In this document: positions 1 through 64,000 of the stretch, piece by piece
Layout: every line of letters begins with the position of its first letter
Position numbering within the stretch: the first letter of the stretch is position 1
DNA from: a virus
Taxonomy: Duplodnaviria; Caudoviricetes
IMG/VR virus record: IMGVR_UViG_3300033120_000868
Span: 32,001 to 96,000 of that record
Length of the DNA stretch: 64,000 bases
Reading direction: 5' to 3' (one strand)
Made by a program: the position numbers and the translations under genes
Notes under the pieces: model-generated
The model's input: the letters and a program-made list of their open reading frames with translations, nothing else
Database searches by the model: none
What the model was told of the DNA's origin: nothing

Positions 1-212
1 CTTGTATTTCCATTTAAATATTTTATCTTTCTGTTTACATAACTTATACTTTCATAAACTATACATCCCGAAAAAAGAAATACAATCATTATTAAAGTCA
101 TATTTATAGCTACTCTTAAATTATCAATAATTTGTCCAACTACTACAATAACTATAAATATACCACAAGCTGTAAACAACCAATTGGCAAACCTATCTAT
201 AAATTTTTCCAT
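1..212 (-). CDS. Small membrane protein, truncated at window edge
   Basis: Manual translation from ATG at 212: MEKFIDRFANWLFTACGIFIVIVVVGQIIDNLRVAINMTLIMIVFLFSGCIVYES..., two hydrophobic segments, no stop before base 1; -7 box just upstream. Confidence 0.6.
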   Translation of the reverse strand, partial: MEKFIDRFANWLFTACGIFIVIVVVGQIIDNLRVAINMTLIMIVFLFSGCIVYESISYVNRKIKYLNGNT

Positions 213-231
213 ATTCTATATTTTTATTCTG

Positions 232-263
232 CAAATATACAAAAAGATTTTGACATTTACAAA
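232..263 (-). promoter_or_regulatory. Bacteroidota sigma-ABfr-type promoter
   Basis: Minus-strand TATATTTG (239-232) matches the TAnnTTTG -7 consensus, with TTTG (263-260) upstream. Confidence 0.6.
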
Positions 264-658
264 CTTTTTCTTAATATTTTTTGCCCACCTTCAAAAACAA
301 AAGTAAAACCGTACTTTTCTAATCTCTGATAAATATCTCTTCTTCTACTATCTGCCCAATGAATACAAGTGTATTGTTTCTTATTGAAAGGATTTCCATA
401 AAACTCAGGAAAATTAAAAACAGCTTCTTTTACCCACATTAATGCCTTAACCCCTCCTTTAGATTTGTAATCTTTATCTTCAAATATATCTATATGTTTT
501 CTCTTTTTGCCCGAAGAAACAGCAACCCAAAATCTATCTGCTTTAAGAGTTTTATAAACAGAAATCAATACAACATACGTATCACCATTAAATTCTTTTG
601 ATGTTGCATATAGTTCATATCCTGATTCTCTGTCTCTTTCTTTTAAGCCCCATTCCAT
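257..658 (-). CDS. Hypothetical protein (possibly degenerate GNAT-like fold)
   Basis: 133 aa ORF in tandem with RNase H; C-terminal RRRDIYQRLEKYGF only weakly suggests GNAT. Confidence 0.6.
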   Translation of the reverse strand: MEWGLKERDRESGYELYATSKEFNGDTYVVLISVYKTLKADRFWVAVSSGKKRKHIDIFEDKDYKSKGGVKALMWVKEAVFNFPEFYGNPFNKKQYTCIHWADSRRRDIYQRLEKYGFTFVFEGGQKILRKSL

Positions 659-663
659 AGTTT

Positions 664-1053
664 TTATTTTAGACCAAAATCAGCAGGAATTTCTCCCCAA
701 CTTTTTGTAATCCATTTTTCAATATTTTCAAACTTATTGTTTTTAAGAAACTCTTCAGCTTTCTTAATTCTTGGTTCAATATATTGATTAGTATAACTCG
801 AATTAGATTTTTTATTTCTAACCCAAGATATTGCTGTAACAGAGTCTGAATAAATAGGTAAGTTTGAGTTTATAGTATTTCTATAATGAATAGCATTACA
901 AATAGCTAAAAACTCTGCTATATTATTTGTAGCTTCTCCAATATCATATCTAAATAACTCTTTTCCTGTTTCTATATCAACTCCTCTATAATAAGCTTGC
1001 CCAGGATTTCCTGAACAGCCTCCGTCAACCGATATTCCTTTTGTTGGTCTCAT
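664..1053 (-). CDS. rnhA: Ribonuclease HI
   Basis: ISVDGGCSGNPG, TNNIAEFLAI, IYSDS..AISWV, WGEIPADFG motifs; start moved to ATG 1053 because the upstream TTG overlaps the promoter. Confidence 0.92.
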   Translation of the reverse strand: MRPTKGISVDGGCSGNPGQAYYRGVDIETGKELFRYDIGEATNNIAEFLAICNAIHYRNTINSNLPIYSDSVTAISWVRNKKSNSSYTNQYIEPRIKKAEEFLKNNKFENIEKWITKSWGEIPADFGLK

Positions 1054-1071
1054 TTTATTAGTTTTAAAATG

Positions 1072-1079
1072 CAAATATA
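1072..1079 (-). promoter_or_regulatory. -7 promoter box for RNase H
   Basis: Minus-strand TATATTTG ending 19 nt upstream of the ATG. Confidence 0.6.
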
Positions 1080-1156
1080 GTAATAAAAATTAAATTATGC
1101 AAGTAAAATAAGCTTTTTATTTCACCATGCCAAAAATTACCACCTACTATAGCATA

Positions 1157-2083
1157 CTAATTGTTTTTTCCGTTAATCCAAAAATCAATCATATCAAATT
1201 CTAAATAAGGCTTTTTCTTATACACCTCTTTAACAGTAGATATTTCATTTAAAATAATAGTATTATCAACAGTTTTTTCTGAAACAACTATCTCCTCTTT
1301 AATAGATAATGTTTCAAAAGAAGAAGTTTGTTCTTCTACTAACCAACCATTCCTGTAAGTTATTTTATTACTTAAAGTAAAGTATTTTTTTAATTGTAAA
1401 TACTCTGAATAAGTTGCTTTTTGAACTTTTTTAAACTCTCTTTTTGTTTTTATAAATCCTTTTTCGCGCAATTTTTTCTTGTAGTAAGCACCACTAGATT
1501 TTATATCGCGTATTTTATTATCTTCACTATGTTTTAAATCTCCAAAACCTTGTAATGACAGAACAATTTTCTCGTTTACCTCTAAGTTATCTCCAAATTT
1601 ATTTTCATAATATTTAGAAAGTCTTTTAGAGCCGTATGCAATTATTTCACTTCGAGTCTGTTTCTTTTCAATTTGAGTTTTTTGAGTTTTTTCCATAGAG
1701 AAAACCCTAACAGCTAAAGAATTATAAGCTGTATCTGTTAAATTTACACCAATTTTTATTGGAAGTAATTTATTATTATATTGTTTTTTTAATTTTTGAT
1801 TTCCAACTAAAACAAAATCTCCATTTTTATCAATAAAACAAAGTCCCATATTAATTAACATAGGAACATATTTTTCAATTGTATGTAAAGTAAGATTTGT
1901 TTTCGCGCGTAATAAAGAATAACCACTAATAAATTTTCTATTCTTAGAGGTATATGCATAGTATTTAACTTCACCATCACGAGAAGTCTTTAAAACAGAA
2001 TAAACAGCAATAAGCTTATCTCCACCCTCTTTAAAGAGAGAAGAGTAAAGTTTTGAACTGATTCTTGCTGTTTTATTACTCAT
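1157..2083 (-). CDS. Basic winged-helix DNA-binding protein (possible replication initiator or regulator)
   Basis: 308 aa, Lys-rich, HTH-like LRAKTNLTLHTIEKYVPMLINMGL followed by a wing; structured 5' leader. Confidence 0.5.
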   Translation of the reverse strand: MSNKTARISSKLYSSLFKEGGDKLIAVYSVLKTSRDGEVKYYAYTSKNRKFISGYSLLRAKTNLTLHTIEKYVPMLINMGLCFIDKNGDFVLVGNQKLKKQYNNKLLPIKIGVNLTDTAYNSLAVRVFSMEKTQKTQIEKKQTRSEIIAYGSKRLSKYYENKFGDNLEVNEKIVLSLQGFGDLKHSEDNKIRDIKSSGAYYKKKLREKGFIKTKREFKKVQKATYSEYLQLKKYFTLSNKITYRNGWLVEEQTSSFETLSIKEEIVVSEKTVDNTIILNEISTVKEVYKKKPYLEFDMIDFWINGKNN

Positions 2084-2094
2084 AGTATTAAATG

Positions 2095-2210
2095 CGAAAA
2101 GACCTAAAACACAAAAACCTTTCCTGAAGTAGTGAGGGAAAAGTTCTTTTGATGTGTTTTAAGCCTTTCGTCTTAAAAATATTTTTTAATCGTCAATAGC
2201 TCACTACTTC
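2095..2210 (-). promoter_or_regulatory. 5' leader pseudoknot (hairpin loop with 11-bp distal pairing)
   Basis: Imperfect hairpin 2095-2170; its loop GAAGTAGTGAG (2126-2136) is the exact reverse complement of CTCACTACTTC (2200-2210). Confidence 0.65.
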
Positions 2211-2426
2211 TATATTAGATTACCGATATGTCTTTTTTAACGTCCACTATAAAAGCTAAATGAATTATAAGGGACGGATTGTTTAAACTACAATTCTAAA
2301 GTTAAAATAACCTTACTCATCCTGAGCGTATTCTTGCACCTGTATATGAGGGGACTCTTTTTAAATTTACACAAAACACATATTGCGATTCGCGATTTCC
2401 TTCCTGCAAATGCGGGATGAACTTAG

Positions 2427-2498
2427 TTGATTTAAAAGGATTTGAACCTCTACTAAATGCGTCAAAGGCATTTGTGCTAACCGTTACACTATAAATCA
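2427..2498 (-). tRNA. tRNA-Gln(UUG)
   Basis: Cloverleaf: acceptor TGATTTA/TAAATCA, D arm GTG-TAACGGTTAG-CAC, anticodon AATGC-CT TTG AC-GCATT, T arm AGAGG-TTCAAAT-CCTTT; CCA not encoded. Confidence 0.9.
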
Positions 2499-2777
2499 AT
2501 AAAACCTAACTCCGTAAGTTAGAAGCGTATCTTTAGGTAATACGTTTGCAAGAATAAATCTTTGACCAAGTTCTTCGCAATTTTCGCGCGAACAAAATAA
2601 AAAAGAATCAGGATTACAGCCTCGGTAGAACAACCAACTCCTGAAAACCAACAGATACTATCTTGTTGAGATGATACCGATTAAATCGTAGTTAAGTCCA
2701 TATTTTTAAACTTCAGTTCCGCCTAAAATAATATCACCAATAATAAAATCGCTTTTCATATCTAATTATTTAAAGCA

Positions 2778-2809
2778 CAAAGATACAAAAAGTATTTTAA
2801 TTGTGCAAA
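2778..2809 (-). promoter_or_regulatory. Bacteroidota-type promoter for the tRNA/ncRNA region
   Basis: Minus-strand TATCTTTG (2785-2778) and TTTG (2809-2806). Confidence 0.6.
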
Positions 2810-2903
2810 TACTTTAATAAAAATTTAACTTTTCTATTCAAGCCCGCTGTCTACGAATTGAAGGTAACTGACCTGCTTAAAACAGAATAATTAAATTATG
2901 ATG

Positions 2904-2942
2904 CAAATATACAACAAATAATCGAGACCACCAAATAAGTTA
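2904..2942 (-). promoter_or_regulatory. TAACTAATTT-class promoter (leftward)
   Basis: Minus-strand TAACTTATTT (2942-2933), TATATTTG starting 31 bp later (2911-2904). Confidence 0.65.
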
Positions 2943-2973
2943 AATATTTTTTCACATTTAGTTAAATATCTGT

Positions 2974-3012
2974 TAATTAATTTGCATGTTAAATTTTAAT
3001 TTCGTATATTTG
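2974..3012 (+). promoter_or_regulatory. TAACTAATTT-class promoter at start of virion module
   Basis: TAATTAATTTG at 2974; TATATTTG at 3005 (31 bp offset). Confidence 0.7.
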
Positions 3013-3029
3013 CAGAATAATAATTAAAG

Positions 3030-3248
3030 ATGCGACTTACATATAATGAATTTTACGAGCAATTGTGGGGAAATATATCAGATAATATAGTGTCTGAAGA
3101 GTTTTTAAATTCTAACCCTGAGTATATTGACGCACTTACTTTTGAGCTGTATCGTATGTATGATATGGATGAAACTTTACAATTTACAACTTTAAGAAGA
3201 TTAACAGAGAGTTTTTTCTTCACTTTATTCAGATTAAAACCAATTTAA
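3030..3248 (+). CDS. Hypothetical protein
   Basis: 72 aa ORF directly after promoter. Confidence 0.7.
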   Translation: MRLTYNEFYEQLWGNISDNIVSEEFLNSNPEYIDALTFELYRMYDMDETLQFTTLRRLTESFFFTLFRLKPI

Positions 3249-3251
3249 AAT

Positions 3252-3620
3252 ATGGCGGATAAAAACATTCCAGCAATAAATGGAATACCTTATAAAAGTG
3301 ATTTAGATAAAATAGAAAAGATTCTAACTATTTATTCAATTGTAAAAGAGATTAAATTCCGCGATTTTGAAAAGGATGTTTTAAAGTATTATTTAGTTTA
3401 CGGTTACAATAAAGAAACTCAAGAAATGATAATGGAAGACCTTGGAAAGTCAGACGTTAATATAAGAGTTACGGATACATGGCTTAGAAAGAATGGCTTT
3501 TTAAATCTCGGAGTAAACAATAAACGAAAATCTTCACTTTCAAAAGATATGGAAATGATGAGAAAGGATTTTATCTTAGATAAAAAAGATGTATATGCTT
3601 TAATTTTTAAAAGAGAATGA
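3252..3620 (+). CDS. Putative winged-helix protein
   Basis: IMEDLGKSDVNIRVTDTWLRKNGFL resembles an HTH recognition helix plus wing. Confidence 0.55.
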   Translation: MADKNIPAINGIPYKSDLDKIEKILTIYSIVKEIKFRDFEKDVLKYYLVYGYNKETQEMIMEDLGKSDVNIRVTDTWLRKNGFLNLGVNNKRKSSLSKDMEMMRKDFILDKKDVYALIFKRE

Positions 3621-4039
3621 CATTCACAGAAGATATAGTTGATGAGTGGGAAAAGAGAACAGGAAAACCTCGCGAACTTTTAGAGGAAATGTTAAGGATA
3701 CATGCTGACTATATTTATGATAAAGCTGTAAACGACCCCGAAGCATATAGATTAAAACTTCCACACTTAGCATTATTAAATTTTAATTTTTTTGCTTCAG
3801 ATGTTGGAAGGGTAAATTACAAAGACGATGAACCTCTTTTAAAATCAATACAACAAAAAAGAATAAATTTAATAAAAGATTTTACAACAGATGAAGTTAA
3901 TTTTTTACAACCGCAATGTTTAACAGATGAATTGAAGGCGGATAAGAGATACATAAGAAAGATATATTTTAAAATGAAAGAGTTTTATGACAGAATGGCA
4001 GAAAGAAGTAATGAAAAAGCTAAGGAATATTATTCTTAG
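3617..4039 (+). CDS. Divergent HU/IHF-like protein
   Basis: N-terminal two helices then LKLPHLALL strand as in HU; such genes occur near terminase in crAss-like phages. Confidence 0.45.
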   Translation: MTFTEDIVDEWEKRTGKPRELLEEMLRIHADYIYDKAVNDPEAYRLKLPHLALLNFNFFASDVGRVNYKDDEPLLKSIQQKRINLIKDFTTDEVNFLQPQCLTDELKADKRYIRKIYFKMKEFYDRMAERSNEKAKEYYS

Positions 4040-4298
4040 CAGACAGAATTACAAGAAAAATAATATATTAACACTCGAACAGCAACAACGGCTTAAAATT
4101 TGCAAGAGTTGCCCACTGAACTCAGATAACAAAAAAGTTAAGAGTTTTCGAGATAAAATTTTTATAAAACTAAATAAGTTTTTTGATTTTTTATTTGATA
4201 TAAAAGTAACAGAAGAAGCAATATGCACAGAGTGTGGTTGTAATTTAATACATAAAACAAGTCAAACAGAAGAAAATTGCCCAAAGAAAAAATGGTAG
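3987..4298 (+). CDS. Small Cys-rich Zn-binding protein
   Basis: RLKICKSCP...CTECGC...CPKKKW; true start may be a downstream Met. Confidence 0.7.
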   Translation: MTEWQKEVMKKLRNIILSRQNYKKNNILTLEQQQRLKICKSCPLNSDNKKVKSFRDKIFIKLNKFFDFLFDIKVTEEAICTECGCNLIHKTSQTEENCPKKKW

Positions 4299-4564
4299 AA
4301 AATATTTACATTAAAAAAGGAGAGACCTTTGAGAAGAAAGTGTTTTTTGAAGGATTAGATTATTTACGTTCAAAAACATCTTGTGGCTGTACAGCGACAA
4401 AAGAAGTAGAAGTAAAAAAAGAAGGTTTTGAAGTTACAATATCTTATAAAGGAAGTAAAATAGGAAAAGTAAATCAATGGATTAAGTTTTTAGTCACTAA
4501 AAGAGGAGAAAATAACCCGTATGAAATTATGTTAAACTTAAAAGGAGAGGTAAGTGAATTATAA
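4277..4564 (+). CDS. DUF1573-like Ig-fold protein
   Basis: TSCGCT motif with beta-rich pattern; probable start at MVENIY. Confidence 0.55.
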   Translation: MPKEKMVENIYIKKGETFEKKVFFEGLDYLRSKTSCGCTATKEVEVKKEGFEVTISYKGSKIGKVNQWIKFLVTKRGENNPYEIMLNLKGEVSEL

Positions 4565-4760
4565 AAATATAGGATTAAGAGACTTTGGAAAATTTGCAGA
4601 AATGTTTTCAAAGGTAGAAAATGGATATTCTTTAGGAGAAACATTTTATGCAGTTTTAAGAGCAACAAAAGTAACAACAATTAACGAATTGATGCAAAAG
4701 TCTGATGAAGAAATTGCCTCATCAATAAATAAAGCTTTATACGAAGAAGATGGACAGTAA
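4554..4760 (+). CDS. Hypothetical protein
   Basis: 68 aa, overlaps both neighbours in an operon. Confidence 0.7.
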   Translation: MNYKNIGLRDFGKFAEMFSKVENGYSLGETFYAVLRATKVTTINELMQKSDEEIASSINKALYEEDGQ

Positions 4761-5169
4761 TCAACTATTATTAGAAAAAATTATAAAAGACTTTAATGAT
4801 TATCAAGCATTTGAAAAAATCGCTGAAGAAAAAATTAAAGCAGGGCAGAATAGAGAACAACTAAAAGACCTAACAGAAGAAGCAATAGAAGAACATTCAA
4901 ATAAAATATTGGATTCTGTTTTAGTATCTTCTGACTCAAGACTACGCTTTGAAAACTTAATGTACTTAATTCAAGTGTATGTAGAAATCGGCGGAGAAAA
5001 AATTCCAAAAGAAATAGAAGAATACTACAACAAAAACCTAAAATTTAAAGCTAAAAAAATATTCGTTTTAGAAAAGAACACCCTCATTCCAACAGATGAA
5101 ACATTATTGCAAGATGCAAGAAACCAATTAAAACAAAGATTTAATTTCAACCAAGCCTCCAAACAATAG
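4750..5169 (+). CDS. Hypothetical helical protein
   Basis: 139 aa ORF before terminase. Confidence 0.75.
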   Translation: MDSNQLLLEKIIKDFNDYQAFEKIAEEKIKAGQNREQLKDLTEEAIEEHSNKILDSVLVSSDSRLRFENLMYLIQVYVEIGGEKIPKEIEEYYNKNLKFKAKKIFVLEKNTLIPTDETLLQDARNQLKQRFNFNQASKQ

Positions 5170-5178
5170 GAGGCTTTT
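5153..5178 (+). terminator. Hairpin/intrinsic terminator before terminase
   Basis: AAGCCTCC-aaacaata-GGAGGCTT then TT. Confidence 0.6.
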
Positions 5179-5191
5179 ACCGTTTTTATAT

Positions 5192-7843
5192 ATGAGTGCA
5201 GAAATAATAAATAGTATTGTAAAGGAAGAGAAAAAACACTTTAAAAAATATAAACAGTATATAGAAACTAATAATTGGGCTTTTTTAGTATGGAATCAAA
5301 AAGGAAAACCTAAGTTAGACACTGATATTAGAAAAGAAGAGTTTAATTTACATAATAATATTATAAACACTATTTTGACACGCCTTAAAGTGGCGGCTAA
5401 AAAAAGTGAAGGAAGTCACCACTTAAAATCTTTTAAAGACTATGTAGGAGAAATAAAAAACCTACTAGAGCTACATAAACAGAGAGCTGAAGAATATATG
5501 TTATCTTCAGACGTGCTTGAGAAATCTAAAGACGATGAATCTTCTGAATTACGTTCAAATGAAATTGATTTCCACAGACATTTACATCAAACTACAGCAA
5601 AAGTTTTAGAGGACTTCAACTCTATGAACTTAAAGCTCGATGACGAGAGGGCTGCTGATGGTATAGAGTTTTATGATAATGTAAAAGCTCCATTATCAAT
5701 GCACAATGTATTAGTTGAGTTATACCCACAGATTCAAAGAACATTAGATGAAATTGGTATTGATTTTACATCTCCGCCTAAAAATGAGATGTTAATTAAT
5801 ATACCTAACCCACCAAAATGGAATACAGATAAACACTACTTTCACCAGGAAAAAGAAACTTTACAGTTTTATGTTGACGAGTTTAAGAAAATTAAAAACG
5901 GGATAAACATAGATGGCGTTTATATTTCAGGGTGGGCTTACTATCATATAAATGTATTTGTAACTCCAATTCCACATAAAGTTTGGAATCCTTTAAAAAG
6001 TGACTATGACTCAGAGGATAAGATTATAAATCCGCCTCTTAGGGACTCAGATTGGATGCTTTTTGAAAATAGAGCTTTACAAGAGAGTACTAAAACTTTG
6101 TTTATGTTTGTTGCTGCTACAAGACGTGCCGCAAAAACAACAGCAGAAGCATCTATGTTAGGTCATGCAGCAACAGTAGGTAAGAAAGAATTACTTTGTG
6201 CAGGCTCTAATGCAAAAGATTTAGGACAGCTCGCAAAAAACTTTAAAACAGACACTCTTTATAAGAATCCTGCTTTTGCAATATATAACGTAGCAAATGA
6301 TTGGAGTAAAAAAATTGAGATAGGTATTAAAACCAAAACTCAAAAAACTATACCTTTATCCACTTTACATATCATTAATACAGATGATGGTAACAATAAA
6401 GAGATATTTGCGGGTTATACTCCTGACCTTGTAGTGATAGATGAGGCTATGAAAAGTAAATTCTTAGAAGCTTTAGAAGGACTTATTCCAGCTATGCAAG
6501 GTAGTGATGGAATGATTAGAGCTTTTGGTATGTTATCAGGAACGGGTGGAACGGAAAAGCTATCTGAAGATGGATATAAATCTTTATCAGACCCAGCTAC
6601 TTATGATATTTTACCTATGCAATGGCAAATACTAGAAAGAGGAGTAGATGAAAAATTTATAACTTGGAGAGAGGATAAAAAGAGACCTTTTGGTACATTT
6701 ATTCCTGGACAGTGTAGAGTAGATATGCCTAAAATAAAAGGTAATTTAGCTGACTACTTAGGAGTAGATTCGCCAACACTTAGAAAGATAAGTATAAATA
6801 TAACTGATTGGGAAAAGTCCGCAGAGATAATTAAAGAGAAAAGAAAAAAGGTAGAAAAAGATAGACTTAAACATCAAAAAGAAGTTGTGTACTGTCCTAC
6901 TAAACCTTCAGAAATATTTATGTCAGGAGCTTTAAACCCATTTCCTGTAGAAGAATTAAAAAGAAGAAGAGAAGAGCTTTTAGAAAAAGGAGATACAGGT
7001 AAAAAAGTAACTCTTATACAAGACAATACAGGTAAGATATCTTATGAACTTTCCAACAAAGAATTAGCAGGATATCCACATCCAGGAGGTTTTATTGATG
7101 CTCCAATAGTTTTGTATGAAGAACTTCCTGAAGTTACCCCTCCAACCCATTTATATGTAGCAGGATTTGACGACTATAAACAAGATGAATCAGATACAGA
7201 TTCTGTTGGTTCTTTTCACATCTATAAAGTAAATATTGGAATGGATGAATGGTGTGGAAGAATAGTAGCTTCTTTAGCTACAAGACCTGACCCTCACGGA
7301 AAACTACATAGACAAATATTCTTATTACAACAGGCTTTTAATGCTAAATGTTTTATGGAGAATGCCGATGATAAGTACAAACAATATTTAGAGACTAAAC
7401 GTGTAGCCGATTTATGGTTATATGAGTCAATTGACTTTAAAGGGGATATTACTCAGAAAGCGACTAATAAAAGAAGGTACGGTTGGACTCCAACTCCTCA
7501 AAACATCAGATTCTTAAAGAACTTAGTTATAAACTACACTAAAGAAGAGTTTACAATTTTAAATGAGGACGGAGATGAGATAACAGTTTTAGGTGCTCAA
7601 AGAATAAATGATTTAACTCTTATTCAAGAGATGATTGATTACAGAGAATCTGCCAATGTGGATAGAATGACCTCCTTCATGTCTTGCCTAGGTATTGAAT
7701 ATTACTTATATACAAATTGGCTATTACCAAAACCTGATTGGGAAAAACAAAGGAAAGTTCAAGAAAAACTTAAACCAAAAACAGAGAAAAATCTAGCTCA
7801 AAGAATGTACGGAGGTAGTGTTGGAAAAAGGCGTATTTTTTAA
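5192..7843 (+). CDS. terL: Terminase large subunit with long N-terminal extension
   Basis: Walker A TRRAAKT, Walker B VVIDEA, GTGG motif, nuclease AGFDDY...DS.GS and C-terminal DRM; upstream of portal. Confidence 0.92.
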   Translation: MSAEIINSIVKEEKKHFKKYKQYIETNNWAFLVWNQKGKPKLDTDIRKEEFNLHNNIINTILTRLKVAAKKSEGSHHLKSFKDYVGEIKNLLELHKQRAEEYMLSSDVLEKSKDDESSELRSNEIDFHRHLHQTTAKVLEDFNSMNLKLDDERAADGIEFYDNVKAPLSMHNVLVELYPQIQRTLDEIGIDFTSPPKNEMLINIPNPPKWNTDKHYFHQEKETLQFYVDEFKKIKNGINIDGVYISGWAYYHINVFVTPIPHKVWNPLKSDYDSEDKIINPPLRDSDWMLFENRALQESTKTLFMFVAATRRAAKTTAEASMLGHAATVGKKELLCAGSNAKDLGQLAKNFKTDTLYKNPAFAIYNVANDWSKKIEIGIKTKTQKTIPLSTLHIINTDDGNNKEIFAGYTPDLVVIDEAMKSKFLEALEGLIPAMQGSDGMIRAFGMLSGTGGTEKLSEDGYKSLSDPATYDILPMQWQILERGVDEKFITWREDKKRPFGTFIPGQCRVDMPKIKGNLADYLGVDSPTLRKISINITDWEKSAEIIKEKRKKVEKDRLKHQKEVVYCPTKPSEIFMSGALNPFPVEELKRRREELLEKGDTGKKVTLIQDNTGKISYELSNKELAGYPHPGGFIDAPIVLYEELPEVTPPTHLYVAGFDDYKQDESDTDSVGSFHIYKVNIGMDEWCGRIVASLATRPDPHGKLHRQIFLLQQAFNAKCFMENADDKYKQYLETKRVADLWLYESIDFKGDITQKATNKRRYGWTPTPQNIRFLKNLVINYTKEEFTILNEDGDEITVLGAQRINDLTLIQEMIDYRESANVDRMTSFMSCLGIEYYLYTNWLLPKPDWEKQRKVQEKLKPKTEKNLAQRMYGGSVGKRRIF

Positions 7844-7879
7844 CTAATTTGGTAAAGATGTTAAAAATTAGTAATTTTG
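7841..7879 (+). promoter_or_regulatory. TAACTAATTT-class promoter (portal)
   Basis: TAACTAATTTG 7841; TAATTTTG 7872. Confidence 0.75.
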
Positions 7880-7906
7880 CACTTAATTTATTTTTAAACA
7901 AACGAG

Positions 7907-10684
7907 ATGTCAAACCATACAAAGCATGCTTTTTATAATGGGGTAGGGACTTCCACATCTCCTTCATCTACACTACCAAATCAAGCCGTAACAGAAGCTA
8001 TAAAGAGAACAGAAAAGTGGCAACACCGAGTAATGGATGCTTTAGAATCTATAGGAATCTCTCAACTTGCAGAAAATGTACATTTTAGAGACTATAGAAA
8101 AATGCTTACAGGTAATTTGGTTTATTCAGATTATGGAATAGAAGACCAATCTATTTTAAATCAGATTAGAGAAATAGGAGACAACGTTGGAATACCTACA
8201 TTTGTAAAGCACTATGATTTCATAGGTATAATCATAAGACAATTTATTGGAGAGTGGTTAAATCAAAAAGATAATTTTAAAGTTGATAGTATTGATGAAA
8301 TATCTGACAATGAATTTTTACGCGAATTAAACATTCAAGCAGAGGATTTTGTACTAAGCGAATATGAAAGAGAATTACAGATAAAGCTTTTAAAGAAAGG
8401 TATTGACCCCGCTAAATCTAATTTTCAATCAGACGAAGAAAGACAGCAATACTTACAGATGTTGGAGCAGGAAAAAGCAAAAGCTATTCCTGTAGAAGAA
8501 AGAATAAAAACAACATCTAAAAACTTTAAAACAAAAGCTGCTGAATGGGCTGAACATACTTTAGAGCACGACCAATCTAAGTATAATATGTCCGAATTGG
8601 ACGCAGAAGAAATAGAAGATTATCTTTTAACAGGTAGGTATTTCAGACATTACCACGTAGGATATGACTATTATAAACCTGAGAGATGGCTTCCTGAAGA
8701 AACTTTCTTTTCTAAGGATGTAAACATTAAACACCCACAAGACGGAGAGTATGTAGGCAGAGTATTCTTTTTAGGAGCTTCTGACATAATCCAAAGATAT
8801 GGGGCAAGTCTTACACCAAAGGATATAAAGACGCTTCAAAAAAGATTTGGAGATACTACAAATTTTGGACAAGATAGTAGAAAACCTTTTTCTGTAAACA
8901 ATATGACAAACACCTTCTTTGGTGATGATGTTGTTTTACCATTTGCAGGATATGTAGAATACGATTTAGGATTACAAATACAAGACGCTTTAAACGTGCC
9001 TATGGGAGAGACTTTTATAGACACTCCTGATGGACAACAAGTAGTACCAAGTTGGTTAAGCCCTTTCCAAAATCAAAACTATGTTTCAAACAGTTACGCC
9101 TCAATGAGAAGAGAGGATATTTCTGTAAGAACAGATTTAATGCAAGTTACAGAAGCCTATTGGAGGTCTTGGAAAAGAATGTGGCTTTTAAACTACACTA
9201 CAAAGACAGGATATTCCGCAACAGAAATAGTAACAGATGATTTATCACCTGAATTTATTGAAGAATATAACATTAAAAAATCTTCTAAATATGCCTTAAA
9301 TAATATTGAGGAAAATATGGAAGAAAACACAATGTATGAGTTTTGGATTCCTGAAGTATGGAGAGGAGTAAAAATTAATGCTGGTAATTCTTTATTAGGA
9401 GATAATATTTATTTAGATGTAGAACCTCTTCCATACCAAGTAAAAGGAGACAGTGATACTTTTGAGGTATTACTACCTGTTACAGGAATTATTTCAGATT
9501 CAGTTGCTCATAGATTAAGACCATTTCAAGTAGGATATAACATCTGTATGAATCAGATTTGGAATCTTCTTGAAAAAGAGATTGGGATGTTCTTCTTATT
9601 TGATATTAATTATTTACCTTCAGAGTATAAGGATTACGGAGATATAGAAGAGTCTTTAATGAAACTTAGAGATTTTGCTAAAGACGTAGGAATTGTTCCT
9701 ATGGACACTTCAAAACAAGGTATGCAAGGTAATGTGCCTCAAATGAACACTTTGATGACTCAAGATATCTCATTTGACAAACAAATTAATAGTCGAGTTA
9801 GTTTAGCAACATTTTATTATCAGAAAGCTTTAGAACAAATTGGCATTACACCTGCTAGATTAGGGCAAGCAACTACGTTTGAGACAGCTACAGGAGTACA
9901 ACAAGGAGTAACAGCTTCACACGACCAAACAGCTCAAATATTTCAAAAAATGTCTACGGCAAGAAAGAAATCAACCAATATGCATTTAGCTATTGCACAG
10001 TATTGCCAAAAAGAATTTATAGATAAAGATTTTGTGTTTAGGAGTTCAGATAATGATAAAACTTTTATAAATCTTACAGACCCTGATTTCCCTTTAAGAA
10101 GATTAAATGTATTTGCTATAAACGACCCTAAAAAACGAAGAGATTTGGAGATGATGAAACAAACACTTCTTCAAATGAACACTTTAGGAGATATGCAAGA
10201 TTATGCTGAACTTTACTCTGCTGATACAATCGTAGAACTTGTTTCTATGGGAAGAAGAAGCAGACAAGAGGCTCAACAAAAAGAACAAGAAGCAAGACAG
10301 CATGAGCAAGATATGTTAGATAAAAAACTTCAAGCAGAAGCTCAAGATAAAGAATCTCAAAGACAATTTGAAAAATATAAAGAAGATAAGAGAAACGAAA
10401 CAGATATTAGAGTGGCATCTATTAATGCAAATGCAAAATTATTAGATAAAAACAACACTTCTGAAGATGTTTCTCAAGTTCAAGATTATTCTACTCAAAT
10501 ATTAAACGATTTTAAAGCTCAAGAAATTGGTGTTAAAAAAGATTTAGCAGAGAATAAAAAACAAATTGAACAAGGAAAGCTTCAAAGACTAGACGAGCAG
10601 TTAAAGCTTAAAACAAGAGAGTTAGACCTTAAAGAGAAAGACCAAGAGACTAAAAGGTATATAGCTACAGTTAATAAAAATTAA
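7907..10684 (+). CDS. Portal protein (crAss-like)
   Basis: 925 aa after terL; KHYDFI..II..FIGE, EVWRGVKI, GITPARLGQ...ETATGVQQ; coiled-coil C terminus. Confidence 0.9.
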   Translation: MSNHTKHAFYNGVGTSTSPSSTLPNQAVTEAIKRTEKWQHRVMDALESIGISQLAENVHFRDYRKMLTGNLVYSDYGIEDQSILNQIREIGDNVGIPTFVKHYDFIGIIIRQFIGEWLNQKDNFKVDSIDEISDNEFLRELNIQAEDFVLSEYERELQIKLLKKGIDPAKSNFQSDEERQQYLQMLEQEKAKAIPVEERIKTTSKNFKTKAAEWAEHTLEHDQSKYNMSELDAEEIEDYLLTGRYFRHYHVGYDYYKPERWLPEETFFSKDVNIKHPQDGEYVGRVFFLGASDIIQRYGASLTPKDIKTLQKRFGDTTNFGQDSRKPFSVNNMTNTFFGDDVVLPFAGYVEYDLGLQIQDALNVPMGETFIDTPDGQQVVPSWLSPFQNQNYVSNSYASMRREDISVRTDLMQVTEAYWRSWKRMWLLNYTTKTGYSATEIVTDDLSPEFIEEYNIKKSSKYALNNIEENMEENTMYEFWIPEVWRGVKINAGNSLLGDNIYLDVEPLPYQVKGDSDTFEVLLPVTGIISDSVAHRLRPFQVGYNICMNQIWNLLEKEIGMFFLFDINYLPSEYKDYGDIEESLMKLRDFAKDVGIVPMDTSKQGMQGNVPQMNTLMTQDISFDKQINSRVSLATFYYQKALEQIGITPARLGQATTFETATGVQQGVTASHDQTAQIFQKMSTARKKSTNMHLAIAQYCQKEFIDKDFVFRSSDNDKTFINLTDPDFPLRRLNVFAINDPKKRRDLEMMKQTLLQMNTLGDMQDYAELYSADTIVELVSMGRRSRQEAQQKEQEARQHEQDMLDKKLQAEAQDKESQRQFEKYKEDKRNETDIRVASINANAKLLDKNNTSEDVSQVQDYSTQILNDFKAQEIGVKKDLAENKKQIEQGKLQRLDEQLKLKTRELDLKEKDQETKRYIATVNKN

Positions 10685-10722
10685 GCTAACAAACTTTTAA
10701 CAATAAAAACCTTTAGTTAAAT

Positions 10723-10749
10723 ATGCCCGCTAGTAATAGGTGGGCGTTT
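10723..10749 (+). terminator. Intrinsic terminator
   Basis: ATGCCCGC...GTGGGCGT hairpin with short T tract. Confidence 0.6.
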
Positions 10750-10787
10750 AACTAATTTTGTAAATTCAAACCAAATAACTAATTTTG
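10749..10787 (+). promoter_or_regulatory. TAACTAATTT-class promoter (scaffold/capsid)
   Basis: TAACTAATTTTG 10749; TAATTTTG 10780 (part of a second TAACTAATTTTG at 10776). Confidence 0.75.
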
Positions 10788-10796
10788 CAACAGAAA

Positions 10797-11891
10797 ATGG
10801 AACAAACCAATGTGAATTTTGATGACTTATTAAAGAACATGAACTTTGATAATTCAGACCAACCAAAAGAGGAGTTAGAAATTAACTTATCTCTTTCCAA
10901 TGAAGAAGAGGGGGAAGAAGCTCCAAAAGAAGAAAACCCTAAAGAAGAAGAGCTAAAAGCTGAAGAGACTCCTAAAGAAGATGAATTAGTATTTTCTGAA
11001 GAAACCAACTATGACGTACTAATTAAAGAGTTGGTAGACTTAGGTGAATGGGACTCAGATTTTGTAATTCCTGATGATGAAGGTAATGACATATTGATTA
11101 CTGATTTAAAAGGTATAGATAAAGAAAGATTTCAAGAAATAAAAGAGGCTATAAAAGATTTTAAAGATAAAGAGTTTAAATCTAAATATGTTTCAGTAGA
11201 AGGAATGACAGAAACTCAGAAATCTTTAATTAATATTATAAAGTCAGGAGATTTAGAAAAAGCAGAAGAGCTTTTCAAAAACCCTGCACAACTTGAAGAG
11301 CCATTTAAAGGTTATGATTCTTCTAATGATACTCACAATATTAATGTATTAGCTTATCACTATAAACAACAAGGTTTCTCAGATAAGAAAATTCAATCTT
11401 TAATTAAAGTAGCTCAAGAAGATTTAACTTTAGATACTGAAGCTCAAGCTGTAGTTGAACAATATAGAGAGGGGTATAAAAACCATTTAGCAAATATTGA
11501 AAAAGAGACAGAAGAAACTAGAAAACAAGAGGAGGAAAGTAGAAAAACGTATAGAAAAGATTTAACTACTCAGTATAAAGAAGAAGGATTTCCTGAACCT
11601 TTAGTAAAAAAATTAGTTGATGCAACAACAAAACCTGACCAAGACGGAGAACTTCCTGTAGATAAGGTTTACGAGCAATTAATGAAAGACCCAAAAGAAG
11701 CTAAAGAAGTAGCTTTATTTCTTTTAAATAGACAAGAATACCTTAACAGAGTGAAAGCCCCTGTAAAAAAAGAAGCTGATGTAAATTTCTTGAAAAAATT
11801 AAATATTGCAAGAAAAACAACAGCAACTAAAAATTCACAAAAAGAAGAAGACACACCAAATAACTTTTTTGAAACTTTAACATTTAATTAA
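10797..11891 (+). CDS. Putative capsid scaffolding protein
   Basis: Very acidic N terminus, helical, between portal and capsid; ATG at 10797 downstream of promoter. Confidence 0.7.
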   Translation: MEQTNVNFDDLLKNMNFDNSDQPKEELEINLSLSNEEEGEEAPKEENPKEEELKAEETPKEDELVFSEETNYDVLIKELVDLGEWDSDFVIPDDEGNDILITDLKGIDKERFQEIKEAIKDFKDKEFKSKYVSVEGMTETQKSLINIIKSGDLEKAEELFKNPAQLEEPFKGYDSSNDTHNINVLAYHYKQQGFSDKKIQSLIKVAQEDLTLDTEAQAVVEQYREGYKNHLANIEKETEETRKQEEESRKTYRKDLTTQYKEEGFPEPLVKKLVDATTKPDQDGELPVDKVYEQLMKDPKEAKEVALFLLNRQEYLNRVKAPVKKEADVNFLKKLNIARKTTATKNSQKEEDTPNNFFETLTFN

Positions 11892-11904
11892 TATATAGAC
11901 AATT

Positions 11905-13608
11905 ATGATTCAAAATCAGAACATCCCATACCACATTAATGGAGGCGACCAAGTGATTATGTTCACTGGTAAAAAAGAACTTGCTTCAATCAGTGGTGTA
12001 CAAAACTTACCATCTTTATATAGTTGGTATCAAGAAGACCCTGAAAAAAACCACTTAGGGTTAGTAAAACTATGGTCGCAACAATCTACGGCTAAGTATC
12101 CAAACTTAATGCGTCAATTATTGGCTGACAAGGCTGTAATGAATGTAAACGGTTGGGACGGAGGATTTACTTACGAGCTTCCAATTGAAGAGCACAAAGG
12201 TTGCTACACAACTCGTGATGTATCTTACCAAGAATTTGCAGGTGTAGATGGAGGAACTTTCAAGTTAATTTTAAACAGAGCTTATGCTCCTGGGGATATC
12301 TTAACTTATGATAAATTTCATGGACAACAAGTAGTTGTAGCAGAAGATTATCCTGTTGAACCATCAACTGAAGGATTTGAGCACACAGTAAAAATTGCAA
12401 ATGAGAATGATAAATATGCTTACCTATTACCTGAGTTTTTAAGTAAAGGTGTTGAGTGGTTTAAGATTGGACATGCTGCATTTGGAGAAGAGTTCACAAA
12501 CTACTCTAACTTTGAGTTCCCTAATACAATTGGAACAATGAAATGTGAGTTCCGTTTAGGTTCTGCAACTGCTGTTGAGTCTTACATCTCAGGTGCGGCT
12601 GATGCAAAAGCAATGTCAGGAGCTTCGGCTAAAGCAAAAGCTTATGCTGACAAAGTAATGCAAGAATTTAACGGCGGAGAATATGCTATCTTAGCAGATT
12701 TCAAAGTTGTTAATGGTAAAAAAATGCCTGATATGAAAACGGCTAAATTAGGAGCTACTATGGAGTTCTTAACTATGCGTGAATTAGAAAAATTAACTTC
12801 TGAAAAATTAATGTGGGCTCAAGCAGCTACATTTACAAATTCAAATGGAGTTACTCGTATCAACGAAGGTTTATACAGACAATTAAGACGTGGTAAAATT
12901 ATCACTTATGGTCGTCCAGGCGGTTTAACAAGAGAGCACATTCAAGAGGCTAAAGAGTATATCTTCCGCGGAAATTATATGAAACAAGATGTTGACACAA
13001 GAATCCACTTCAAAGCTGGTAAATTCTTATATGAAAACTTCTTAGCTATCTTTAAAGACGAAATTGCAAGTCAAAGAGACCAGTTAGCTACCTTCTTAGG
13101 TTCTGATAGAATGATTCCAAACCCTGTTTCAGGAAACGACCCATTCAATTTAACTTTCAAACCTATCCGTTTTACAAACGTATTCTTAGCTGGAATTGGT
13201 ATGGTATCTGTAGAAGAGGATTTAGCTTTAAACAACGCTGATGGTAGAGATAGATTAGCTTCAGGAATGCACCCACTTGGATTATCAGAAACTGCTTATT
13301 CAGCTATGATTTGGGATGCAGATTCTCAAGTATACTCAAACAATAAAGAGCTTCCAAAAGGAGTTACTATGATTGAAGGAGGTAATGCAGGAGCAAATAT
13401 CCACTTAGTAAAACCTGAAGGTGAAGGAGTTTATTGGGGTTCTGAGAATGGTCGTTACGACTATAGAAAAGCAGGAGATATCATCTCTTCAGGAAGAAAA
13501 CCAGGTCAAAACTTTTGGGCTTTCTCAATCGCAGCTATTCACGTAATGGATGTTACAAGAACTGTAATTATTGAGTTAGAACCAGCAGCAAGAAAAGGTT
13601 TCAACTAA
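11905..13608 (+). CDS. Major capsid protein (crAss-like)
   Basis: 567 aa; position after scaffold; EGLYRQLRRG segment; highly-expressed codon bias (CGT, ATC, TTC); followed by strong terminator. Confidence 0.88.
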   Translation: MIQNQNIPYHINGGDQVIMFTGKKELASISGVQNLPSLYSWYQEDPEKNHLGLVKLWSQQSTAKYPNLMRQLLADKAVMNVNGWDGGFTYELPIEEHKGCYTTRDVSYQEFAGVDGGTFKLILNRAYAPGDILTYDKFHGQQVVVAEDYPVEPSTEGFEHTVKIANENDKYAYLLPEFLSKGVEWFKIGHAAFGEEFTNYSNFEFPNTIGTMKCEFRLGSATAVESYISGAADAKAMSGASAKAKAYADKVMQEFNGGEYAILADFKVVNGKKMPDMKTAKLGATMEFLTMRELEKLTSEKLMWAQAATFTNSNGVTRINEGLYRQLRRGKIITYGRPGGLTREHIQEAKEYIFRGNYMKQDVDTRIHFKAGKFLYENFLAIFKDEIASQRDQLATFLGSDRMIPNPVSGNDPFNLTFKPIRFTNVFLAGIGMVSVEEDLALNNADGRDRLASGMHPLGLSETAYSAMIWDADSQVYSNNKELPKGVTMIEGGNAGANIHLVKPEGEGVYWGSENGRYDYRKAGDIISSGRKPGQNFWAFSIAAIHVMDVTRTVIIELEPAARKGFN

Positions 13609-13623
13609 TATTAAAATAAAAAT

Positions 13624-13655
13624 TTCCGCCCTGTTAAATTCGGGGCGGGATTTTT
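13624..13655 (+). terminator. Intrinsic terminator after capsid gene
   Basis: TTCCGCCC...GGGCGGGA then TTTTT. Confidence 0.85.
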
Positions 13656-13693
13656 AACTAATTTTGAAGAAAGTATATTATTTACTATCTTTG
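13655..13693 (+). promoter_or_regulatory. TAACTAATTT-class promoter
   Basis: TAACTAATTTTG 13655; TATCTTTG 13686. Confidence 0.75.
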
Positions 13694-13720
13694 CACAACA
13701 GAAAAACCAAACAGAAAAAA

Positions 13721-14680
13721 ATGAGTAAAACCAACCAAAAAGAAGTACTGTTTTCCGTGTATGGCATGGAAATCAGAGAAGACTCTCTTTATGAGATACA
13801 AGAGAAAATAGATATGTCAGCACCTGACGGTTTTCAAAAAGAAAATACCACAAAGATTCTTAATGAAAATGTAATTGACAGTTTTCCCGTAGCATCTTGG
13901 GATGAATCTTTAAAGTCTTGGGATACAGGATTAACATTAGATTCAAAACTATTAGCTAAAGCTTTTCCTGACGATATTGAAAGAGGGAGAGTTGTAAAAC
14001 AATTAACTGCAAAAGTAGTTAAACCTTTTGAAGACAGAATTGGAAAAGGAGGATTAAGACCAACAGCAGATAATAACGAATTTTGGGATAGATTCTCAGT
14101 AAGAGTTTCAAGATTTAAAGTGTTTAATACAGCTAAAGTAGAAGAGTTATATCAACTGTATAGCTTATTAGTTAAGAAAACAATTACTCCAAAAGCTCAC
14201 GAAAGACATCCTGAATGGAGAAATTCAGCTTATACAGTTGTAGATAAAGAAGAAGCTGTATCAAGAGCAGAATTAAAAGCTTCTCAAAAAGCAACAGCTT
14301 ATGGATTATATTTCCAATTGAAAAATTCAAAAGAGTTACCAATTATTTTAGATTGGGTAAATGTTAAGATTCAAAAAACTACTCCTGATACTACAAAAGA
14401 TGCTATCTTTGATAGATTTATATCAGACGAAAAGAATGGAAATCAAAATACAAAGGATTTTATCGAAGCTGTTGAAATGTTTAATGACGAAAAACAATCT
14501 GAGATTTTTGGAATCCATACAAGATTAAAAGAAATGCATAGAAAAGGAGAAGGAATTGTTTTAAGAAAACAGGAAATTTATTTAGACGACCAATATGTTG
14601 GAAACAACTTCAAGGTAGCTGCTAAAAAGATTTTAGATACTCCTGAATTATATGAGACTTTTATGTCTTTACAAAAATAA
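13721..14680 (+). CDS. Conserved post-capsid protein of crAss-like module
   Basis: ATG at 13721 (MSKTNQ); NNEFWD motif; gene order. Confidence 0.65.
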   Translation: MSKTNQKEVLFSVYGMEIREDSLYEIQEKIDMSAPDGFQKENTTKILNENVIDSFPVASWDESLKSWDTGLTLDSKLLAKAFPDDIERGRVVKQLTAKVVKPFEDRIGKGGLRPTADNNEFWDRFSVRVSRFKVFNTAKVEELYQLYSLLVKKTITPKAHERHPEWRNSAYTVVDKEEAVSRAELKASQKATAYGLYFQLKNSKELPIILDWVNVKIQKTTPDTTKDAIFDRFISDEKNGNQNTKDFIEAVEMFNDEKQSEIFGIHTRLKEMHRKGEGIVLRKQEIYLDDQYVGNNFKVAAKKILDTPELYETFMSLQK

Positions 14681-14690
14681 CAAATAAAAC

Positions 14691-14718
14691 AGGGAGGTGA
14701 AATTCCTCCCTTATTTTA
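14691..14718 (+). terminator. Hairpin/terminator
   Basis: AGGGAGG-tgaaatt-CCTCCCT then TATTTT. Confidence 0.7.
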
Positions 14719-14722
14719 AAAA

Positions 14723-15394
14723 ATGCAAGTAGAAAGAGCTTACGAAAAATTTCTGCTTAAAGCTAATGAAAATTTTGAGACATCAAAAATAGCAGTTGAT
14801 AGAGGTAGATTTACACTTTTATTTAATGAGGCTCAAAATAAGATGCTTGAAAATATCTTAGATAGAAAAGCAGATGACGAGTATCGCTACATTCAAAAGC
14901 TACTTGTCAAAAACAAAGAAATACTACGCGAAGAATCGCAAGAAAATTTAGATTTATTTCCCCTACCTAAAAACTATTTTGATTTTTCTTCGGCTTACAC
15001 TAAAGCCACATCAAAAGGAGATAAATGTACAGATGTAAAAATATACTTATATGAGGTCAAAGATGACAATATAGTAGAAGTTTTACAAGATGAATTTCAA
15101 AAACCATCATTCATAGCAAGAGAAGCTCCATTCTCATTTACTTCAGACAAAATAGCGGTTTATAAAGAAGATTTTAAAAACAACGCTTTAATCTTATCTT
15201 ATTATAGATATCCAATACAAATACAACTTATTGACGAAGAAGACCCTGAATCTGCTTTTAACGAAGGTTTTCCAATAGAGTTCGATGATAAATTTACAGA
15301 CCGAATTATATCTATGGCGGTCTCGGAATTTGAAATAAACAATTCAAACGATAAATTTAATATAAATAAACAACAATCAATTAACAAATTTTAA
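14723..15394 (+). CDS. Tail ring/head-tail adaptor protein
   Basis: LFNEAQ...LPKNYF...LSYYRYP...IISMAV pattern of crAss-like ring proteins. Confidence 0.7.
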   Translation: MQVERAYEKFLLKANENFETSKIAVDRGRFTLLFNEAQNKMLENILDRKADDEYRYIQKLLVKNKEILREESQENLDLFPLPKNYFDFSSAYTKATSKGDKCTDVKIYLYEVKDDNIVEVLQDEFQKPSFIAREAPFSFTSDKIAVYKEDFKNNALILSYYRYPIQIQLIDEEDPESAFNEGFPIEFDDKFTDRIISMAVSEFEINNSNDKFNINKQQSINKF

Positions 15395-15396
15395 TT

Positions 15397-17379
15397 ATGC
15401 TTAACAGACCACAAGAAATTCTTTTTGTTACTAACGAAGGTGCTGTCCAAAAAAATGGATATTCGGCAACTCTTGGTAAAGGACAGTTTGGAATAGTAGA
15501 TAAAGGGGCATCTAAAAGTGCTTTAGGTGAAAGAGTAACCACTACATTACCAACAACTCCAAAAGACAGATTATTTGAGTTAGCTTTAGGAGCTTCAGAT
15601 TTGAAACCTAACCGTTCTCAAACTAACAAATCATGGCGTTCACTTCCATTTAAGTTAAGTGACGTAGTAGAAATCAAAGTAAAAACTCCTCAAGGAAAAG
15701 GAAGTGTTGACGAGGTTCTTATCGGATACGATGGAATTAATGCAGACACAGCTTTAGTATTAGAAAACGGAGATAACGAAACATTAGACATCACTTTAAA
15801 AGGAGATGCTTTAGGGATGTTAGGGTACAAAGACGGAAAAGTAACTGTAAAATTACATTTACGTGCTCCTAACGAAGGTGCTTTCACTATGCAACAAATT
15901 GTTGAAGAGGGAGTAGCAATATTAAAAAACATGACTTTAATAGGAGGTGTTCCAATTACAGAGTATATTGATATCACTCCAATTAATTCAGAACAAGTAG
16001 CTTTAACAGGTTCTAACTACTCATTCTTTTATTTATCAGTTAATGATGAAGGTAGAGAATCTGATAAAGGTTTGATACAAGCTCAGTACCCTTCATATAA
16101 AGTGGAGAGAAAATCTTGGAAAGACGGCTTATCTGTATATTCTATTTTAGCTCCATCAGCTACAGTATTAGCTAATTATGAAGCTACTTTAACAGATATT
16201 ATGAAATATTGTGAAGACTGTCCTAGTGGATTTACAGCTTCAGCAGATGGAAAATTATGTGTTGCTGGTGGAGACCCAGTAGCTATCGCTTGGGAACAAG
16301 GAGAAACAGGAGTAGTAGTTTCTGAAAGCTACGAAATCCAATTAGCAGACGACGATTGTGGAGCTAACAGACTTGCTGAATTACAAGCTGCTTACCCAAG
16401 TTTAGCAATTGCAGTAAAAGGTACATCAAGCAGAACAGTAACTTTATCAGGTACTTCAGGAACAGCTAATATTGCAATTGCTGGAGTTAATTATTTAGCT
16501 ACATTTGCATCTGATTTGACAACTACAGCTAATAACTTTGTAACAGCACATGCAGCTACTATTTTAGCAGCTACAGGAGCTACAGTAACAGCATCATCAG
16601 GAGTAATCACAATAACTGATACAAATTTAGGATTCCCAACAGTTACCATTACAAATGCTACAACTAACTTAGCAGGTACAGTGGGAGCATTAACGGCTGT
16701 TACAACTACAGAAGGTGGATGCCAAACAGTTTATACAACTACAGTTTTATCTAACCCTGTATTTAGTGAGTGTGACCCTATTTTACTAGATTTACATTTT
16801 ACAGAAGCACCTGCACCTTATAATTTCACACATTGGACAAAAGTAGCTAAAGTTTATAACGAAGATGCTTTAATGGGTATTAGAATTAAAGGTAAGATGA
16901 ATATTTTTGCTGGTTCAGAAGATTATAGATTTGATATTCCAAACATATATGATTCAACAAGATTATCTGTTTCAAGTGAAGTTGGTATGGTAAATGAATC
17001 TTACAAACAAGGTAGAGTAGGTAGATTCGCAGTTAAAATGTTATCTGTTGCTTCTAAACCTGATTCATTAGGTATGGATTTAAGAGACTTAGAAAACAGA
17101 GCTCGTATTCATTATACTATGTCACCTGTACACGAAGATAATAATATTGCTCGTTATTTATTAGGTGAAGAGTCTTTACTAAAACCAACTGCACAATATG
17201 TAACTTATACTATTTGGATTAGAACTAGTAAAATTGCTGGAATGTTCTCTAAAGAGGAAGTAACTAACCAAAAATATATTATTGCAGCAGAGGTTGGAAG
17301 ACACTTAGGAGTAGAAGACGTAGTAAATGCATTAGCAACCGCATCAGGAGTACCTGTAGTAGAAGCTTTCAACTATTAA
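15397..17379 (+). CDS. Abundant structural protein, probably auxiliary capsid protein
   Basis: 660 aa, highly-expressed codon bias, after ring gene, followed by terminator; Ala/Thr-rich insert near aa 340-440. Confidence 0.6.
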   Translation: MLNRPQEILFVTNEGAVQKNGYSATLGKGQFGIVDKGASKSALGERVTTTLPTTPKDRLFELALGASDLKPNRSQTNKSWRSLPFKLSDVVEIKVKTPQGKGSVDEVLIGYDGINADTALVLENGDNETLDITLKGDALGMLGYKDGKVTVKLHLRAPNEGAFTMQQIVEEGVAILKNMTLIGGVPITEYIDITPINSEQVALTGSNYSFFYLSVNDEGRESDKGLIQAQYPSYKVERKSWKDGLSVYSILAPSATVLANYEATLTDIMKYCEDCPSGFTASADGKLCVAGGDPVAIAWEQGETGVVVSESYEIQLADDDCGANRLAELQAAYPSLAIAVKGTSSRTVTLSGTSGTANIAIAGVNYLATFASDLTTTANNFVTAHAATILAATGATVTASSGVITITDTNLGFPTVTITNATTNLAGTVGALTAVTTTEGGCQTVYTTTVLSNPVFSECDPILLDLHFTEAPAPYNFTHWTKVAKVYNEDALMGIRIKGKMNIFAGSEDYRFDIPNIYDSTRLSVSSEVGMVNESYKQGRVGRFAVKMLSVASKPDSLGMDLRDLENRARIHYTMSPVHEDNNIARYLLGEESLLKPTAQYVTYTIWIRTSKIAGMFSKEEVTNQKYIIAAEVGRHLGVEDVVNALATASGVPVVEAFNY

Positions 17380-17394
17380 AATCAAATTAACCAT

Positions 17395-17424
17395 AAAGGA
17401 GGAGCAAAACACTCCTCCTTTTTT
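17395..17424 (+). terminator. Intrinsic terminator
   Basis: AAAGGAGGAG-caaaaca-CTCCTCCTTT then TTT. Confidence 0.85.
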
Positions 17425-17436
17425 AATATAACATAA

Positions 17437-17556
17437 ATGAAAGTAACAATAGACAGAGAAGCTTCAAAGGAAGAAACCTTAGCTATTTTAAAGGCAGAAG
17501 AGATTTTATTAGAGGCAGGGTTAGAATTAATTGGAACAAGACCAAAAGATAGGTAA
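17437..17556 (+). CDS. Small protein, 39 aa (not in ORF track)
   Basis: MKVTIDREASKEETLAILKAEEILLEAGLELIGTRPKDR; stop overlaps next ATG (TAATG). Confidence 0.65.
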   Translation: MKVTIDREASKEETLAILKAEEILLEAGLELIGTRPKDR

Positions 17557-17885
17557 TGAAAGCACTTTTATACTTAGCAACCTTAATAAGTATAATTACA
17601 TATTCTTTTTGGCAACAAATAAAAGATATAACTAATATTAGTGTTTTTTATATAGGAAACGCTTTATTTATATTTTTAATATGTTTTTATATTTATTTAC
17701 AAGATAAAAAGAGTTTTATAAAATTCTTATTATTTGAGTTATCCGTTGCGAATTTATTTAAAGAGCTTTTCCTTGACCCAGGAAAATTAACCTTATCAGA
17801 AGCCTTATTAATAGTTATAATACCTTTCATTTGGTATATAAAAGTAAAATATGACAAGTATTATAGAATATTGGAGAGAAATTAG
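17556..17885 (+). CDS. Multi-pass membrane protein (holin-like?)
   Basis: Three to four hydrophobic segments in 109 aa. Confidence 0.55.
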   Translation: MKALLYLATLISIITYSFWQQIKDITNISVFYIGNALFIFLICFYIYLQDKKSFIKFLLFELSVANLFKELFLDPGKLTLSEALLIVIIPFIWYIKVKYDKYYRILERN

Positions 17886-18282
17886 TTTAGCAATCGGAGG
17901 TGTAGCCTCTTTTATAATAGGAAGAAAATCAGCTAGATTTTTAGAAAAACAACAACAAGTAGATGCTATAGCAACAATGCAAAAAACGTATGACACGTTT
18001 TTGGGACATTATGATAGTCAATATGTAAAATTAGTGGAACAAGTAAATAAACTTCAGTCTGCTTTTTTGGAGTTACAACTTTCTTATGCAAAGGAAATCG
18101 AGAAGAGCGAGAACTGGGAGAAACTACACAGAGAGTTACAAATACAATATAGAGATTTAGAAAAGAAATATAATATTCTTGAGCATCAATATTTAGAATC
18201 AGAGAAAAAACACGAAGATTTAGAAAAATTATATTCAAAATTAAAATCAGATTTTGATAAACATAAAAAGTTAACTGCATAA
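17851..18282 (+). CDS. Membrane-anchored coiled-coil protein (holin/spanin-like)
   Basis: N-terminal ISLAIGGVASFIIG then long heptad coil. Confidence 0.55.
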   Translation: MTSIIEYWREISLAIGGVASFIIGRKSARFLEKQQQVDAIATMQKTYDTFLGHYDSQYVKLVEQVNKLQSAFLELQLSYAKEIEKSENWEKLHRELQIQYRDLEKKYNILEHQYLESEKKHEDLEKLYSKLKSDFDKHKKLTA

Positions 18283-18305
18283 CAACTTAAAATAAGTAAA
18301 TAAAT

Positions 18306-18878
18306 ATGACAACATTAGAAAAGATTAAAAAACTTCAATATTTTAACGGATTAAAAAATTTAAGAATAATATTAGAAGAGTTCTTCTCTTCTGTTACAGC
18401 TTTGGAAACCAATTCAGTTATTGTAGCAGAAGTTAGAGTAGATAGTAGTACAACACTAAATTCAGGTACTTTAACCGTAGGTAGAAAATATTATATCGAT
18501 AATACAGATTTACAAGCAGGTGATGATTTTACCAACGTAGGTTTTGTGGTAGAAGGGCAAGTTTTTACAGCAACAGGCACGACACCAACAGATTGGAGTG
18601 GAGAAACACCTGTAACAGAAATTATTGAAGAATACTCTGTAATATATAATGATATTGACAATAGTAATTTAAATATATCTTTAGATTATAATCCTTCTGA
18701 TGAATCTTACTTAAATTTTACAATATTGAATAACGGTTTTACAACATCAAAAAGTGCAGCTTTTACAGGTGTAAGTTCTAACTATTCTTTTACAAGTACA
18801 AACAATTTAGCAATTAATATTTCAGCAAATTTAGGACAAAATAATAAAGGATTTGTTAAAATAGAAGTTTATAACTAA
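18306..18878 (+). CDS. Putative fibre/decoration protein
   Basis: Beta-rich; DDFTNVG...FTATGTTPTDW; C-terminal KIEVYN like 25431-25889. Confidence 0.55.
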   Translation: MTTLEKIKKLQYFNGLKNLRIILEEFFSSVTALETNSVIVAEVRVDSSTTLNSGTLTVGRKYYIDNTDLQAGDDFTNVGFVVEGQVFTATGTTPTDWSGETPVTEIIEEYSVIYNDIDNSNLNISLDYNPSDESYLNFTILNNGFTTSKSAAFTGVSSNYSFTSTNNLAINISANLGQNNKGFVKIEVYN

Positions 18879-18970
18879 TGGGACAAGTAGGGCAAATAGT
18901 AATTGATTTTGATATAATGTCAACACGACCAAAAAATTTGGTAGTTGCTGACAGCTCGGAGTGGATATAA
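18878..18970 (+). pseudogene. Orphan 5' fragment of the gene at 19625
   Basis: MGQVGQIVIDFDIMSTRPKNLVVADSSEWI-stop aligns with MEIGNINIDFDVMSTRPSNLVVADSSDWKY. Confidence 0.85.
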
Positions 18971-18981
18971 AATTTTTATAA

Positions 18982-19623
18982 ATGAGCATTATAAATAAAA
19001 ATTGCGGAATCTACAAAATCACATCACCAACAGGGAGGATTTACATAGGACAAACTATTAATATTGAAAGAAGGTGGAGTAATTATTATAGCTCAATAGG
19101 GGCTAATAGTCAACCAAGATTAAAGAACTCTTTTAAAAAATATGGTGTAGAAAATCACCAATTCGACGTTATAGAATATTGCTCAGAAGAAAATTTAAAT
19201 TGCTCTGAACGTTTTTGGCAAGACGAATTTAATGCCACAAATAAAGATAATTTAAATTGTTCTCTTACTAAATGTGGTGAAAAAAGATATAAACATTCAG
19301 AAGAAACGTGTAAAAAAATAAGTGAATTAAATAAAGGTAAAAAATTATCAGAGGAAACTAAAGAAAAACTTAGAATAATAAATGCAGGTGTGAACAGCCC
19401 TTGGTTTGGTAAAAATCACACAGATGAGACTAAAAGAAAAATAGGAGATGCACAAGTAGGTTTTAAGAACCACATGGCTAAATTAGTACTTAATATTGAA
19501 ACAGGTATATTTTATGATACTGCAAAAGAGGCTGCTGAATCTTGTGGAATGCATACAGCAACATTTAATACATACTTAACAGGAAAGATAAAGAATAAAT
19601 CAATTGATTACATATACGTATAA
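18982..19623 (+). mobile_element. GIY-YIG homing endonuclease with NUMOD3-like repeats and C-terminal HTH
   Basis: GIYKITSPTGRIYIGQT, RW..Y, ERFWQ, NLN; HSEETCKKIS, LSEETKEKL, GKNHTDETKRKI; FYDTAKEAAE. Confidence 0.93.
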
Positions 19624-19624
19624 A

Positions 19625-20167
19625 ATGGAAATAGGAAACATAAATATAGATTTTGACGTTATGTCAACAAGACCTTCTAATTTAGTTGTGGCTGACTCAT
19701 CAGATTGGAAATATTCAATTAACTTACCCTCTTATTTATTAGTAAAAATACCAGGTTCAAAAAAATTTAAAACATTCCCATTTAAAAAGAATGCTTTAAA
19801 TAGACTAAACTCTCACTTATTAGGACTCAGTTGTTTTAAAGATGATTGTGGAGATGAAGTTTTTATTTCAATACCTGATGGTATATACACAATTTGTGTT
19901 AAGTCAGGATATGAAGGAATTGAAAACACTAAATTTTATTTAAAAACAGACCTTTTCAAGCAAGAATTTGCAAAAGTGATGGTAAAGTATGACTTAGAAT
20001 ATAAAGATGAAGGAAAAATTTTCTTAGAAGAAATGATGTTTATAAAAGGAATTGTATCTGTAGCTGAAGCACATGCTCACCAAGGTGATTTTGTAAAAGC
20101 TCAGAGATTCTTTGAACAGGCAAAAAAACTATTAAACAAACGTGTAGAATGTAATAATTGTATATAA
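19625..20167 (+). CDS. Structural protein (tail hub-like)
   Basis: ATG at 19625; IPDGIYTI motif, C-terminal CNNC; position in crAss-like tail module. Confidence 0.6.
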   Translation: MEIGNINIDFDVMSTRPSNLVVADSSDWKYSINLPSYLLVKIPGSKKFKTFPFKKNALNRLNSHLLGLSCFKDDCGDEVFISIPDGIYTICVKSGYEGIENTKFYLKTDLFKQEFAKVMVKYDLEYKDEGKIFLEEMMFIKGIVSVAEAHAHQGDFVKAQRFFEQAKKLLNKRVECNNCI

Positions 20168-20502
20168 TGTCACAACAACAAATAAATAGAATTTCAGCGG
20201 AAAAATATTTAGAAAAAGCAAACATCACTTTACTAAGAGAAGCTGACTTATACTACCTTGAAGAGCACTTCATGTTGGAGACAAAATACAATAAAAATAA
20301 ATTCTTACATGCACAATTATATAAGGATATTTTATGTACAGATGATTGTGAAGTTTTAAATTGGGTAGATAGAAAAATAAGAGGAAAATTAGAAGGTAAA
20401 ATAAAACTTTCAAAAAATAAAAAAATTCAACCAAATACACCTGACATTATTATAAATAATTATTATAATTTAGAGGCAAATTACGAGGATGTTCAATGGT
20501 AA
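20167..20502 (+). CDS. Structural protein (second hub-like subunit)
   Basis: Coupled to previous stop (TAATG); MSQQQ... Confidence 0.5.
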   Translation: MSQQQINRISAEKYLEKANITLLREADLYYLEEHFMLETKYNKNKFLHAQLYKDILCTDDCEVLNWVDRKIRGKLEGKIKLSKNKKIQPNTPDIIINNYYNLEANYEDVQW

Positions 20503-22454
20503 CAGATACACCTATAAAAATACAGATTGTAAAGTCATTATCTAATTTAAAACCTAGTCGAATGATTGCGGTTAAAGCAGATAATGAAAGTAGCTTTTCT
20601 TTATTTGTAACTGATAAAAACGGAGTACCTTACCCTTTAAAAGACTTACAAGGTAGTGGTGGAATAACAGGAATAACAAACACAGATGGAAATTTAGTAA
20701 TTACAGGAGTAAATAATAAAGTAATTAATATTACTCCTACTTTACTATCTGTAATAAACTCTGCTTTACAAAGTGGAGACCTAATTTCTACATTAGTTAA
20801 TGATGCAGGTTATTTAACAACTTTTACAGAAACAGACCCTATTTTTCAGGCTTCTGAAGCAAGTAATTTTGTTGCTGGAGATAAAAATAAATTAGATAAT
20901 CAAAGTGGGGTTAACAGTGGAGACGAAACAACTTCTAGTATACAAACAAAAAGACCTTTAAAAACTGTAAATAATGAAAGTTTAGAGGGAGTTGGAAACT
21001 TACAAATAGATTATAATAGTTTAAGTAACATTCCAAGTAGTTTTACACCAAGTCCTCATTTACACACAATAAGTGAAATTACAAATTTACAAAGTGAGTT
21101 AGATGGAAAAGAAAGTGTTTCTAATAAAGGTATAGCAAATGGTTATGCTCCATTAGATATAAACAATAAAATACCCTTAATACATCTAAATGACGCTATA
21201 TTAGGTCAAGTAAATTATATAGGATTATACGACGCTAGTTTAAATGTTCCAGCGTTACCTTCAGCAACTACAAATAAAGGAGATTATTATATTGTATCTA
21301 CAGCGGGAACTCAATTTTCACTTAATTTAGAAGTAGGAGATTGGATAATATCAAACGGAACAAGTTATAACAAAGTAGATAACACAGATGCAGTATCTTC
21401 CGTAAACGGACAAACAGGTAATGTTTTAATTGATATAGATAGCAGAGTACCTTACACAGGCGCAATTCAAAATGTAGATTTAGGAGAATATCAAATAAAG
21501 ACAGGGCAGTTAGAGTTAGACCAAACACCTACTGGAGCTTTTGGAATAGGTAAAATAAGATGGAATGATTCAGCAGGAACAGCAGAGATAAGATTAAAAG
21601 GAAATAATGTAACATTACAAATAGGTCAAGAGTTAGTAAAGAGAGTTGTAAATAAGACAGCTACAAATATTAATCTTTTAGAAGCTAATTACCAAGCTGT
21701 AAAAATTATAGGAGCTACAGGTCAAAGATTATCTATAGATTTAGCTCAAGCAAACTCACATGTAAACTCAGGAACAACTATAGGTATAGTAACAGAGACT
21801 ATAAATAATAACCAAGAGGGTTTTATAACTTACTCAGGAGAGGTTAATCAAATAAACACAACAGGTAGCTTACAAGGGGAATCTTGGTCTGACGGAGATG
21901 TACTATATTTAAGTGCAACAACACCAGGAGCAATTACAAATATTAAACCATCAGCTCCAAACCACTCTGTAATTATAGGATATGTTGAATACTCTCATTT
22001 AGTAAACGGAAAGATATTTGTCAAAGTAGATAATGGACATGAGTTAGGAGAACTGCACAATGTAGATACTACAATATCAAAAACGACTTTAGTTAATAAT
22101 GATAATTTTTTAGTACAAGATTCACAAGATTTAAATATATGGAAAAAATTCACTTGGGAAAATTTAAAAAGCCAAGTAATTACACAAATAACAGATAATG
22201 AAGTATTTAATTTTAGTTTTGAAGACGATAGTGTCATAAAAACAATTTTAAATTCCCAAATAACAAATAGTAATTTTACAAGTTTTAATTATATACCACA
22301 AGAGACTTCTGAGACAAGTTTAGATGATTTTAAATTAAACGGAGTAAATTTTAATATAGAAAATATAATTGACAACACTTCATTCGATATAAGAGCAACG
22401 GCTATAAATAATGCAAGTGGTAACTACACAATAAAATACATAGTAATAATATGA
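20496..22454 (+). CDS. Tail fibre protein
   Basis: Mosaic fibre modules: TETDPIF, HLHTISEITNLQSELD, KGIANGYAPLD, GDYYIVSTAG...VGDWII, VSSVNGQTGNV, GDVLYLS. Confidence 0.75.
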   Translation: MVTDTPIKIQIVKSLSNLKPSRMIAVKADNESSFSLFVTDKNGVPYPLKDLQGSGGITGITNTDGNLVITGVNNKVINITPTLLSVINSALQSGDLISTLVNDAGYLTTFTETDPIFQASEASNFVAGDKNKLDNQSGVNSGDETTSSIQTKRPLKTVNNESLEGVGNLQIDYNSLSNIPSSFTPSPHLHTISEITNLQSELDGKESVSNKGIANGYAPLDINNKIPLIHLNDAILGQVNYIGLYDASLNVPALPSATTNKGDYYIVSTAGTQFSLNLEVGDWIISNGTSYNKVDNTDAVSSVNGQTGNVLIDIDSRVPYTGAIQNVDLGEYQIKTGQLELDQTPTGAFGIGKIRWNDSAGTAEIRLKGNNVTLQIGQELVKRVVNKTATNINLLEANYQAVKIIGATGQRLSIDLAQANSHVNSGTTIGIVTETINNNQEGFITYSGEVNQINTTGSLQGESWSDGDVLYLSATTPGAITNIKPSAPNHSVIIGYVEYSHLVNGKIFVKVDNGHELGELHNVDTTISKTTLVNNDNFLVQDSQDLNIWKKFTWENLKSQVITQITDNEVFNFSFEDDSVIKTILNSQITNSNFTSFNYIPQETSETSLDDFKLNGVNFNIENIIDNTSFDIRATAINNASGNYTIKYIVII

Positions 22455-23908
22455 GTACAATACTAAAAGACGGTGTTGGAGGAGCTAACTTATTAAAAAT
22501 TAATAGTGCAAATCAAGCCGAAGTAAAACTTGCCAACCCAGTAGAAATAAATGGAGACCAAAATACTGATAAAGTAGGTTCTGTCAGACTAATGGGAGAA
22601 TTAGACGCAGGAACAATAACTGGAGAAGCAAAACTAAAAGCATTAGAAGTTACAAGTGATTATAGACTTAGAGTTGGTTTAGACCAAACAGTTTTTAACG
22701 AAGTATTCCCAGGGTCTACTGTAAATTCAACTATTTGGACAGCACCTGCAACAACAGCAACTATAACAGTGGCAGGGGGTTTTGCAAATTTAAATGCAGG
22801 AGCATCAGTAGCAATAAACGCTGTTGCTAGATTACAAACATGGAGACATTTTCCTTGTTATAAATCATACACCACTTATTTTGAGGAAGAGATACAGTTT
22901 ACTCAATTACCTGTAGCTGGAAATGTTTGTGAATGGGGAGCTTTTTTATCTACAGGCACAAACGCTCCAACAGACGGAGTATTTTTCAGGATTAATGCGT
23001 TAGGAGAATTTAGAGCAGTTATTAATTATAGCGGTACAGAAACACAATCAGACTCTCTAGATTTTGCTTCATTAGTTGGAGTAAATACTTCAAGAGCATT
23101 TTTAATATATGTTATATCAAATAAAGCTCTTTTTTGGATTGATAATATTTTAGTTGCAGAAATAGAGATGCCACCAGCACAAGGGTCAGTAACTGCTTCA
23201 ATGAACTTACCAATAGCTTTTAGAAATTACAACGCAACAGCAACATCAGTCGCTCAGATTATGAAGGTAAGTAATGTCAATGTTACCTTAGCTGACCAAA
23301 ATACAAACAAACAATGGTCTCATATTATTACAGGAGCAGGAGGACACGCCTCACAAGGACAAACAGGACAAACTTTAGGAACTACAGCATTATACAGTAA
23401 CAACTTGGCAGTAGGGGCAGGGGTAGCTATGACGAATACAACTGCTGCGCTTGGTTCAGGGTTAGGAGGGCAATTTACAACACAACCTACCTTAGCTGTA
23501 GGAACTGATGGTATAGTTAGTTCATTTCAAGTACCTTTAGGAACTTCTACATTACCTGGTAAATCATTATATATAACAAGAGTGAATATTAGTTCAGCAG
23601 TAACATCAGCTTTAACTGGAGGAGCAGTAGTTTACGCATACTCTTTGGCTTACGGACATACAGCTGTATCACTAGCAACAACTGAGTCTGCCACAACTAA
23701 AGCTCCTAGAAGATTAGCTCTAGGTATACAATCTTTTCCAGCTACATCTGCGGTAGGTACTGCACCTAATATGATAGATATTGATTTAGCTGCACCAATT
23801 GTGGTTCAACCAGGAGAATTTATACAATTAGTAGCTAAAAATATAGGAGTAGTAACAACAGCAGGAACAATCACCTTTATAGTAGGTTTTGGAGGATATT
23901 GGGAATAA
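22451..23908 (+). CDS. Fibre-associated beta-rich (lectin-like) protein
   Basis: 485 aa, Ala/Thr/Gly-rich, coupled to fibre gene. Confidence 0.55.
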   Translation: MSTILKDGVGGANLLKINSANQAEVKLANPVEINGDQNTDKVGSVRLMGELDAGTITGEAKLKALEVTSDYRLRVGLDQTVFNEVFPGSTVNSTIWTAPATTATITVAGGFANLNAGASVAINAVARLQTWRHFPCYKSYTTYFEEEIQFTQLPVAGNVCEWGAFLSTGTNAPTDGVFFRINALGEFRAVINYSGTETQSDSLDFASLVGVNTSRAFLIYVISNKALFWIDNILVAEIEMPPAQGSVTASMNLPIAFRNYNATATSVAQIMKVSNVNVTLADQNTNKQWSHIITGAGGHASQGQTGQTLGTTALYSNNLAVGAGVAMTNTTAALGSGLGGQFTTQPTLAVGTDGIVSSFQVPLGTSTLPGKSLYITRVNISSAVTSALTGGAVVYAYSLAYGHTAVSLATTESATTKAPRRLALGIQSFPATSAVGTAPNMIDIDLAAPIVVQPGEFIQLVAKNIGVVTTAGTITFIVGFGGYWE

Positions 23909-23928
23909 CAAATAAAAAATTTAAAATA

Positions 23929-24354
23929 ATGGGATGCCACAATAAAATATCTCACACATGTGGAGAGAGAACATATTTAATATGTAGCGAATATGAAGGA
24001 ACAGTAAACACAGATTCATCTTTAACAGAAGAATCTTGTTTAAACGGACAAGAAGTAGTACAAGACATCTACAATCAACTTGAAAACTTAGACTTATCTG
24101 CTTTAGGGGAGTTATGCCTCTCTTACGTTCAAGATAATAATAAGAACATCGTCAAAAATGTACTTTTAAAATTTGAAGAAAAAATATGTGAGTATGAAGA
24201 AAGAATTAATTTATTAGAAAACAGACCTTTATGTGAGATGCCTTTAGGAGATTGTGTCGACACAAAATGTTTAGTTGACTCGTGCAATGAGAATATTTCT
24301 ACTGTAGGTCAATTATTACAAGCTTTAGTAGATTTAAATTGTCCAACACCTTAA
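23929..24354 (+). CDS. Cys-rich fibre adaptor/structural protein
   Basis: MGCHNK...C..YEG...; many Cys; coiled coil. Confidence 0.55.
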   Translation: MGCHNKISHTCGERTYLICSEYEGTVNTDSSLTEESCLNGQEVVQDIYNQLENLDLSALGELCLSYVQDNNKNIVKNVLLKFEEKICEYEERINLLENRPLCEMPLGDCVDTKCLVDSCNENISTVGQLLQALVDLNCPTP

Positions 24355-24366
24355 TAAAATATAAAA

Positions 24367-24615
24367 ATGGAATGTACAAATTATATAACAATACCAACAC
24401 TACCCTCAGACCCTTGTAATGGAGAGAGAGGTAACACAAAATGTATTTTCAGTGAAGATGCTTTCACTTTATTAGGAGTTAGTGCTAATTCAAGTTTAGA
24501 TGTGATTCTAAACGCATTTGTAGTAGCTTTGAACGCACAAAATACAAGATTAAACGCACAAGATTTGTTAATAGCAGATTTAGAAGCACGCGTAGAAATT
24601 TTAGAAACACCTTAA
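24367..24615 (+). CDS. Small Cys-containing coiled-coil structural protein
   Basis: DPCNGE...TKCI...LEARVEILE. Confidence 0.55.
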   Translation: MECTNYITIPTLPSDPCNGERGNTKCIFSEDAFTLLGVSANSSLDVILNAFVVALNAQNTRLNAQDLLIADLEARVEILETP

Positions 24616-24619
24616 TAGT

Positions 24620-24886
24620 ATGAACACAATAAGAAATATAATTAACGATACTTTAAAAAGCAGAGGAAAGTGGAGTATGAAAAGATTAACAGCATTTGTT
24701 GTTATGGTTTTTGTATTAGCTTTAGGAGTTTTTATAGTTATATCTGATAAGATTTTAGACCGCGAGGTTAATAGATATGCGATAGATGTCTTTCAATCTT
24801 TACTTTTTTTTGAAGCAGCATTGATGGGTATTAATGAGTTTGGTAAAAAATTAGAAAATAAAGAACAAAAAACAGAAGAAGAATGA
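24620..24886 (+). CDS. Holin
   Basis: GKWSMKRL then two TM segments, charged C terminus; overlaps amidase start. Confidence 0.7.
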   Translation: MNTIRNIINDTLKSRGKWSMKRLTAFVVMVFVLALGVFIVISDKILDREVNRYAIDVFQSLLFFEAALMGINEFGKKLENKEQKTEEE

Positions 24887-25428
24887 TATTTATTTCAGCA
24901 GGACATAATACAGGAGGTTTAAAACCTGACCCTGGAGCAGTAGCTAATGGACACACAGAAGCTAAATTAGCCATAGAAATTAGAGACTTAGTAGTTAAGG
25001 AATTAAAGAAAGATAGCAGTATAAAAATTGTAACTGACAATGACGACGAAAGATTAGGAGAATATCTTAGTAGAATTAAGACAGGAAATGGAAGTGTGGT
25101 ATTAGAGTTCCATTTTGACGCTGCATCCCCAACCGCTACTGGAACAACTGTTCTAATTGAAGCCGAAGCAGATAGATTAGATAAAGCTTTTGCCAAAGAA
25201 ATTGTAGACAAAACAGCGGAAGTATTAAAAATTAAAAACAGAGGAGTTAAATCAGAAACTGACAGTCACAGAGGAAAGTTAGGGCTTATGAGAGAAGAGG
25301 GTATTATAGCTCTTTTAGAGGTAGGTTTTATTACTAATGTTTCAGATATAAAAACGTTTAAAGAGAACAAAGAAGTTTTAGCTGTAGAATTGGCGAAAAT
25401 AATTAAAAAATACGAAAACTTAATATAA
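24883..25428 (+). CDS. Endolysin, N-acetylmuramoyl-L-alanine amidase (Amidase_3)
   Basis: IFISAGH, DPGA..GHTE, LEFHFDA, NRGVK, LLEVGFITN. Confidence 0.93.
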   Translation: MIFISAGHNTGGLKPDPGAVANGHTEAKLAIEIRDLVVKELKKDSSIKIVTDNDDERLGEYLSRIKTGNGSVVLEFHFDAASPTATGTTVLIEAEADRLDKAFAKEIVDKTAEVLKIKNRGVKSETDSHRGKLGLMREEGIIALLEVGFITNVSDIKTFKENKEVLAVELAKIIKKYENLI

Positions 25429-25430
25429 AA

Positions 25431-25889
25431 ATGAAAATAGACTACACAAATTTATCATTTACAGAATTAATTGATAAAATAGAAGCTAATAGATTCTTTG
25501 ATTTACCAAGAATGATACGAGAGGCTTTCAAAAGACTTATACCTCAAGAGCCAAAATACAAAGTCTACACAGCTTTACTAACCCAATCAGGAACAGACGC
25601 ACCTGTAGCAACGGTTTTAGAAAACACGTTAGGAGAGACAATATCTTTTGGCTATAGTTCACCAGGTTACTACTCCATAAATACAACAGGAGAATTTCCA
25701 CAAAATAAAACAACATTCTCAATTAAAAATGTTATTAATGGTACTACGGTTAGTTCCGAAACATATATAGGTATTTTTTCAGATGCGTTAAACATTAACA
25801 CTATTGATTTTACAACACTTAATGATTTTAGCACAGCGGTTAATAATATATTACTTAACACACCAATAGAAATCAGAGTTTACCACTAA
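25431..25889 (+). CDS. Putative fibre/decoration protein
   Basis: YKVYTALLTQSGTDAP...LENTLG...TPIEIRVY domain typical of Bacteroidota phage fibres. Confidence 0.6.
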   Translation: MKIDYTNLSFTELIDKIEANRFFDLPRMIREAFKRLIPQEPKYKVYTALLTQSGTDAPVATVLENTLGETISFGYSSPGYYSINTTGEFPQNKTTFSIKNVINGTTVSSETYIGIFSDALNINTIDFTTLNDFSTAVNNILLNTPIEIRVYH

Positions 25890-25904
25890 ATAAAATAAAA
25901 AGAA

Positions 25905-26873
25905 ATGAGCTGTAATTGCAACAACCAATCAACAAACTATAACATCTGTAATCCATCACCTTGTCAAGAGCCACAGGATTGTTCATGTCCAACTATACTA
26001 TCCACAGATTGTGTAACTTATGGTGGAAATGACTTAGAATGTAGTGGAATAGTAACAGGACAAACGTTAACAGAAACTATAGAACAACTTGATACATTTA
26101 TTTGTGAAAAAGTAGATGATATAACTAATGCTTTAACTTTAAGAAATATAGGTGCAGGAGCTAAAGTTTACAAAGGAGATGATTTACTTGGGCGAAAAGA
26201 ATTAAGAACAGTTACAAAAACAGGAAATTTAGTAACAATAACTGAAAATTCAAATGATATTGCTATAAGTATTAACGAATCTAACTTAACAACTTTTGTA
26301 AACAAATTAATTCCCGAACCTTGTATAACATCTACAGATGAATCTGTAACAATAGTAGAAGCTGGGGGATGTTTTGATTTATCAGTAGCACCAACCCCAA
26401 CATCAATAGAGGCAGGAGACAACGTAATTGTAACAGGTACAGGAACTACAGTAGACCCTTACATAATAAGTTCTATAGACACTATAGCTATATTAGAAAG
26501 TGGAACAACAACAACAGTAACAGGAACAGGTATCACATCAGATGAGTATCAAGTAGAAATAAATAACCTACAAAAAATAATAGATACATTCCCATACACA
26601 TTAACATCAGCAGATGATAAATATACAATATTTGTTAATAACGTAGCATCAGATGTTAGTATAAATGTACCTAACGGATTAGTTGATAATTTTTCTTGTG
26701 TGTTTATACAAGAAGGCTCTGGAGAAGTAACGATACAATCATCAGGAACAGCAACAGTGTTAAAACCTGCAATATTACAAAATATAATCAAAGGTCAAAA
26801 TTATTGGGCTATGATAGAAAAGAAATTAACAACAGACACTTACTTCTTATTAGGAAGTTTAAAAATAATTTAA
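25905..26873 (+). CDS. Cys-rich tail fibre protein
   Basis: N-terminal C..Y.G..L.C motif, two VTGTG repeats, C-terminal FSCVFIQEGSG.V module. Confidence 0.65.
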   Translation: MSCNCNNQSTNYNICNPSPCQEPQDCSCPTILSTDCVTYGGNDLECSGIVTGQTLTETIEQLDTFICEKVDDITNALTLRNIGAGAKVYKGDDLLGRKELRTVTKTGNLVTITENSNDIAISINESNLTTFVNKLIPEPCITSTDESVTIVEAGGCFDLSVAPTPTSIEAGDNVIVTGTGTTVDPYIISSIDTIAILESGTTTTVTGTGITSDEYQVEINNLQKIIDTFPYTLTSADDKYTIFVNNVASDVSINVPNGLVDNFSCVFIQEGSGEVTIQSSGTATVLKPAILQNIIKGQNYWAMIEKKLTTDTYFLLGSLKII

Positions 26874-26875
26874 TC

Positions 26876-27184
26876 ATGCTTTGGAAATATAAAAAAGTTT
26901 ATCAAGAGACTAACGAAGATGTTACTATTCCTTGTAACAATAGGTATCTGATAAGTGTATTCGCTGCACCTAATGATTTGCAAGGTGGTTGTAATGCAAT
27001 AAGTGTATCTTTTCATTTTGCAGGATGGCAAATTGGGGATGATATTGAAATGTTTTCTTGGGACTACACTAATTGGACACAAGAATACTACATCAATCGT
27101 TGTATTGATTTAGACACACTTACTTATAATTGTGGTAATAGAATAAATTTTATATGGGATGATAATATAAGTTGTTGTGTATAG
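26876..27184 (+). CDS. Small Cys-rich protein
   Basis: Probable start MLWKYKK at 26876 right after previous stop; track ORF from 26696 overlaps upstream gene. Confidence 0.55.
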   Translation: MLWKYKKVYQETNEDVTIPCNNRYLISVFAAPNDLQGGCNAISVSFHFAGWQIGDDIEMFSWDYTNWTQEYYINRCIDLDTLTYNCGNRINFIWDDNISCCV

Positions 27185-27222
27185 TCTTAACATATAGGTT
27201 TTGGTTTACCTATTTTTCTGTT

Positions 27223-27259
27223 GGAGTGAGGTGGTGTAATAACCACCTTTCTCTTTTTT
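27223..27259 (+). terminator. Intrinsic terminator
   Basis: GAGGTGGT-gtaata-ACCACCTT stem then T-rich tract. Confidence 0.7.
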
Positions 27260-27297
27260 AACTAATTTTGATAAATGAAAAAAATTAACTAATTTTG
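27259..27297 (+). promoter_or_regulatory. TAACTAATTT-class promoter (tail genes)
   Basis: TAACTAATTTTG 27259; TAATTTTG 27290 (second box at 27286). Confidence 0.75.
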
Positions 27298-27314
27298 CAA
27301 CTAAATTAATTACA

Positions 27315-27974
27315 ATGGCAACATACGGAGATATAGTAAGTAGAATATCAAATTCACTTAATTCAGTATCAAAAGATAATAGAATACCTAAAAGATTTAT
27401 TTTAAAAGTTGTAAAAGATATTGCAACTTTTTTAATAGCTCAAAAGTTAGGTGATAGAAGTTTATATAAAGAGTCAAATCCTTATATAACAATTTCTTGC
27501 TTTGAATTAGAGCCTATTGAAGTTGTAAAATGCGACATAATAGAATTTAGAAGATGTAAATCTATTATGAAATCAAAGCATAAATTGCCAAGGTTAATAG
27601 ACTCTAAGTACGGAGCATCACTAAAAGAAGTGACAGCTTTAGATGACGAAACAGAATTTAAGTTCACAACTCCTGCACAATATCGCCGAGATAAAAACAG
27701 AGGAGAGAGTGATTACAAATACTATTATATTAAGGATGAATATTTATATTTATTAGATGTTACAGTACCAAGAGTAAACTTATATGTATTGACCTTAGAT
27801 GAAGAAAGCGTAGAATCCTGCGACAGGTGTAATGATTGCAAAAGTTTATGGGAATATGATTTAAATATACCTGATAAACTTTTAGAGGCAGTAATACAAG
27901 AAACTTTAAAAACAGTATCAATTAGAAAACAGATTCCAAGGGATGAAAATGCCAATACGCAAGAGGGGAATTAG
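27315..27974 (+). CDS. Tail ring protein
   Basis: MATYGDIVSRI...YYYIKDEYLY...IP.DEN; gene order. Confidence 0.7.
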   Translation: MATYGDIVSRISNSLNSVSKDNRIPKRFILKVVKDIATFLIAQKLGDRSLYKESNPYITISCFELEPIEVVKCDIIEFRRCKSIMKSKHKLPRLIDSKYGASLKEVTALDDETEFKFTTPAQYRRDKNRGESDYKYYYIKDEYLYLLDVTVPRVNLYVLTLDEESVESCDRCNDCKSLWEYDLNIPDKLLEAVIQETLKTVSIRKQIPRDENANTQEGN

Positions 27975-28449
27975 AAAAAGATTTAGAAAGCTAAAGAACA
28001 TAGATAAAACCTCCTTGATTGATTTTAAAGCTTATGTTTTTTATAGAGAAAAATCTAAAATAGCCACAAGAGAGACAGTGCAACACTTTGTTGAATATGG
28101 AAAAATAATTTCTGAGTTTTATAAAATAGTTGGAGAGAAGATAGTTGAAGACCCTGATGGAGTTTATATAGACTTTTTAGGATATTTTGGAGTGATGTGT
28201 TATGAAGATAGAAACTTTAGATATGATTTTGCAAAAAAGAAAAAGGTACTTACAGATAAATATGCATTTAAGTTAATGTTTGTCCCAAATAAAAGACACT
28301 TACTTGCATGGGTAGCAGATAATAACTTCTCACTTAAACTAAGACAAAACTTAAAAAACTCTATAAAAACTACAAATAGAGAGTATACCTTTAACTGCGA
28401 GCTTTTCAAAATAAGCCACAACCATAGAAAATATAATAAAAACAAATGA
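27943..28449 (+). CDS. Basic, divergent IHF/HU-like protein
   Basis: YGKIISEFYKIVGEKIV...GVYIDFLGYFGV; sits between ring genes as in crAss-like phages. Confidence 0.5.
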   Translation: MKMPIRKRGIRKRFRKLKNIDKTSLIDFKAYVFYREKSKIATRETVQHFVEYGKIISEFYKIVGEKIVEDPDGVYIDFLGYFGVMCYEDRNFRYDFAKKKKVLTDKYAFKLMFVPNKRHLLAWVADNNFSLKLRQNLKNSIKTTNREYTFNCELFKISHNHRKYNKNK

Positions 28450-29318
28450 CAAGAAAAGAACTTATAGCTGAAATACTAACAGAAGTTAGACAGTATGATG
28501 AATCTAACTTAGTGGATTACAGAAGTTTATCTCGCTGGATAAAGAATGAGATTAAGAGGTTTGGAGTTAATATTATGACTTTAACGGAATCTTATATTCC
28601 TGTAGAAAATGGTAAGGCAACTTTACCTGAAGCTTTTTATCAACTAAAAAAAGCTATGCAGTGTAAGGCTCAGTCTTATTATGTAGATGAAGGTTGTAGA
28701 CAAGGTATATTAGAGTCAAACACTTGGAGAGTAAGAACAGAGAAGTTGGTTGAGTGGGATAATATGTCCAATCAAAGTGATTTTAAATGTGTAGAAGAAA
28801 AAGTAGTTTTTGGCAACTGTCATGGTATTATTAGATATACACCTCCTGTAATGGTTAAGTTAAAGAACGGTAAGCGAAATATTAGTTGTGCAGGAGATTG
28901 TACTAATTTAGGTGTTCAGAGTTCACCTTATGAAATAAGTATCTCTAAAGACACAATATACACTAATTTTAACGAAGGAACACTTTATTTAGAATATTAC
29001 GCAATACCAACAGACGAGGAAGGAGATTTATTAATTTCTGATAACAGAAACGTGCAAGAGTATTTGATAGCTTATTGTGTTAAAAAAATCATTCAACAAA
29101 TTTGGACAAACGATGATGATACAAATTTAGCTAATAAAATGAGTTTCTACATAGCAGAAGAAAGTAGACTATTTGCTTTAGCTATGACCTCTGTAAAAAT
29201 GGAAGCTTTGGCTAGTTCTGATTGGGACACAAAATTAAAACAGAAAAACGCAAGAGAAACAAACAGATATGAAAAAATGTTTCCTCAAGTAAACCCAAAC
29301 AATAGATGGAGAAGATAA
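28446..29318 (+). CDS. Tail tubular/ring protein (P22 gp4-like)
   Basis: ENGKATLP..F, IYTNFNEG.LYLEYYAIPTDEEG; directly before muzzle. Confidence 0.78.
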   Translation: MTRKELIAEILTEVRQYDESNLVDYRSLSRWIKNEIKRFGVNIMTLTESYIPVENGKATLPEAFYQLKKAMQCKAQSYYVDEGCRQGILESNTWRVRTEKLVEWDNMSNQSDFKCVEEKVVFGNCHGIIRYTPPVMVKLKNGKRNISCAGDCTNLGVQSSPYEISISKDTIYTNFNEGTLYLEYYAIPTDEEGDLLISDNRNVQEYLIAYCVKKIIQQIWTNDDDTNLANKMSFYIAEESRLFALAMTSVKMEALASSDWDTKLKQKNARETNRYEKMFPQVNPNNRWRR

Positions 29319-32300
29319 AAATTACACCTGCCTTTGCTAAAAGTGGAATGGATAAAGACACACATCCTTCACTATTAGATGAAGCTAAATATACCCACGC
29401 AAAAAATGCTAATATAGAGAACGAAAGCGGAGGTCTAATGAACCTTTCAACTGAGCATTCAAATATATTAGCAAGTAAATTTAAAGAAGGTTTTAGAGTA
29501 ATTCACGCTCAAAACGATATTAATTCAAATAATACGTACTTCTTTTTAGTAAACCCTACAACAGGAACAGGAGAGTTTGGAGTAATAGAAAACACTCAAA
29601 ACATTTTAGATTTAGAAGATTTAACAGTTGATTGTAACAATTGTAATTATATAAACGAATTATCTACTCCTTTAGAAAATATTAGTCAAACATCTTTACA
29701 ATCTTATACAACTTTAATATCAGATGCGTGTAAAACAGATAAAACAGAAGGTTTTAACTTTAATATTTTAAACCCTATAAAAACATCTGTAATAAAAAAT
29801 GAAAAGTTAGGTACAACTATATATTTCTCTCAAAAAGGAAATCCTCCAAGATATATAAATATAAGTAGAATAAGTGATTATTTTACTCAAGAAGTTATCT
29901 GTGGAGATGATATAACTTTGACATGTCCTGATTTTGAAAAAATGCTTATTTTTGAACCTCACTCTATACCTAAAATAGAAACCTCTTCTATTGAATTAGG
30001 AGGAAATTTAAAAAGAGGTATTTATGAATTTGCAGTAGCTTTATGTGATTCCGCTGGTAATGTTAGGTCAGAGTACTATAGTAATACAATACCTACACCT
30101 ATATTTGACCAAAATGAAAGAATCTTAGAACAGTCACAATTAGCAGATAGAACAAATTTTAGTATTAAACTAAAAGTATCTAATTTAGATACAAGATTTA
30201 CGCACTATAAAGTAGCTGTAATCCAAACAGCCGATATAGAAGGAGCTGTAAGTTATTATGAAGTAGGGGTGTTTCCAATATCTACAGACACTATAACCTA
30301 CACAACAGAGCAAGGTAAAAAGTCGACTAGTATAGATGAAATAGCAAGACCATATTTATTTATAGAAGAAGCTGAAAATGTAACGACAGCTAACAATATT
30401 TTATATCAATATGGTTTGAAACAAAAAGCTTTCTTAAATTTACAACCAGTAGTTAATTTTATGGGGGAGTTTTTTAAGTGGCAAACACATATAGCTCCTG
30501 AAAATATTTATGAAAATGGAGTACTAGCATCTAAGTTTACTGGATATCAAAGAGATGAAGTTTATCCTTTAGGTATAAGATTTTTATTAGATGGAGGTAT
30601 TGTTACACCAACATACCCTTTAATAGGGAGACAAATAAAAACAGGTGAGAATGCAGTTATTAATAATGCGGATTCACAATCTATTGTAGATAATAAAACA
30701 GCTTGTATAACAAATGGCAGAGATAAAAGATGGCAACTGTATAACACAGCTACAGTTGACGAAGGTTTTTGTGTATCAGATATAGAAACTACAGAAATAA
30801 CAGAAGAAACAGTTAGATTTTGTGAAGTAGACGATGTAGCTACAGTTAGTTCAGGAACTTTCTCTATAACATTAAATCAACCTTTTACTACTTTTGAAGA
30901 TTATATTAATGACCAAAATAATAGAGATAATTGCGTTGACACTTTACCTACAGAAATATGCTCAGTTTTAGCTGATGACTATTCTTCATACACATGCCCT
31001 GATTTATTTATTGATTTAGATTGTACGGAAGGAGTTTTAGTAGAAGGTTCTGAACAAATATTAGCTACAGAGGTTTTAAACGAAGTAGTAACAAGAGTGC
31101 AAAAGGAGTTTCCGTCAGAGTATGTGAAACTAATACCTCCACAGAATTGTAGTATTTATTACAGAGATGAGAGTAATAATAAAGTGTCTGACAATACATT
31201 TGAGAGTCAATATGATTTTAGTAGTATATGGCAAAGAAATTCAGATATTATTAATGAAGATTGCTCTTACGCTAAAGAAATTTTACAAAATAGCAACACT
31301 TCTTCAGCTACTTATGAGGCAAACTATTTTAATTATGAAGGTTCATCTGATATAGATGATTTAATAACAAGTAAAGATTCTTACGTTACAGCAACAAATT
31401 TTAATACTAAAATACATGAAAAATCTTTATGGTTTAGTTTACCTGTTACAGAAGAAGAATTTATTTTAGATATTACAAAGCAAAAAGACGACAGTTCTGC
31501 TAACGACAGTTTTGACTTACTATCACAAGATGTAAGGTTTAATATACTTAAATCTTGTACATCAACAGCTTCTATTTTTTCAACTATTGTTGACATGAAT
31601 AGTGGAAGCCAAATATTATTTAAAAGAAGTGGTTCTGATTTAATAGTACAAGTTGATTCAAACACGCCTGTAACAATAGTAGGAGGATGGAGTTCTTCCC
31701 AATATATAATTGTAGCAGAGTCTAAATTACTGACTAAATCAATAAATATAGGAACAGAAATAGACCCTGTTTTAGTTACAAGATATGTGATAGCTCCCAC
31801 AAAAGGGTGTTTTTCAATAAGCAAAAGACCTGTAGAAGATAAAAGAGTAGATATAACTTGGGATAATATAACATTCAAAAAAATAGCTTCTTACTCAGCA
31901 ACCTGTACTTATGAACAACCTATAGTATCTGCATGTAATGCTATACCTTATAAGAAAGGAGACTTTTCATATTGGGAGAGCGAAGAAGTTTATCCTGATA
32001 ATCAATATTTATACGATTCAAGTAATCTTATAATTGAAAGTTCTGATTTCTCAACATTACAATTAAGAGAGAAATTTGAAGACATATTTACAGAAGGTAA
32101 TGTAGAAGGGGTATACCTATTAGGAGATAATACTGATTTAAGATGTAAAAATATCCGACATTTTAAAATGCCTGATAATGAAAAAGCCCCTTTCATATTA
32201 ACCAACACATTATCTCCTTTAGCAGACAGTTTAATTTTTCCATTAGGTATAACAGTTGATGAGAGAGTTATTGTAGATTTTTTAAACATAGCTGAAAAAA

Positions 32301-35300
32301 ATAATTTACTAAGCAAAAAAGATAGACAGAAAATAAAAAGTTATGAGATTGTAAGAGGTAACATGGGAGAGAACAGAAGTGTAATAGCTTCAGGACTTCT
32401 TTATGATATGAGACAATATTTTGATGAAGATGCAAAAAGGACTTTACATTATTCTAACTATCCTTATAATTCTTATAGAAACGATATATTCAACTTAGAT
32501 AGTAGTGGAAGCCCAATAACACATGAAGGTTGGGGAGACAGTAATACAAGATACACTTTCCACAGCCCTGAAACAGACTATAATAGACCTACAGTACCTT
32601 CAGAGCTATCTGTACAAGGCTTCTTATATGGAAATGCAAAAATTAATTTTGACGAAGTAAAAGGACACTCTAAATGGACAATGCTTTCAGGGAAAGCTAA
32701 AGATTTAGCAGGTATTTTAGCAGGACTTGAGGTAGGGGCAGAGATAGCTATTCAAGCTCTTCAAGCAACTTCTAATGCACAGGTTTGGACAATAGCTTAT
32801 GGGGGAACATCAACAGGTTTTGGATTTAGTGCAGGAGCACCAGCTTTCACAGCAGGAACAGCTATATCTATAATTGGAGCAACAACAGCAGCTTTATTTA
32901 AATGGGCTCAATATAGATATGAGTGGTTAACAACATTCAGAAATTTAGGAGCACCCCATAATTTTGCATATTACCAATTCTCTGAAGGTAAATACTCTAA
33001 TATAGGTTTTGGACAAACAGAGGGTCAAAAATTAAGGGGTTTAAATGTTGGAAAGTACTTAATGGAAGGTATGTACTCTAATACGAACCCAACAACAGGT
33101 GTCACTACACAAATAAATAATTTACATAGAGAGCGTTCTTTATATTTAGATTTAGGAAATCATCCTATAACTTATCCAACAACTTATAAAAATTATGATA
33201 AGTCTACAGGAAATAGCAGTCTAACTTATTTAGGAGAAAATGGGTTAAAACAAACAGGAAGAAGTAGTGATATTATAAGAAATATTGCATCTCCTTACTC
33301 CTATTTAAAAAACTATTTAAGCTCTCAACACGGTTCTATAAACTCAATAGTTTGGTTAAGTACAGGATATAGAGGAGATTTAGTAAATCCAAGCTCAGAT
33401 TGTTTGTCTATTTTTGGGGGTGATACATATATTACGCGTCATACTTTAAAAAGAAAGATGCCTCAGTTTTTATTAGATGCGGTAGATTTAGCAGATAAAA
33501 CTCCATTCAATTATTATCAATATAATAACATTGGTAAAAATCCTAAGTTTTATGTATCTTATAATTTAAATAAGGATGTTAACAGAAATGGAAGTTTATT
33601 GCCTGATATTGATGATGAGTATAACATGGACAACTTTGAAACAAGCGGTAACTACAGAACACCACCTTCTAAGTTTTACTTGTATCATTACGGAGTACCA
33701 AGTTTCTTATGTGAGAGCAGAATAAATTCTTCTTTGCGTTATGGAAAATTACAACCTGACCAAAATTTCTTCCCAAATGTAGGGGATATAGGAGATTGGA
33801 CACAAGAAAAAACTGTTAGTATAAGAAGACCTAATCAATTCTATTATCATTCAGTTTATTCAAGACCTATCAGCTCTTTAAGAGGAAAACTAACTCTTAA
33901 CCCTGATTATGACCCTGAAGTTTCAATAAAAAGAAATAATCAACAAAATGGTATATTAGCTTCAATGCCTGATAATAGCGAAAATGTTTTAGTAGACCCT
34001 TGGTTGATTTACAGACCTTTAGATTTATTTGAGTTCCCAACAGACTTTGGAAAGTTAAAAAGTATATCTCAATTAGAAAACGAAGCTATTTTAGTTAGAT
34101 TTGAGAATACTAATGTTGTTTACAATAAAGTAGATTATACTAATGATGATGGTCAAACACCATCTACAGCTTTTGTAGGAGGAGTAAACACATTTCAAAG
34201 AAGAAGCTCATCTTTTGTAAACGCTGAAATAGGTTTCGGAGGAACTCAAAATACAACCTCAGTTAGTTGCGAAGCAGGACATTTTCACGTAGACGCTAAA
34301 AGAGGTCAAGTTATTCAAGTTATGCCAGGAGGACAAGGTTCTGAAGAGATATCAGCTATTATTGGTGGAAAACCTTCAGGAATGAGAAATTGGTTCAAAC
34401 AGCACTTACCATTTAAAATTCAAAAATATTTTAAAGATATTGATATAGATAATAATTTCAATGGTGTTGGAATATCAATGGGATGGGATTCAAGATTTAG
34501 AAGGTTATTTATAACTAAAAAAGATTATATTCCATTAAACAGTAATATTGAATTAATAGATGGCTTGTTCTACTTAGGAGAAGTACAAATTGATATAACA
34601 AATAAACAATATTTTAAAGATGTTTCTTGGACAATAGCTTATTCACCTGTACTAGGAAGTTGGATGAGTTTCTATGATTTTAAACCTAATTATTACATTA
34701 ATCATCAGAACTACTTCCAAACAGGTGTAAATTCTATAAATGCAGATTTTGGATTATGGTCACATTTATTAACTAATAAATCTTACTTAGTTTTTTATGG
34801 TAAAAAGTACAGTTTTGATGTTGAATATGTAACTAAGTCAGAACAAATCACTAAGAAGTTTAATAATGTAGAATTATGGACAGAAGCTAAAAGGTATCAT
34901 AACGCGTATGATTTTGCATTCAGCCCTGAGATAACATTCAATAAAGTGATGATTCACAATAACACAACATGTTCAGGAGATTTAAATTTAATTCCGCAAA
35001 AAAATAACTTATTTAGAAACAGAGATTATCCTAAGACAAATGCTAACAACACTCAGGATATTCTAATAACTAATAAAGATAATTTTAAGTGGGCTTTTGA
35101 TTATTTCTTTAACCGCGTAAAATCAAATGTAACAAACCAACCTTTTATTCTAAATGATGAAAATCAAATAGAAAAAGAAGTTAATCCTCAAGCAGTATCT
35201 TTTAAAGGAAAACGTTTGTTAGATAGACTTGAAGGAGATTGGAATTTAGTTAGATTGAAGTATGATAAAGATTCAAGATATCACTTAAACTTTAAGTTTT

Positions 35301-35323
35301 CTTTGAACGAACAGAATATTTAA
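29306..35323 (+). CDS. Tail stabilisation/muzzle protein (P22 gp10-like)
   Basis: GMDKDTHPS...YTHAKNAN, GYQRDEVYPLGIRF, FGGDTYITR, SWTIAYSP...WMSFYDFKP. Confidence 0.85.
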   Translation: MEKIKITPAFAKSGMDKDTHPSLLDEAKYTHAKNANIENESGGLMNLSTEHSNILASKFKEGFRVIHAQNDINSNNTYFFLVNPTTGTGEFGVIENTQNILDLEDLTVDCNNCNYINELSTPLENISQTSLQSYTTLISDACKTDKTEGFNFNILNPIKTSVIKNEKLGTTIYFSQKGNPPRYINISRISDYFTQEVICGDDITLTCPDFEKMLIFEPHSIPKIETSSIELGGNLKRGIYEFAVALCDSAGNVRSEYYSNTIPTPIFDQNERILEQSQLADRTNFSIKLKVSNLDTRFTHYKVAVIQTADIEGAVSYYEVGVFPISTDTITYTTEQGKKSTSIDEIARPYLFIEEAENVTTANNILYQYGLKQKAFLNLQPVVNFMGEFFKWQTHIAPENIYENGVLASKFTGYQRDEVYPLGIRFLLDGGIVTPTYPLIGRQIKTGENAVINNADSQSIVDNKTACITNGRDKRWQLYNTATVDEGFCVSDIETTEITEETVRFCEVDDVATVSSGTFSITLNQPFTTFEDYINDQNNRDNCVDTLPTEICSVLADDYSSYTCPDLFIDLDCTEGVLVEGSEQILATEVLNEVVTRVQKEFPSEYVKLIPPQNCSIYYRDESNNKVSDNTFESQYDFSSIWQRNSDIINEDCSYAKEILQNSNTSSATYEANYFNYEGSSDIDDLITSKDSYVTATNFNTKIHEKSLWFSLPVTEEEFILDITKQKDDSSANDSFDLLSQDVRFNILKSCTSTASIFSTIVDMNSGSQILFKRSGSDLIVQVDSNTPVTIVGGWSSSQYIIVAESKLLTKSINIGTEIDPVLVTRYVIAPTKGCFSISKRPVEDKRVDITWDNITFKKIASYSATCTYEQPIVSACNAIPYKKGDFSYWESEEVYPDNQYLYDSSNLIIESSDFSTLQLREKFEDIFTEGNVEGVYLLGDNTDLRCKNIRHFKMPDNEKAPFILTNTLSPLADSLIFPLGITVDERVIVDFLNIAEKNNLLSKKDRQKIKSYEIVRGNMGENRSVIASGLLYDMRQYFDEDAKRTLHYSNYPYNSYRNDIFNLDSSGSPITHEGWGDSNTRYTFHSPETDYNRPTVPSELSVQGFLYGNAKINFDEVKGHSKWTMLSGKAKDLAGILAGLEVGAEIAIQALQATSNAQVWTIAYGGTSTGFGFSAGAPAFTAGTAISIIGATTAALFKWAQYRYEWLTTFRNLGAPHNFAYYQFSEGKYSNIGFGQTEGQKLRGLNVGKYLMEGMYSNTNPTTGVTTQINNLHRERSLYLDLGNHPITYPTTYKNYDKSTGNSSLTYLGENGLKQTGRSSDIIRNIASPYSYLKNYLSSQHGSINSIVWLSTGYRGDLVNPSSDCLSIFGGDTYITRHTLKRKMPQFLLDAVDLADKTPFNYYQYNNIGKNPKFYVSYNLNKDVNRNGSLLPDIDDEYNMDNFETSGNYRTPPSKFYLYHYGVPSFLCESRINSSLRYGKLQPDQNFFPNVGDIGDWTQEKTVSIRRPNQFYYHSVYSRPISSLRGKLTLNPDYDPEVSIKRNNQQNGILASMPDNSENVLVDPWLIYRPLDLFEFPTDFGKLKSISQLENEAILVRFENTNVVYNKVDYTNDDGQTPSTAFVGGVNTFQRRSSSFVNAEIGFGGTQNTTSVSCEAGHFHVDAKRGQVIQVMPGGQGSEEISAIIGGKPSGMRNWFKQHLPFKIQKYFKDIDIDNNFNGVGISMGWDSRFRRLFITKKDYIPLNSNIELIDGLFYLGEVQIDITNKQYFKDVSWTIAYSPVLGSWMSFYDFKPNYYINHQNYFQTGVNSINADFGLWSHLLTNKSYLVFYGKKYSFDVEYVTKSEQITKKFNNVELWTEAKRYHNAYDFAFSPEITFNKVMIHNNTTCSGDLNLIPQKNNLFRNRDYPKTNANNTQDILITNKDNFKWAFDYFFNRVKSNVTNQPFILNDENQIEKEVNPQAVSFKGKRLLDRLEGDWNLVRLKYDKDSRYHLNFKFSLNEQNI

Positions 35324-35359
35324 CTAATTTGTATAAATTAATATTTTTTTGTAATTTTG
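35321..35359 (+). promoter_or_regulatory. TAACTAATTT-class promoter (cargo genes)
   Basis: TAACTAATTTG 35321; TAATTTTG 35352. Confidence 0.75.
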
Positions 35360-35401
35360 CCCCTTAGATTAATACCCTTTGGGGCATTTTTTATTATACA
35401 A

Positions 35402-36355
35402 ATGGGAGAAATAAAAGATAAAATATCAAAAGTAGAAAGCGGTAATAACTATAAAGCTGTAAACAAAGCGAGTAATGCAAGTGGAAAATATCAGTTTGTA
35501 CGCAGTACTTGGGAAGGCTTAGGTTACGATTGGGATAAAAGGTTCGATGAAAAGTTGCAAGAAGAGGCTATGGCTAAACTAACTTCTTTGAATAAGAATG
35601 CTTTTATAAGCAAGTTTAAAACAGAACCTACAGACTCAGATTTATATGGAATGCACTTTTTAGGAACGGCAGGATATTCAAAAGTAAAACAAGCTAACCC
35701 TAACACTCCTATAAGCGAATTAATAAAAGGGCAAGCTTATAACTTAAATAAAAATGTATTTGAAAAAAATGGACGACCTATAACTGTATCAGAATTTAAT
35801 GGGTGGCTAACTAAAAAAATGGGAACAGGTGTTTCTCAAGTAAATAGCCAAACAACTTCACAAGAACAACCTCAAGTAGGATATGTAGGTATGTTACCAA
35901 ACGGACTACCTGAAGTTTATGGACAACCTTACGTCGCGGAAGAAAAGGTTAAAGAAGAAGAAACAGCAGAAGCCTCAAAAAGAACAGATAATGCTAATAA
36001 ATTAGGATTTGTAGCAGACTACGAAGAATTAGCAAAACAATATGAGCAACAACTACAAGCTCAACAAAAACCAATACTACAACAAGAAATAGTAGAAGGA
36101 GTACAATACCAACCTATTCAACAAGAGTTTCAAGAAGGAGGAGTAAAAATAGACCCACAAGGGTATTGGAATCCTGATAATGAAGGTAAGCCCGTAATTA
36201 TACCAAGCCCCTCAATAACAACTAAAGGAATTAGCTACCCGATTTATGGCAAATCACTAGAAACAGGCGAGGTAAAATTAATGACTCCAAATAATGAATA
36301 TTTTTTCGCAAACACAAAAAACGTATTAGAAACGCCAATTTATGAAAAAAAATAA
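35402..36355 (+). CDS. Virion lysozyme-fold muramidase/lytic transglycosylase with C-terminal module
   Basis: KVESGNNYKAVN...ASGKYQF...TW...QE...Y.MHFLG; ATG at 35402. Confidence 0.8.
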   Translation: MGEIKDKISKVESGNNYKAVNKASNASGKYQFVRSTWEGLGYDWDKRFDEKLQEEAMAKLTSLNKNAFISKFKTEPTDSDLYGMHFLGTAGYSKVKQANPNTPISELIKGQAYNLNKNVFEKNGRPITVSEFNGWLTKKMGTGVSQVNSQTTSQEQPQVGYVGMLPNGLPEVYGQPYVAEEKVKEEETAEASKRTDNANKLGFVADYEELAKQYEQQLQAQQKPILQQEIVEGVQYQPIQQEFQEGGVKIDPQGYWNPDNEGKPVIIPSPSITTKGISYPIYGKSLETGEVKLMTPNNEYFFANTKNVLETPIYEKK

Positions 36356-39300
36356 AAAACAAAGATTTATATCTGATAAAATTTCAGAATTAAAAAAACA
36401 AGGTAAAAATCAACAAGAAAGTATTGCGATAGCTTTGAGCATGGCTGAAAACATGTTACAAAAAGGTGGTACATCTACAAATATAAATGAAGTTATAACA
36501 GAGGCTAATAAGATTAACTCCTCATACAGACCTATTAAAAAAATACAAAGAGGTGTAACTAACAGTAAAGGACAAGAAGGAGTATACTACTACTATGAAA
36601 AAGTTCCAGGAGACCCAGGATTTGACCCAAGTATTCACAGAGATTTTGTAACAAATCAAAGTATGGCGGAGCAAACTTTTAAAACAATTGAGCCTGAACT
36701 TTATAACCCTGAATTAGAAAAATATAGACAATTAACATCTTTAAAAGAAGGAGGAGAGTTACCTAAATATCAAAATAGAGCTATTATACAACCCAACAGT
36801 AGTTTTTTTAAAGGGTATGATTTTAGTAACCCAATAAAATTAGAAAAACAGTATCCTACTACTACATATAATCCAGGAACTTTTAATTTTTCAGAACAAT
36901 CTCAGCAAAAATATTATGTACCAGGACAACTTAATTTAAATAGTAGTTGGGAACAACCAATACCAACAGCTGTTAACACACCTGTTGTTGAACAACCTAC
37001 CTATACAGATAAAAACATTCAACAAAGCAAGCCTTCTTACTATGTTAATTCAAATGAAGAAAATGAAGTAATTACACCTGTCCAAGATAAATACACCAAA
37101 ACAGAAGAGGATATTGTAAAATCAAATCTGCAAGTGACAGGAGATACTAATAATTATTCACAAGAAAATATTATTGAAACACCTCAATTTGAGAGACAAA
37201 CTCCACCAATTCAATTTGCAAATCCTTATGGAGGGGTGGATTTAAATACGGCTTCAGCTTTATTTGGACAGTCATTGCAACAAGGAGATACTTTAATGGG
37301 AGTAGCTAGCGGAGCTAAATTAGGTTTAGGATTAGCAAGAAACTTTATGTCAGGATATTCGGCAGGAGTTGACAGAAATAGAGTATTAAACGACTATAGC
37401 TCAAACATGCGTAATGCTATGACAGGAGCTGAGACACCTGTGCAATTTCAAGAAGGTGGTACAGCTAATGAGCAAGACCAATTATTACAACAAATAGCTA
37501 TGATGCTTCAGCAGGGAGCTCAGCCTGAGCAAATAATGCAAGAGCTTATAAATATGGGTATGCCTGAGCAAGAAGCTATACAAGCAATTCAAATGGTTAT
37601 GCAACAAGTTCAAGCTCCACAACAAGAGCAAATGATGCAAGACGGTGGGGTTGCAAGGCAAGAAGAAGTACCTGTTGAAATGGCAAATGCAGAGATTGAA
37701 GATGGAGAGTATGTTCAAGATACAGAAGGTGTAAAATATGCAGAAGGAGCTAAACACTCTGAAGGAGGTATTCCAACACAATTAGAAAACGGTGCAAGAG
37801 TTTTATCAGATTATAAAAAAGTAGGGAAAGATTTATCGAAACAATTTTCTGAGCAGTTAGGGTTTGAAGTAAAAGCTTCTGATACTTTTGCAACAGTTTT
37901 AGATAAGTTTAATAGAAAAGAGGAGTTTGATAAAAAATTAAAGCATTTAGATGAGTACGCAGATAAAATGGAGAAACAAGAAAAAATTGTAAAACATGAC
38001 GCTACTTTAGCTTTAAATAAGCAGATTTTAATAGAAGAGGCTCAAGAAGATACTCAAAAATTACAAGAACTTGTAAAACAACAAGAAGGTTTATTCAACA
38101 TGCTATTTGAAGCTCAAGAAGCTACAAAAGTAATGGAAGAGGGTGGAAATTATATGCAAAATGGAGGAACAGTAAATGACTTAATGGCTAAGTATAATAT
38201 CTCAGCAGAAGAAGCCACAAAGTTAATTCCTTCGATGCAAGATGCAGGTACTTTTAATATAGATAAATTTGGAAATTCTACAAACTTTCAAAATTTAACA
38301 GATGCTGCTACATTAGGAAAAATGTATGGTGAAGCTAGAAAATACACACCTGAAGAAAAAGAGGCAATTAAAAAATACTACCAAACAGTTGTAAAAGATG
38401 CAAACTCATTAAAAGTATTAAATGATAGGCTAGACAACGACACTTTAGTGTATAATGAAAATTTATTAAAAGAGGTTCAAACCAATAAAGATATACCTCT
38501 TCAGTATCAGTCAGAAACAGAAAAAAATCTATTTGGAGTACAAACAGACAGCAGATTAAAAGATTATTTATATGCAAGTGACTTTGAAAGAAAATTTGGA
38601 AGACCTTTTGGTTCATCTCCTGAAGATGAATCTTTAATTTATAAAGAAATTATCTCTGCATTAGAAAAAGAGGGTGTAAAATATCATGGCTCTCCTGTTA
38701 CTAATAAAGGTACAGAGTTATTTGGAGACGTAAATGCAGGGAAACCTAAATTTGTAAAAGAGATGTCTGCTAATAAAGAATACTCTTTGGACGCAGGACT
38801 ATATAAAAAAGCAACACCTGAAGAAAAAGAAGCTATTGCAAGAAGTTTAGGAGTAGACAAGGGTATCTTAGACCAGGAAGCTAATAAAATAACAACAGGT
38901 TTTATAAAATTTAAACCACAAGGCGAGACAGCACCATCAAGTACAGCAACAGTAGCAGAAACACCTATGGAAATACCTACTACACCTGTAGTAGACGTGG
39001 CACAAGATAAGAATAGAATGGCGTTTTTAAATCTACCTGACCAAACACCAATGTTACCATGGGCTATGCAAGCTCCTGCTATGACAAGACAGACTATTTA
39101 TGCTCCAAGATGGAATGAAATCTCACCTGAACAGCAATTAACAGATATTCAAAGAGGTAGAGTAGCAACAGCAGAACAGTTATCTTTTTTACCTGATTCT
39201 CAACAAGCCTCTTCTTTATTTGCTTTAGACGCTAATGCTACGTCGGCACAAAATAAAGTAAGGTCAGAGACAGAGCGTTACAACCAAATGGCAAGAGAAA

Positions 39301-39632
39301 GAACAGAAGCGGCAGAAGCAGACCAAAAAACAAGACAGTCAGCAGCAGATGTGGTAGCAGCTCAAACTTATCAGCAACAATTAGGAAATGAGTTAGAGAG
39401 TAATGAGGCTGATTGGCGCTCATGGTACAATCGTGTTCAAAGTAATCAGATGAATAATTATCTAACTACCAACGAGTATAATAGAAGTAACGCTTTTAAT
39501 CCTGATGTACAGTTCACAGGACAAGGATATGAAGTTATAAATACTCCAACCTACTCTGTAGATTCTGCAAAGATTCCTATGACACAAGAACCAACTAAAA
39601 AGAAAAAATCTACAAAAAGATTTGGAAAATAA
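36342..39632 (+). CDS. Internal virion (cargo) protein with repeated QxGG motifs
   Basis: 1096 aa, low complexity, no Cys; NAEIEDGE...GAKHSEGGI domain; follows muzzle. Confidence 0.7.
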   Translation: MKKNKKQRFISDKISELKKQGKNQQESIAIALSMAENMLQKGGTSTNINEVITEANKINSSYRPIKKIQRGVTNSKGQEGVYYYYEKVPGDPGFDPSIHRDFVTNQSMAEQTFKTIEPELYNPELEKYRQLTSLKEGGELPKYQNRAIIQPNSSFFKGYDFSNPIKLEKQYPTTTYNPGTFNFSEQSQQKYYVPGQLNLNSSWEQPIPTAVNTPVVEQPTYTDKNIQQSKPSYYVNSNEENEVITPVQDKYTKTEEDIVKSNLQVTGDTNNYSQENIIETPQFERQTPPIQFANPYGGVDLNTASALFGQSLQQGDTLMGVASGAKLGLGLARNFMSGYSAGVDRNRVLNDYSSNMRNAMTGAETPVQFQEGGTANEQDQLLQQIAMMLQQGAQPEQIMQELINMGMPEQEAIQAIQMVMQQVQAPQQEQMMQDGGVARQEEVPVEMANAEIEDGEYVQDTEGVKYAEGAKHSEGGIPTQLENGARVLSDYKKVGKDLSKQFSEQLGFEVKASDTFATVLDKFNRKEEFDKKLKHLDEYADKMEKQEKIVKHDATLALNKQILIEEAQEDTQKLQELVKQQEGLFNMLFEAQEATKVMEEGGNYMQNGGTVNDLMAKYNISAEEATKLIPSMQDAGTFNIDKFGNSTNFQNLTDAATLGKMYGEARKYTPEEKEAIKKYYQTVVKDANSLKVLNDRLDNDTLVYNENLLKEVQTNKDIPLQYQSETEKNLFGVQTDSRLKDYLYASDFERKFGRPFGSSPEDESLIYKEIISALEKEGVKYHGSPVTNKGTELFGDVNAGKPKFVKEMSANKEYSLDAGLYKKATPEEKEAIARSLGVDKGILDQEANKITTGFIKFKPQGETAPSSTATVAETPMEIPTTPVVDVAQDKNRMAFLNLPDQTPMLPWAMQAPAMTRQTIYAPRWNEISPEQQLTDIQRGRVATAEQLSFLPDSQQASSLFALDANATSAQNKVRSETERYNQMARERTEAAEADQKTRQSAADVVAAQTYQQQLGNELESNEADWRSWYNRVQSNQMNNYLTTNEYNRSNAFNPDVQFTGQGYEVINTPTYSVDSAKIPMTQEPTKKKKSTKRFGK

Positions 39633-39652
39633 AAATAAAAGTAGTAACTTTG
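39621..39652 (+). promoter_or_regulatory. Plain Bacteroidota-type promoter
   Basis: TTTG 39621, TAACTTTG 39645; no TAACTAATTT box. Confidence 0.55.
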
Positions 39653-39668
39653 CAAAAAAGATATAATT

Positions 39669-42407
39669 ATGGCGTTTGGCGTTAACCCAATAAAACAAGA
39701 TTTCGGACAAACTATTTCTACAGTGGCGGATGCGCAAAGAAACACTCAGTTTCAAACAGCACTACAAGAAAGGTTTGACGTAAACTCAGCAAAAATAGAA
39801 GAAGCTATACAAAGAGTATCTGCTATACCATTGTTAAGAGATAAAGATAAAGAGTATTTACAAAAGAATATGTCAAATATTTTAAACACTGTAAATGCTA
39901 ATATTAAAGCAAGCGGGGGTAGAAGTTTATTAAACAACAATATGTCGGGTCAGCTAACTAAGTTAGTTGGCTCTTCTATTGATGACTATTTAGTAGAACA
40001 GATGTCTATTTCAGCTCAAAAACAACAGTTTGATACTCAAGTGGCGGAAGAAAGAAAAAAAGATGCAAATACATTTAATGCAGGTAATTATCAATACTCT
40101 TTAGATAAGGCAGGATGGAATGAATATATGGAAGGTAAAGAAGACTCTTTAAAAGGAGGATTACAATACATACCATATTCAGATTGGAGTGCCAATGCTA
40201 CTAAAAAAGCCGCGGAATTAGCTAAACTAAAAGGTAAGAGAACTATTGAAATTGTAGATGAAGCAACAGGAAGAAAAACTATAAAATCAATAGACGGATT
40301 AAGACCTGACGAAGTGGCGGAATACTTACCAAACCTATTATCTTCTCAAGATTTACAGCAGATGCGTATTGATGGGTATATAAAAGGTAAAACAGACCCT
40401 GAAGGAACAAAGATGGAGTATGATTTACTACTTGATTCACAAATTACAAAAGCAACCGCATATAAAAAAGCAGCAGAAGCAACTTACAATTCATCTACAG
40501 ATGCCACTATAAAAGCAAATGCTAAAAGACAGATGGACAATTATGACGCAGTTATAAAACAGTCTGAGCAAAAGAAATCAAATGGAGATTTTGAATCTAT
40601 GGGTTATGATTTAGTCTATTCAAAAGGCAGAAACATATTAGTAGACCAACTGTCCACAGAAGAGTCTATATCTTATGAAATGGACGATGTATTTAAGTTT
40701 AATGCTGAAATGGCTATGGCAAAAGCTAAGTTAGAAGTAGATGCAGAAGCAAATGCAATAGCAAGTGGGACTTCTTTGGCAGGAATGGATGTAACACCCC
40801 TTTCTCAGGACAAAGAGAATATGAAAGTGGAGGATAAATATTCCGCTGTTAAAAATGAGCATGACCAATCTTATAACAGAATTGTAGGTATGGGGTTAAA
40901 TGTTTTAGAGGACAATACAGTTTCGGAAGATGTCAAAGCTAAATTTGAGGGAGAGCTATTAAGAAACGGCTTTAAAGTTGTAGAGCAAGGTGATGGAAAA
41001 TATTCAATAGAAAAAGACCCTAATGATAAAAGAGCTATAAGTAAAGCAAATGCTATTTCAGAAGCTATAAAAGTATCAAAAGCTTTACCTAAAGCAGAAA
41101 TGATACAATTAGATGAGCTTGTAAAAAATAAAAATTATATATCGAAAGCGTTGCATGAAGCAAATAAAGAATTTGGTAAAGATGTAGATACAGATGAGTT
41201 GGTAGATGATTTAGTAAGTGCTAAAAACACTTTGACAACCACATTACCTTTTAGAATGTTTGATGTAGTAGAGGGTTTATCAGATTTACGGAATGCTGTT
41301 AGTAGTATACCAAACATGATTAGTGGAGAAGGAGAACCTATTGAAACAAGTAAACAGAAAAGGCTATCCACTGCTTCAAAAATAAATAAGTTGATAGAAA
41401 GTAAAGGAGGGATAGACGGATTAAAAAAAGAAATGAAAGTTAACCCTGCATTAGCTCAACAAGTTGTCAATTTATTAGACGAATCTTCAGATGCTGATAG
41501 TCAAATCTCAAGAATAGATTATAATGGAGGAAAAGTAACAAGAAATCTAAAAAAAGCAGGAGAAAAATTAGATAAAATGGGATGGTCTTCTTTCTTTAAA
41601 GATAAGTCAGCTATACAAATCACATCTGAAAAAGCTAAAGAAGAGGTAGTAAACTCTATTGACCAAAATTTAATTCAAGAAGGAAAAGGTTTTGATACTA
41701 AAAAAGGAGGTATTACAGCTACACCTTATTACAACTCAAGAGGTGTTGTAGAAGGTTTTGATATAGTGCAATACAACACAGAGAATAAAGATGGTCAAGT
41801 GTTTACTAAAGCAAGAGTAGCGGTTTCAACTTTAGCAGGTCAAAAACTTATGTCTAAATTAGCTCAAGGGGATGAAAAAGATGCAAGAAAAGTACCTAAC
41901 AGTATGGAAATAACTCCTATGTATAAAAAAATAGAAAACCCTTTTCCTACAGATGTAGCTTCAACAGAGAGAGAGTATGATGATTTTATTTCTTTAGGTT
42001 TAAACAATGACCCTATTTTTAATTCTATATCGGTATTTTTTAATTCAGGAAAAGATGGAACAACAACAGTTAAGGATAATGTATTAAACTACGCAAAGTC
42101 TCAATTGTATGGAAAATATTCAGAAGAAGAAATTGAAGAGAGTATAAACAAAGTATCTGAAGGGTTTAGAACAGGAGAATACACTGCAAGTTTAAAGACA
42201 AATAAATTACCTTCACAAGGTACAGCTAAATGGGTAGCTACATTTGAAAAAGACGGTAAACCTATAGTACAACCATATAATTTTGTAAATACACCCAATC
42301 TTCCAAAAAACGCAGAAAATTACTTTAGAGCTTACCCACAATACGTAGCTTTAAACCAAATAATTGAAGCCTTGAAAAAAGGAACAGTAAAACCAACAGA
42401 CTTATAA
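39669..42407 (+). CDS. Internal virion (cargo) protein
   Basis: 912 aa, helical, no Cys, in the ejection-protein cluster. Confidence 0.65.
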   Translation: MAFGVNPIKQDFGQTISTVADAQRNTQFQTALQERFDVNSAKIEEAIQRVSAIPLLRDKDKEYLQKNMSNILNTVNANIKASGGRSLLNNNMSGQLTKLVGSSIDDYLVEQMSISAQKQQFDTQVAEERKKDANTFNAGNYQYSLDKAGWNEYMEGKEDSLKGGLQYIPYSDWSANATKKAAELAKLKGKRTIEIVDEATGRKTIKSIDGLRPDEVAEYLPNLLSSQDLQQMRIDGYIKGKTDPEGTKMEYDLLLDSQITKATAYKKAAEATYNSSTDATIKANAKRQMDNYDAVIKQSEQKKSNGDFESMGYDLVYSKGRNILVDQLSTEESISYEMDDVFKFNAEMAMAKAKLEVDAEANAIASGTSLAGMDVTPLSQDKENMKVEDKYSAVKNEHDQSYNRIVGMGLNVLEDNTVSEDVKAKFEGELLRNGFKVVEQGDGKYSIEKDPNDKRAISKANAISEAIKVSKALPKAEMIQLDELVKNKNYISKALHEANKEFGKDVDTDELVDDLVSAKNTLTTTLPFRMFDVVEGLSDLRNAVSSIPNMISGEGEPIETSKQKRLSTASKINKLIESKGGIDGLKKEMKVNPALAQQVVNLLDESSDADSQISRIDYNGGKVTRNLKKAGEKLDKMGWSSFFKDKSAIQITSEKAKEEVVNSIDQNLIQEGKGFDTKKGGITATPYYNSRGVVEGFDIVQYNTENKDGQVFTKARVAVSTLAGQKLMSKLAQGDEKDARKVPNSMEITPMYKKIENPFPTDVASTEREYDDFISLGLNNDPIFNSISVFFNSGKDGTTTVKDNVLNYAKSQLYGKYSEEEIEESINKVSEGFRTGEYTASLKTNKLPSQGTAKWVATFEKDGKPIVQPYNFVNTPNLPKNAENYFRAYPQYVALNQIIEALKKGTVKPTDL

Positions 42408-42408
42408 T

Positions 42409-45400
42409 ATGGTAGATATAGAAGATTTCAAAAAACAATTAGATTTAGCTTTCCCAACAAAAACTCCACAACAAGAAAAAGTTTTTGCTGAAATGGATGT
42501 AGAATCTAAAAAACAAGAATATGCTAACAAACTAAAAATACCTTCTGCACCAAGTTCAGGAGGTTTTTTAGATACCACTAAAATTAAATCTGAGCCAGGG
42601 TTAAGATTAGAAACTCCTAATTTTAATGTAGACGAAATATTTAGTAAAACTAACTCAGGAGAGTATATTGCTAAGTTTGATACTTACACACCTGGAATTG
42701 ATAATTATGATAAATTTTCAAGAGAGCAAACTACAGGAGATAAATGGTTGAATGGGGCAACTCAATTCACACAAACGGTTGTAAATTCTATAGCAGGTTT
42801 AGGTAATCTTGTTTATGGTACAGGTGCTATGATTAAAGAAGGGGAATTATCTTCTTTTTATGATAACGACTACATGAATTGGTTGGACGATGTTTCTGAG
42901 AAAAGAAGACTTAACAATCCGATTTACAAAACTTATGAAGAGCAAGAGATGGGCTTTGGAGAAAGCTTAGGTACAGCTTCTTTTTGGGCAGATGACTTTT
43001 TACAAGGAGCTTCTTTTACAGCAGGAATGATTGCTTCTGAGCTTGTTTTAAGAGGATTAACAGGAGGTGTCGTTGGAGGAGTTGGTTTATCAAGAGCAGG
43101 TCTTTCAGCAACTACTCAAGGAGCTTCTAAAATGAACACATTTAAAAATGCAATGGGACTTGCAAGAACCGCAGCGGTAAAACCTATAACAACAGCTATG
43201 TCAAATGTCCTTCCTAAATTAGGAGGAGCTACATTTGGGGCTAACTTAGGTAAAGTAGCTAATATTGTTAGAACAGGAGTTACTTCAGCAGGATATGAAG
43301 CAGGATTTGAAGCTCGTCACTTTATGCGTGAAATGAGAGCAAATTTTGAAGAAGATTTTATTGAAGCTAATGGAGTAGCACCAACAGAAGAAGACAGAGC
43401 AGAGTTTGAATCAGCTTTAAAATCAAAAGCCAATGGTTTGTTTGCTTTCAACGTAGCAGTTGTAGGTGCAAGTAATATAGCACAATTTGGCTCGGCTTTA
43501 GGGTTAAAACTTCCTAAAGTTAAAGGTTTTTCTTCTAATCCTGATAGTTGGATAAATAGAAAAGTATTTGGAGTCGGTGTACAAGACGGAGCTATTGCTA
43601 CAGCAACAATGGGTAACAAATTAGCAAGAGTAGGATACACTTTTGGTAAGAATGCTTTTTTAGAAGGTTTTGTGGAAGAAGGTTTGCAAGGAGTAGGTTC
43701 TAAAACAGCAGAAAAAATGCTGAAAGATTCTTATAGCTTGAATAATGCAAATCAAACTATGGGATATGCTAATGCTTTCTATCAATCTATGTCTGAACAA
43801 TATGGAACAGAAGAGGGGCTAAAAGAAGTTTACTTAGGAATGCTTATTGGAGCTATGACAGGTAGTGCAACTAATTTAGTTACAGCAAGAAGTTTAGCGG
43901 ATGGTAATTTTAAAGTATTAGACCAAAGAGCTAAAGGAATTGAAAAACAACTATTAAAAGGTGGGAGTTATTCTGCGGATAATATGGCTACAAGACTTTT
44001 ATCAGCAAATAGAACAGTAGCGAATAAAAGAGACGAACAAAAAGCTATTCAAGAAGGAGATATTTCAGGAGTACAAACAGCAAGGCATTCTGAAATGTTC
44101 AATCAAACTTTAAGAGGTATTGAATTAAATTATTTAGACCAAATTAAAGAGCAAACTTTACAGCAGTTAGATGTATTATCTGACGCGGAGATTGCAGAAA
44201 TGGCGGGAGTAGAAGTATCAGAAGCTTCAAGAATTAGAGAGGAATTAAAGAACGAATACAAAGCAGAAACAAAAGTAATTGAAGACACTATTAATGCTTC
44301 TAAAGAATTAATAGCAGGCTCACTTAATAAAGGTGAATATAATTTTGCGATTGAGGAGTTTCAAAAAAGAGGGTATAGTAAAGAGATGGCTAATGCTACA
44401 GTGGCTGATATGCTACAGAAATCTTTAGCTTATGAAATGTACATTGGTAAAGTAGCTTATGAACAAGCTGATAATTTCTTAAACACTTTCTTAAACGAGG
44501 TTCAATCTTCAATTGGTTCAACAAGAGTAAAGAAAAGTTTTGGTATCAATGACACTTTAAATCGTTCAGGAAAAGCTGCGAGAAGGAATTTTAATAAAAC
44601 TAAGAAAGAGTTACAACAAACTGTATCTGAATTAGAGCAGTTAGAAAAAGATTATAGAAGAGTTGAAAACATTATTTCTCAAACAACAGCCGAAACAGGT
44701 AATAGACAACAGTTAGTAGGGCAACTAAATGATTTAGTAAATAAAAGAGAAGAGTTAAATAAAAGAAAACAGGAGTTAGAGGCTAATGCAAATGCTTTGC
44801 TATCTTCTGCTAAATTGGAAACCCCTTTTGGAGCTACAGTAGACGCTACAGAGATTACAGCAGATGAAATTTTATCTTTTGAAGAAGATATTACAAAAAC
44901 ACTTGAAGACCTAAGAAAGGTTTCTCCTGAAAAAGCTGAAAGACTTGGGGGTATGTTATATGAATATCAAAAGTCGGTTAATGCCTACAAGACATTAGAC
45001 AAAAGAGTGAAACAATTAACAGACCCTAATGTAGGACTAAGAACTAAAAAAGGATTATTACCTTCTTTGTTTGGAAGAAAAACTCCAAATGAACAGACTG
45101 CCGAAATGATTAGGGGGCTTATAAACACTCACTATCAATTAGACAGAAACACTCAAGAAGGAGTAGAGAAGGCTGTTACCAAAGCAGCGGAAGAGCAATT
45201 AGTTGAGGCAGGAGTGGATAAGAAAGAAATTTTAGACTATTTAAAAGACCAACCTTATTTATTTGAGCAGTATAATGAATCAACAGAGAATATCATACCA
45301 ACTGAAGCTGAGATTGAAGAATACTATGATTTTGCTCAGAGAAATATAGCAGGAGAAGAACCCTTAACAGACGAAGAAAAGGTAAGATTTGAAGAGCTTA

Positions 45401-47796
45401 ATACAAAGTTAGCAAATTGGTATTTAACTGAATCTACACCTTTAGCAGATATCTTAAAACAGCAAGCTTTAAGAGAGACAAAAGTTGAAGAAACAGTAGA
45501 AGATGTTTTAACAGATGAAGATGTTGATGGGATGCTTGAAAAAGATAGAAAAACAAGCAGACCTTTCAATTTTTTACAGACCGTGCAAGATGTTTATTTA
45601 CAGTTTTACAAAGATAGTAATACATACTATTTTTCTCACCTGTCACCAAGAGGATTTTTAAAATTTATTGGGGCGACAACAGATTTAAAAGTACAAAGAA
45701 AAGATAGTAAAAAAGTTGAACCTTTTTCTTTAGACGATGAATTAAAAACAGGGGATAGAGTATTCTTTGGAAACAACATGTCGTTTGCTTTAGAGGACGG
45801 AGCGAGAATAAAAATTGTAACATCAAAAGAGAACTTTAATTCTTTCGGTTTTAAAACAAGAATGACAGCAAGTGGATATAGTGTAGTTTACGATGGAGAT
45901 AAAGTTATGAAATCTGATTATGCAGATATAGACACTTACTCACCTCAAGAAATAATGAGGTTAGCTAATGGAGATGAAATATTTGCTTTTATAGATATGG
46001 AAGATAGTTATAATCAATCTCTAACAGAAGAAGAGTTTGAGCATAATGTTAAAATATCTTTCAGAGACGCTCAAGGTAATAAAATTGCAGATTTAAAAGC
46101 TTTACATTTAGCAGAGGCACAAGATACTTCAGAAATACCTGTTAAGTTTTTAGAAGCTCGTGCAAAAGCAAAAGAATTAGCTTGGGGTAAAACAGGAAGT
46201 ATTGAGTTAGGAAATGTAACAGTTGAAACAGTATTTTTAGGAGCTCCAAACGTAGTTTTAGAAAATGGAGTAGAGAAATGGCAACCTGTTGATGAAAATT
46301 TAATAGAAGACTCAGGAATGTGGAATGGAAGTAAATTAGTAACTAAGAATGGCACAAAAGGGATAAGAACAGATTTACTAAAAGGTATTGATAAGAAAGT
46401 TCCTGTTGTAATTGTAAAAGTTGGAAACACTTTAATTGCATATCCTGTTAGAGGAGGAAAAGTAGCTTCTAATATAGCAGAAACTTTCACTGAAAAAGGA
46501 GCTAAATTAGCATTAAAAATTAATGAAACTCTTATTAAAAATGGTAAAAAACCTGCTCAAATATATTATAATTCAGAGACAGACCAAAACATGTATTCAG
46601 AGGATGGAACGCCAACTCAAGAATTGCAAGATGCTTTAGACAGAGTTAACAGTATAACAACAGAATCAACAAATATAGCAGAAGCTGAAATAAACATTGA
46701 TTTAAATGGTATACCGTTCTTAGCTCCAAAGATGGCAATTAACTTGGACAGTTTCCAAACAGTTAATGTAGCACCTGTAGGGCAGGCAACCTCCCAAAGT
46801 AATATAACTAGTGAAACAAAAGTAGAAGAGGTTTTAACACAGGAGCAAAAGGATAATTTAGAAAAAGCTAAAAAAGGAGAGAAAGCTTCTCCTGCTAAGA
46901 CTATTTTTAATTCTGTACAAGATTTACTGAAACACTCAAAATCACTGTTAGGTAAAACTTTTAACGTAAAAGGATTAAATGTTCAATTCGTTGACTATAA
47001 AGGCGAGGTTTTAACAGGAGCTGGTCAAAGAGTTTTTGTAAAAGTTTTAATAAATGGAGTTCCTGTAACGTTTTATAGTTCGACAGGTTCAGGCAAGAAA
47101 GCTTTACAAGAAGGAGTTTTTTATCCAACATTAGGTATAGAGGCAGACGAGAGATTTAATGGAACTTGGATTAATAAGATAGACGGTGTTGAAATGGCTT
47201 CTTATTATGACTCTGCTTCATTAGCAGCAGTAGGAGCTTTTATAGATTCTCAATTTGGAAACACTAATGGTTTTGCAGGAAGTATAAATCAAAACACAAC
47301 TGACTTACAAAATCCTAACAAAGAAGCCTTAACTAAAGAAAAAGCTTTGGAGATTAGAAGAGAGTATAACAGTGAATATTTAAATAGCGGTAGAGAAACT
47401 TTTTCAAATAATCAAGCTAAAGAAGTTACACAAGCTTTTAAAGATTTAGTTAATGAGATAAGAGGAAAAGTTAATAATACTCAACCTGCTCAAAAACCTA
47501 AAAGCAGATTAGACTTACAAGATGATTATTTTACTTTAGATTTTAAAACGTATGCTTATTTTAGAGATACAAATGGTGATGTTTATACAAAAGAAGTTGG
47601 AGAAATAGCTAGAGCTAAAACAATGTCTAACATGGTAAAAACTCTACCAAAAGCAGAACAAGAAAGAGTAAAACAAGCATGGACAAAGCAACCAGCAGAT
47701 TACTTTGAAAGTGAAAATTTTGAGAAAGTTGTACCAAACGTAGGAACAAGTTCGCGAACAAAACAAGGTAAGAAAAATAAAGATAAAGAGTGTTAA
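42409..47796 (+). CDS. Giant internal virion protein 1
   Basis: 1795 aa; Gly/Ala-rich hydrophobic N-terminal region (EGFVEEGLQ), coiled coils; sole Cys is the last residue. Confidence 0.75.
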   Translation: MVDIEDFKKQLDLAFPTKTPQQEKVFAEMDVESKKQEYANKLKIPSAPSSGGFLDTTKIKSEPGLRLETPNFNVDEIFSKTNSGEYIAKFDTYTPGIDNYDKFSREQTTGDKWLNGATQFTQTVVNSIAGLGNLVYGTGAMIKEGELSSFYDNDYMNWLDDVSEKRRLNNPIYKTYEEQEMGFGESLGTASFWADDFLQGASFTAGMIASELVLRGLTGGVVGGVGLSRAGLSATTQGASKMNTFKNAMGLARTAAVKPITTAMSNVLPKLGGATFGANLGKVANIVRTGVTSAGYEAGFEARHFMREMRANFEEDFIEANGVAPTEEDRAEFESALKSKANGLFAFNVAVVGASNIAQFGSALGLKLPKVKGFSSNPDSWINRKVFGVGVQDGAIATATMGNKLARVGYTFGKNAFLEGFVEEGLQGVGSKTAEKMLKDSYSLNNANQTMGYANAFYQSMSEQYGTEEGLKEVYLGMLIGAMTGSATNLVTARSLADGNFKVLDQRAKGIEKQLLKGGSYSADNMATRLLSANRTVANKRDEQKAIQEGDISGVQTARHSEMFNQTLRGIELNYLDQIKEQTLQQLDVLSDAEIAEMAGVEVSEASRIREELKNEYKAETKVIEDTINASKELIAGSLNKGEYNFAIEEFQKRGYSKEMANATVADMLQKSLAYEMYIGKVAYEQADNFLNTFLNEVQSSIGSTRVKKSFGINDTLNRSGKAARRNFNKTKKELQQTVSELEQLEKDYRRVENIISQTTAETGNRQQLVGQLNDLVNKREELNKRKQELEANANALLSSAKLETPFGATVDATEITADEILSFEEDITKTLEDLRKVSPEKAERLGGMLYEYQKSVNAYKTLDKRVKQLTDPNVGLRTKKGLLPSLFGRKTPNEQTAEMIRGLINTHYQLDRNTQEGVEKAVTKAAEEQLVEAGVDKKEILDYLKDQPYLFEQYNESTENIIPTEAEIEEYYDFAQRNIAGEEPLTDEEKVRFEELNTKLANWYLTESTPLADILKQQALRETKVEETVEDVLTDEDVDGMLEKDRKTSRPFNFLQTVQDVYLQFYKDSNTYYFSHLSPRGFLKFIGATTDLKVQRKDSKKVEPFSLDDELKTGDRVFFGNNMSFALEDGARIKIVTSKENFNSFGFKTRMTASGYSVVYDGDKVMKSDYADIDTYSPQEIMRLANGDEIFAFIDMEDSYNQSLTEEEFEHNVKISFRDAQGNKIADLKALHLAEAQDTSEIPVKFLEARAKAKELAWGKTGSIELGNVTVETVFLGAPNVVLENGVEKWQPVDENLIEDSGMWNGSKLVTKNGTKGIRTDLLKGIDKKVPVVIVKVGNTLIAYPVRGGKVASNIAETFTEKGAKLALKINETLIKNGKKPAQIYYNSETDQNMYSEDGTPTQELQDALDRVNSITTESTNIAEAEINIDLNGIPFLAPKMAINLDSFQTVNVAPVGQATSQSNITSETKVEEVLTQEQKDNLEKAKKGEKASPAKTIFNSVQDLLKHSKSLLGKTFNVKGLNVQFVDYKGEVLTGAGQRVFVKVLINGVPVTFYSSTGSGKKALQEGVFYPTLGIEADERFNGTWINKIDGVEMASYYDSASLAAVGAFIDSQFGNTNGFAGSINQNTTDLQNPNKEALTKEKALEIRREYNSEYLNSGRETFSNNQAKEVTQAFKDLVNEIRGKVNNTQPAQKPKSRLDLQDDYFTLDFKTYAYFRDTNGDVYTKEVGEIARAKTMSNMVKTLPKAEQERVKQAWTKQPADYFESENFEKVVPNVGTSSRTKQGKKNKDKEC

Positions 47797-47802
47797 AGAG
47801 AG

Positions 47803-47828
47803 AGGAGTTCAGAAATGAGCTCCTTTTT
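47803..47828 (+). terminator. Intrinsic terminator
   Basis: AGGAGTTC-agaaat-GAGCTCCT then TTTT. Confidence 0.75.
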
Positions 47829-47894
47829 AACTTATTTTAATATTTAATTTTTTTGTTGTATATTTGCGTATCAAAAAATAAAATTGTATATTTG
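47828..47894 (+). promoter_or_regulatory. TAACTAATTT-class promoter plus a tandem plain promoter
   Basis: TAACTTATTT 47828 with TATATTTG 47859; second TATATTTG at 47887. Confidence 0.7.
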
Positions 47895-47910
47895 CATAAA
47901 ATTAAGATAA

Positions 47911-50900
47911 ATGAACTGTAGAATAATTTACAAAGATAGTAAAATAGACCACGTACAAGCTGAAAATGGAGAAAGAAGTATTCTTTTTGATTCTCTTAAA
48001 GATATTTTTGGCGCGGAAAAAGCTTTAGAATTGTATGCTTTAACTGAAGAAGACGGCTACAAACAAAAAATACAAGAAAAAGTAAGAAGTTTTGTAGGAG
48101 TTACAGAAAAACAAATAGATAAACTATCTGAAGCAATTGATGCACAAGAAACATTAAATAAACTTGTAGAAACAGGTTTAGCTGATAACGTATATCAAAT
48201 GACTTCTGAAGAGATAGAAGCTAAGTTAGTTGAACTTGGAGTGGAAGCTGATGTGGCTAAACAGGTAGCTCAGTCAGGAGGATATTATTCTAACGCTAAT
48301 ACTGCATTTGCAAATTTAAAAGACAAAAATGTTAAAAATGTACAAGGTTGGATGAAAGCCCTAACTGACGTACAAAAAAATGGCGGAATAAAAAATGTAA
48401 ATCAAGAACTTGAATGGATAGGTCTTGAAGATTATTTAAATAACTACGTAAAAGAAAACAACCCAAAAGCAGGTAACATCCCTTCTTCTGTGGTTGAAGA
48501 TTATATTAAGTCAAATCAGATTGAGATTGTTGATGTTACTAAGGGAAACAATATTGTACAACAAGAGATTGAAGATAACAGTAAAAGATTAGATTTCATC
48601 ATTAACGAGTTAGATAATAAATATCTTTTTGATGAAAGCGGTAATAGAGTTCACTATATTAAAGATGAGAATCTACCAAAAGAAGCTGTAGCTTTAATAA
48701 TTGAGAGAGAAGAACTTAAAAAAAGAAACAGAGAACTTTTAAAATTAAATCAGAAAGACACAAAATACTCAGGATACCAACTAAAAGGAGCAGAAAACTA
48801 CAGAGAGGTATTGTTAACAGTTCCAAAAATAGGGCAAGAAAAAAACAGACAAAACCAAATAGATTTTGTAGATTCATTAAAGAAAAAATATAATGTTAAT
48901 ACTGTTATAGATTTAGATAAAGTTGTAAATGATGAGGAAAGAACTAAATGGGAAGAATTAACGACCAAAGCAAATATATCTCCTGAAAAGGATAATAAAT
49001 ATTTTAGTAGTCATTGGGAGGAAGCTAATATTTTAGCTCACGTAAGGTTAAATGAAAAAACTTTACCTGATGGACGTAAAGTGTTGATTGTTAATGAAAT
49101 TCAATCAGATTGGGCACAACAGGGGAGAAAGGAAGGATTTAAAAGAACAAAACAAGCTCAAAATGAACTTATAGCAGAGCATAGAAAAGTATTACAAGAT
49201 TTAGAAGAATTAGACGTACAAATAATCGATGCAGTAGATAATAAAAAACCTAATATTTTAGAACTAGGAGAAAAGAAAGCGGAATTAATTAAAAAATCAG
49301 ATGAATTAAGAAGTGATATTTTTAAACCTCGTGCTCCTCAAATGCCTTATAAAAACACAGACCAATGGACTGGAATTGTTGTAAGAAGAGTGATGCAAAT
49401 GGCTTCACAAGAAGGTTATGATGGAATTGCTTTTGCTACAGGTCAACAGTCTGCTGATATGTATAGTTTATCTAATCAAGTTGAAGTTCTGTATTACAAA
49501 AAGAATGAAGATGGAACTTATGAAGTAGATGCTGATTTAAAAAATGGAGATAATAGAAACATTGGCGAATCTGTAACAGAAGATAAACTTGCAGACTATG
49601 TAGGTAAAGAGGTTGCAAACAAAATTATTGCAGGAGAAGGTACAAACTCCCCATCTCGAATGGATGAAGGTTATAAGTTTTTAAAAGGTTTAGAACTTGA
49701 AGTCGGAGGAGAAGGTATGAAAACTTTCTATGATAAGATTGTACCTAAAGTAGTTCAAAAAGAAGCTCAAAGATTTGATAAAAACGCTAAGTTAGAGACT
49801 GTCGATTTTAGTGATAATTTTACTTTTAGTAAGAAAGAGTTAGATGATTACACGAATTATTTACTAAACAAATATAATTTAGATAAGACAGGGAGGTATA
49901 GAATATTAATAGGGAAAAATGCAACAACAGAAGAAGTAGCTAAATATAAAAACTTATTAGAGAATTTTAGAAAAGATAATGATAGTAAGACATCTCAAGG
50001 TGATAAACTATCTTTAGGAGTACAACCATACTTACCACTAACACAAGCTATAAAAGATTCAGTTAATCAAGGTATACCTCAATTCCAAAAATCAGGAATA
50101 ACTCCAATTACAAACGGGTTTATTTATAAGAATGATGTATATTTAAATAAGAATGCAGATGAATCTACAATGGTACATGAGTTTAACCATTTATACAACA
50201 ATTGGTTAAAACAAAACCGTCCTGAAGTTTATAAGAAAGGTTTAGATTTAATTAAGGAGGAGTTAAAAAAGAAGAACAGTGAAATCCAAGACATAATCAA
50301 TTTTGTAAAAACTAATCAACCAAAATTAGAAGGAGATGCACTTTTAGAAGAGATTATTACCGAAATGGTCGGAAGGAAAGGGCTTGAATTATTAAATGAG
50401 CAAAAAGATAAAGTAAAAAGCTCAGGAATAATTGACTATTTAAAACAAGTTTGGCAAGAAATTAAAAATATGTTAGGATTATCATCTTACACAGATGAAC
50501 AAATCCTAAACATGAATTTACAAGATTTTGCCAACGCTTCTGCTGTAGATTTATTGAGTGGAGAAAACATAGGAAGATTCTCAACAGATAGTAATGACAT
50601 TAGGTTTAGTCAAACTATACCAACATTTAAAGGAAATGCTGATATAGAGAGAATAAAAAAACTTAATAAAAAAGGAAACGAAGATGGAGCAACATTTAAT
50701 TTAGATGGAAGTACTTATGATAAGGGAGGTTTAATTATACCTGTAATTAGTTTAAATACTACTCAAAAGGAGTTATCGAAAGAGCTTATAGAAAAGTTTA
50801 TTCAGGAAAATTCAAGTAAGATTGGAGCTGATAATATTAAAGTAGGTATTTTTAAGTTTGAAGATTCTAATGAAGTATCTATAGATTTAAATGTAGTAGT

Positions 50901-53637
50901 AGATGCTAAGTATAGAGACATAGGTTTAACTTTTGGAAAGTATGCAGGACAAGAATCTTTATTTGATTTAAGTACTTTTTTACCTGCAAAAACAGGTGCA
51001 GATGGTAAGAACCCTAAAAATTTCACAGATGAGGAGTTTAGGGATATTGCTAATAGCTTATCAGAAGGTAAGTTACCTAGCTTTTTAAATTTATCTCCGC
51101 AAACTTCTACAAATTATGCAAATTTAACAGAAGATGGAGAAGGAAACTTTGTATTTTACCATGTAGGAGGTAAAGGATATGATGTAATAAAAAGAGGTAC
51201 AGGACAAAACACAGCAACAAGCAGAGAAGAAGCAACAGCTATAAACAGAGTAGGTGGAGTAGCAATGTATTATCCTGCTGAAAATGTTCAAGAGTCTATG
51301 TTTTCAGGAGAAGCTAAGTATTTAGTAAAAGTTCCTCAAGAGAAAGTTTACGACTTTAATAGAGACACTTTAAATTTATTAGACGAAGCTGAGCAAATGT
51401 TTAGAAAGCAGTTTCCTAATCAAGCTTTTGATAAAAACTCTAAGTTAGCTTTTGTAACTAAAATCGCTAATGAAAAAGGATTTGATGCAGTTGTAGCTAA
51501 TTGGGATAATACAACAAGAGTTCAAACAACTAAAGAGTTGAAACCTTTAGATGAGCAAATTACAGAAGGTAATAAAATTGTTAAAGATTTTTCCGCCGAA
51601 AATAAATTTAAATCAAATAAAGATAAAGGTTGGCAAGTTGTCCCAACAGTTATGCAAAGCAAGCTATTAAAAGACGTATATGATAAAATAGATACTTTAG
51701 TAGGAAACGACTTTTCAAATCCTTTGTATAGAGTTAGAGAAATGGCAGGGTATACTTTTGAAGACAGATTTGCACCATTTAAATCTCAAGATGAGATAAC
51801 GGATGTAGTAGAAAAATCAGACCTTCCTCAAGAAGTGAAAGATGAGTACAATCAAGCAGTTAACTCCAAAGACAAGCTAGGATATTCAAAATTGACTAAA
51901 AAACCTTCTTTAAAGATAGACATAAGAGAAGTTAACGGAAGATTAGTTGTTGAAACTTTAGTAAATGAGACTAAAGCAGGTGCGTTGAGAATGTTGCCTT
52001 ATGAAGATGGTTATAAAGTAGAGTCAGTTATAGTGTACGATAAGTATCAAAATAGACGTTTGGGGACACGATTGTATCAAGAAGCTATAAAGTTTCTATT
52101 GAAGAGTCAAACTCCTTTATACTCTCTTAAAGTACGTAGTGAAAATGCTAAAAAGATTTGGGACAAGTTTGTAGAAATAGGTGTGGCTCAAAAAGTAGGT
52201 GAAGATTATATTGCACCAAATAAAGGAGGATTGGATAAGAACAATGAGGCAAATCCTTCTGATGTAATGCAATATGCAAACACAACAGATGAAAAACTGT
52301 CAAAAGAAGAAACAGCAGAAGCTATCGACTTAACAGTTTCTTTAGGAGTTGAATCAAGCCAAGAAGCTGTAGCTATTTTAAAGGATACGTTCTTAGAAAA
52401 CAACTCTTTTGTGTTTGATAAAAAGAAAATGAAAAAATCAGGGTTTAATGATTATGAAATTACAAAGATATTAGTTGATGTAAATTTACAGAATCAAATT
52501 AAGAACAACTTGGCAAAATTAGAGAACATGGATTTTTCTGTACCTCTAATGGACGTTCAAACAACACCTGAAATTGGAATTTTTGGAAAACAAAAAGTAA
52601 AACCGAAAGTTAAAACTGTAAATGTAAAAACAGTAAACGAACAAGGAGAAGTAATAGATAAAGTTTCAGATACAAAAGAGTTATTAAGAAAAACTTATCC
52701 TGATACTTTACCAACAGAAATTCCACAAATAATAAGTAGTCTTTTAAAAGCTTCTGAAAGTGTAGTTAATAAGTATAATGATTTATTTTATAATACTTTA
52801 GATGATTTAAAAGATGTTGCTTTAGATTTAGGTGTAGATTTAAAAGATATTGAGAATAGAGTGTTTCCTTTAGAAAACTTTAAATCTTTTGTAAACTCTT
52901 TAATGAATTATTATACAAATCCAAGTGATGCTTTTGCTGAAGTTTATGATGAGTTTTTTGAGAATTATGGCGTGGAAAAAGCTACTAAACCAACAATATC
53001 AACTCCATATACAGAATATGAGTTATTTGATAAATTCAATTTAGTAAGAAACGGAGACGAATATGTTAAAGTTGAAGATGTAGAAATCGAACCGTCTGCT
53101 GAAAGACAAGCTAAAATTCCACAATTAGAAGTAGAAGATTTTGCTGTTGATTTTGATAAATTAGAGAAATTAGTTTATCATAAAGAGCAGTTAGGAGTTG
53201 AAATGAAAACTTTACAGAAGCCTTTAGTTGAAGAGATTAATCTTAGAGAAGTTAAGAAAAATCCTTACTTAAAAGCAACTTCTGAAGGTGTAAAATTAGT
53301 AAGCGAAGACCCTCTAACAGCTCAAAAAGCAGAGTTATATGGGTACGAGCCAAAAGTGGCGGAAAAACAACCTAAAAAGATAGAAACAGATTATTCTTTA
53401 ATCCAAGATGTATTAGTAACACAACTAACTTCCGAAAATAAAGTAAGAACACCAAAAGGTAACTTTACTAAATTTATGGACGACAATAATAAATCAGTGT
53501 TTTTATTAGACGGTTCAAAACAAAGTACAGTAGATTTAGAAGGATATTTATCTAAAGCGGACAACACACCAAAAATCGAGGCTAAAAAATTATACTCAAA
53601 AGAAGAATATGAAAATAATTTTGGATGTTTAAATTAA
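47911..53637 (+). CDS. Giant internal virion protein 2, polyvalent (EIQSD module, zincin, SAM-lyase-like, ART-like, GNAT)
   Basis: NEIQSDW, HEFNH, GQESLFDL, VFYH...KGFDAV, KYQNRRLGTRLYQ; no polymerase DFDxD motif. Confidence 0.75.
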   Translation: MNCRIIYKDSKIDHVQAENGERSILFDSLKDIFGAEKALELYALTEEDGYKQKIQEKVRSFVGVTEKQIDKLSEAIDAQETLNKLVETGLADNVYQMTSEEIEAKLVELGVEADVAKQVAQSGGYYSNANTAFANLKDKNVKNVQGWMKALTDVQKNGGIKNVNQELEWIGLEDYLNNYVKENNPKAGNIPSSVVEDYIKSNQIEIVDVTKGNNIVQQEIEDNSKRLDFIINELDNKYLFDESGNRVHYIKDENLPKEAVALIIEREELKKRNRELLKLNQKDTKYSGYQLKGAENYREVLLTVPKIGQEKNRQNQIDFVDSLKKKYNVNTVIDLDKVVNDEERTKWEELTTKANISPEKDNKYFSSHWEEANILAHVRLNEKTLPDGRKVLIVNEIQSDWAQQGRKEGFKRTKQAQNELIAEHRKVLQDLEELDVQIIDAVDNKKPNILELGEKKAELIKKSDELRSDIFKPRAPQMPYKNTDQWTGIVVRRVMQMASQEGYDGIAFATGQQSADMYSLSNQVEVLYYKKNEDGTYEVDADLKNGDNRNIGESVTEDKLADYVGKEVANKIIAGEGTNSPSRMDEGYKFLKGLELEVGGEGMKTFYDKIVPKVVQKEAQRFDKNAKLETVDFSDNFTFSKKELDDYTNYLLNKYNLDKTGRYRILIGKNATTEEVAKYKNLLENFRKDNDSKTSQGDKLSLGVQPYLPLTQAIKDSVNQGIPQFQKSGITPITNGFIYKNDVYLNKNADESTMVHEFNHLYNNWLKQNRPEVYKKGLDLIKEELKKKNSEIQDIINFVKTNQPKLEGDALLEEIITEMVGRKGLELLNEQKDKVKSSGIIDYLKQVWQEIKNMLGLSSYTDEQILNMNLQDFANASAVDLLSGENIGRFSTDSNDIRFSQTIPTFKGNADIERIKKLNKKGNEDGATFNLDGSTYDKGGLIIPVISLNTTQKELSKELIEKFIQENSSKIGADNIKVGIFKFEDSNEVSIDLNVVVDAKYRDIGLTFGKYAGQESLFDLSTFLPAKTGADGKNPKNFTDEEFRDIANSLSEGKLPSFLNLSPQTSTNYANLTEDGEGNFVFYHVGGKGYDVIKRGTGQNTATSREEATAINRVGGVAMYYPAENVQESMFSGEAKYLVKVPQEKVYDFNRDTLNLLDEAEQMFRKQFPNQAFDKNSKLAFVTKIANEKGFDAVVANWDNTTRVQTTKELKPLDEQITEGNKIVKDFSAENKFKSNKDKGWQVVPTVMQSKLLKDVYDKIDTLVGNDFSNPLYRVREMAGYTFEDRFAPFKSQDEITDVVEKSDLPQEVKDEYNQAVNSKDKLGYSKLTKKPSLKIDIREVNGRLVVETLVNETKAGALRMLPYEDGYKVESVIVYDKYQNRRLGTRLYQEAIKFLLKSQTPLYSLKVRSENAKKIWDKFVEIGVAQKVGEDYIAPNKGGLDKNNEANPSDVMQYANTTDEKLSKEETAEAIDLTVSLGVESSQEAVAILKDTFLENNSFVFDKKKMKKSGFNDYEITKILVDVNLQNQIKNNLAKLENMDFSVPLMDVQTTPEIGIFGKQKVKPKVKTVNVKTVNEQGEVIDKVSDTKELLRKTYPDTLPTEIPQIISSLLKASESVVNKYNDLFYNTLDDLKDVALDLGVDLKDIENRVFPLENFKSFVNSLMNYYTNPSDAFAEVYDEFFENYGVEKATKPTISTPYTEYELFDKFNLVRNGDEYVKVEDVEIEPSAERQAKIPQLEVEDFAVDFDKLEKLVYHKEQLGVEMKTLQKPLVEEINLREVKKNPYLKATSEGVKLVSEDPLTAQKAELYGYEPKVAEKQPKKIETDYSLIQDVLVTQLTSENKVRTPKGNFTKFMDDNNKSVFLLDGSKQSTVDLEGYLSKADNTPKIEAKKLYSKEEYENNFGCLN

Positions 53638-53643
53638 TTTTCA

Positions 53644-53651
53644 TATCTTTG
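53644..53651 (+). promoter_or_regulatory. -7 promoter box
   Basis: TATCTTTG ending 28 nt before ATG; TTTG about 24 nt upstream. Confidence 0.55.
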
Positions 53652-53678
53652 CAAAATAAAATAACAAAAATAATATAA

Positions 53679-56600
53679 ATGGCTTGTAAATTAGTATACA
53701 ACAATGAAGGACAATTTGTGAAGGCTCTAACTCCTGATGGGAGAGAGTCTTCCTTATTTAAACAAATTTTAAGTATTCCGCACATTAGAAGTGTAAAGGA
53801 AGCTTCTGAACTATATGCAAATATTTTCTCTAAGAAAATGTATTCTATTATGGGAGAAAAAGGAGCTCAAAACTTAGATAAAGCTCAAGAAGTTACATTC
53901 CGTATGGATAATCTTCGTATTGCTAAAGAAATGGAGAAAGAAAATAAATCTCCAAAAGAAATAAAATTAGCAACGGGGTGGGAAAGAAGTGAAGTAGATA
54001 ATAAATTCAGGTATGAGATTTTAGACGGAAGTTTTTCTAATTTAAATTATGAAAGAAATCAACCTCATGGTACTTTTACAAACGGAGTAGGTGTCTTACC
54101 TTTATCTGAAATATATCAAAATAAGGAACTATTTGACGCTTATCCAAATATAGAAAATAGTTCTGTAGTCATATACTCAACAGATAACCCTGTATTTGAC
54201 CAAGCTACTATGTTTAATTTTCAAAATACTATATTTATAAATGAAAGAAAATCAATTACCACAAATACCGAAGGACTTCATACCCTCACCAACCAGGGGA
54301 GAAGAGTATTATTACACGAATTATCCCACTCTGTTCAAAATATTGAAGGATTTGGAAGAGGAGATAATCCTGCAACAATGGCAACAAGAATTAAAGATGC
54401 CCTTAATGAATTTAAAAGCGAGAATAAGACAGTTGATGAAATAAAGCCAAATACTATTTTAAACACTTTAAAAAATATAGGTGTTGACTTTTCTTTTGGA
54501 TTAGATGATTTTTCTATAGACTATATAGCACAGAATTATTCTGAAGACTTATACGAAAGAGTTTCAGGAGAAGTTGAAGCAAATAACGTATCAAAAAGAT
54601 TTGGAATGAGTTTAGAAGAAAGAAGAAATTCCCTTTTTTCAGAGACACAAGACGTATCTACAGAAGACCAAATATTTTTAGAAAATAATTTAGGAGTGAG
54701 TTCAAAAGTAGAACCACAACTAAACTTCCAATCAGATAAAGGAAATACATTCAAAACTTTCAAAGAAGCTTTAAAAGATTCTACAGGAGGTGATATGAAC
54801 GTGTTATTTGATGACCAAGTAGTTGGAGTAATTAACAGTGAGCAAAATTTAGATACTTTTGGAGGAACAGTAAACCATTTAATTGCAAGTAATATTTTAT
54901 CAGAAAACACTATTGTAGAAAACGGTAAAGTTTATTTAAAAGCAGAAGGTTTTGACCCTCTAAAACAACTTATTAATGAAGACTACTTAAAAGAATATTT
55001 CCCACTATCAAAAATTACAAGAGACGGTAAAGTGGAAGTATTAGAAAGAGTAGAACCTTCTGTTATTAGAGATGTATTTAGGACTTTCTCGCCAAGTGAA
55101 GGACAACTTTCGGAAGAAACATTAAAAGACAGAATGTTAAATTTCTTAAAAGAGGTTGGCATCACTGTAACTTCTATTGATAATTATGTAAAAGCTTATA
55201 AGATTAGAAATGGTGTTGCACCAGGAGCTGAAGCTATTGCAGACTTTGCTAATCAAGTAATTGCGTTTAAAGATGGAGAAATAGAAATTGACAAACTTTC
55301 AGAAGAAACAGCTCACTTTATTATTGAGAATTGGGATGAAGCTGAGATTAGAAATCTTACACGTAATATTCACAAAACTCAAACTTTTGCTGAGTTCTAT
55401 CAACAATATTATGAGATTTATCAAAGAGAGAATCCTGAAATGTCTGCCGAAGAATTAGATTTTTTCACAAGAAAAGAAATTTTAGGAAAAGAGTTAGCAA
55501 AAAGTTTACAAGATAGATTTGATGCTACAAATAAAGAGCCTAACATTCTTAAAAGAATTTATGAACTTTTTGCTAAATTTATCAGTAGTTTAACAACTCA
55601 AGGTAATTATAAAGCTCAGTTAGAAGATTTAACTGAGAAGGTTGATGATTTATTATTAAGAAAAGATGCAGGAGCTGTTTTTCAATTGAAAAATAAAAAG
55701 TTTAGAATGTACTCATTGCCTCAAACTAATGTAGTTAAGGCGGTAGCGGAACAAGAAAAACTTTTAGCAAGAACAGGGCAAGGCTCTAATAAAACAGCAA
55801 AAGAGGTTTTGGATAGCGTTTCAAAAGCCGCGGAAAAAGCTACAACGGATAGTGTAGTTACTTTAGCTAAAAGACAGGTAAAATATGTTAAAGAAGCCGT
55901 AGATGCAGCCGTTAGAAGAGGAAGACCTCTTTCAACAGAAGAGTCATTAGTTTTAAACAACTTAACTCATGCGGTTAGACCTGCTTTAGAAGGATTACAA
56001 GCTTTTATAAAGAATAAGTCGGAATATAAAAAACAAGCAGACGTAGTTGAAAAAACTTTATCTGAGATTTCTATGATTTCAGGCTCTTATAATAACGCGG
56101 AAAACAATTTAGTAGACCAATTATTAGACAGAATTATTGAAAGAAATCCTGGATTAGAAAGTAAAAGAGACCAATTAAAAGCAGAAATAGAAACAGTACA
56201 AAGGGATACTAATTACATGTATTCTTACTTTGGACAGGTTTCTCACGCTTCTGACCCAATTCTACAAATGTTAGCTGTTGTAGGTAGTGATATTTACAAT
56301 GAAGCGAGGATAAACTATAACGAGCGTCAAATGGCGTTTAATAGAAAAATAAAAGAACTAGGATTTGTAGAAAGAGATGTGAACAAGTTAGTTGGCAGTG
56401 ATGGTCATATTATCTCTAAGTGGGATTTTGAAGAATTTGCAGAATTTGAAAGATATGCAAGAGGTAAAGCTTATTTAGATAATGTTGATGCTATTATAGC
56501 AGATTTAGAATCAAGACCTGTAGAAAACCAAGATAATTTAGAAGAGCATAAAGCTTATAAAGCAATGTCTCAAGAAGAGTTTTTAGAAAAATTTGAATAT

Positions 56601-59600
56601 TTCCCTGCAATTACAAATAAAGTTTTGGCAGCAAGAACTTCAGCTCAAGCAACAGAGATTATAAATCAAGGAGAAGAAACTACTTTATCAGACGAAGAAG
56701 TACAAAAGAGAATTACAAACAATGCAAATTTAAGTGATGTAACTAAAGCTACAATAAGAGGCTTTATGGAGACAAGAGCTATGATTCGTAAAAACATGAA
56801 AACTTCTTCTTCAGGCACTAAAATTTATACGTTACAGAACAGACACGATATGGAGTATTTGAATATGGAGCGTAGAAAAGCTATGTCAATTTATAAGACA
56901 GAAAACGCTAAGGAAGTTAAGCAAGGACTATCCACTTCAACTGCCAAAATTGGGCAAGAAAATTTATTTTTAGAAATTGAAAATCAGTATTTAAATTTAG
57001 ATAGAGCTAACGCGTCGGATGAAGCAATTATAGCTTTTGAAATGCTAAGACAGCAGAAAGAGTTCATGTCTAAAAACACTTCAAGACTTTCAGGAGTTAC
57101 AGAAAAATTCATGCAGGATTTAGAAGATATGGAAAAAGACCCTGAAGTGACAAGAGAAGATTTAATAGATTTTATTAAACTTAACACTTCTGTAGGGTTT
57201 TCTGATTCATTTTTTGAAGGGGAATTTACTTCTGTTTTTGATACAATAGAGAATGATGTAAATACACCTGATGAGTTACAAGACACTTTAATTTTATATA
57301 AGGAAGCTTTAAAAGAAAGAAAAGCTATTTTAGCTAGGTATAGAGACCCAAACAATGCAACAAATGTTTTGACCCATAACATGAATGATTTAGATTTGTA
57401 TAACCTTGAACAACTTACAATAGAGTTAGAGGGACAAACTAAAACATTACTGGACTATGCTAAAAAACAAGGATTAACTTCAGAGCAAGCAGAAAAAAGA
57501 ACAGTAAAAGCTCCAAATGAGTCTTATTATGAGGAATTGAAAACTCAAAATTTAGAAGATTTTGAAGATATATACAGTTTTACTATAAAACACATGACTC
57601 CAAAAGCTAAAATGGCTGTAGGGGCGTATAAATTAGCAATTGAATCAGGGAATATTCCTGAAAGAATGGAGTCTTTAGTTGTAGAATATGGGGCTAATGA
57701 AGAAGGTATTTTAAAATATGCTCAATCTAAAATGCTACCATATTACAGTTCAAATTCTCCTATAGGATTAGTAGAGTTTTATGACAATTTAAGAAATTCT
57801 CAAACAGCAGTTTCTGACCTTGTAAAAGGGTTAGATGCAGACCCTGATGTAAGACTTTCAGTTTCTTATGATTATTCTGATAGTACTTCTGATGAAGCTT
57901 TAAATAAATTTAAAGACCCTGATTTTAGAGCCAACACAAGAGAGCCGTCTTTAAGAAAACCTGCTCCTACAGTATTTGGAAAAACATTCGATTTTAATAA
58001 TAAGGAGTATAGTAAATTAACTCCTCAATTATTAGAATTGCAAAAAGCTTACTTAGACTTTCAAGAAGAAAATTTAAAAGGTTATGGTGTAGAAGCAAAT
58101 TATAATATATATAAACTACCTCAAGTAGAAAGAGCAAATTTAGATAAGCTTAAAGGGTTTGGTAAAGACACAAAAGCTACTTTTAAGGAGTATGTGGAAA
58201 GGATAACAACTCATAGAGTAGATGAGCAGGATTTTGGAGCAGATAGAGAAATGTTTAATGCGGGTATAAAAACAATACCTAAAAAATATTTAAGTAAATT
58301 AAACAAAGAAGAAGTATCGACAGATTTATTATATTCTTCAGCTTTACTTGCACAACAAGTAGAATTATATAAAGCAAGAGTTAAATATTTTGGAGAAATT
58401 TCAGCTTTAGAGAAGAAGTTACAGTCAAGACAGTTTATTGGAGGAAAACCTGTACAATCTTCAAATACTTATGCTATGTTTAAGTCGGCTGTAGACAATA
58501 TGATGTTTGGAATACAAGAGACTCAACAGATGAGAGTTAGCGTTCCAATTTTAAATAAGGAGGTAGACTTATCTAAGGTTTTAAGAACCTTGCAAAGATA
58601 CGTATCTAATCTGAGTTTAGCATTTAATCCTATTGTACCAGCAACTTCCATGCTAACAGCTATGTCAGCTTATGTAGCTGAACCATTTATAAAACAGTAT
58701 ATAGACCCTGAAAGTTACAAGAAAGGGTCTATGACAGCTAAAAAATGGATGGGAGCAAGTATGAAGGATACAGGAAGTATTGATGTAAAATCGGATGCTG
58801 TAGCTGTAGGAAATCATTTTGGTATTTTTGATTTAGCTCAAAGGTATAAGAATGCAAATTATGAAAAGTTTGTGAGAACAGCAGTTGGTAACGCTTCTTA
58901 TGGATTACACACAGTAGGTAATTTTATACCGCTAACTCAAGCTGTCGCAGTAACGCTTACAGCGCATAGATTTAGTAATAATAAATTAATTACAAGAAAA
59001 GAGTTTGCAGGAACAGATGTTGAATGGGGCAGATTAAAAAGTGTAGCTGATTACATAGAAAATAGTAATGGGGAGATGACTTACAACTCAGAAATGTTAA
59101 GAGAAAACGGCATAACACCTGAACAGTGGAAAAACATTGAGTTAGGGCTTATGTCAAGAGTTGGTAAGATTGTTGAACGAATTGATGGGCAGATTAAAAC
59201 TCAAGATAGAACAGTAGCGCAAAGAAATTTCTTACTGTCTTGGAGTATGCTTCATAAGGGGTGGTTAGCAATCGGTACAGCTAATGCTTTTAAAGGAAAG
59301 CAGATTAATATGTTAACAGGTCAAGTTGAGCAAGGAAAATATACAGGAGCATTAAGTTGGGCGATGAAATCAGCAGGTCAAAAATTTAATATTAAGAATA
59401 TTAAAGATAAGTACGGAGAAGTAGATGAGGCTGATAAAGTTTCAGCAAGAAGAGTTTTAGTAGAGTCAGGGGTTTTAATGATATTAACTATTTTAGGATT
59501 TTTTATAGCGGCAGGTGCTGACGACGATGAAGAAAGTACAACAAAACAGCTTGCAAATTATTTAGCTTTAAGAACTAAAAATGAAACAATTTCTTCTCAA

Positions 59601-59918
59601 GCAGGTATTATTGGGGAGATATACAAATCTTTAGCATCCCCTTTAGTAGGACTTTCAAGAGTTAAAAATATTGCTACTTTTTGGCACGTATTTGATTCAG
59701 ACGAAGTAAAGACAGGCAGATATGCAGGATTAACAGGTACTGAACAATATATAATTCAAGCTATTCCTGGTTTAAAAGCTGCTTATGATGTAGCTTCACC
59801 TAAGAATATTAAAACACAAGCGAACACTTATGACCATTTTAATAAAGAAAACGAGGTATTTAACATATTCAGTGTTATGTTAAACGAAATTGAAGAAGAA
59901 GACGAGAATGAAGAGTAA
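53679..59918 (+). CDS. Giant internal virion protein 3 (LPD23-like + zincin, degenerate zincin, C-terminal TM)
   Basis: AKEM...IKLATGWE...KFRYEI, LLHELSHSVQNIEGF...GEVEA, EETAH, GVLMILTILGFFIAAG. Confidence 0.75.
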   Translation: MACKLVYNNEGQFVKALTPDGRESSLFKQILSIPHIRSVKEASELYANIFSKKMYSIMGEKGAQNLDKAQEVTFRMDNLRIAKEMEKENKSPKEIKLATGWERSEVDNKFRYEILDGSFSNLNYERNQPHGTFTNGVGVLPLSEIYQNKELFDAYPNIENSSVVIYSTDNPVFDQATMFNFQNTIFINERKSITTNTEGLHTLTNQGRRVLLHELSHSVQNIEGFGRGDNPATMATRIKDALNEFKSENKTVDEIKPNTILNTLKNIGVDFSFGLDDFSIDYIAQNYSEDLYERVSGEVEANNVSKRFGMSLEERRNSLFSETQDVSTEDQIFLENNLGVSSKVEPQLNFQSDKGNTFKTFKEALKDSTGGDMNVLFDDQVVGVINSEQNLDTFGGTVNHLIASNILSENTIVENGKVYLKAEGFDPLKQLINEDYLKEYFPLSKITRDGKVEVLERVEPSVIRDVFRTFSPSEGQLSEETLKDRMLNFLKEVGITVTSIDNYVKAYKIRNGVAPGAEAIADFANQVIAFKDGEIEIDKLSEETAHFIIENWDEAEIRNLTRNIHKTQTFAEFYQQYYEIYQRENPEMSAEELDFFTRKEILGKELAKSLQDRFDATNKEPNILKRIYELFAKFISSLTTQGNYKAQLEDLTEKVDDLLLRKDAGAVFQLKNKKFRMYSLPQTNVVKAVAEQEKLLARTGQGSNKTAKEVLDSVSKAAEKATTDSVVTLAKRQVKYVKEAVDAAVRRGRPLSTEESLVLNNLTHAVRPALEGLQAFIKNKSEYKKQADVVEKTLSEISMISGSYNNAENNLVDQLLDRIIERNPGLESKRDQLKAEIETVQRDTNYMYSYFGQVSHASDPILQMLAVVGSDIYNEARINYNERQMAFNRKIKELGFVERDVNKLVGSDGHIISKWDFEEFAEFERYARGKAYLDNVDAIIADLESRPVENQDNLEEHKAYKAMSQEEFLEKFEYFPAITNKVLAARTSAQATEIINQGEETTLSDEEVQKRITNNANLSDVTKATIRGFMETRAMIRKNMKTSSSGTKIYTLQNRHDMEYLNMERRKAMSIYKTENAKEVKQGLSTSTAKIGQENLFLEIENQYLNLDRANASDEAIIAFEMLRQQKEFMSKNTSRLSGVTEKFMQDLEDMEKDPEVTREDLIDFIKLNTSVGFSDSFFEGEFTSVFDTIENDVNTPDELQDTLILYKEALKERKAILARYRDPNNATNVLTHNMNDLDLYNLEQLTIELEGQTKTLLDYAKKQGLTSEQAEKRTVKAPNESYYEELKTQNLEDFEDIYSFTIKHMTPKAKMAVGAYKLAIESGNIPERMESLVVEYGANEEGILKYAQSKMLPYYSSNSPIGLVEFYDNLRNSQTAVSDLVKGLDADPDVRLSVSYDYSDSTSDEALNKFKDPDFRANTREPSLRKPAPTVFGKTFDFNNKEYSKLTPQLLELQKAYLDFQEENLKGYGVEANYNIYKLPQVERANLDKLKGFGKDTKATFKEYVERITTHRVDEQDFGADREMFNAGIKTIPKKYLSKLNKEEVSTDLLYSSALLAQQVELYKARVKYFGEISALEKKLQSRQFIGGKPVQSSNTYAMFKSAVDNMMFGIQETQQMRVSVPILNKEVDLSKVLRTLQRYVSNLSLAFNPIVPATSMLTAMSAYVAEPFIKQYIDPESYKKGSMTAKKWMGASMKDTGSIDVKSDAVAVGNHFGIFDLAQRYKNANYEKFVRTAVGNASYGLHTVGNFIPLTQAVAVTLTAHRFSNNKLITRKEFAGTDVEWGRLKSVADYIENSNGEMTYNSEMLRENGITPEQWKNIELGLMSRVGKIVERIDGQIKTQDRTVAQRNFLLSWSMLHKGWLAIGTANAFKGKQINMLTGQVEQGKYTGALSWAMKSAGQKFNIKNIKDKYGEVDEADKVSARRVLVESGVLMILTILGFFIAAGADDDEESTTKQLANYLALRTKNETISSQAGIIGEIYKSLASPLVGLSRVKNIATFWHVFDSDEVKTGRYAGLTGTEQYIIQAIPGLKAAYDVASPKNIKTQANTYDHFNKENEVFNIFSVMLNEIEEEDENEE

Positions 59919-59924
59919 GATTAA

Positions 59925-59951
59925 GGAGAGGCTAACAACCTCTCTTTTTTT
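59925..59951 (+). terminator. Terminator ending the virion module
   Basis: GGAGAGG-ctaacaa-CCTCTCT then T7. Confidence 0.85.
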
Positions 59952-59982
59952 ATGAACTAAATGGAAAATTTTTGCTGTTTTA

Positions 59983-60014
59983 TTTGCATATATGAAAACT
60001 TTTTTGTATCTTTG
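59983..60014 (+). promoter_or_regulatory. Plain Bacteroidota-type promoter
   Basis: TTTG 59983, TATCTTTG 60007. Confidence 0.65.
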
Positions 60015-60033
60015 CGTTTTAAATAATTAAAGT

Positions 60034-60309
60034 ATGACAGTAGAAAAACAAATAGACGAATTAACTAAAGAAACCTTTAGATTTTGGATAAATGGTAATA
60101 TAATTGTATTGGATGCTTATTACCTTTTTTCGCGCGAAAATAAAAGAAAAAGAAATTATAATTTTGTAAAAAGATATGAAAGACTATCAGATAGAAACTC
60201 TTTCACACCTTTACAAGAAGTACCTCTTACAGAAGAAATAAAAACAGAAGTTTTACAAGAGTATTTTAAAACTTTAAAAGTGATGACTTGGGAAGAATAT
60301 AAAAAATAA
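60034..60309 (+). CDS. Hypothetical protein
   Basis: 91 aa after promoter. Confidence 0.7.
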   Translation: MTVEKQIDELTKETFRFWINGNIIVLDAYYLFSRENKRKRNYNFVKRYERLSDRNSFTPLQEVPLTEEIKTEVLQEYFKTLKVMTWEEYKK

Positions 60310-60313
60310 AATT

Positions 60314-60877
60314 ATGGAAATACAAAAAGCATATAAGTTAGTAGTAGACAACTTATTATTAGATGAGCCTTATCACTATGAAGCCCCAATTGTTTATGCA
60401 AAAACAGCAGGGGAAGCTAAATCTAAAGGTATCAAATATTTTTACGATTACAGAGTAGAAGATATGTATGACTACGGAAGATATAATGAAAGAGAGATAA
60501 CTTTCACAGATATAAAGGCTAAGAGGGATAAGAACAGTGATAAATTCTTATATAAAGACCAATGGGAAACAAGAGAAAGAATCTCTCAACTTGAATGGGA
60601 AGATAAAAGAGATGAAGAAGCAAAACAAATTTGGTTAGATAATCCTGATGGAATTGCTGTTGTATGGGCAGGATGTTATAACAGTTATTGGGGTGCAAAT
60701 CATGCAGGATATTATTCAAATATAATTAATGCTGGAAAATACTCAACAAAAGAAGCTTATGATATTGTTAGAGGTTCAGATTACTCTCGCCAAGAAAAAG
60801 TAGTTTTACTTAATAAAGAAGAGTATAATAATAAAATAATGGAAAAAGCGCATCAACTTTTAAATAGTATGGTATAA
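60314..60877 (+). CDS. Hypothetical protein
   Basis: 187 aa; VYAKTAGEAK and YWGANHAGY...AGKYSTKEA segments. Confidence 0.75.
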   Translation: MEIQKAYKLVVDNLLLDEPYHYEAPIVYAKTAGEAKSKGIKYFYDYRVEDMYDYGRYNEREITFTDIKAKRDKNSDKFLYKDQWETRERISQLEWEDKRDEEAKQIWLDNPDGIAVVWAGCYNSYWGANHAGYYSNIINAGKYSTKEAYDIVRGSDYSRQEKVVLLNKEEYNNKIMEKAHQLLNSMV

Positions 60878-61101
60878 TGAAAAAAGAAGACATCAGAAAA
60901 GCTTTTGAAGAAGTGTTTAACAACTCTAAAACACAAACAGAAAGAGAGTTTAAAGGTGTAAGAGGTTGTATAACTTATAGATATAAAGACATTATGGATT
61001 TTAGTCATTGTGGAAATGAAGAGTGTCCAAGTTGTAGTTTAGTTACGAAAGCTTTTAGAGAAGAAGTAGAACGACAAATATTTAAACCTTATGAAAAATA
61101 A
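60877..61101 (+). CDS. Small protein with Cys cluster
   Basis: HCGNEECPSC. Confidence 0.65.
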   Translation: MKKEDIRKAFEEVFNNSKTQTEREFKGVRGCITYRYKDIMDFSHCGNEECPSCSLVTKAFREEVERQIFKPYEK

Positions 61102-61207
61102 ACCGCAAGATAAAAACAGAACTCCTTACTACAAATGGGATAAGAAAAGAGGATTCACAATAGCAGGTTATATAACAGAAGGCAAAGATGGAAAAACCAA
61201 CAGTTAG
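61091..61207 (+). CDS. Small protein, 38 aa (not in ORF track)
   Basis: MKNKPQDKNRTPYYKWDKKRGFTIAGYITEGKDGKTNS fills the gap, overlapping both neighbours. Confidence 0.5.
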   Translation: MKNKPQDKNRTPYYKWDKKRGFTIAGYITEGKDGKTNS

Positions 61208-61574
61208 AGTAGGAATAGTTGGTTCACGCTCAATTACATCTTCAGAATATGTTTTTTCTGTTCTTGATTTTTATTTGTCGCGACTTTTAGAAGAAAATGA
61301 AGTTGTTATAGTGTCAGGAGACCAAAAGAAAGGTGTTGATGGATATGCTAAAACTTACGCAGAAAAACGTGGTTTAAAATATATAGGGTTTCCCCCAAGA
61401 TACGATTTATATCACGTAAAAAGAGCACCTCTTGAAAGAAATACAGAAATAGTAAATGAAAGTGATTACCTAATCGCGATACAAGAAAATAATTCACGAG
61501 GAACTCAAGATTCTATAGATAAAGCTAAAAAGAAAGGAATACCAATTAAAATTATTCAGTATGAGAACAGGTAA
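61188..61574 (+). CDS. SLOG-superfamily protein (YspA/DUF2493-like)
   Basis: VGIVGSRS, IVSG...GVD..A, ERNTEIV..SD.LIA, SRGT. Confidence 0.85.
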   Translation: MEKPTVRVGIVGSRSITSSEYVFSVLDFYLSRLLEENEVVIVSGDQKKGVDGYAKTYAEKRGLKYIGFPPRYDLYHVKRAPLERNTEIVNESDYLIAIQENNSRGTQDSIDKAKKKGIPIKIIQYENR

Positions 61575-61821
61575 AACACACGTACAAATATCAATGTTAG
61601 CTAAATCTTTAAATGAAGATAAATTAGTTTTTGTAGCGGGAATGAAAGACCCAAAAGACTATACAGAAAGATTCTTCAGAGATTTTGGAATAGCAGTGAT
61701 AACAGAACCACACTACATAACAAAAGATACGGAATTAGTTTTAGAAGATGTTCCTCCTTATAGAGCGTGGGAAACAAAATATGAACCTCAATTAACAGGA
61801 TATGAATTTAAGAAGATATGA
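61561..61821 (+). CDS. Hypothetical protein
   Basis: 86 aa, coupled. Confidence 0.65.
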   Translation: MRTGKTHVQISMLAKSLNEDKLVFVAGMKDPKDYTERFFRDFGIAVITEPHYITKDTELVLEDVPPYRAWETKYEPQLTGYEFKKI

Positions 61822-62285
61822 AAAGTAAAACAGCACAAAGAATATTAGAAGAAACGCCTGAAGAAACCAAAGATAGGGTAAGAACTTTAACGAATAGAGA
61901 ACTTGAACTTTTACAGATAGGGTTCAGATATAATGAACATCAGTTGGAATATACACTTTCAAAGTATGATGTTTTATACAGAGTAGAAATTTGGAAGCTT
62001 TCAGACTATGATGACCATAAATGGAGTATTCTTATGGAAGATATCTGTTATGACCTACAAATGGTTAAAAAGCAGTACTATGATGATTTAAAACGCCATT
62101 CGGCTTATACTTTCGCGCAAAAAGAAATAAAACAGCAAATTTTAGACTTAAAAAACAAATACAAATCTCACCTACAAGAAGAAACAAACTGTAAGATAGG
62201 AAAGAATACAAACTTTGTAAAAGAAACAGAACTAAAAGTTAAAATAAGTACTTTAATCGAGTTAGAAAATAAATTAGGATTATAA
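61818..62285 (+). CDS. Hypothetical protein
   Basis: 155 aa, coupled. Confidence 0.7.
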   Translation: MKSKTAQRILEETPEETKDRVRTLTNRELELLQIGFRYNEHQLEYTLSKYDVLYRVEIWKLSDYDDHKWSILMEDICYDLQMVKKQYYDDLKRHSAYTFAQKEIKQQILDLKNKYKSHLQEETNCKIGKNTNFVKETELKVKISTLIELENKLGL

Positions 62286-62290
62286 AAACA

Positions 62291-62324
62291 AGAAAGCCCA
62301 AGGATAATTCTCCAAGGGCTTTTT
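62291..62324. terminator. Bidirectional terminator between convergent gene blocks
   Basis: AAAGCCC...GGGCTTT with A-rich and T-rich flanks. Confidence 0.7.
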
Positions 62325-62588
62325 CTATTTCAACTCTTTTACATTAATATTACCTAAACTAAATATATCCTTTAAGTGAGAATACTCTAAGAATTGCGGG
62401 AAAGAAAATAATAAATCATCTCCACGTTTCATAACTTCATTATCAAAAAATCTTAACCTAACGTTATATCCATCTGTTTCAATATACATTAACGTATCGT
62501 TATTCTTAATAGTTATTAATTTCTGCAAGAAACTCATTTTGTTAAACCTTTCCGATAGAGTTCTGTATTGTTCAACTGTGTAAGTCAT
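62325..62588 (-). CDS. Hypothetical protein
   Basis: 87 aa, minus-strand operon. Confidence 0.7.
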   Translation of the reverse strand: MTYTVEQYRTLSERFNKMSFLQKLITIKNNDTLMYIETDGYNVRLRFFDNEVMKRGDDLLFSFPQFLEYSHLKDIFSLGNINVKELK

Positions 62589-62772
62589 CTCTTAAATTTA
62601 TTAGTAAATCATATCGTTCTAATTTAATCATTTCTCTTTCTAAATCTTCTTTATATTGTATTTTCGAGGAAAAATTACCAAAACAGTCAATATATTTCCA
62701 ATAGTTAAACTCATCCAAAGACATCTCTTCAAGAACTTTATCTTTTATTTGTAGGTATTGAATTTCAAGCAT
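62572..62772 (-). CDS. Hypothetical protein
   Basis: 66 aa, coupled. Confidence 0.65.
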   Translation of the reverse strand: MLEIQYLQIKDKVLEEMSLDEFNYWKYIDCFGNFSSKIQYKEDLEREMIKLERYDLLINLRDDLHS

Positions 62773-62775
62773 AAT

Positions 62776-63099
62776 TTAATAAGCTGTTGTAGCCACCATA
62801 TCTGTATATTTAGCTGTTTTTAAATAATCCGCAAAAGATTCAATAATTAAATAACCACTACAAAAATCATCTTCTGTTAAATTGCCATAGTACTCATCCC
62901 AATCAGGTTCTGATACATCTAAATCTAAAATATAACTATTTTCTAACTCCTTCTTAGTTAAGGCTTTTACAAGAGTATCTTCAAAAGAATTAATACCTGT
63001 TTCAGAAGAGTAAAAGTCTCTTGCTTTTTTAATGTTAGGAGCACAAACCCAATCAGTGTCTCCTCCTTTTACATTATGTTCAAATTCATAAATTTTCAT
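62776..63099 (-). CDS. Hypothetical acidic protein
   Basis: 107 aa. Confidence 0.7.
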   Translation of the reverse strand: MKIYEFEHNVKGGDTDWVCAPNIKKARDFYSSETGINSFEDTLVKALTKKELENSYILDLDVSEPDWDEYYGNLTEDDFCSGYLIIESFADYLKTAKYTDMVATTAY

Positions 63100-63439
63100 A
63101 ATCTTTCATATATTTTTTAATTTTCACTAATTCACTCATCCTATAATCATATTGAGAGCTCAAATCAATCTCCATATTTAAGTCCTCTTCCATTTTTTCT
63201 TTGCTTAAATTATTTTCGCGCAAAAAAGATAAAACAGAAAGACAAAATTTAGAAGACTCTTTACTCCAATATCTATTACGCTTTCTTTCATTAGCTTTTT
63301 CCAACCATCCTGAGTCCTTTATAGCCACTCTTTTAATCCAATCAACATTAGACTCATCTGACCTTCTTTTATACCATCCAGGAGGCTTTAATTCAGCTAA
63401 GAAATCATTCCAACTTATGTTATCCTTCAGTTCTATCAT
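63086..63439 (-). CDS. Hypothetical protein with degenerate C-terminal XRE-like HTH
   Basis: VLSFLRENNLSKEKMEEDL...YDYRMSELVKI. Confidence 0.55.
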   Translation of the reverse strand: MIELKDNISWNDFLAELKPPGWYKRRSDESNVDWIKRVAIKDSGWLEKANERKRNRYWSKESSKFCLSVLSFLRENNLSKEKMEEDLNMEIDLSSQYDYRMSELVKIKKYMKDYENL

Positions 63440-63641
63440 CTCTTAACCTTTTACCTTTATTTTTATTATAATCTGTATTAATAAATATTAAATCTTTAAC
63501 ATCAGTCCAAAAATCTTTTTTAGAAGCTCTCGTTTTCAATCTTGCTTTATCTCCTTTTACTTCTATCAATACAAACCTCATTGCTGGATGTGATTGCCAA
63601 GTAGTGTGGTAGTTACAACCAATTATTAGTTCATTTTCCAT
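63420..63641 (-). CDS. Hypothetical protein
   Basis: 73 aa. Confidence 0.7.
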   Translation of the reverse strand: MENELIIGCNYHTTWQSHPAMRFVLIEVKGDKARLKTRASKKDFWTDVKDLIFINTDYNKNKGKRLRDDRTEG

Positions 63642-63644
63642 ATA

Positions 63645-63836
63645 CTAAATCACTTCCTTTAAATACTCAATTATATCTTTCAAACATTTCTGCTCACCAT
63701 ATTGCCTACTCTCAGAAAAAGAGTTCATAGCAAAAGGTTCTTTAATACACTTTTCTAATTCCGTTATTAACTCATCTCTAAAATCATAGGCTGATGTATC
63801 AACACCTCCGCCTAATTCTACTCCTAATACTTTCAT
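63645..63836 (-). CDS. Hypothetical protein
   Basis: 63 aa. Confidence 0.65.
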   Translation of the reverse strand: MKVLGVELGGGVDTSAYDFRDELITELEKCIKEPFAMNSFSESRQYGEQKCLKDIIEYLKEVI

Positions 63837-63839
63837 AGT

Positions 63840-64000
63840 CTATAATTGTTCATTATGTTTATAAGCTAACTCTCTTAATTCTTCTGCTTTTTTATTAAAA
63901 TCGTCTTCTCTATATGGAATATCTCCACCTATTAATTCAAAGTGTTTGTTTTCAGCTTTTCCACCTTCTATTTCAGCCTGTACAGCAAGTACTAAAGCTA
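63840..64000 (-). CDS. Hypothetical protein, 5'-truncated at window edge
   Basis: Open frame ...ALVLAVQAEIEGGKAENKHFELIGGDIPYREDDFNKKAEELRELAYKHNEQL-stop. Confidence 0.6.
   Translation of the reverse strand, partial: ALVLAVQAEIEGGKAENKHFELIGGDIPYREDDFNKKAEELRELAYKHNEQL

Follow-up and report, generated by a model that had tools for sequence, protein, structure and literature searches.

Homing endonucleases are usually thought to enter essential genes by way of introns or inteins, which allow them to do so without killing the host. A case linked to a mobile intron in a fungal mitochondrion reportedly involved the partial replacement of a gene by foreign sequence and left an N-terminal duplication, and in both respects it resembles the locus described below, although it is tied to introns and to a mitochondrion. 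Hybrid genes created by mobile endonuclease ORFs (mORFs) are known from fungal mitochondria, namely atp6 of Allomyces macrogynus and atp6, atp9, cox2 and nad3 of Glomus sp. (PMC3630166), and in these the native copy of the duplicated piece is closer to relatives than the inserted one (91–98% vs 64–81%; PMC3630166). In phages, as far as the account in bioRxiv 10.1101/2022.08.31.505936 extends (citing Bonocora et al. 2011), the MobA or gene 60 cassette of the T4-like topoisomerase gene deletes 55–75 nt of its target and supplies a homologous replacement that covers its own site.

The locus considered here comes from an uncultured marine phage with a genome of 143 kb, and lies in a stretch of 64,000 nt (positions 32,001–96,000 of IMGVR_UViG_3300033120_000868), called the window, to which all coordinates refer. 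A mobile cassette of ~800 nt (~18970–19768) appears likely to have inserted after nt 90 of a gene, here called B, in such a way that the gene was kept whole without splicing. The cassette would open with a leader of 11 nt, followed by the free-standing gene of a GIY-YIG homing endonuclease and by a foreign version of approximately the first 48 codons of B; homologous recombination within B would have linked the new start codon and 5′ coding tract to the 3′ part already resident there, and the resident first 30 codons would have been left upstream as a stub. The features are as follows:

18306..18878, plus strand: upstream ORF of 190 aa, variable among relatives; its TAA overlaps the ATG of the stub
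18878..18970, plus strand: stub, first 30 codons of (on comparison with relatives) resident gene B plus TAA; matches the B profile
18971..18981, plus strand: 11-nt spacer, the presumed left end of the inserted cassette; present in filled and not in empty alleles
18982..19623, plus strand: GIY-YIG/NUMOD3 homing endonuclease, 213 aa, intact (Pfam, PHROGs)
19625..19768, plus strand: replacement 5′ tract of B, ~nt 1–144 of the gene, judged foreign from the divergence break against L068
19625..20167, plus strand: gene B, complete working copy, 180 aa; phrog_31752, full length
19769..20167, plus strand: resident-type 3′ part of B, 93–98% nt identity to endonuclease-free L068 and L002
20167..20502, plus strand: gene C, 111 aa, kept beside B in relatives

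The succession noted in the first-pass annotation, that is, a 30-codon ORF, 11 nt, the endonuclease, 1 nt (19624) and the ATG of B, is borne out, save that the stub, said to stop right after its Trp, ends one codon later (Trp-Ile-stop), at a TAA that arose at the insertion junction. The stub and B share a reading frame, with starts 747 nt apart, and the endonuclease ORF lies in another. Stop/start overlaps link the upstream gene, the stub, the endonuclease and B in the window and in the related loci L040 and L045, and since stop and start codons overlap or nearly abut throughout this chain, translation of the endonuclease and of the new B is probably coupled. The number of promoter-like sites at the locus equals the shuffle expectation, and the terminator-like matches, four vs 0.7 expected, all fall outside 18878–19100. 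One of the four, at 19160–19143, falls within the endonuclease ORF but in minus orientation. The upstream ORF has only ~60% nt identity to its 140-aa counterpart in L040, and among relatives in general the upstream genes differ, or are only ~60% identical, and share a C-terminal ending of the form ..VYN/..VYS.

The analogy with repairs in fungal mitochondria that had been drawn for this locus is accurate (PMC3630166): in both, an endonuclease gene comes with a foreign version of one end of the target gene, this version takes the place of the native end with no splicing involved, and the native end is kept adjacent. The differences are that in the fungi it is the 3′ end that is replaced, with the native copy downstream, whereas here it is the 5′ end, with the stub upstream; that the fungal endonucleases are mostly LAGLIDADG, often fused in frame, whereas here a GIY-YIG enzyme occupies a separate ORF; and that the host is there an organelle and here a phage genome. 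MobA, in the part of its description that bears on the comparison, is likewise a phage endonuclease inside a coding gene without intron or intein, for which closely related empty-site genomes exist; but it is an HNH enzyme, its target is split into two needed polypeptides, and translational bypass is required, whereas in the window the enzyme is GIY-YIG, the whole protein is re-encoded downstream, a 30-codon leftover remains, and there is neither a bypass element nor a coding gap in B. With the Seg-type GIY-YIG endonucleases of T-even phages, in whose "intronless homing" flanking markers are co-converted, the locus shares the enzyme family, the domain layout, a site between or beside conserved genes, a stretch of co-converted sequence in the gene next to it, and presence/absence polymorphism among relatives; the canonical Seg elements, however, are intergenic and carry no duplicated piece of a gene, whereas this one sits within a gene and brings a replacement gene start (PMC2988022). 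A limited full-text search of the literature, which is no proof of absence, found no description of a 5′-end-replacement layout in phages.

The endonuclease is of the GIY-YIG homing type, as the first-pass annotation had it, and on this Pfam, PHROGs and the residues of I-TevI agree. PF01541 (GIY-YIG) scores 36.6 bits against a cut-off of 22.6, PF07460 (NUMOD3) scores 64 bits over three stretches, above its cut-off, and residues 3–206 match the homing endonucleases of phrog_314 (E 2e-41). In alignment to the catalytic domain of I-TevI (1MK0/1LN0) the catalytic Tyr, Tyr, Arg and Glu are kept, and GIY, YIG, ..ERRW.. (with the Arg) and ..SERFW.. (with the Glu) fall in register; DNA-binding modules (NUMOD3 and a helix-turn-helix-like end) are predicted at the C terminus, as in enzymes of the I-TevI or Seg type. 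Compared with the copy in L040 (pN/pS 0.027/0.34, a ratio of ~0.08), the gene is by this measure under purifying selection. It is a single copy: its own profile, PF01541, PF13392 and PF01844 found no further endonuclease in the 143-kb genome. Inspection by eye for an I-TevI-style CNNNG cleavage motif at constant spacing from the junction gave nothing consistent between alleles.

The product of B matches phrog_31752 over its full length (positions 1–171), and has 153 homologues. Its AlphaFold model (pLDDT 87.6) predicts an FN3-like sandwich with three helices, for which the best two-domain structural match is 7qol_W, a tail assembly chain of phicrAss001 (Z 9.5 over 144 aligned residues). The PHROG name, the neighbouring genes and this fold match indicate that B is probably a virion structural protein, and probably a tail component; of the earlier designation "essential tail gene", these data lend partial support to the tail half and do not bear out the other. 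A search of PDB sequences with the B profile gave TPR-like noise only, blastn of 17800–21000 found no counterpart among 50,697 phage records, and tblastn with B among public phages found only relatives at 25–29% (a crAss-like phage and the Cellulophaga phages phi4:1 and phi17:2), which are too distant. In IMG/VR, a scan with the single protein gave no match, whereas profile scans did retrieve homologues.

That the short ORF repeats the first ~29 residues of B in diverged form, as had been claimed, is confirmed by a six-frame scan with a 59-homologue B profile, in which the stub matches positions 1–30 (E 4.3e-9), and by 73% DNA identity to the working start of B in the gap-free part; over the last 21 codons the two copies differ by ~9 synonymous and 8 non-synonymous changes. 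The comparison with endonuclease-free relatives, proposed as a means of deciding which N terminus is ancestral, points to the stub: that of the window has 88% nt identity to L068 and L002, and stubs overall have 88–94% to endonuclease-free alleles and 71–73% to the working copy, so that here, as in the fungal mORFs, the native copy is nearer to relatives than the inserted one. The homology of the stub to empty-site alleles stops at ..TGGATATA, and the Trp-Lys-Tyr-Ser (WKYS) motif of the working copy is found, among 120 homologues, only in endonuclease-linked alleles. Sequence comparison thus identifies the stub as the resident, ancestral-type 5′ end of B.

The stub might be something other than debris, having been selected as a small protein, or as an ORF kept open to channel ribosomes on to the endonuclease and the start of the new gene. 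Its ORF is open in all the versions seen, three stub alleles differ over codons 10–30 by synonymous changes only (7:0, 4:0, 4:0), and the overlaps that chain all the ORFs would suit such a role. The synonymous-only pattern, however, is equally expected if stubs are refreshed time and again by recombination with functional alleles, and the stub of L111 does seem to combine states of the window type with states of the L068 type. Moreover, the 30 residues of the stub make up just two strands of the FN3-like sandwich in the model, so that independent folding is unlikely, and in L110 the endonuclease and B work without any stub. Taken together, this makes a selected stub rather improbable.

The replacement start is distinguished from the rest of B by a sharp break. 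Between the window and L068, 37% of sites differ in the first ~144 nt of B and 6.6% beyond (break after nt 144, chi2 77, permutation p<=0.001), although the transition from foreign to resident sequence may extend to ~nt 190; the 5′ end of L068, an empty allele, is ~73% identical to the working gene start. Such a break implies that the foreign 5′ tract carried in by the cassette exceeds the duplicated 90 nt by ~55 nt or more, and it upholds the proposal that the element carries a diverged replacement N terminus. The same test gave no break between two filled alleles, nor against the uniformly diverged L003. Judged from this divergence, the new 5′ tract of B is foreign in origin. In the window, L040, L045, L110 and L109 alike, the 3′ end of the endonuclease is conserved together with the initial ~27 nt of B (MEIGNINI). 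Codons 10–30 are near-invariant in DNA among endonuclease-free alleles (pS 0.08–0.19) and strongly recoded in the endonuclease-linked copy (pS 0.62–0.88). Past the first ~9 codons, the working tract is resident-clade-like yet heavily recoded and is no plain copy of an L110- or L045-type allele, so that the source allele would be unsampled or itself a mosaic.

The relatives of the locus, most of them known from short contigs (~1–4 kb), show it in several states. The stub, the endonuclease and B, with an identical junction, recur in at least six other metagenome contigs (L040–L044, L111 and the P0011 contig), drawn from distinct datasets (JGI, ENA and Logan) and produced by different assemblers; the 11-nt spacer is identical at 9/11 to 11/11 positions in L040–L044 and L111 and is absent from empty-site alleles. 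L068 is such an empty-site allele, endonuclease-free, whereas the window and L040 are filled, and presence and absence at one locus are thus accompanied by a co-converted flanking tract, with its break after nt 144. In L110 an endonuclease 53% identical to that of the window, with the same C-terminal DNA-binding end, immediately follows a conserved 78-aa gene and immediately precedes B, without a stub, which is the canonical Seg-like layout for the same endonuclease lineage, and in L109 an endonuclease C-terminus is directly 5′ of B. A second junction, with a 21-codon stub, is found in L045, whose empty-site counterpart is L112, and the right-hand break between these two is not significant (p=0.16); the junctions at codon 30 and codon 21 could represent one event followed by deletion, rather than two events. 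L111 looks chimeric downstream; its endonuclease copy is possibly disrupted, and the contig may be an assembly chimera. A whole-gene duplication by the same mechanism was considered for L069 and rejected, given that its gene-C-like fragment is not preceded by the end of B.

Free-standing endonucleases favour intergenic gaps, and partial duplications are known to arise in phage genomes. The start of B could accordingly have been duplicated in tandem beforehand, by slippage or recombination, with a free-standing endonuclease settling later in the gap. A duplication without the endonuclease, the observation named in the first-pass annotation as contrary to its reading, was sought, and none of 40 distinct endonuclease-free loci has a stub. 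The downstream copy differs from the stub at ~27% of sites and so is no local copy, its MEIGNINI start travels with the endonuclease lineage in other clades, and the foreign tract runs ~55 nt or more past the duplicated segment. An order of events with the duplication first is therefore very unlikely.

A self-splicing group I or group II intron, or an intein, that contains the endonuclease, with the stub as an exon 1 joined to what lies downstream, would be suggested by the in-frame relation of the stub and the downstream gene across 747 nt, and by source names that often label endonucleases of this family "group I intron endonuclease". The non-coding room, however, is limited to 11 + 1 nt, a permissive Rfam scan of 18000–21000 (E<=1) matched no family, and the fold of the leader is no better than that of shuffles (z -1.0). 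The stub is closed by a stop codon, and a Pfam scan did not find a Hint/intein domain. Furthermore, B starts from an ATG of its own, and its N terminus is complete and aligns from residue 1 with 150+ homologues, for which reason a joining of the stub to B would duplicate 30 residues. With 12 non-coding nt, no Rfam match and a full-length B, the earlier statement that there is no room for an intron core holds, and splicing is hardly credible here. That two strain variants of the 5′ end were stitched around the endonuclease gene during assembly has next to no probability, for although the record is metagenome-assembled and the related contig L111 looks chimeric downstream, the order, junction and spacing were independently assembled in at least six other datasets with different assemblers, and the versions diverge by 5–16% in sequence.

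If the insertion of a cassette is accepted, the following course of events may be proposed: (i) the endonuclease lineage would have resided just upstream of B in one clade; (ii) it would have cut B in phages with a non-homologous upstream gene, the cut site of the endonuclease-free allele lying in or next to the unusually conserved codons 10–30; (iii) repair would have been one-sided, relying on homology within B for the right junction, whereas the left junction would have formed illegitimately at the cut or close to it, and hence a stub would have been left; (iv) the insertion would split the putative site in the stub copy, and the heavy recoding suggests that it was removed from the new copy; (v) and finally, the stub, once formed, would serve as a left homology arm, allowing homing into other B alleles whatever lies upstream of them. 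For the one-sided, illegitimate repair of a double-strand break there is a precedent in T4 intron homing (Parker et al. 1999, as relayed in PMC2988022), where, so far as the relayed account goes, homology on one side suffices for homing, and on the other side resection is followed by joining at microhomology; the precedent concerns an intron-bearing laboratory construct, whereas the present case would be natural, fixed and spread.

The last of these steps leads to a more ambitious proposal, which we put forward tentatively, that stub, endonuclease and recoded gene start together form a self-contained homing cassette free of introns, in which the stub would do work of its own, both as a portable left homology arm and as a translational bridge that passes ribosomes from the upstream gene on to the endonuclease. 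The arm would match the near-invariant codons 10–30 of B across diverged alleles. The endonuclease would thereby be freed from the need for a conserved upstream neighbour, and could hop between phages with unrelated flanking genes of the tail-fibre type; this would be a general route for free-standing endonucleases into the interiors of phage genes without introns or inteins.

In summary, these comparisons support the reading of the first-pass annotation, namely a splicing-free invasion in which the gene would have been restored by a replacement start. Set beside the systems described above, what is new is the 5′-end mirror image in a phage, an advance of scope and clarity and not of kind, because the principle was known in fungal mitochondria and, in part, in T4 MobA. 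The locus would be a clean natural example in phages of a third way, beside introns and inteins, in which a spare recoded gene start is carried along. The stages are preserved side by side, that is, the empty L068, the ancestor-like intergenic L110, the junctions at codon 30 and codon 21, and the possibly disrupted L111, and this makes the origin and spread of the cassette directly testable. In annotation, a short "hypothetical" ORF that precedes an endonuclease gene may represent a gene stub; as regards the mosaicism of phages, such a cassette would shift a piece of a virion gene between lineages.

The endonuclease gene lies in a run of closely packed genes, the order of which is as follows.

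Genes at the locus (window positions, strand, description)
18306-18878, +, 190-aa ORF, its TAA overlapping the ATG of the 30-codon stub ORF
18878-18970, +, stub, 30-codon ORF, its ATG overlapping the TAA of the 190-aa ORF
18982-19623, +, endonuclease ORF, 213 aa, beginning 11 nt after the stub
19625-20167, +, B, 180-aa ORF, beginning 1 nt after the endonuclease ORF
3′ of B, +, gene C, 111 aa, upstream of the 652-aa gene
20496-22454, +, 652-aa gene with tail-fibre-type PHROG matches

The 213-aa protein carries a GIY-YIG catalytic domain and NUMOD3 modules, exceeding the Pfam cut-offs, matches PHROG homing-endonuclease families, and retains in alignment the two Tyr, the Arg and the Glu of the I-TevI catalytic domain; comparison with the copy in the related contig L040 shows purifying selection (pN/pS about 0.08), and no further endonuclease was found in the genome. 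The IMG/VR virus record containing the window has 143,493 bp and 30% G+C, and its nearest named relatives by B are the Cellulophaga phages phi4:1 and phi17:2 and a crAss-like phage (25-29% identity).

The first-pass annotation had taken the short ORF for a duplicate of the start of the intact gene, and indeed it is matched at positions 1-30 of a profile from 59 B homologues (E 4.3e-9) and has 73% DNA identity to the 5′ end of B in the gap-free part. The spacings of 11 nt and 1 nt were exact; the stub's stop does lie near the Trp, but not directly after it, as one codon lies between. A scan for RNA families gave no match in the region at a threshold as loose as E<=1, and the leader fold is no better than that of shuffled sequence. 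An intron core thus has no space here, as the first-pass annotation had stated, and has left no sign either; no Hint domain was found. The distances from stub ATG to working ATG, 747 nt in the window (18878/19625), 747 in L040 (522/1269) and 702 in the related locus L045 (358/1060), are multiples of three, so that stub and B share one reading frame; this may be chance, with odds of about 1 in 9 given two independent forms.

The layout of stub, endonuclease and B is genuine and recurs elsewhere: six more contigs, drawn from separate JGI, ENA and Logan datasets, encode an endonuclease with 95% protein identity. B again starts 1 nt past the endonuclease stop, and every such contig with upstream sequence available has the same stub, identical at its end (..TGG-AT[AT]-TAA), and after it the same 11-nt spacer. 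Compared with L040, the window has 84-93% DNA identity from the stub through gene C, in contrast to only about 57-60% in the upstream ORF and the downstream tail-fibre-type gene. A further contig, L111, has the stub, the spacer and a 5′ part of the endonuclease gene that is 92% identical to the window's; there (L111:430-954) the endonuclease match covers the first ~370 nt of the gene, and past a run of A (window ~19345) the contig switches abruptly to unrelated, G+C-richer sequence, so that either the endonuclease gene is disrupted in L111 or the contig is chimeric through assembly.

As to which N terminus is ancestral, the comparison with L068, an endonuclease-free relative in which a homologous upstream gene and a 144-nt spacer precede a B 89% identical in protein, indicates the stub: the window and L040 stubs are 88% and 94% identical to the 5′ end of L068, and only 71-73% to their own downstream working copies. 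Conversely, of the first 144 nt of the window's B, 53 differ from L068 (37%), against 26 of the other 396 (6.6%), a break with a maximum chi-square of 77 that 0 of 1000 permutations reached. The B of L040 has a similar break after nt 159; there is none between these two filled alleles, nor in the comparison with the uniformly diverged L003. Hence the 5′ tract that the endonuclease brought in is foreign and spans about 144-190 nt, longer than the duplicated 90 nt, which upholds the proposal of a cassette bringing a diverged replacement N terminus. The Trp-Lys-Tyr-Ser motif of this tract occurs, among 120 homologues, only in endonuclease-linked alleles; the homologue P0020 has the related Trp-Lys-Asp-Ser, and the remaining ones have, after the Trp, a hydrophobic residue (Glu in some) and then Tyr.

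Stubs are found only with the endonuclease, and in at least two junction forms, since a search for duplication without endonuclease gave 0 of 40 distinct endonuclease-free B loci (>=150 nt of upstream sequence), and forms ending at codon 30 and at codon 21 were seen. The second form is that of L045, with an endonuclease 65% identical to the window's and a different 21-codon stub, the TGA of which overlaps the endonuclease ATG and which matches the 5′ end of the endonuclease-free L112 allele at 54 of 63 nt. The related locus L110 has the classical free-standing layout: its endonuclease is 53% identical, with a DNA-binding C-terminus that is almost the same. It is preceded by a conserved 78-aa gene, the stop of which overlaps the endonuclease ATG, and followed after 2 nt by B, and no stub is present. 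The same 78-aa gene immediately precedes B in the endonuclease-free L076 and L090, and the upstream gene of the stub-bearing phages (ending ..VYN) is unrelated to it. In the locus L109 the endonuclease C-terminus runs directly into B. Conservation across the window, L040, L045, L110 and L109 covers the ~60 nt at the 3′ end of the endonuclease gene together with the ~27 nt that open B (MEIGNINI), and therefore endonuclease and gene start travel as a unit.

Other endonucleases have also been near B. In the related locus L002 (L002:2-115) a third type (C-terminal ..KTNLIYV) has its stop overlapping the ATG of a B with a resident-type, unrecoded 5′ end, and the target of this enzyme is probably a different one. 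Upstream of B in L069 (L069:50-405), a decayed 5′ part of a gene-C-like ORF (about 73 codons, with a stop at codon 4) continues into part of a different endonuclease (C-terminus ..KTNLIYV), and in the endonuclease-free L003 (1653-1688) about 33 nt of the same C-like start stand directly before the ATG of B; these remnants resemble what a further endonuclease, gained and then lost at this locus, would leave behind.

What has been described so far is shown by the sequences; from here on, the most likely course of events is inferred. The endonuclease lineage would have resided just upstream of B, and would have cut B in a co-infecting phage whose upstream gene was not homologous. The right break end would have invaded the donor within B and copied leftwards through the donor gene start and the endonuclease gene, while the left end would have had no partner past the endonuclease, and an illegitimate completion would have left the recipient's first 30 (or 21) codons before the cassette. 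Experiments with the T4 td intron have shown homing from one side, the junctions forming at microhomology (Parker et al. 1999, as cited in PMC2988022). The stub would then serve as left homology arm and the new 5′ tract as right arm, and the cassette thus armed could move into further B alleles through ordinary double-strand-break repair, irrespective of the upstream sequence. The splicing-free invasion by a cassette that restores the gene is supported by the anatomy, the L068 comparison, the recurrence and the L110 layout.

Two sets of observations are in keeping with this course of events. In codons 10-30 the stub alleles of the window, L040 and L111 have synonymous-only differences (7:0, 4:0, 4:0), seven such changes in a row having a probability of about 2e-5 under neutrality (about 79% of sites are non-synonymous), and the L111 stub is an apparent mix of window-type and L068-type states, as would be expected from exchange of the stub with functional alleles, not decay in place. 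The same codons of B form a 60-nt island (L068:1071-1133, L003:1716-1778, window stub 18905-18967, also L002 and L069; not shared by the related L071) that is nearly invariant in DNA among endonuclease-free alleles, pS between L068 and L003 being 0.12 within it and 0.62-0.83 (saturated) elsewhere. It is just there that the endonuclease-linked copy shows heavy recoding (pS 0.62-0.88, an AGT-to-TCA serine switch among the changes), which is how a candidate recognition site and its immunised copy would look; the island could be what the endonuclease targets, the trace of repeated conversion events, or a nucleic-acid element with a function.

Translational coupling through the stub is a reasonable reading, because the ORFs are chained in each version (TAATG overlap, 11 nt and TAA-A-ATG in the window; TAATG, ATGA and TAA-G-ATG in L045; an overlap and a 2-nt gap in L110) and no promoter or terminator signal stands out at the locus.

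With respect to the product of B, it is plausible that this is a tail gene, in view of the full-length match to phrog_31752 ('virion structural protein'), the confidently predicted structure (pLDDT 87.6), an FN3-like sandwich and, after it, three helices that make up a TPR-like end and include conserved cysteines, and the best two-domain structural match, to the phicrAss001 tail assembly (chain 7qol_W / 7qoj_G). Generic FN3 domains reach Z 8-9, and the only solved chains matching both parts of the model are from that assembly (7qol_W, Z 9.5, 144 residues aligned).

The analogy drawn by the first-pass annotation with fungal mitochondria holds, their hybrid genes being the closest match in principle: in Allomyces atp6 and in Glomus atp6, atp9, cox2 and nad3, the endonuclease ORF comes with a foreign C-terminal part, downstream of which the native one persists, native and inserted copies having 91-98% vs 64-81% identity (PMC3630166), contrasts very similar to those found here. 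However, here the 5′ end is replaced, a mirror image, by a separate GIY-YIG ORF and in a phage. In Tremella mitochondria an N-terminal duplication is tied to intron mobility, as summarised in PMC8393795. The closest described phage element is MobA, which, according to its bioRxiv account (10.1101/2022.08.31.505936), removes 55-75 nt of a topoisomerase gene and likewise supplies a homologous replacement region, although the target is split into two needed polypeptides and translational bypass is required. Gene-splitting insertions are also known (mobE in nrdA, a seg gene in gene 43; PMC2988022). A limited full-text literature search found no description of a phage endonuclease restoring its target via a replacement gene start with a leftover stub.

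The observation of the first-pass annotation is thus confirmed and its interpretation supported. The structural match of B may help to locate its product within the virion of these marine phages with 143-kb genomes. The flanks of the stub-endonuclease-B-C block are hypervariable (window 18306-18878 and 20496-22454 against L040, L003 and L068), the upstream slot holding among relatives the 190-aa ORF, a 140/158-aa ORF or a 377-aa LRR protein, and the downstream slot a tail-fibre-type gene only about 57% identical; such mosaic flanks are a setting that would favour a cassette bringing homology arms of its own. The principle was already known; what the locus adds is the survival of the empty site, the canonical layout and the in-gene insertion, with two forms of junction, by which the origin and spread of the arrangement become testable.

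Follow-up and report, generated by a model that had tools for sequence, protein, structure and literature searches.

The closest described counterparts of the locus analysed here are gp67-gp66-gp65 of phage phi14:2 (Drobysheva et al., preprint 10.1101/2020.03.07.982082) and gp47-gp50-gp49 of crAss001 (Bayfield et al. 2023, PMC10172136). Both likewise comprise three consecutive giant proteins that follow smaller, cysteine-free cargo proteins, and the accounts of both blocks do not mention the cysteines of these proteins. In phage N4, the giant virion RNA polymerase gp50 leaves the particle by way of a narrow tail and is thought to unfold (PMC13434306). Its domains for injection, polymerase activity and encapsidation, the last with a zincin domain (PMC5512222), occur in an order that parallels the three giant proteins of our locus, P1, P2 and P3. 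N4 gp50 is a single chain, hence without joints or terminal cysteines, and contains no cysteine in 3500 residues; the likeness drawn here is one of features. Polyvalent proteins have been described without mention of cysteine or disulfide (Iyer, Burroughs, Anand, de Souza, Aravind 2017, PMC5512222), and P2, P3 and their relatives share with them LPD23, ART-PolyVal (PF18760), zincin and GNAT domains in shuffled order.

The cargo block and its cysteines

The window, i.e., the whole stretch of 64,000 nucleotides that was analysed, derives from a crAss-like marine phage of ~143 kb whose hosts probably belong to the Flavobacteriia group. It contains, in this order, the terminase and portal genes, structural genes, the gene for a 2005-aa virion protein, three ORFs for cysteine-free cargo proteins and the genes for P1-P3. 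The three giant genes adjoin each other and follow tail genes and smaller cargo genes, as in the crAss-like gp67-gp66-gp65 type of layout. The block at 35357-59918 is best explained as cargo that is probably packaged and ejected, and a virion location of its proteins is predicted from PHROG families annotated as virion structural and from proteomics notes in the phi14:2 record. The start codons of the P1-P3 ORFs are plausible. The features of the block are:

35357..36355, + strand: 332-aa cargo protein with an N-terminal transglycosylase-like domain, no cysteine (PF06737, 25.6 bits, below the 27-bit cut-off; phrog_4067, transglycosylase, 1.7e-16)
36342..39632, + strand: 1096-aa cargo protein, no cysteine (phrog_36695, virion structural protein)
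39669..42407, + strand: 912-aa cargo protein, no cysteine (phrog_32131, virion structural protein)
42409..47796, + strand: P1, first chain member, 1795 aa, sole cysteine the last residue; counterpart of phi14:2 gp67
47791..47793, + strand: Cys1795 codon of P1 (TGT), with the TAA stop next, from the ORF sequence
47799..47828, + strand: terminator-like hairpin between P1 and P2, from the sequence
47911..53637, + strand: P2, middle chain member, 1908 aa, only cysteines Cys3 and Cys1906; mosaic polyvalent effector protein, as judged from its sequence
47911..48075, + strand: N-terminal cap domain of P2, ~55 aa, with the Cys3 codon at 47917-47919 (alignment, profile search)
52228..53634, + strand: conserved C-terminal module of P2, residues ~1440-1908, with an F-x-C-x tail and the Cys1906 codon at 53626-53628 (alignment)
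53679..59918, + strand: P3, last chain member, 2079 aa, sole cysteine Cys3, acidic C-terminal end; probable counterpart of phi14:2 gp65
53679..53843, + strand: N-terminal cap domain of P3, homologous to the P2 cap, with the Cys3 codon at 53685-53687 (alignment, AlphaFold2)

A preliminary description of this DNA had placed the only four cysteines of P1-P3 at the adjoining termini. Locating the ORFs and codons showed its counts and positions to be exact. The three upstream cargo ORFs at 35357-42407 (332, 1096 and 912 aa) were also confirmed to encode no cysteine, and in all related loci the equivalents of the 912-aa protein are cysteine-free as well. Several virion proteins are rich in cysteine, as had been stated, with 7.3% in the product of 23899-24354, 3.7% in that of 25905-26873 and 24 cysteines in that of 29306-35323. 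Other proteins of the window contain 0.86-1.05% cysteine, and at the background rate of the window the probability of zero internal cysteines in the 5778 residues of P1-P3 is ~3e-27. Within the cargo block cysteine is depleted 17-fold and histidine and tryptophan ~2-fold, while all remaining residues occur at ~1-fold.

P1 gave two collinear BLASTP matches to gp67 (E 1e-9 and 3e-4), and the C-terminal half of P3 gave a weak collinear match to gp65 (E 0.003). P3 carries an LPD23 domain at residues 73-117 (30.3 bits against a 27-bit cut-off), an HELSH motif at residue 213 and a hydrophobic segment near residue 1925. In P2, an HEFNH zincin motif was found at residue 756 and a GNAT domain at 1341-1414 (21.3 bits against a cut-off of 20.7). 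Several effector or LPD domains are joined in a single giant phage polypeptide, as is typical of the polyvalent class, and relatives carry PF18760 and PF18838. Judged from its sequence, P2 is a mosaic polyvalent effector and not the virion RNA polymerase, to which this slot belongs in phi14:2 and crAss001. The D[FY]DxD motif of a two-barrel RNA polymerase is absent from P1-P3, P2 has no detectable similarity to gp66, and a search of the whole genome that was run without a positive control returned no gp66-like match. The relatives of P2 range from 560 to 3312 aa, the shortest (560 aa) consisting of cap and C-terminal module only. This module always aligns to the C-terminal end of the relatives, while module order is otherwise shuffled. 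P2 can be described as a freely recombining effector cassette between a conserved N-terminal cap and C-terminal module.

The DNA of 42409-59918 had no match in a phage collection from which close records may have been left out. By sequence, none of P1, P2 and P3 matched a solved structure, and neither a sigma-70 promoter scan nor a search for the TAnnTTTG-to-ATG pattern rose above chance.

Conservation of the terminal cysteines and dependence on gene partition

Cysteine positions were counted in orthologous cargo triplets, as the preliminary description had proposed, and the terminal cysteines were found to be conserved and to co-occur. The sample of ~30 lineages includes 13 metagenomic triplets, phi14:2, crAss001, DAC15, p-crAss-like LMMB, crAss002, four Suoliviridae and Fpv1. 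In all of them, ends that face each other carry a cysteine ≤9 residues from the terminus, at 0-8 residues from the C-terminal and 1-5 from the N-terminal end, and outer ends never do; the number of C-terminal cysteines equals that of N-terminal cysteines at the facing ends. The arrangement of the window (P1 at the C-terminal end only, P2 at both ends, P3 at the N-terminal end only) recurs in the 13 metagenomic loci, at 20-60% identity, and identically in phi14:2 and crAss001 as well as in cr128_1, IAS virus, DAC15 and cr106_1. By family, a C-terminal cysteine occurs in 36 of 37 P1 proteins and an N-terminal one in none of the 37; among 52 P3 proteins, 49 have a cysteine at positions 2-6 and none at the C-terminal end. 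A profile search with the N-terminal cap retrieved 814 clusters at E ≤ 1e-3. Among the 150 best cluster representatives, 147 have a cysteine at positions 2-6 in an M-x(1-4)-C start, and internal cysteines make up 0.028% of the long matches. The terminal-cysteine pattern is a conserved rule, and chance is excluded as its origin.

The rule also follows the way in which the block is divided into genes. Where P1 and P2 are fused and followed by P3 (Fpv1, cr4_1, cr1_1, cr50_1, ProJPt-Bp1), only the joint facing P3 is kept, and where P1 precedes a fusion of P2 and P3 (LMMB, crAss002), only the joint facing P1. Two doublet loci (L014, L016) have one joint each, and singleton giants, i.e., the 2928-aa protein of L015 and the 3500-aa N4 virion RNA polymerase, are free of cysteine. 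Each fusion lacks exactly two cysteines, those on either side of the joint that has been fused, in line with a pairing of adjacent ends. A pairing of P1 with P3 around a cyclised P2 was considered as well and is out, as each fusion loses exactly the two flanking cysteines and the other joint persists. In crAss001, DAC15 and cr106_1 the P1 gene lies on the strand opposite to the other two, and any link between the proteins must therefore be post-translational. The linear order of the chain members is functional.

Some observations do not fit a tether between the ends so easily. One P1 relative (P0124) ends in tyrosine instead of cysteine, and LMMB has an 861-aa upstream cargo protein with a single cysteine second from the end and no evident partner. 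The depletion is not absolute, with nine cysteines in the P2 protein of locus L008 and 7-10 in proteins of IAS virus. In addition, the C-terminal tails are poorly conserved except for the cysteine, the only invariant column in the tail of the P2 module, and no docking surface that would draw the ends together stands out. In favour of a tether, P0298 contains a second, internal copy of the cap domain that lacks the cysteine. Distant polyvalent proteins with only LPD23 in common (P0210-P0229) do not show the terminal-cysteine pattern.

A candidate tether and its alternatives

The preliminary description had read the pattern as a head-to-tail disulfide chain, and the parts of this reading fared differently. 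The pairing of adjacent ends, P1 C-terminal with P2 N-terminal and P2 C-terminal with P3 N-terminal, is strongly supported by comparative genomics, and the C-terminal cysteine of each protein would accordingly be the partner of the N-terminal cysteine of the next. That the link is a disulfide is suggested with moderate confidence. That the proteins would be packaged together, at 1:1:1 as the preliminary description proposed, leave in order as one strand through the tail and be freed by reduction is only weakly suggested. With little more than even confidence we favour a reducible head-to-tail tether through which a split polyprotein acts as a single thread. The cysteines at facing ends would form a specific link, most likely a disulfide that arises when the proteins have been packed or the particle set free and that is reduced in the host cytoplasm, and the separately translated P1-P2-P3 would act as a linear polyprotein of ~5800 residues. 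Because the cysteines lie so near the ends, the branch stubs would comprise only 0-8 residues and the joint would stay nearly linear, as would suit a chain that moves unfolded through portal and tail. The loss of all other cysteines would avert scrambled cross-links.

In AlphaFold2 models, Cys3 of P3 immediately precedes beta-strand 1 of the small cap domain, while Cys1906, the third residue from the end of P2, lies in a low-confidence tail whose last four residues have pLDDT values <50. Prediction of a complex between the last 120 aa of P2 and the first 120 aa of P3 gave a score of 0.02, which speaks neither for nor against a link. Reducing SDS-PAGE of crAss001 virions yielded bands of ~150 and ~270 kDa, which the text of that source does not assign to proteins (PMC6235969). 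By the monomer masses (PMC10172136), gp49 falls near the former and gp47 and gp50 near the latter. Near-monomer bands under reduction fit a reducible link and argue against complete peptide ligation. Virions of crAss001 do contain intermolecular disulfides, which join tail hub and ring proteins (PMC10172136). Against the favoured reading, no thioredoxin gene was found in the genome of our phage; a search for an Erv1-type thiol oxidase had no match and was uninformative, its control having matched nothing either. A further point against a disulfide is that crassviruses keep the rule in the gut, an anoxic and reducing environment in which disulfides are not expected to form spontaneously.

A thiolate-held metal ion or cluster bridging the adjacent ends would be workable in such anoxic habitats as the gut, and a ferritin-like gene lies exactly between the partner genes in the doublet loci L014 and L016. 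The four cysteines of a triplet would also make up one tetrahedral site; however, joints are lost independently upon fusion, which speaks against a single four-cysteine site, and each joint has only two cysteines. With no invariant His, Asp or Glu in cap or tail, the ~2-fold depletion of histidine in the cargo block and no ferritin gene found in the genome of the window, we regard a metal bridge as quite unlikely. The terminal cysteines might also not be bonded to each other, the giants associating non-covalently and the cysteines serving as a portal, capsid or DNA tether or as a packaging or processing signal. The orphan terminal cysteine in a different cargo protein of LMMB is in line with such a role, but this reading leaves unexplained the cysteine-free outer ends, the equal numbers of C-terminal and N-terminal cysteines, the joint loss of both flanking cysteines on fusion and the cysteine-free singletons, and we consider it unlikely.

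It is highly improbable that the cysteines serve as nucleophiles and join the proteins by a thioester or peptide bond, in the manner of inteins or native chemical ligation. Cysteines on both ends, the N-C sequence at some N-terminal ends, comparable to an intein/extein border, and the one cysteine at the probable joint of the LMMB fusion could be taken as hints. But intein blocks are absent, the leader before the cysteine comprises 1-4 unconserved residues (Asn, Asp, Gln, Lys, Thr, Ser, Ala), and the reducing gel of crAss001 shows bands near monomer sizes. A split intein would require, at the end of the first protein, an IntN of ~100 aa with Cys as its first residue and, ahead of the Cys of the second protein, an IntC with His-Asn as its last residues; here the cysteines lie 0-8 residues from the C-terminal and 1-5 from the N-terminal end, and the preceding residue varies. 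An origin at the nucleotide or translation level has a negligible probability, be it through ribosomal bypass with take-off at a Cys codon close to the stop and landing on one beyond the next start, as an artefact of ORF calling or by chance. A Cys codon does directly precede the P1 stop, and another follows two codons past the next ATG. However, the P1 gene lies on the opposite strand in crAss001, DAC15 and cr106_1, whole ORFs of 63-255 aa separate partner genes in relatives, the codons are unmatched (TGC vs TGT) at seven junctions, a terminator-like hairpin follows P1, and the computed probability excludes chance. The opposite strands, intervening ORFs and unmatched codons also rule out a programmed bypass of the T4 gene 60 type, with its matched take-off and landing codons a short gap apart on one mRNA.

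Implications for the ejection of giant proteins

A reducible tether would have parallels outside phages. In AB toxins such as diphtheria and botulinum toxin, the cargo chain crosses a narrow channel while an interchain disulfide ties it to its partner, and this bond is then reduced in the cytosol. Their chains arise from a nicked single precursor and the cysteines are not terminal; the likeness is one of mechanism only, not of homology. Von Willebrand factor and gel-forming mucins are linearly concatenated via disulfides in terminal domains, these links being homotypic, head-to-head and tail-to-tail, in cysteine-rich domains and formed in the secretory pathway. In contrast, the phage chain would be heterotypic and head-to-tail, with single cysteines in otherwise cysteine-free proteins. 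The proteins of the block come from families already described, and toxins and other virions provide examples of reducible interchain disulfides. Literature on crass cargo, polyvalent proteins, gp66 and N4 yielded no mention of cysteine or disulfide, and searches for the junction rule itself found no description, in agreement with the preliminary description, which had known of none.

In the window, the rule is independent of an RNA polymerase, suggesting that it reflects a coupling device of general use for cargo that is injected. More doubtfully, the block could work as a reducible train of a leader, one or several swappable wagons (RNA polymerase or, as here, a cassette of polyvalent effectors) and a closing protein, coupled head-to-tail by single terminal disulfides in fixed ratio and order and uncoupled in the host's reducing cytoplasm, with N-terminal cap and C-terminal tail as a portable coupling signal for any cargo. 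Two cultured systems, phi14:2 (gp67/66/65) and crAss001 (gp47/50/49), show exactly the pattern of the window. If true, the tether would explain why the block keeps its function whether it is spread over one gene or over two, three or more. It would also give a concrete answer to how podophages of the N4-like and crAss-like kinds move megadalton amounts of protein through a channel of a few nm in set order and ratio (PMC10172136, PMC13434306).

Cysteine positions and gene identities in the cargo block

A six-frame ORF listing and residue counts placed the cysteines of the three adjacent giant cargo proteins (P1, P2 and P3) exactly where the preliminary description had them, and also the three cargo proteins upstream, described there as Cys-free, contained none:

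35357-42407: three upstream cargo ORFs, 332, 1096 and 912 aa, zero Cys
42409-47796: P1, 1795 aa, single Cys as the final residue
47911-53637: P2, 1908 aa, Cys3 and Cys1906 (third from the end)
53679-59918: P3, 2079 aa, Cys3 alone

The remaining window proteins contain about 1% Cys; at this rate, 5778 residues would be devoid of internal Cys with a probability of about 3e-27. Relative to the other window proteins, Cys was present at 0.06 times the rate in the cargo block (35357-59918; 17-fold depletion), while His (0.43) and Trp (0.51) were about twofold depleted and all other residues ranged from 0.7 to 1.4. Several virion proteins of the window are Cys-rich, as had been noticed before. A run of small Cys-rich ORFs (23899-29318; e.g., 151 aa with 11 Cys, 322 aa with 12 and 162 aa with 8) lies immediately upstream of a 2005-aa virion protein, in sharp contrast to the Cys-free cargo block. 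Only one segment of the six cargo proteins is strongly hydrophobic and resembles a membrane span; it is located at 59451-59510 (P3 residues ~1925-1943) and aligns with a comparable segment of phage phi14:2 gp65.

The window (G+C 30%) covers positions 32001-96000 of a source record of 143,493 bp, complete by CheckV, with terminase, portal and structural genes upstream of the cargo block. Two collinear stretches of P1 align with phi14:2 gp67 (E 1e-9 and 3e-4), and the C-terminal half of P3, a protein with LPD23 and a HELSH motif, weakly matched gp65 (E 0.003). P2 did not resemble the gp66 RNA polymerase in sequence, nor does it contain the DFDxD motif; a genome search, run without a positive control, returned no gp66-like gene elsewhere. 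Its position, together with the homology of P1 and, weakly, of P3, places the block among the crAss-like cargo blocks, but its middle member lacks the polymerase features. P2 carries the zincin motif HEFNH together with a GNAT domain, and ART-PolyVal and LPD23 occur in its relatives; judged by these domains, P2 is one of the polyvalent proteins defined by Iyer et al. (2017).

BLASTP comparison of P2 with 13 relatives revealed a constant N-terminal cap (N-cap, ~90 aa) and a constant C-terminal module (~460 aa), between which modules are shuffled. The shortest relative (L005:9989-11671, a metagenomic locus; 560 aa) consists of N-cap and C-terminal module alone and keeps both Cys; this "empty wagon" shows that the middle slot can do without its variable effector part. 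The P1 gene ends in GAG TGT TAA followed by a terminator-like hairpin, and P2 and P3 both start with ATG-x-TGT. TAnnTTTG, the Bacteroidota -7 promoter type, occurs twice upstream of P2 (47861-47898) and also upstream of P3 (53644-53652), which suggests that each of the three genes is transcribed on its own; a TAnnTTTG-to-ATG pattern was not above chance window-wide and missed these sites.

Terminal cysteines in relatives and cultured phages

P1, P2 and P3 were each searched against 5.8 billion proteins. About 50 mosaic P2 relatives had one Cys at positions 3-5, another among the last 4 residues, and no others. Cys was present in the last 8 residues of 36/37 P1-family members, the lone exception ending in Tyr, and at positions 2-6 in 49/52 members of the P3 family, where the three exceptions differ in their start and are probably truncated. 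The opposite ends, N-terminal in the P1 family (0/37) and C-terminal in the P3 family (0/52), carried none. Distant polyvalent proteins sharing LPD23 alone, serving as control, were without the pattern. In addition, a 55-residue N-cap profile was searched against 1.84 billion cluster representatives and matched 814 clusters. Among the best 150 of these, Cys was located at positions 2-6 in 147 (in two of the others the start was called too far upstream, and the third is unrelated), and the N-cap begins at residue 1 in about 146. Long matches contained 0.028% internal Cys; one match, P0298, has a second, internal N-cap copy without Cys.

Cys counts in orthologous triplets, proposed in the preliminary description as a check, showed the pattern kept in 13/13 metagenomic loci with genomic context (L001-L013) and in cultured crAss-like phages. 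Small ORFs of 63-255 aa between the giant genes of relatives left it undisturbed; the four listed here had no accepted Pfam family, with one Spo0M match below cut-off:

L001:15212-15403: 63 aa
L002:16525-16917: 130 aa
L004:9369-9998: 209 aa
L013:19929-20696: 255 aa, 11 Cys

Cysteines in the cultured counterparts of P1, P2 and P3
phi14:2 gp67: 1797 aa, Cys at the last residue only
phi14:2 gp66 (RNA polymerase): 2180 aa, Cys3 and Cys2179 only
phi14:2 gp65: 1421 aa, Cys3 only
crAss001 gp47: one Cys, third from the end
crAss001 gp50: Cys5, one internal Cys and one ninth from the end
crAss001 gp49: Cys5 only

The same rule is followed by cr128_1, IAS virus, DAC15 and cr106_1, and the presence of the terminal Cys was confirmed in every crAss-like lineage checked. 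The first gene of crAss001, DAC15 and cr106_1 is encoded on the strand opposite to the other two. The gut crassvirus cr128_1 has an annotated thioredoxin-like thiol-disulfide isomerase gene (L018:36375-36620) a few kb from its cargo block.

Gene fusions and the proposed pairing of adjacent ends

The number of Cys joints, i.e., of a C-terminal end with the next protein's N-terminal end, varies with the splitting of the block into polypeptides.

Fused cargo proteins
P1+P2, one joint kept, toward P3: Fpv1, 4401 aa; cr4_1, 4491 aa; cr1_1, 4551 aa; cr50_1, 4774 aa; ProJPt-Bp1, 3481 aa
P2+P3, one joint kept, toward P1: CrAssphage LMMB (p-crAss-like), 4070 aa; crAss002, 4245 aa (likely true start at internal Met33, reading M-S-C)

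By the position of the polymerase match, the RNA polymerase lies in the second half of each P1+P2 fusion. A single joint is present in each of the metagenomic doublet loci L014 and L016, and the singletons L015 (2928 aa) and N4 vRNAP (3500 aa) contain zero Cys. Each fusion therefore loses exactly the two Cys flanking the fused joint, which accords with pairing of adjacent ends and is at odds with P1-P3 pairing around a cyclised P2. In the whole sample, about 90/90 facing ends had Cys compared to 0/54 outer ends (Fisher p = 6e-41, a nominal value that overstates significance because the sampled lineages are related). The end-to-end pairing of adjacent termini that had been proposed for the window is thus strongly supported by comparative sequence data, namely conservation, fusions and singletons.

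In LMMB, the 4070-aa fusion of polymerase and subunit (L021:11694-23906) has a Cys at residue 2220, in the sequence SFNC-PSYTF, where the two proteins were probably fused. This site is similar to the F-x-C tail of middle proteins that are not fused, and may be a remnant of the former joint. Farther upstream, an 861-aa cargo protein of this phage (L021:539-3124) carries its only Cys at the penultimate residue, for which no N-terminal Cys partner is evident; this orphan is outside the balanced rule.

Possible chemistry and role of the proposed link

A specific link of some kind between adjacent ends is likely, and a putative disulfide tether is somewhat better than an even bet. An origin at the nucleotide or translational level was ruled out by opposite-strand genes, intervening ORFs and unmatched Cys codons at 7 junctions. 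Permanent peptide ligation is unlikely, as crAss001 virions run on reducing SDS-PAGE showed bands at ~150 and 270 kDa (PMC6235969), near the cargo monomer masses of 154.5, 262.5 and 276.9 kDa (PMC10172136), although the accessible text of the former assigns no bands to proteins. The same gel is described with a further band above 300 kDa, higher than any listed single cargo gene product and a candidate for incompletely reduced species. A putative disulfide fits best because there is one Cys per end, alignments of N-caps and C-terminal tails contained no invariant metal-binding residue near it, and disulfides occur in other parts of the crAss001 particle (PMC10172136). Against the disulfide tether stand the oxygen-free habitat of gut phages, the failure to find a phage oxidase in the window's genome (by an Erv1-type search that is uninformative, its control being empty as well), extra Cys in a few proteins, and the orphan Cys of LMMB. 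L014 (17396-17887) and L016 (15741-16232) carry a 163-aa ferritin/rubrerythrin-like gene exactly between the Cys-ending and the Cys-starting gene, which may be tied to redox or iron; it is absent from the window's genome.

The terminal Cys is located 0-8 residues from the C-terminal and 1-5 residues from the N-terminal end. In AlphaFold2 models, the first strand of the small cap domain follows directly after Cys3, and the tail holding the C-terminal Cys is modelled with low confidence. With such short stubs a joint would be nearly linear, and this would suit transit as an unfolded chain; disulfide chemistry and a role in threading, both putative, are plausible. AB toxins have a reducible interchain disulfide and von Willebrand factor forms end-linked multimers, and these two are the nearest functional analogies to the proposed tether. 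Ejection of partly unfolded cargo has been proposed by Bayfield et al. (PMC10172136). Terminal cysteines are mentioned neither there nor in Drobysheva et al. (10.1101/2020.03.07.982082), Iyer et al. 2017 (PMC5512222) or a 2026 N4 paper (PMC13434306), and a broader literature search returned no description of the junction-Cys rule.

The absence of all other Cys would be sensible if the packed proteins meet oxidation. The window contributes the fusion argument for adjacent-end pairing, the N-cap census and the existence of a minimal cap-plus-tail wagon, and it shows that the rule persists with an effector cassette replacing the polymerase wagon.

What the first reader, a model, noticed from the sequence alone, without database searches (positions are those of the whole stretch)
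47911..53830. Giant proteins 2 and 3 share an N-terminal cap that protein 1 lacks
Seen: MNCRIIYKDSKIDHVQAENGERSILFDSLKDIFGAEKALELYA vs MACKLVYNNEGQFVKALTPDGRESSLFKQILSIPHIRSVKEASELYA (MxC...Y...G..S.LF......A.ELYA). Only the two proteins with an N-terminal Cys have it. Inference: a docking domain that captures the Cys-bearing tail of the preceding protein. In both proteins the accessory domains start right after this cap and end near a similar segment (LDKNNEANP in protein 2, KVEPQL in protein 3), suggesting a shared insertion site for payload domains.
Basis: partly seen in the sequence, partly recalled or inferred. Interest (0 to 1): 0.7.

Follow-up and report, generated by a model that had tools for sequence, protein, structure and literature searches.

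The report
Cysteine cap on chained phage cargo
Two giant injected proteins of this crAss-like phage start with the same small folded cap, which holds a cysteine, nearly always follows a protein ending in a cysteine, and stays in front while payload domains are swapped in behind it, so it is probably the clasp that ties the injected proteins head to tail.

Summary
Proteins 2 and 3 share a ~52-residue N-terminal module that protein 1 lacks.

- **Homology:** pairwise BLASTP is weak (E 0.84). HMMs built only from the relatives of one protein find the other's N-terminus at E 1.5e-6 and 7.4e-8.
- **Spread:** the profile finds 756 proteins in 1.84 billion. The best 150 all match at the protein's start, and 146 of 148 checked have a Cys within residues 1-8 (usually at 3-6).
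- **Fold:** both caps are predicted as a beta-hairpin plus three helices. Both rank the N-terminus of the phi14:2 virion RNA polymerase (6VR4) second of 48,161 chains, at low Z.
- **Upstream Cys:** among 46 non-redundant caps with a large upstream ORF, 45 follow one ending in Cys 0-4 residues from its end. Controls gave 8 of 76.
- **Cys depletion:** cap proteins have 14 internal Cys in 111,917 residues.

The best reading is an N-terminal clasp of a head-to-tail disulfide chain, with payloads inserted behind it. A disulfide of this kind (Cys1715-Cys5) was seen by cryo-EM in cyanophage A4. Docking by the cap itself is inferred, not shown.

The scan has noted the terminal-cysteine chain before, on this genome and on others. 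The cap family and the insertion hinge are the additions here.

The parts
47911..48066 (+). Cap of protein 2 (residues 1-52). Cys3 codon at 47917-47919; predicted beta-hairpin 4-8/11-16 and helices 24-33, 35-45, 48-62.
   Evidence: HMM from P3-type caps, E 1.5e-6; AF2 pLDDT 87.2.
53679..53834 (+). Cap of protein 3 (residues 1-52). Cys3 codon at 53685-53687; predicted beta-hairpin 4-7/13-17 and helices 25-31, 39-50, 52-59.
   Evidence: HMM from P2-type caps, E 7.4e-8; AF2 pLDDT 80.8.
47791..47793 (+). Codon of Cys1795, the last residue and only cysteine of protein 1 (gene 42409-47796). Proposed partner of Cys3 of protein 2.
53626..53628 (+). Codon of Cys1906 of protein 2, third residue from the end, in an F-G-C tail. 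Proposed partner of Cys3 of protein 3.
48067..52230 (+). Variable payload of protein 2 (residues ~53-1440) between cap and core. Includes a GNAT domain at residues 1341-1414 (51931-52152). Segments recur in other polyvalent proteins such as P0023.
52231..53634 (+). Conserved core of protein 2. It begins with the LDKNNEANP segment (52231-52257) and ends in the Cys tail.
   Evidence: P0096, P0027 and P0035 align from residue ~1442-1451; P0049 from 1313.
53835..54704 (+). Payload cassette of protein 3 (residues 53-342): LPD23 (residues 73-117, 53895-54029) plus a zincin-like H-E-x-x-H region. Absent from cassette-less homologues.
54705..59915 (+). Conserved core of protein 3, from the KVEPQL segment (54705-54722) to the acidic C-terminus, which has no Cys. 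Homologous to phi4:1 gp035 and, distantly, crAss001 gp49.
42409..47796 (+). Protein 1, the cap-less first member of the chain, with only the C-terminal Cys. Homologous to phi4:1 gp038 and crAss001 gp47.
35357..42407 (+). Three further cysteine-free proteins (332, 1096 and 912 aa) between the muzzle gene and protein 1, read as cargo from their position. The 1096- and 912-aa proteins match PHROG families annotated 'virion structural protein'.
29306..35323 (+). Crassvirus muzzle protein, which places the block in the cargo region of a crAss-like genome.
   Evidence: PF25731, E 1.6e-14.

Best explanation
The cap is a ~52-55-residue N-terminal module. It has Met, then 1-4 residues, then the protein's only N-terminal cysteine, then a beta-hairpin and three short helices.

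The cap marks the non-first members of a head-to-tail chain of otherwise cysteine-free injected cargo proteins in this crAss-like phage and its close relatives. Some chain members elsewhere carry a different N-terminal Cys leader.

Proposed mechanism:

1. The cap presents Cys3 next to the single C-terminal cysteine of the preceding protein. It probably docks that tail first, non-covalently.
2. Once the particle is oxidised, a disulfide locks P1 to P2 and P2 to P3 into one quasi-linear thread of ~5,800 residues.
3. The overhangs at each junction are only 0-5 residues and there are no internal cysteines. The thread can therefore pass the narrow tail one protein after another.
4. The disulfides would be reduced in the host cytoplasm, releasing the parts.

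Because the clasp must stay at the extreme N-terminus, new effector cassettes (LPD23-zincin, ART, kinase, GNAT and others) can only be inserted behind it. They sit at a hinge in front of the segment that starts the conserved core.

Shown here: the cap homology, its strictly N-terminal position, its Cys, the near-absolute pairing with an upstream C-terminal Cys, the cysteine depletion, and the insertion hinge.

Inferred: the disulfide itself (by analogy with cyanophage A4), docking by the cap, the threading rationale and reductive release.
For: **Cysteine pattern in the window.** P1 has Cys1795 only, P2 has Cys3 and Cys1906 only, and P3 has Cys3 only. The three upstream proteins between the muzzle gene and P1 have none. 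The rest of the window's ORFs run at about 1% Cys.

**Cap family.**
- Reciprocal HMM hits at E 1.5e-6 and 7.4e-8.
- 756 profile hits, the best 150 all at the protein start; 146 of the 148 checked have Cys within residues 1-8, and the other two have mis-called starts.
- Of 70 hits of 500 aa or more, nearly all have one or two Cys, at position 3-6 and, if a second, in the last 3 residues.

**58 loci analysed** (the window, 6 metagenome loci and 51 IMG/VR loci).
- 65 of 65 caps carry the N-terminal Cys.
- Among the 46 non-redundant caps with a large upstream ORF, 45 follow an ORF ending in Cys; controls 8 of 76; p 6e-24.
- Cap proteins have 14 internal Cys in 111,917 residues, against 0.77% in the other ORFs.

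**Topology by family.** P1-like ORFs are C-only in 28 of 28, P2-core ORFs are N+C in 18 of 20, and P3-core ORFs are N-only in 55 of 57.

**Cultured phages.**
- Cellulophaga phage phi4:1: gp038 (Cys1957 of 1957), gp037 (Cys4, Cys516) and gp035 (Cys3, with the cap). All are annotated as MS/MS-verified virion proteins.
- The terminal Cys are also kept in crAss001 gp47/gp50/gp49, DAC15, crAss002, IAS virus and phi14:2 g067/g066.

**Experimental precedent.** Cryo-EM of cyanopodophage A4 shows a disulfide between Cys1715 of gp27 and Cys5 of gp26, with the gp27 C-terminal helix docked in gp26 (PMC12002296). I confirmed that these are the only cysteines of the 1717-aa and 1114-aa proteins. crAss001 virions contain structural disulfides (PMC10172136).

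**Fold.** Both caps are confident small domains. Both rank the N-terminal residues of phi14:2 gp66 (6VR4) second of 48,161 chains.

**Tail code.** Tails in front of P3-type caps carry an aromatic residue within 7 residues of the Cys in 24 of 31 cases. Tails in front of P2-type caps do so in 0 of 15. P1-family tails switch from 0 of 9 to 4 of 5 when they directly precede a P3-type cap.

**Hinge.**
Against: - No experiment or multimer model here shows the cap touching a tail.
- Both structural matches have low Z (3.2 and 3.3).
- The tail/cap covariation is confounded by phylogeny: the four switching P1 tails belong to one clade.
- The helical half of the cap recurs internally, without hairpin or Cys, upstream of ART-PolyVal domains. 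It may be a generic adaptor rather than a tail receptor.
- Other chain members use different N-terminal Cys leaders, so the clasp does not need this cap: a short M-S-C type leader, crAss001 gp50, phi4:1 gp037 and A4 gp26.
- The N-termini of crAss001 gp49 and DAC15 gp077 are only cap-like by eye (HMM E 0.02-0.5).
- The partner gene is not always adjacent. Small genes or a 416-aa Cys-free gene can intervene.
- The host cytoplasm is reducing, so the bond could form only after assembly or lysis.
Confidence: 0.6

Rival explanations
1. The cap is an N-terminal leader for loading into the capsid or for entering the tail channel first, like the capsid-targeting sequence of T4 internal proteins. The cysteine serves another purpose or is incidental to the cap's function.
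For: The cap is strictly N-terminal and conserved in front of freely swapped payloads. crAss001 cargo is thought to leave in the N-to-C direction (PMC10172136).
Against: P1 and the three upstream cysteine-free proteins lack the cap although they are read as cargo of the same block. The only invariant columns are the Cys and one Ser. A leader function does not predict that 45 of 46 upstream proteins end in Cys.
Confidence: 0.15
2. The cap is mainly a generic adaptor of polyvalent proteins, the module found in front of ART-PolyVal domains, which P2 and P3 inherited by paralogy. Only the first ~16 residues (Cys plus hairpin) belong to the junction, and the tail docks elsewhere, as in A4 where it enters an interdomain cleft.
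For: Ten internal partial copies start at profile position ~17 and lack hairpin and Cys. The two scanned against Pfam lie immediately upstream of ART-PolyVal. Many caps run straight into an ART-like V-D-E-N-G-E-P strand. A4 docking geometry is described in PMC12002296.
Against: In P2 and P3 of this window, and in all cassette-less forms, no ART domain follows, yet the whole cap including its helices is kept. What follows the cap is variable, so no other conserved surface lies near the Cys.
Confidence: 0.15
3. The terminal cysteines are joined not by a disulfide but through a bridging metal ion or another thiol chemistry, or each binds a third virion component.
For: Only one Cys per terminus is conserved and no chemistry was tested here. 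Numbers of N- and C-terminal Cys balance in every complete block, which any 1:1 pairing would explain.
Against: No conserved His, Asp or second Cys lies near the junction to complete a metal site. A disulfide of exactly this geometry was seen in A4. The order C-only, N+C, N-only along the genes fits protein-to-protein pairing, not a common third partner.
Confidence: 0.07
4. The resemblance of the two N-termini is chance or compositional.
For: Pairwise BLASTP E is 0.84.
Against: Reciprocal family HMMs give E 1.5e-6 and 7.4e-8, with next-best hits at 0.17 and 1.3. There are 75 hits below 1e-10 in 1.84e9 proteins, the best 150 hits all at residue 1. Both caps have the same predicted fold.
Confidence: 0.01

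Closest known systems
Cyanopodophage A4 (A-4L) ejection proteins gp27 and gp26, cryo-EM (PNAS 2025, PMC12002296)
   Same: Consecutive giant ejection proteins. The first has its only Cys 2 residues from the C-terminus (1715 of 1717). The next has its only Cys at position 5. A disulfide between them was observed, with the C-terminal helix docked into the next protein.
   Different: There are two proteins, not a chain of three or four. The gp26 N-terminus does not match the cap profile. The tail docks in an interdomain cleft. No payload cassettes. Different phage family (Saffermanviridae). The paper does not generalise the feature.
N-terminus of Cellulophaga phage phi14:2 virion RNA polymerase gp66 (PDB 6VR4)
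   Same: The middle protein of the homologous cargo trio. It starts M-A-C, then has an F-G-D-W helix and an N-E-D-G-E-P segment like many caps. The upstream g067 has its only Cys as its last residue. Residues 2-55/89 are the second-best structural match of both cap models among 48,161 chains (Z 3.2, rmsd 2.1 A, 47 residues, 23% identity; and Z 3.3, rmsd 3.0 A, 50 residues).
   Different: Sequence match to the cap profile is weak (16 bits) and the hairpin region is shorter. The preprint of the structure paper mentions no N-terminal domain, cysteine or disulfide.
PhicrAss001 cargo proteins gp47, gp50 and gp49 (Bayfield et al. 2023, PMC10172136)
   Same: P1 is homologous to gp47 (E 2e-11) and P3 to gp49 (E 7e-6). 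The cysteine topology matches: gp47 has Cys2339 of 2341 only, gp50 has Cys5 and Cys2404, and gp49 has Cys5 only. They are virion cargo thought to be ejected partly unfolded.
   Different: The gp49 N-terminus is only cap-like (not significant). The middle protein is the RNA polymerase, whereas here it is a multi-effector polyvalent protein. The paper does not mention cysteines of cargo proteins.
Polyvalent proteins of phages and conjugative elements (Iyer et al. 2017, PMC5512222)
   Same: Arrays of effector domains (LPD23, ART-PolyVal, Kinase-PolyVal, zincins, GNAT) delivered with the DNA. P3 passes the Pfam LPD23 cut-off and relatives carry ART/Kinase-PolyVal.
   Different: Here the arrays are inserted between a Cys cap and a crass-type cargo core. 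The paper contains no mention of cysteine, disulfide, crAss or Cellulophaga.
Cysteine-free ejection proteins of Schitoviridae (N4 gp50-52, DEV gp71-73; PMC11445570)
   Same: Giant ejected proteins with strongly suppressed cysteine, explained by passage through the envelope.
   Different: Those proteins lack cysteine altogether. No terminal pairs and no cap.
Docking domains of modular PKS/NRPS assembly lines (own knowledge; analogy only)
   Same: Short C-terminal and N-terminal modules on consecutive gene products set the order of a multi-protein line, with partner-specific codes.
   Different: Non-covalent, unrelated in sequence and fold as far as tested, and cytoplasmic enzymes rather than virion cargo.

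Membership tests
   P2 at E 1.5e-6 against the P3-type HMM; P3 at E 7.4e-8 against the P2-type HMM.
   P2 and P3 both have Cys3. 65 of 65 cap ORFs have Cys at 3-6, and 146 of 148 database hits have Cys within residues 1-8; the other two have mis-called starts.
   AF2 models with pLDDT 80.8 (P3) and 87.2 (P2) have the same order of elements. These are predictions only.
   P1 ends in Cys and P2 has Cys third from its end. 45 of 46 non-redundant cases.
Disulfide-clasped ejection proteins (type case: cyanophage A4 gp27-gp26) | Sole or near-sole Cys at the C-terminal end of one protein and at position ~3-5 of the next | tested here: met
Disulfide-clasped ejection proteins (type case: cyanophage A4 gp27-gp26) | Disulfide bond physically present in the virion | not testable with these tools
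   Needs non-reducing gels, mass spectrometry or cryo-EM. Observed only in A4 (PMC12002296).
Crassvirales-type cargo block | Genes downstream of a crassvirus muzzle protein, homologous to known virion cargo | tested here: met
   PF25731 hit at E 1.6e-14. P1 matches phi4:1 gp038 (8e-100) and crAss001 gp47. P3 matches phi4:1 gp035 (3e-140) and crAss001 gp49. The phi4:1 proteins are annotated as MS/MS-verified.
Polyvalent proteins (Iyer et al. 2017) | Two or more effector/LPD domains in one polypeptide delivered with the DNA | tested here: met
   P3: LPD23 at 30.3 bits (cut-off 27) plus an H-E-x-x-H region seen in the sequence. P2: GNAT at 21.3 bits (cut-off 20.7) plus segments shared with the ART/Kinase-PolyVal protein P0023. 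Delivery is inferred from homologues.
N-terminus of phi14:2 gp66 (PDB 6VR4) | Same fold and detectable sequence relation | tested here: inconclusive
   Rank 2 of 48,161 chains for both models, but Z is only 3.2 and 3.3. The profile match is 16 bits.
Pfam or PDB families | Any curated model or solved chain matching the cap by sequence | tested here: not met
   No Pfam hit at E<=0.01. The PDB profile hits are summed 5-bit matches to designer PPR repeats, an artefact.

The most novel reading that the evidence does not exclude
Cap and tail form a partner-specific covalent docking code. Different cap subtypes would recognise different C-terminal tail motifs (for example an aromatic F-x-C tail for P3-type caps and polar tails for P2-type caps), so that the phage specifies the order of a 3-4-protein, ~6,000-residue thread. 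The thread would be injected as one string and cut by the host's reducing cytoplasm. The cap would also define a universal plug-in site through which crAss-like phages exchange injected effector cassettes.
Probability: 0.35. Interest if true: 0.8.

Novelty: new variant of a known kind. Interest (0 to 1): 0.68.

Why it matters
crAss-like phages are the most abundant viruses of the human gut and are common in the sea. How their megadalton cargo, including the virion RNA polymerase, is loaded and injected in order is an open question (PMC10172136).

- A conserved N-terminal clasp module gives a concrete, testable mechanism for ordered co-injection.
- It explains why these proteins are stripped of cysteine except at their tips.
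- It links the single disulfide seen in cyanophage A4 to a rule that holds in the crAss-like loci and cultured crassviruses examined here.
- The fixed hinge behind the cap shows where these phages plug in and exchange injected effector domains (ART, kinase, zincin, GNAT). That matters for reading phage counter-defence arsenals and could serve as a natural site for delivering proteins with phage particles.
- Cultured systems exist for a direct test: Cellulophaga phages phi4:1 and phi14:2, crAss001, and the genetically tractable A4.

Tried and rejected
**Searches that led nowhere**
- blastn of 47500-55000 against 50,697 phage records: no match.
- The search for related loci with P3 alone: no relative in IMG/VR. 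With the short cap alignment the tool found no stretch conserved enough. This was solved with a full-length P3-family alignment.
- Foldseek against PDB and the ESM Atlas: nothing usable for the cap.
- phmmer of P3 against PDB: nothing.
- Profile A2 against PDB: only designer PPR repeats through ten summed 5-bit matches. Rejected as an artefact. A few of the 756 weak database hits could be of this kind; the best 150 are not.

**Wrong first guess**
- I first took the 2005-aa ORF 29306-35323 for the virion RNA polymerase. PDB phmmer found nothing and Pfam shows it is the muzzle protein.

**Membership claims withdrawn**
- crAss001 gp49 and DAC15 gp077 N-termini look cap-like but are not significant, so I do not claim membership.
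- The A4 gp26 N-terminus is not a cap.

**Readings considered from the sequence and rejected**
- Split intein or trans-splicing: no intein-sized blocks, and the Cys is not at a fixed +1 position.
- Lipoprotein lipobox: no signal peptide.
- CaaX prenylation: the Cys is 0-4 residues from the end, not at a fixed fourth-from-last position.
- Prohead-protease site at the A-x-E of the cap helix: the Glu is not conserved in P0013 or P0014.

**Not run**
- A read-through P1-P2 pseudo-fusion for folding. The tool returns no coordinates, so a Cys-Cys contact could not be judged.

Full report
**What is there.** The window is part of a 143,493-bp virus record.
- It encodes a terminase, a portal and a crassvirus muzzle protein (PF25731, E 1.6e-14) at 29306-35323.
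- Downstream lie six ORFs on the + strand: 332, 1096 and 912 aa, then P1 (42409-47796, 1795 aa), P2 (47911-53637, 1908 aa) and P3 (53679-59918, 2079 aa).
- This is where PhicrAss001 keeps its cargo proteins (PMC10172136).
- P1 is homologous to phi4:1 gp038 (E 8e-100) and crAss001 gp47 (2e-11). P3 is homologous to phi4:1 gp035 (3e-140) and crAss001 gp49 (7e-6).
- In Cellulophaga phage phi4:1 these proteins are annotated as virion proteins verified by MS/MS.

**The observation.**
- BLASTP of P2 against P3 puts the cap first, in register from residue 1, but at E 0.84.
- I collected relatives and built a 9-sequence, 52-position alignment whose only invariant column is the Cys.
- Searched against 1.84 billion representatives, it finds 756 proteins at E<=1e-3 and 75 at E<=1e-10. 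The best 150 all match at the protein start.
- As a fair test I built one HMM from caps of proteins with a P3-type core and another from caps of proteins with a P2-type core. The first finds P2 residues 1-56 at E 1.5e-6 (next hit in the six-frame window 0.17). The second finds P3 residues 1-47 at E 7.4e-8 (next 1.3). P1 is not hit.
- The whole genome has only these two copies.
- AlphaFold2 with a 56-sequence alignment gives the same small fold for both: a hairpin directly after the Cys, then three helices (pLDDT 80.8 and 87.2).
- No Pfam model covers it.

**The cysteines.**
- P1 has one Cys, its last residue. P2 has two, at 3 and 1906 of 1908. P3 has one, at 3. The three upstream ORFs have none. 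The remaining ORFs of the window carry about 1% Cys.
- Of 70 database hits of 500 aa or more, nearly all have only one or two Cys, at position 3-6 and, if a second, in the last three residues. One is a 2,831-aa protein with Cys3 alone.

**Test of the association.** A full-length P3-family alignment retrieved 51 IMG/VR loci. With the window and six metagenome loci this made 58 loci.
- ORFs along the strand read almost everywhere as: Cys-free, then C-terminal Cys only, then zero to two proteins with both, then N-terminal Cys only.
- 65 of 65 cap ORFs have the N-terminal Cys. After removing near-duplicates 49 caps remain, 46 with a large upstream ORF. 45 of those ORFs end in a Cys 0-4 residues from the end.
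- The one exception has a Cys-free 416-aa gene in between, and the protein before that gene ends in Cys.
- Control ORFs show a Cys in the last ten residues in 8 of 76 (Fisher p 6e-24).
- Cap proteins hold 14 internal Cys in 111,917 residues.
- By family: P1-like ORFs are C-only in 28 of 28, P2-core ORFs are N+C in 18 of 20, and P3-core ORFs are N-only in 55 of 57.
- The terminal Cys are also kept in crAss001 (gp47, gp50, gp49), DAC15, crAss002, IAS virus and phi14:2 (g067 ends in Cys; g066 starts M-A-C), with more internal Cys in the gut phages.

**The payload hinge.** Local BLAST of P2 and P3 against the hits shows cap, variable insert and conserved core.
- In the P3 family the core starts at P3 residue ~342-345, the KVEPQL segment. 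Eight homologues have the core starting at their residue 44-57, directly behind the cap. Others carry inserts of 120 to about 1,000 residues.
- In the P2 family P0096 joins the cap to P2 residue ~1451, just after LDKNNEANP, and P0049 joins it to residue 1313.
- Short homologues such as P0037 have an L-D-x-N-G-E-P-like segment about ten residues after the cap.
One refinement: the rear boundary in P2 relatives varies, and the GNAT domain is itself optional.

**What the cap is related to.**
- Ten internal partial copies exist in polyvalent proteins. They start at profile position ~17, lack hairpin and Cys, and the two scanned against Pfam lie just upstream of ART-PolyVal domains. The helical half therefore looks like a reused adaptor, and the Cys-hairpin is the strictly N-terminal part.
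- Foldseek finds nothing.
- An exhaustive alignment to 48,161 chains ranks the N-terminus of the phi14:2 virion RNA polymerase (6VR4_B) second for both models: Z 3.2, rmsd 2.1 A, 47 residues, 23% identity; and Z 3.3, rmsd 3.0 A, 50 residues.
- That protein is the middle member of the homologous trio. It begins M-A-C, continues with an F-G-D-W helix and an N-E-D-G-E-P segment, and follows a 1797-aa protein whose only Cys is its last residue.
- The Z values are low and the profile match is only 16 bits, so I call this probable, not proven.

**Mechanism.**
- The C-terminal helix of gp27 inserts into gp26, and a disulfide joins Cys1715 of gp27 to Cys5 of gp26 (PMC12002296).
- I checked the genome: these are the only cysteines of the two proteins. 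The gp26 N-terminus does not match the cap profile.
- crAss001 virions also contain structural disulfides.
- Suppression of Cys in ejected proteins is known from Schitoviridae (PMC11445570).
- The best reading is therefore a dock-and-lock clasp. The cap holds the preceding tail, and oxidation after assembly locks the pair.
- The very short overhangs (Cys at 3-6; 0-4 residues after the C-terminal Cys) and the lack of internal Cys keep the linked proteins threadable. Reduction in the host would release them.
- A clasp that must stay at the tip explains why payloads enter behind it.
- Suggestive of a code: tails in front of P3-type caps carry an aromatic residue near the Cys in 24 of 31 cases, tails in front of P2-type caps in 0 of 15, and P1-family tails change from 0 of 9 to 4 of 5 when they directly precede a P3-type cap. 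This is confounded by shared ancestry.

**Limits.**
- No contact between cap and tail was shown, and the disulfide is inferred.
- Other chain members use different N-terminal Cys leaders.
- The partner gene is sometimes separated by inserted genes.

**Novelty.**
- The papers I could search do not describe the cap, the terminal-cysteine rule in crAss-like phages, or the hinge.
- The A4 paper reports one such bond without generalising.
- The scan itself has noted the cysteine chain before, on this genome and on others.

Noticed in passing
window 47799-47828 and 47850-47905; 53640-53660: A terminator-like hairpin follows P1 (13 pairs plus a T run; 0.0 expected in shuffles). T-A-n-n-T-T-T-G-like motifs, the Bacteroidota -7 promoter type (own knowledge), lie upstream of both the P2 and P3 starts. 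Each chain gene may therefore have its own promoter.
   Followed up: partly
L002:4881-5969, L004:20694-26642, L013:4399-10824, L016:19172-22201: A second, shorter kind of N-terminal Cys leader (M-x-C, aromatic, then Y/I-x-G ... E-F type) heads other chain members. In these loci it follows tails of the hydrophobic-E/K-x-hydrophobic-C type. It does not match the cap profile.
   Followed up: partly
P0023 residues 1576-1637, P0060 218-286, P0089 205-260 and seven more: Internal partial copies of the cap's helical half (A-P-N-G-K-P-S ... W-F-G-D-W) sit directly upstream of ART-PolyVal domains in P0060 and P0089, the two scanned, outside the Pfam model. This may be an undescribed adaptor element of polyvalent proteins.
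   Followed up: partly
window 35357-42407: Three ORFs (332, 1096 and 912 aa) between muzzle and P1 contain no cysteine at all. The 332-aa one has a sub-threshold transglycosylase-like hit (25.6 bits, cut-off 27).
   Followed up: partly
window 47911-53637: P2 sits where relatives (phi14:2, crAss001) have the virion RNA polymerase as the N+C middle protein. Here no RNA polymerase signature was found by Pfam; it is a multi-effector protein instead. Where this phage keeps a virion polymerase, if it has one, was not examined.
   Followed up: no
L013:3726-4409; L016:7635-9890; L009:16172-16531 (phi4:1 gp036); L011:7946-15760: Unrelated genes are inserted between chain partners: a NUMOD3 homing endonuclease, an RNA ligase plus PNKP on the opposite strand, a small non-structural gene, and an ~8-kb block in csAssE-Sib. 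Adjacency is therefore not required for pairing.
   Followed up: no
L011:15902-22304 (phage csAssE-Sib); P0026; L014:12968: Annotation problems. The P3-like gene of csAssE-Sib is split into a 281-aa cap piece and a 1885-aa core by overlapping calls, likely a frameshift or sequencing error. P0026 and the L014 gene have starts called too far upstream of the real M-x-C start.
   Followed up: no
L012 (crAss001 gp45) and L070 (A-4L gp28): Non-chain cargo proteins carry a close internal Cys pair (crAss001 gp45 Cys390/398; A4 gp28 Cys1036/1039), unlike the chain members.
   Followed up: no

Follow-up and report, generated by a model that had tools for sequence, protein, structure and literature searches.

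What occupies the place of the virion RNA polymerase in a relative of crAss-like phages in which no such polymerase can be recognised? The question is raised by an open reading frame in the stretch of 64,000 nucleotides analysed here (the window), which comes from a 143-kb marine genome colinear in gene order with Cellulophaga phage phi4:1 of the Epsilon crAss-like group. The frame, which we call slot B (Table 1), is genuine, its predicted coordinates are exact, and it sits among virion and late genes. The reading we favour, with a probability of roughly two in three, is that slot B is a virion-packaged polyvalent effector that replaces a polymerase of the gp66 type, and that the phage relies on host RNA polymerase. 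We infer its packaging, ejection, enzyme activities and targets, packaging from the N-terminal leader and from neighbouring phi4:1 proteins verified by mass spectrometry.

The slot and its terminal signature

Slot B is flanked by two giants. Giant A matches phi14:2 gp67 (blastp 4e-9) and phi4:1 gp038 (3.7e-100), while giant C matches phi4:1 gp035 (1.3e-140), shows weak homology to phi14:2 gp65 and has LPD23 and a HELSH zincin in an additional N-terminal insert. In phi14:2, the place between the gp67-like and gp65-like virion giants is that of the virion RNA polymerase gp66 (Drobysheva et al. 2021; 10.1101/2020.03.07.982082). The original prediction had equated the two slots, and the homologous neighbours, together with the M-x-C-[KR] start and C-terminal Cys that slot B has in common with gp66, bear this out. 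Both genes are late genes in a virion block, and gp66 (2180 aa against 1908 aa) likewise has its Cys within the last few residues. In contrast to gp66, slot B lacks both DFDxD and any resemblance to the two-barrel core, its listed fold matches include no polymerase, and its enzyme modules are unrelated.

Table 1. Features of the slot B locus (positions in the window)
Feature	Position	Strand	Description
Cargo giant A	42409..47796	+	1795 aa; homologue of phi14:2 gp67 and phi4:1 gp038; phrog_32390
Terminator-like hairpin	47799..47828	+	directly 3' of giant A
Predicted promoter, Bacteroidota sigma-A type	47863..47894	+	TTTG-N20-TATATTTG; ends 17 nt upstream of the slot B ATG
Slot protein B, polyvalent	47911..53637	+	1908 aa; just two Cys (residues 3 and 1906)
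M1, aa 1-125	47911..48285	+	N-terminal leader (MNCR...) and helical domain
M2, 'EIQSD' module, aa 125-732	48283..50106	+	core of GNAT-like fold; large insertions
M3, zincin-like module, aa 724-889	50080..50577	+	46-sequence module alignment
M4, aa 905-1059	50623..51087	+	alpha/beta domain, pLDDT > 90
M5, aa 1061-1320	51091..51870	+	EDGxGNFVFYHVG ... AMYY motifs
M6, GNAT acetyltransferase domain, aa 1317-1442	51859..52236	+	
M7 and M8, aa 1442-1908	52234..53634	+	conserved C-terminal modules
Predicted promoter, Bacteroidota type	53620..53651	+	upstream of giant C
Cargo giant C	53679..59918	+	2079 aa; starts MACK; body homologous to phi4:1 gp035, weakly to phi14:2 gp65

The start motif and a Cys near the C-terminus are common to gp66, phi4:1 gp037, crAssE-Sib ORF98 and slot B, which ends in ...FGCLN. 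A leader HMM connects M1 with giant C (2e-11), phi4:1 gp035 (1e-8) and ORF98 (4e-12); run against gp66 and gp65, it reached neither. The proposed link between slot B and gp66 draws on where the gene lies, on the short motif at the termini and on ORF98 as a bridge, for which blastp (1e-3) matches gp66 residues 1–110 alone and hhalign residues 2–196 (61.5%). Giant A contains a single Cys, its final residue, so that the pattern across the junctions reads ...C for A, M-x-C...C for B and M-x-C for C. The same position and terminal signature are found in phi4:1 gp037 with gp036 (YAcAr/SLOG domain) and in ORF98 (PMC11054128). These other Epsilon slot proteins, of 517–752 aa, have a gp037-type body, whereas slot B lacks that body and comprises about eight modules.

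Slot content differs strongly between relatives, and the slot B gene is preceded by a predicted promoter of its own and a terminator-like hairpin, as might be expected of a recent passenger, a late-expressed but unpackaged cytoplasmic multi-enzyme protein lodged in a recombination hot spot. We consider such a passenger quite improbable. Among 120 partial homologues of slot B, the N-terminal leader is kept in 50 and the C-terminal Cys in 51 despite complete turnover of the middle, and the leader is also present in gp035, which, like gp037 and gp038, carries an annotation from MS/MS virion proteomics of phi4:1. This argues for selection on a common handling of these proteins, for example packaging.

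Search for an RNA polymerase and host-type promoters

The original prediction held that no cargo giant contains a DFDxD-type motif in a polymerase-like context, and a search of the giants for DxDxD agrees with it: the cargo giants have the motif three times, either within acidic linkers or at unconserved places. Slot B lacks the motif altogether, while the catalytic G-x-D-[FY]-D-x-D is invariant in eight vRNAP cores. DVDTD and DEDVD lie in the acidic linkers, and DADPD of giant C is missing from its homologues in phi4:1 and in the related contig L011. DIDID lies within the crAss muzzle protein (Pfam crAss_MUZ), DMDFD within PolA, and the remaining candidates fall in ORFs of 104–208 aa.

We built an HMM of the crAss vRNAP catalytic core, the two-barrel region corresponding to gp66 aa 850–1500, with leave-one-out controls. 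It recovered every held-out vRNAP (four families and Fpv3) at E <= 7e-56. Against the whole genome in six frames its best E was 0.47, and neither four Pfam RNAP families nor whole gp66 gave a match to the genome. Using hhalign, all slot B modules scored at or below 0.4% against the core. In the multi-domain AF2 models of slot B, of which there were two, no polymerase appeared among the matches listed, the lists being filled with GNAT and helical matches. Outside the window, the largest ORFs encode PolA, RNR, DnaB, RecA and PrimPol, and no RNA polymerase was recognisable in the rest of the genome by core HMM or Pfam.

Loss of the polymerase from the Epsilon group, which lacks the transcription block, has already been published (Yutin 2021; PMC7886860). 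A virion RNAP has nevertheless been reported in gut Epsilon phages, where a 752-aa protein of crAssE-Sib was annotated as a 'DNA-dependent RNA polymerase' from an HHpred match to gp66 (PMC11054128). This protein, ORF98, contains no DxDxD, and hhalign gave 0.1% against the vRNAP catalytic core; no homologue of its body was found in the present genome. The slot B locus suggests a carrier domain, and not a polymerase, behind the 'vRNAP' published for gut Epsilon phages.

The same annotation, along with the very fast evolution of crAss vRNAPs, could be taken as signs of a phage-encoded RNA polymerase that has diverged or broken up too far to be recognised and that hides in M7/M8, in one of the two flanking giants or among small ORFs. 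We give this only a very slight chance, given the contrast between the recovery of all held-out vRNAPs and the best score in the genome, the values of the slot B modules against the core, and the match of ORF98 to the N-terminal part of gp66 and not to its catalytic core. Moreover, of the 146 phage records returned by tblastn with the gp66 core, 40 were listed, none of them from the Epsilon group.

Promoter content is consistent with dependence on the host. The window contains 19 TTTG-N17-21-TAnnTTTG sites compared to 4.1 +/- 2.3 in shuffled sequences, in agreement with the earlier remark that host-type promoters occur throughout, while promoters of the E. coli -35/-10 type are not enriched (28 compared to 26.3). 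In each of the three genome arms, the coding strand is enriched in promoters of the Bacteroidota sigma-A type; in the non-structural arms, 16 and 13 sites lie on that strand and 2 and 2 on the opposite one. The early arm of phi14:2, which is transcribed by gp66, has one such site. The promoter result is a motif enrichment and the sites are predicted. Altogether, slot synteny, the failure to find a polymerase and promoter enrichment support the proposal of a polymerase-less lineage that uses host RNAP.

Modules of slot B and their relatives

Slot B is a mosaic. The 'EIQSD module', predicted at about 48280–50090, proved to be real, conserved and transferable, and many other phage giants have it. 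The motif itself is at 49096–49110, and the insertions into the M2 core include a coiled-coil hairpin (aa 412–474). Since M2 does not have the canonical acetyl-CoA motif, it may not be an acetyltransferase. A search for related loci recovered M2-bearing loci exclusively, and an atlas feature search with M2 was uninformative (best score 0.80).

The zincin motif HEFNH was located where predicted, at 50176–50190. Both H-E-F-x-H and a Glu at aa 814, 54 residues downstream, are conserved across the M3 alignment, giving M3 the HExxH and the downstream third ligand of a zincin, although it matches no Pfam family. M6 has both the sequence profile and the fold of a GNAT, as predicted; its acetyl-CoA motif ([QR]-x-x-G-x-[GA]) reads R-R-L-G-T-R, with neither G nor A in the last position.

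The original prediction of ART-like and SAM-lyase-like modules is weakly supported: canonical ART-PolyVal and DUF3293/S-AdoMet_lyase Pfam domains are present in close relatives (P0002, 782–917; P0011, 103–174) but have no counterpart at those places in slot B. M4 is possibly a DUF3293/SAM-lyase-like domain, as hhalign aligned 66 columns of it with the DUF3293 module found in relatives, at a probability of 56%, and both have an FxKxxxQES motif; Pfam (PF11697, PF23780) gave no match. M5 is possibly a divergent ART-PolyVal-like domain. Its hhalign value against ART-PolyVal (PF18760) was just 8.6%, with colinear motifs and no Pfam match; its feature score in a language-model atlas was 0.90, with 146–160 features in common, and the ten best named hits were all ART-PolyVal. 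Searched for as a stand-alone protein, M5 has four homologues, all unnamed.

As a whole, slot B belongs to no PHROGs family, and its sole NCBIfam match, to rimI, is below threshold. No relative of solved structure was found by sequence in the PDB with the whole protein, the M2 profile or the M5–M8 profile. Foldseek against the PDB gave nothing at E <= 0.001 for the model of aa 1–900, with no polymerase among the matches listed, and GNATs alone among those listed for the model of aa 895–1908. An atlas shape search returned unnamed viral clusters and GNATs.

Polyvalent proteins, known from phages and conjugative elements, which combine at least two domains of disparate biochemical activity and are regarded as injected early effectors (Iyer, Burroughs, Anand, de Souza, Aravind 2017, PMC5512222), offer the closest comparison. 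Slot B likewise joins disparate activities (peptidase, GNAT, possibly ART-like) in one giant: the M3 zincin, the canonical GNAT of M6 and the GNAT-fold M2. Its BFVD structural matches are proteins named 'large polyvalent protein associated domain' (down to E 1.9e-24). The slot B family also has the virion-gene context and extreme module shuffling of polyvalent proteins, with ART-PolyVal, LPD23, LPD38, MuF_C and DUF3293 among the domains of its homologues. It differs in that slot B itself contains none of the hallmark domains (ART-PolyVal, LPDs, MuF) at Pfam E <= 0.1, and in its carrier: in place of a MuF, portal or relaxase protein (PMC5512222), this is a set of three crAss-type cargo proteins, which has a leader and terminal cysteines of its own.

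Slot B could alternatively be a structural or ejectosome part, a trans-envelope channel or wall-degrading device whose enzyme modules act on the cell envelope. Its place in the structural block beside a transglycosylase-bearing gene (35357–36355), the long helical regions predicted in it and the possible role in peptidoglycan digestion proposed for the gp65 zincin (10.1101/2020.03.07.982082) all fit such a part. We nonetheless regard this as unlikely: the GNAT-fold and possibly ART-like modules use cytoplasmic cofactors, free shuffling of modules among relatives suits payloads better than load-bearing structure, and the phi4:1 slot holds proteins of 517 and 119 aa, which indicates that a fixed structural length is unnecessary.

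A proposed payload swap in a conserved cargo set

If slot B is a packaged effector, it would be made late from its own host-type promoter and, carrying the shared N-terminal leader, would probably be loaded into the capsid together with giants A and C and expelled with the DNA into a Bacteroidota host. By position it is the middle protein, X, of a cargo trio conserved from crAss-like phages, which runs from a gp67-like giant through X to a gp65-like one. Within Crassvirales proper, this middle protein is the two-barrel polymerase gp66; here that payload appears to be absent, and X consists of exchangeable enzyme modules chained between the same N- and C-terminal ends, namely GNAT-fold 'EIQSD', zincin, canonical GNAT, probably ART-like and DUF3293-like modules, and two others. 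The injected enzymes might modify proteins or nucleic acids of the host, to take over the cell or to counter its defences. With the polymerase payload absent, the phage most probably relies on the sigma-A RNA polymerase of its host already from the first minute of infection. The concept resembles that of T4 Alt and P1 DarB-type enzymes, which are packed in the head, delivered with the DNA and act before phage gene expression (reviewed in PMC5512222), but these belong to another phage lineage with another packaging route and have no detectable sequence relationship to slot B.

While polymerase loss in the Epsilon group was already known, a payload swap within a conserved three-protein cargo set appears to be undescribed. 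The locus would show replacement after polymerase loss, with flanking carriers and terminal signature constant and the payload turned into exchangeable enzymes. It would offer a concrete model of capsid addressing and ejection for very large proteins, and a natural chassis for comparing polymerase-dependent with host-dependent early transcription, with related phages of culturable Cellulophaga hosts.

More tentatively, and with less confidence than we place in the packaged effector, the trio might be a modular ejection chassis of Crassvirales and Epsilon-type relatives, in which the leader (M-x-C-[KR]...G..S.LF) and the terminal cysteines at every junction mark the members and the middle is a free payload bay. 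The cysteines could serve as head-to-tail links between members, or they could be what remains of an ancestral polyprotein, and the bay could be filled by a virion RNA polymerase, by arrays of polyvalent effectors or by a protein of the gp037 type. Were this so, the crAss vRNAP would be one cargo among several, and injection of host-modifying enzymes would compensate for polymerase loss. In L011, the slot is occupied by a different polyvalent protein, with ART-PolyVal, and in another contig (L012) a slot protein of 722 aa has the GNAT region of slot B in common (28% identity, E 4e-20).

Gene order and terminal signature at the vRNAP slot

The window covers positions 32001-96000 of a virus record (143,493 bp in full) rated complete by CheckV. 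On the plus-strand arm of the window, TerL, portal and a major-capsid-type protein are followed by tail proteins, the crAss muzzle protein, a transglycosylase-bearing protein and five further large proteins. This whole block is colinear with its equivalent in Cellulophaga phage phi4:1, a 145.9-kb member of the genus Lightbulbvirus; the counterparts there are gp042, gp040, gp039, gp038 and gp035, with blastp values as low as 0.0, 3.7e-100 and 1.3e-140. Yutin et al. placed phi17:2, the sister phage of phi4:1, in the 'Epsilon' crAss-like group (PMC7886860).

Cellulophaga phage phi14:2, a characterised crAss-like phage, encodes gp67, gp66 and gp65 in that order. Of these, gp66 is the virion RNA polymerase (vRNAP) and has its DFDID motif at residue 1361; all three are virion components and are fused in some phages (10.1101/2020.03.07.982082). 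Giant A is homologous to gp67 (E 4e-9, both ends colinear). The C-terminal 600 residues of giant C align weakly with gp65 (E 0.009-0.03); a further match of this region is a cr106_1 protein labelled 'putative RNA-polymerase subunit'. Since its neighbours are thus gp67-like and, weakly, gp65-like, the target (protein B) is, judged from sequence, the occupant of the gp66 position. Near its N-terminus giant C also has an additional insert, absent from phi4:1 gp035, that contains LPD23 (aa 73-117) and a HELSH zincin motif (aa 213), which makes giant C partly polyvalent as well. The phi4:1 slot also holds gp036, a protein with a YAcAr (SLOG) domain, of a type common in polyvalent proteins and conflict systems.

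Beside gene position, the terminal signature is a second, independent sign of gp66 equivalence. In this window, protein A ends in ...KEC, B starts MNCR and ends ...FGCLN, and C starts MACK; the same ends read ...NTIC, MACK, ...QECK and MSCK in phi14:2, and ...FMC, MASC, ...LKCN and MSCK in phi4:1. Both Cys of the 1908-residue target are terminal (Cys3 and Cys1906). Among 120 target homologues, whose median Cys count is one, Cys lies within the first six residues in 50 and within the last six in 51. An HMM of the leader, built from the N-terminal 130 residues of target homologues, matched giant C (2e-11), crAssE-Sib ORF98 (4e-12), phi4:1 gp035 (1e-8) and the gp035 homologue of the related contig L011 (4e-6), and gave no match to gp66 or gp65 themselves.

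Cys in the three giants is confined to their junctions, a pattern also seen in phi14:2 gp67/66/65, phi4:1 gp038/037/035, crAssE-Sib and the contig L012. The giants at 35357-42407 contain zero Cys and the muzzle protein 24.

Coordinates of the features discussed (window positions unless another record or residues are named)
Feature	Location	Strand	Length	Remark
crAss muzzle protein	29306-35323	+	2005 aa	Pfam crAss_MUZ, E 1.6e-14
Giant A	42409-47796	+	1795 aa	
Target (protein B)	47911-53637	+	1908 aa	
Giant C	53679-59918	+	2079 aa	
Giant C insert	53829-54758			aa ~51-360
Cys codon, A end	47794-47796			
Cys codon, B Cys3	47917-47919			
Cys codon, B Cys1906	53626-53628			
Cys codon, C Cys3	53685-53687			
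M1 (leader)	residues 1-125			
M2 ('EIQSD' module)	residues 125-732			48283-50106
M3	residues 724-889			
M4	residues 905-1059			
M5	residues 1061-1320			
M6	residues 1317-1442			
M7	residues 1442-1727			
M8	residues 1720-1908			
crAssE-Sib ORF98	L030:20651-22909		752 aa	OR575929 92650-94908
phi4:1 gp036	L004:19439-19798		119 aa	
P0025	L012:10001-18808		2935 aa	
'EIQSD' module, Dolichospermum phage Dfl-JY45	68602-69945			cyanophage

Polymerase searches and promoters

No DxDxD motif was found in the target, and hhalign of every target module against the vRNAP catalytic core gave at most 0.4%. A tblastn search with gp66 residues 850-1500 retrieved 146 phage records across Steigviridae, Intestiviridae, Suoliviridae and Fpv3; the tally includes IAS virus and Azobacteroides phage as well. 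No Epsilon-group record was among the 40 matches listed of these 146. An HMM made from eight vRNAP cores, with G-x-D-[FY]-D-x-D-[KS] invariant in all eight, recovered each held-out core at E 7e-56 or better and found nothing significant among six-frame ORFs of the entire genome (best E 0.47). Pfam RNA_pol (T7-type), Rpb1_2, Rpb2_6 and RdRP had no match in the six frames, the Rpb family controls being positive in 14/14 reference genomes and the T7-type family having no positive control. Beyond the window the largest ORF is at most 838 aa, the biggest being PolA, RNR, DnaB, RecA, PrimPol and an exonuclease. A DIDID at aa 1711 of the muzzle protein was ruled out as a polymerase motif, the protein being crAss_MUZ. 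From these comparisons, the target is predicted not to be a polymerase, and none was found elsewhere in the genome, be it by core HMM, by the four Pfam families or among the largest ORFs.

In crAssE-Sib, a vRNAP has been annotated on the basis of HHpred similarity to gp66 (95% probability, 46% coverage; PMC11054128). The protein concerned, ORF98, occupies the same slot, carries the leader and a C-terminal Cys, and is homologous to phi4:1 gp037; nothing in this genome corresponds to its body. Its blastp match is confined to gp66 residues 1-110 and its hhalign match (61.5%) to residues 2-196. With DxDxD absent, a core match of 0.1% (hhalign) and likeness to gp66 limited to the first ~200 residues, we read ORF98 as a probable carrier-end homologue rather than an RNA polymerase.

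The window has 19 copies of the composite Bacteroidota promoter TTTG-N17-21-TAnnTTTG, vs 4.1 +/- 2.3 in shuffles. Among the genes with a site 17-28 nt upstream of the start are those for portal, the target and giant C; 5' of the target, a terminator-like hairpin precedes the promoter. [quoted passage not shown] The arm at 1-35000 of the record has 16 sites on the coding strand and 2 on the other (approximate shuffle mean 3.5), and that at 94501-143493 has 13 and 2 (3.4); the gp66-transcribed early arm of phi14:2 has 1 and 2 (0.8). This enrichment fits transcription of early genes by host RNAP, without proving it. The original prediction of a polymerase-less lineage using host RNAP is supported in silico by the core HMM and the promoters.

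Module content, mosaic relatives and proposed course of infection

Among 5.8 billion proteins searched, 120 were partial homologues of the target and none was full-length; module borders were drawn by mapping these 120 onto the target. In relatives the modules are reordered and joined to ART-PolyVal, LPD23, LPD38, MuF_C and DUF3293/S-AdoMet_lyase, the same behaviour that Iyer et al. described for polyvalent proteins (PMC5512222). A relative with 94% identity across the C-terminal 1023 residues has ART-PolyVal at a junction that lacks this domain in the target, and the relative P0011 has DUF3293 at a place where the target lacks it. The L011 slot holds a 2159-aa polyvalent protein flanked by gp038 and gp035 homologues. 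The gp67-/gp65-like neighbours, the terminal signature and these shuffled modules support the proposal that a multi-effector polyvalent protein fills the vRNAP slot.

On L012, a 151-kb gut Epsilon contig, P0025 is a fusion of leader, target-module homologues and gp035-type body. The part found there, in front of the gp035-type protein, is M1b-M3 (aa 66-889); the fusion indicates that payload modules are exchanged between the slot protein (B) and the carrier (C).

The target was modelled with AlphaFold2 as aa 1-900 (mean pLDDT 76.3) and aa 895-1908 (76.1). Among solved structures, the globular matches of the first model were GNAT-fold proteins only, spanning aa ~160-725, the rest being helical-hairpin noise: ICL2 C-terminal domain (9.9, 3.1, 129), Rv1916 (9.6, 4.1, 141), TacT2 (9.3, 3.7, 123), TacT3 (8.9, 4.0, 131), AtaT (8.8, 4.5, 139) and KKT23 (8.8, 3.5, 144). 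Among viral models, it best matched large proteins that are uncharacterised and others named 'large polyvalent protein associated domain' (from E 1.9e-24). Among the matches listed for the second model, all were GNATs, on aa 1332-1443, in agreement with Pfam. Across 46 sequences, M3 has a conserved H-E-F-x-H, with a conserved Glu 54 residues further on. M5 motifs are colinear with those of ART-PolyVal (E-D-G-x-G-N-F-V-F-Y-H-x-G vs E-N-G-x-P-x-x-V-x-H-x-T; A-M-Y-Y vs G-F-W-F), to which the best ten named matches of a language-model search all belong. The first observations were largely right on the missing DxDxD, the HEFNH zincin (M3), the GNAT (M6), the 'EIQSD' module and the host-type promoters; the ART-like call for M5 reached just 8.6% by hhalign, and the SAM-lyase-like call for M4 is a resemblance to a DUF3293 module (56%).

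We propose that host RNAP would transcribe the target gene late in infection and that the product would be packed alongside giants A and C, with the shared leader and terminal cysteines as likely handling signals. Ejected together with the DNA at infection, its enzymes (a zincin, two modules of GNAT fold and, probably, one ART-like and one DUF3293-like module) would then act on host macromolecules, and host RNAP would start phage transcription. The zincin may also cut the target chain into separate effectors. Packaging and all later steps are suggested by the MS-verified phi4:1 and phi14:2 neighbours and the polyvalent-protein paradigm. The polymerase-less state of the Epsilon group is already published (PMC7886860), and polyvalent proteins as a class have been described before (PMC5512222); what appears to be undescribed is one that fills the vRNAP bay within a conserved cargo set of three proteins and keeps the terminal signature.

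The 'EIQSD' module matched no family in Pfam or PHROG. Its invariant motifs are PGGENYRE, SSHW, ExQSDW, GYDxVAF and GGEGMKTFYDKIVP, and it is found in many unrelated phage contigs (L013-L022) and in a cyanophage, Dolichospermum phage Dfl-JY45.
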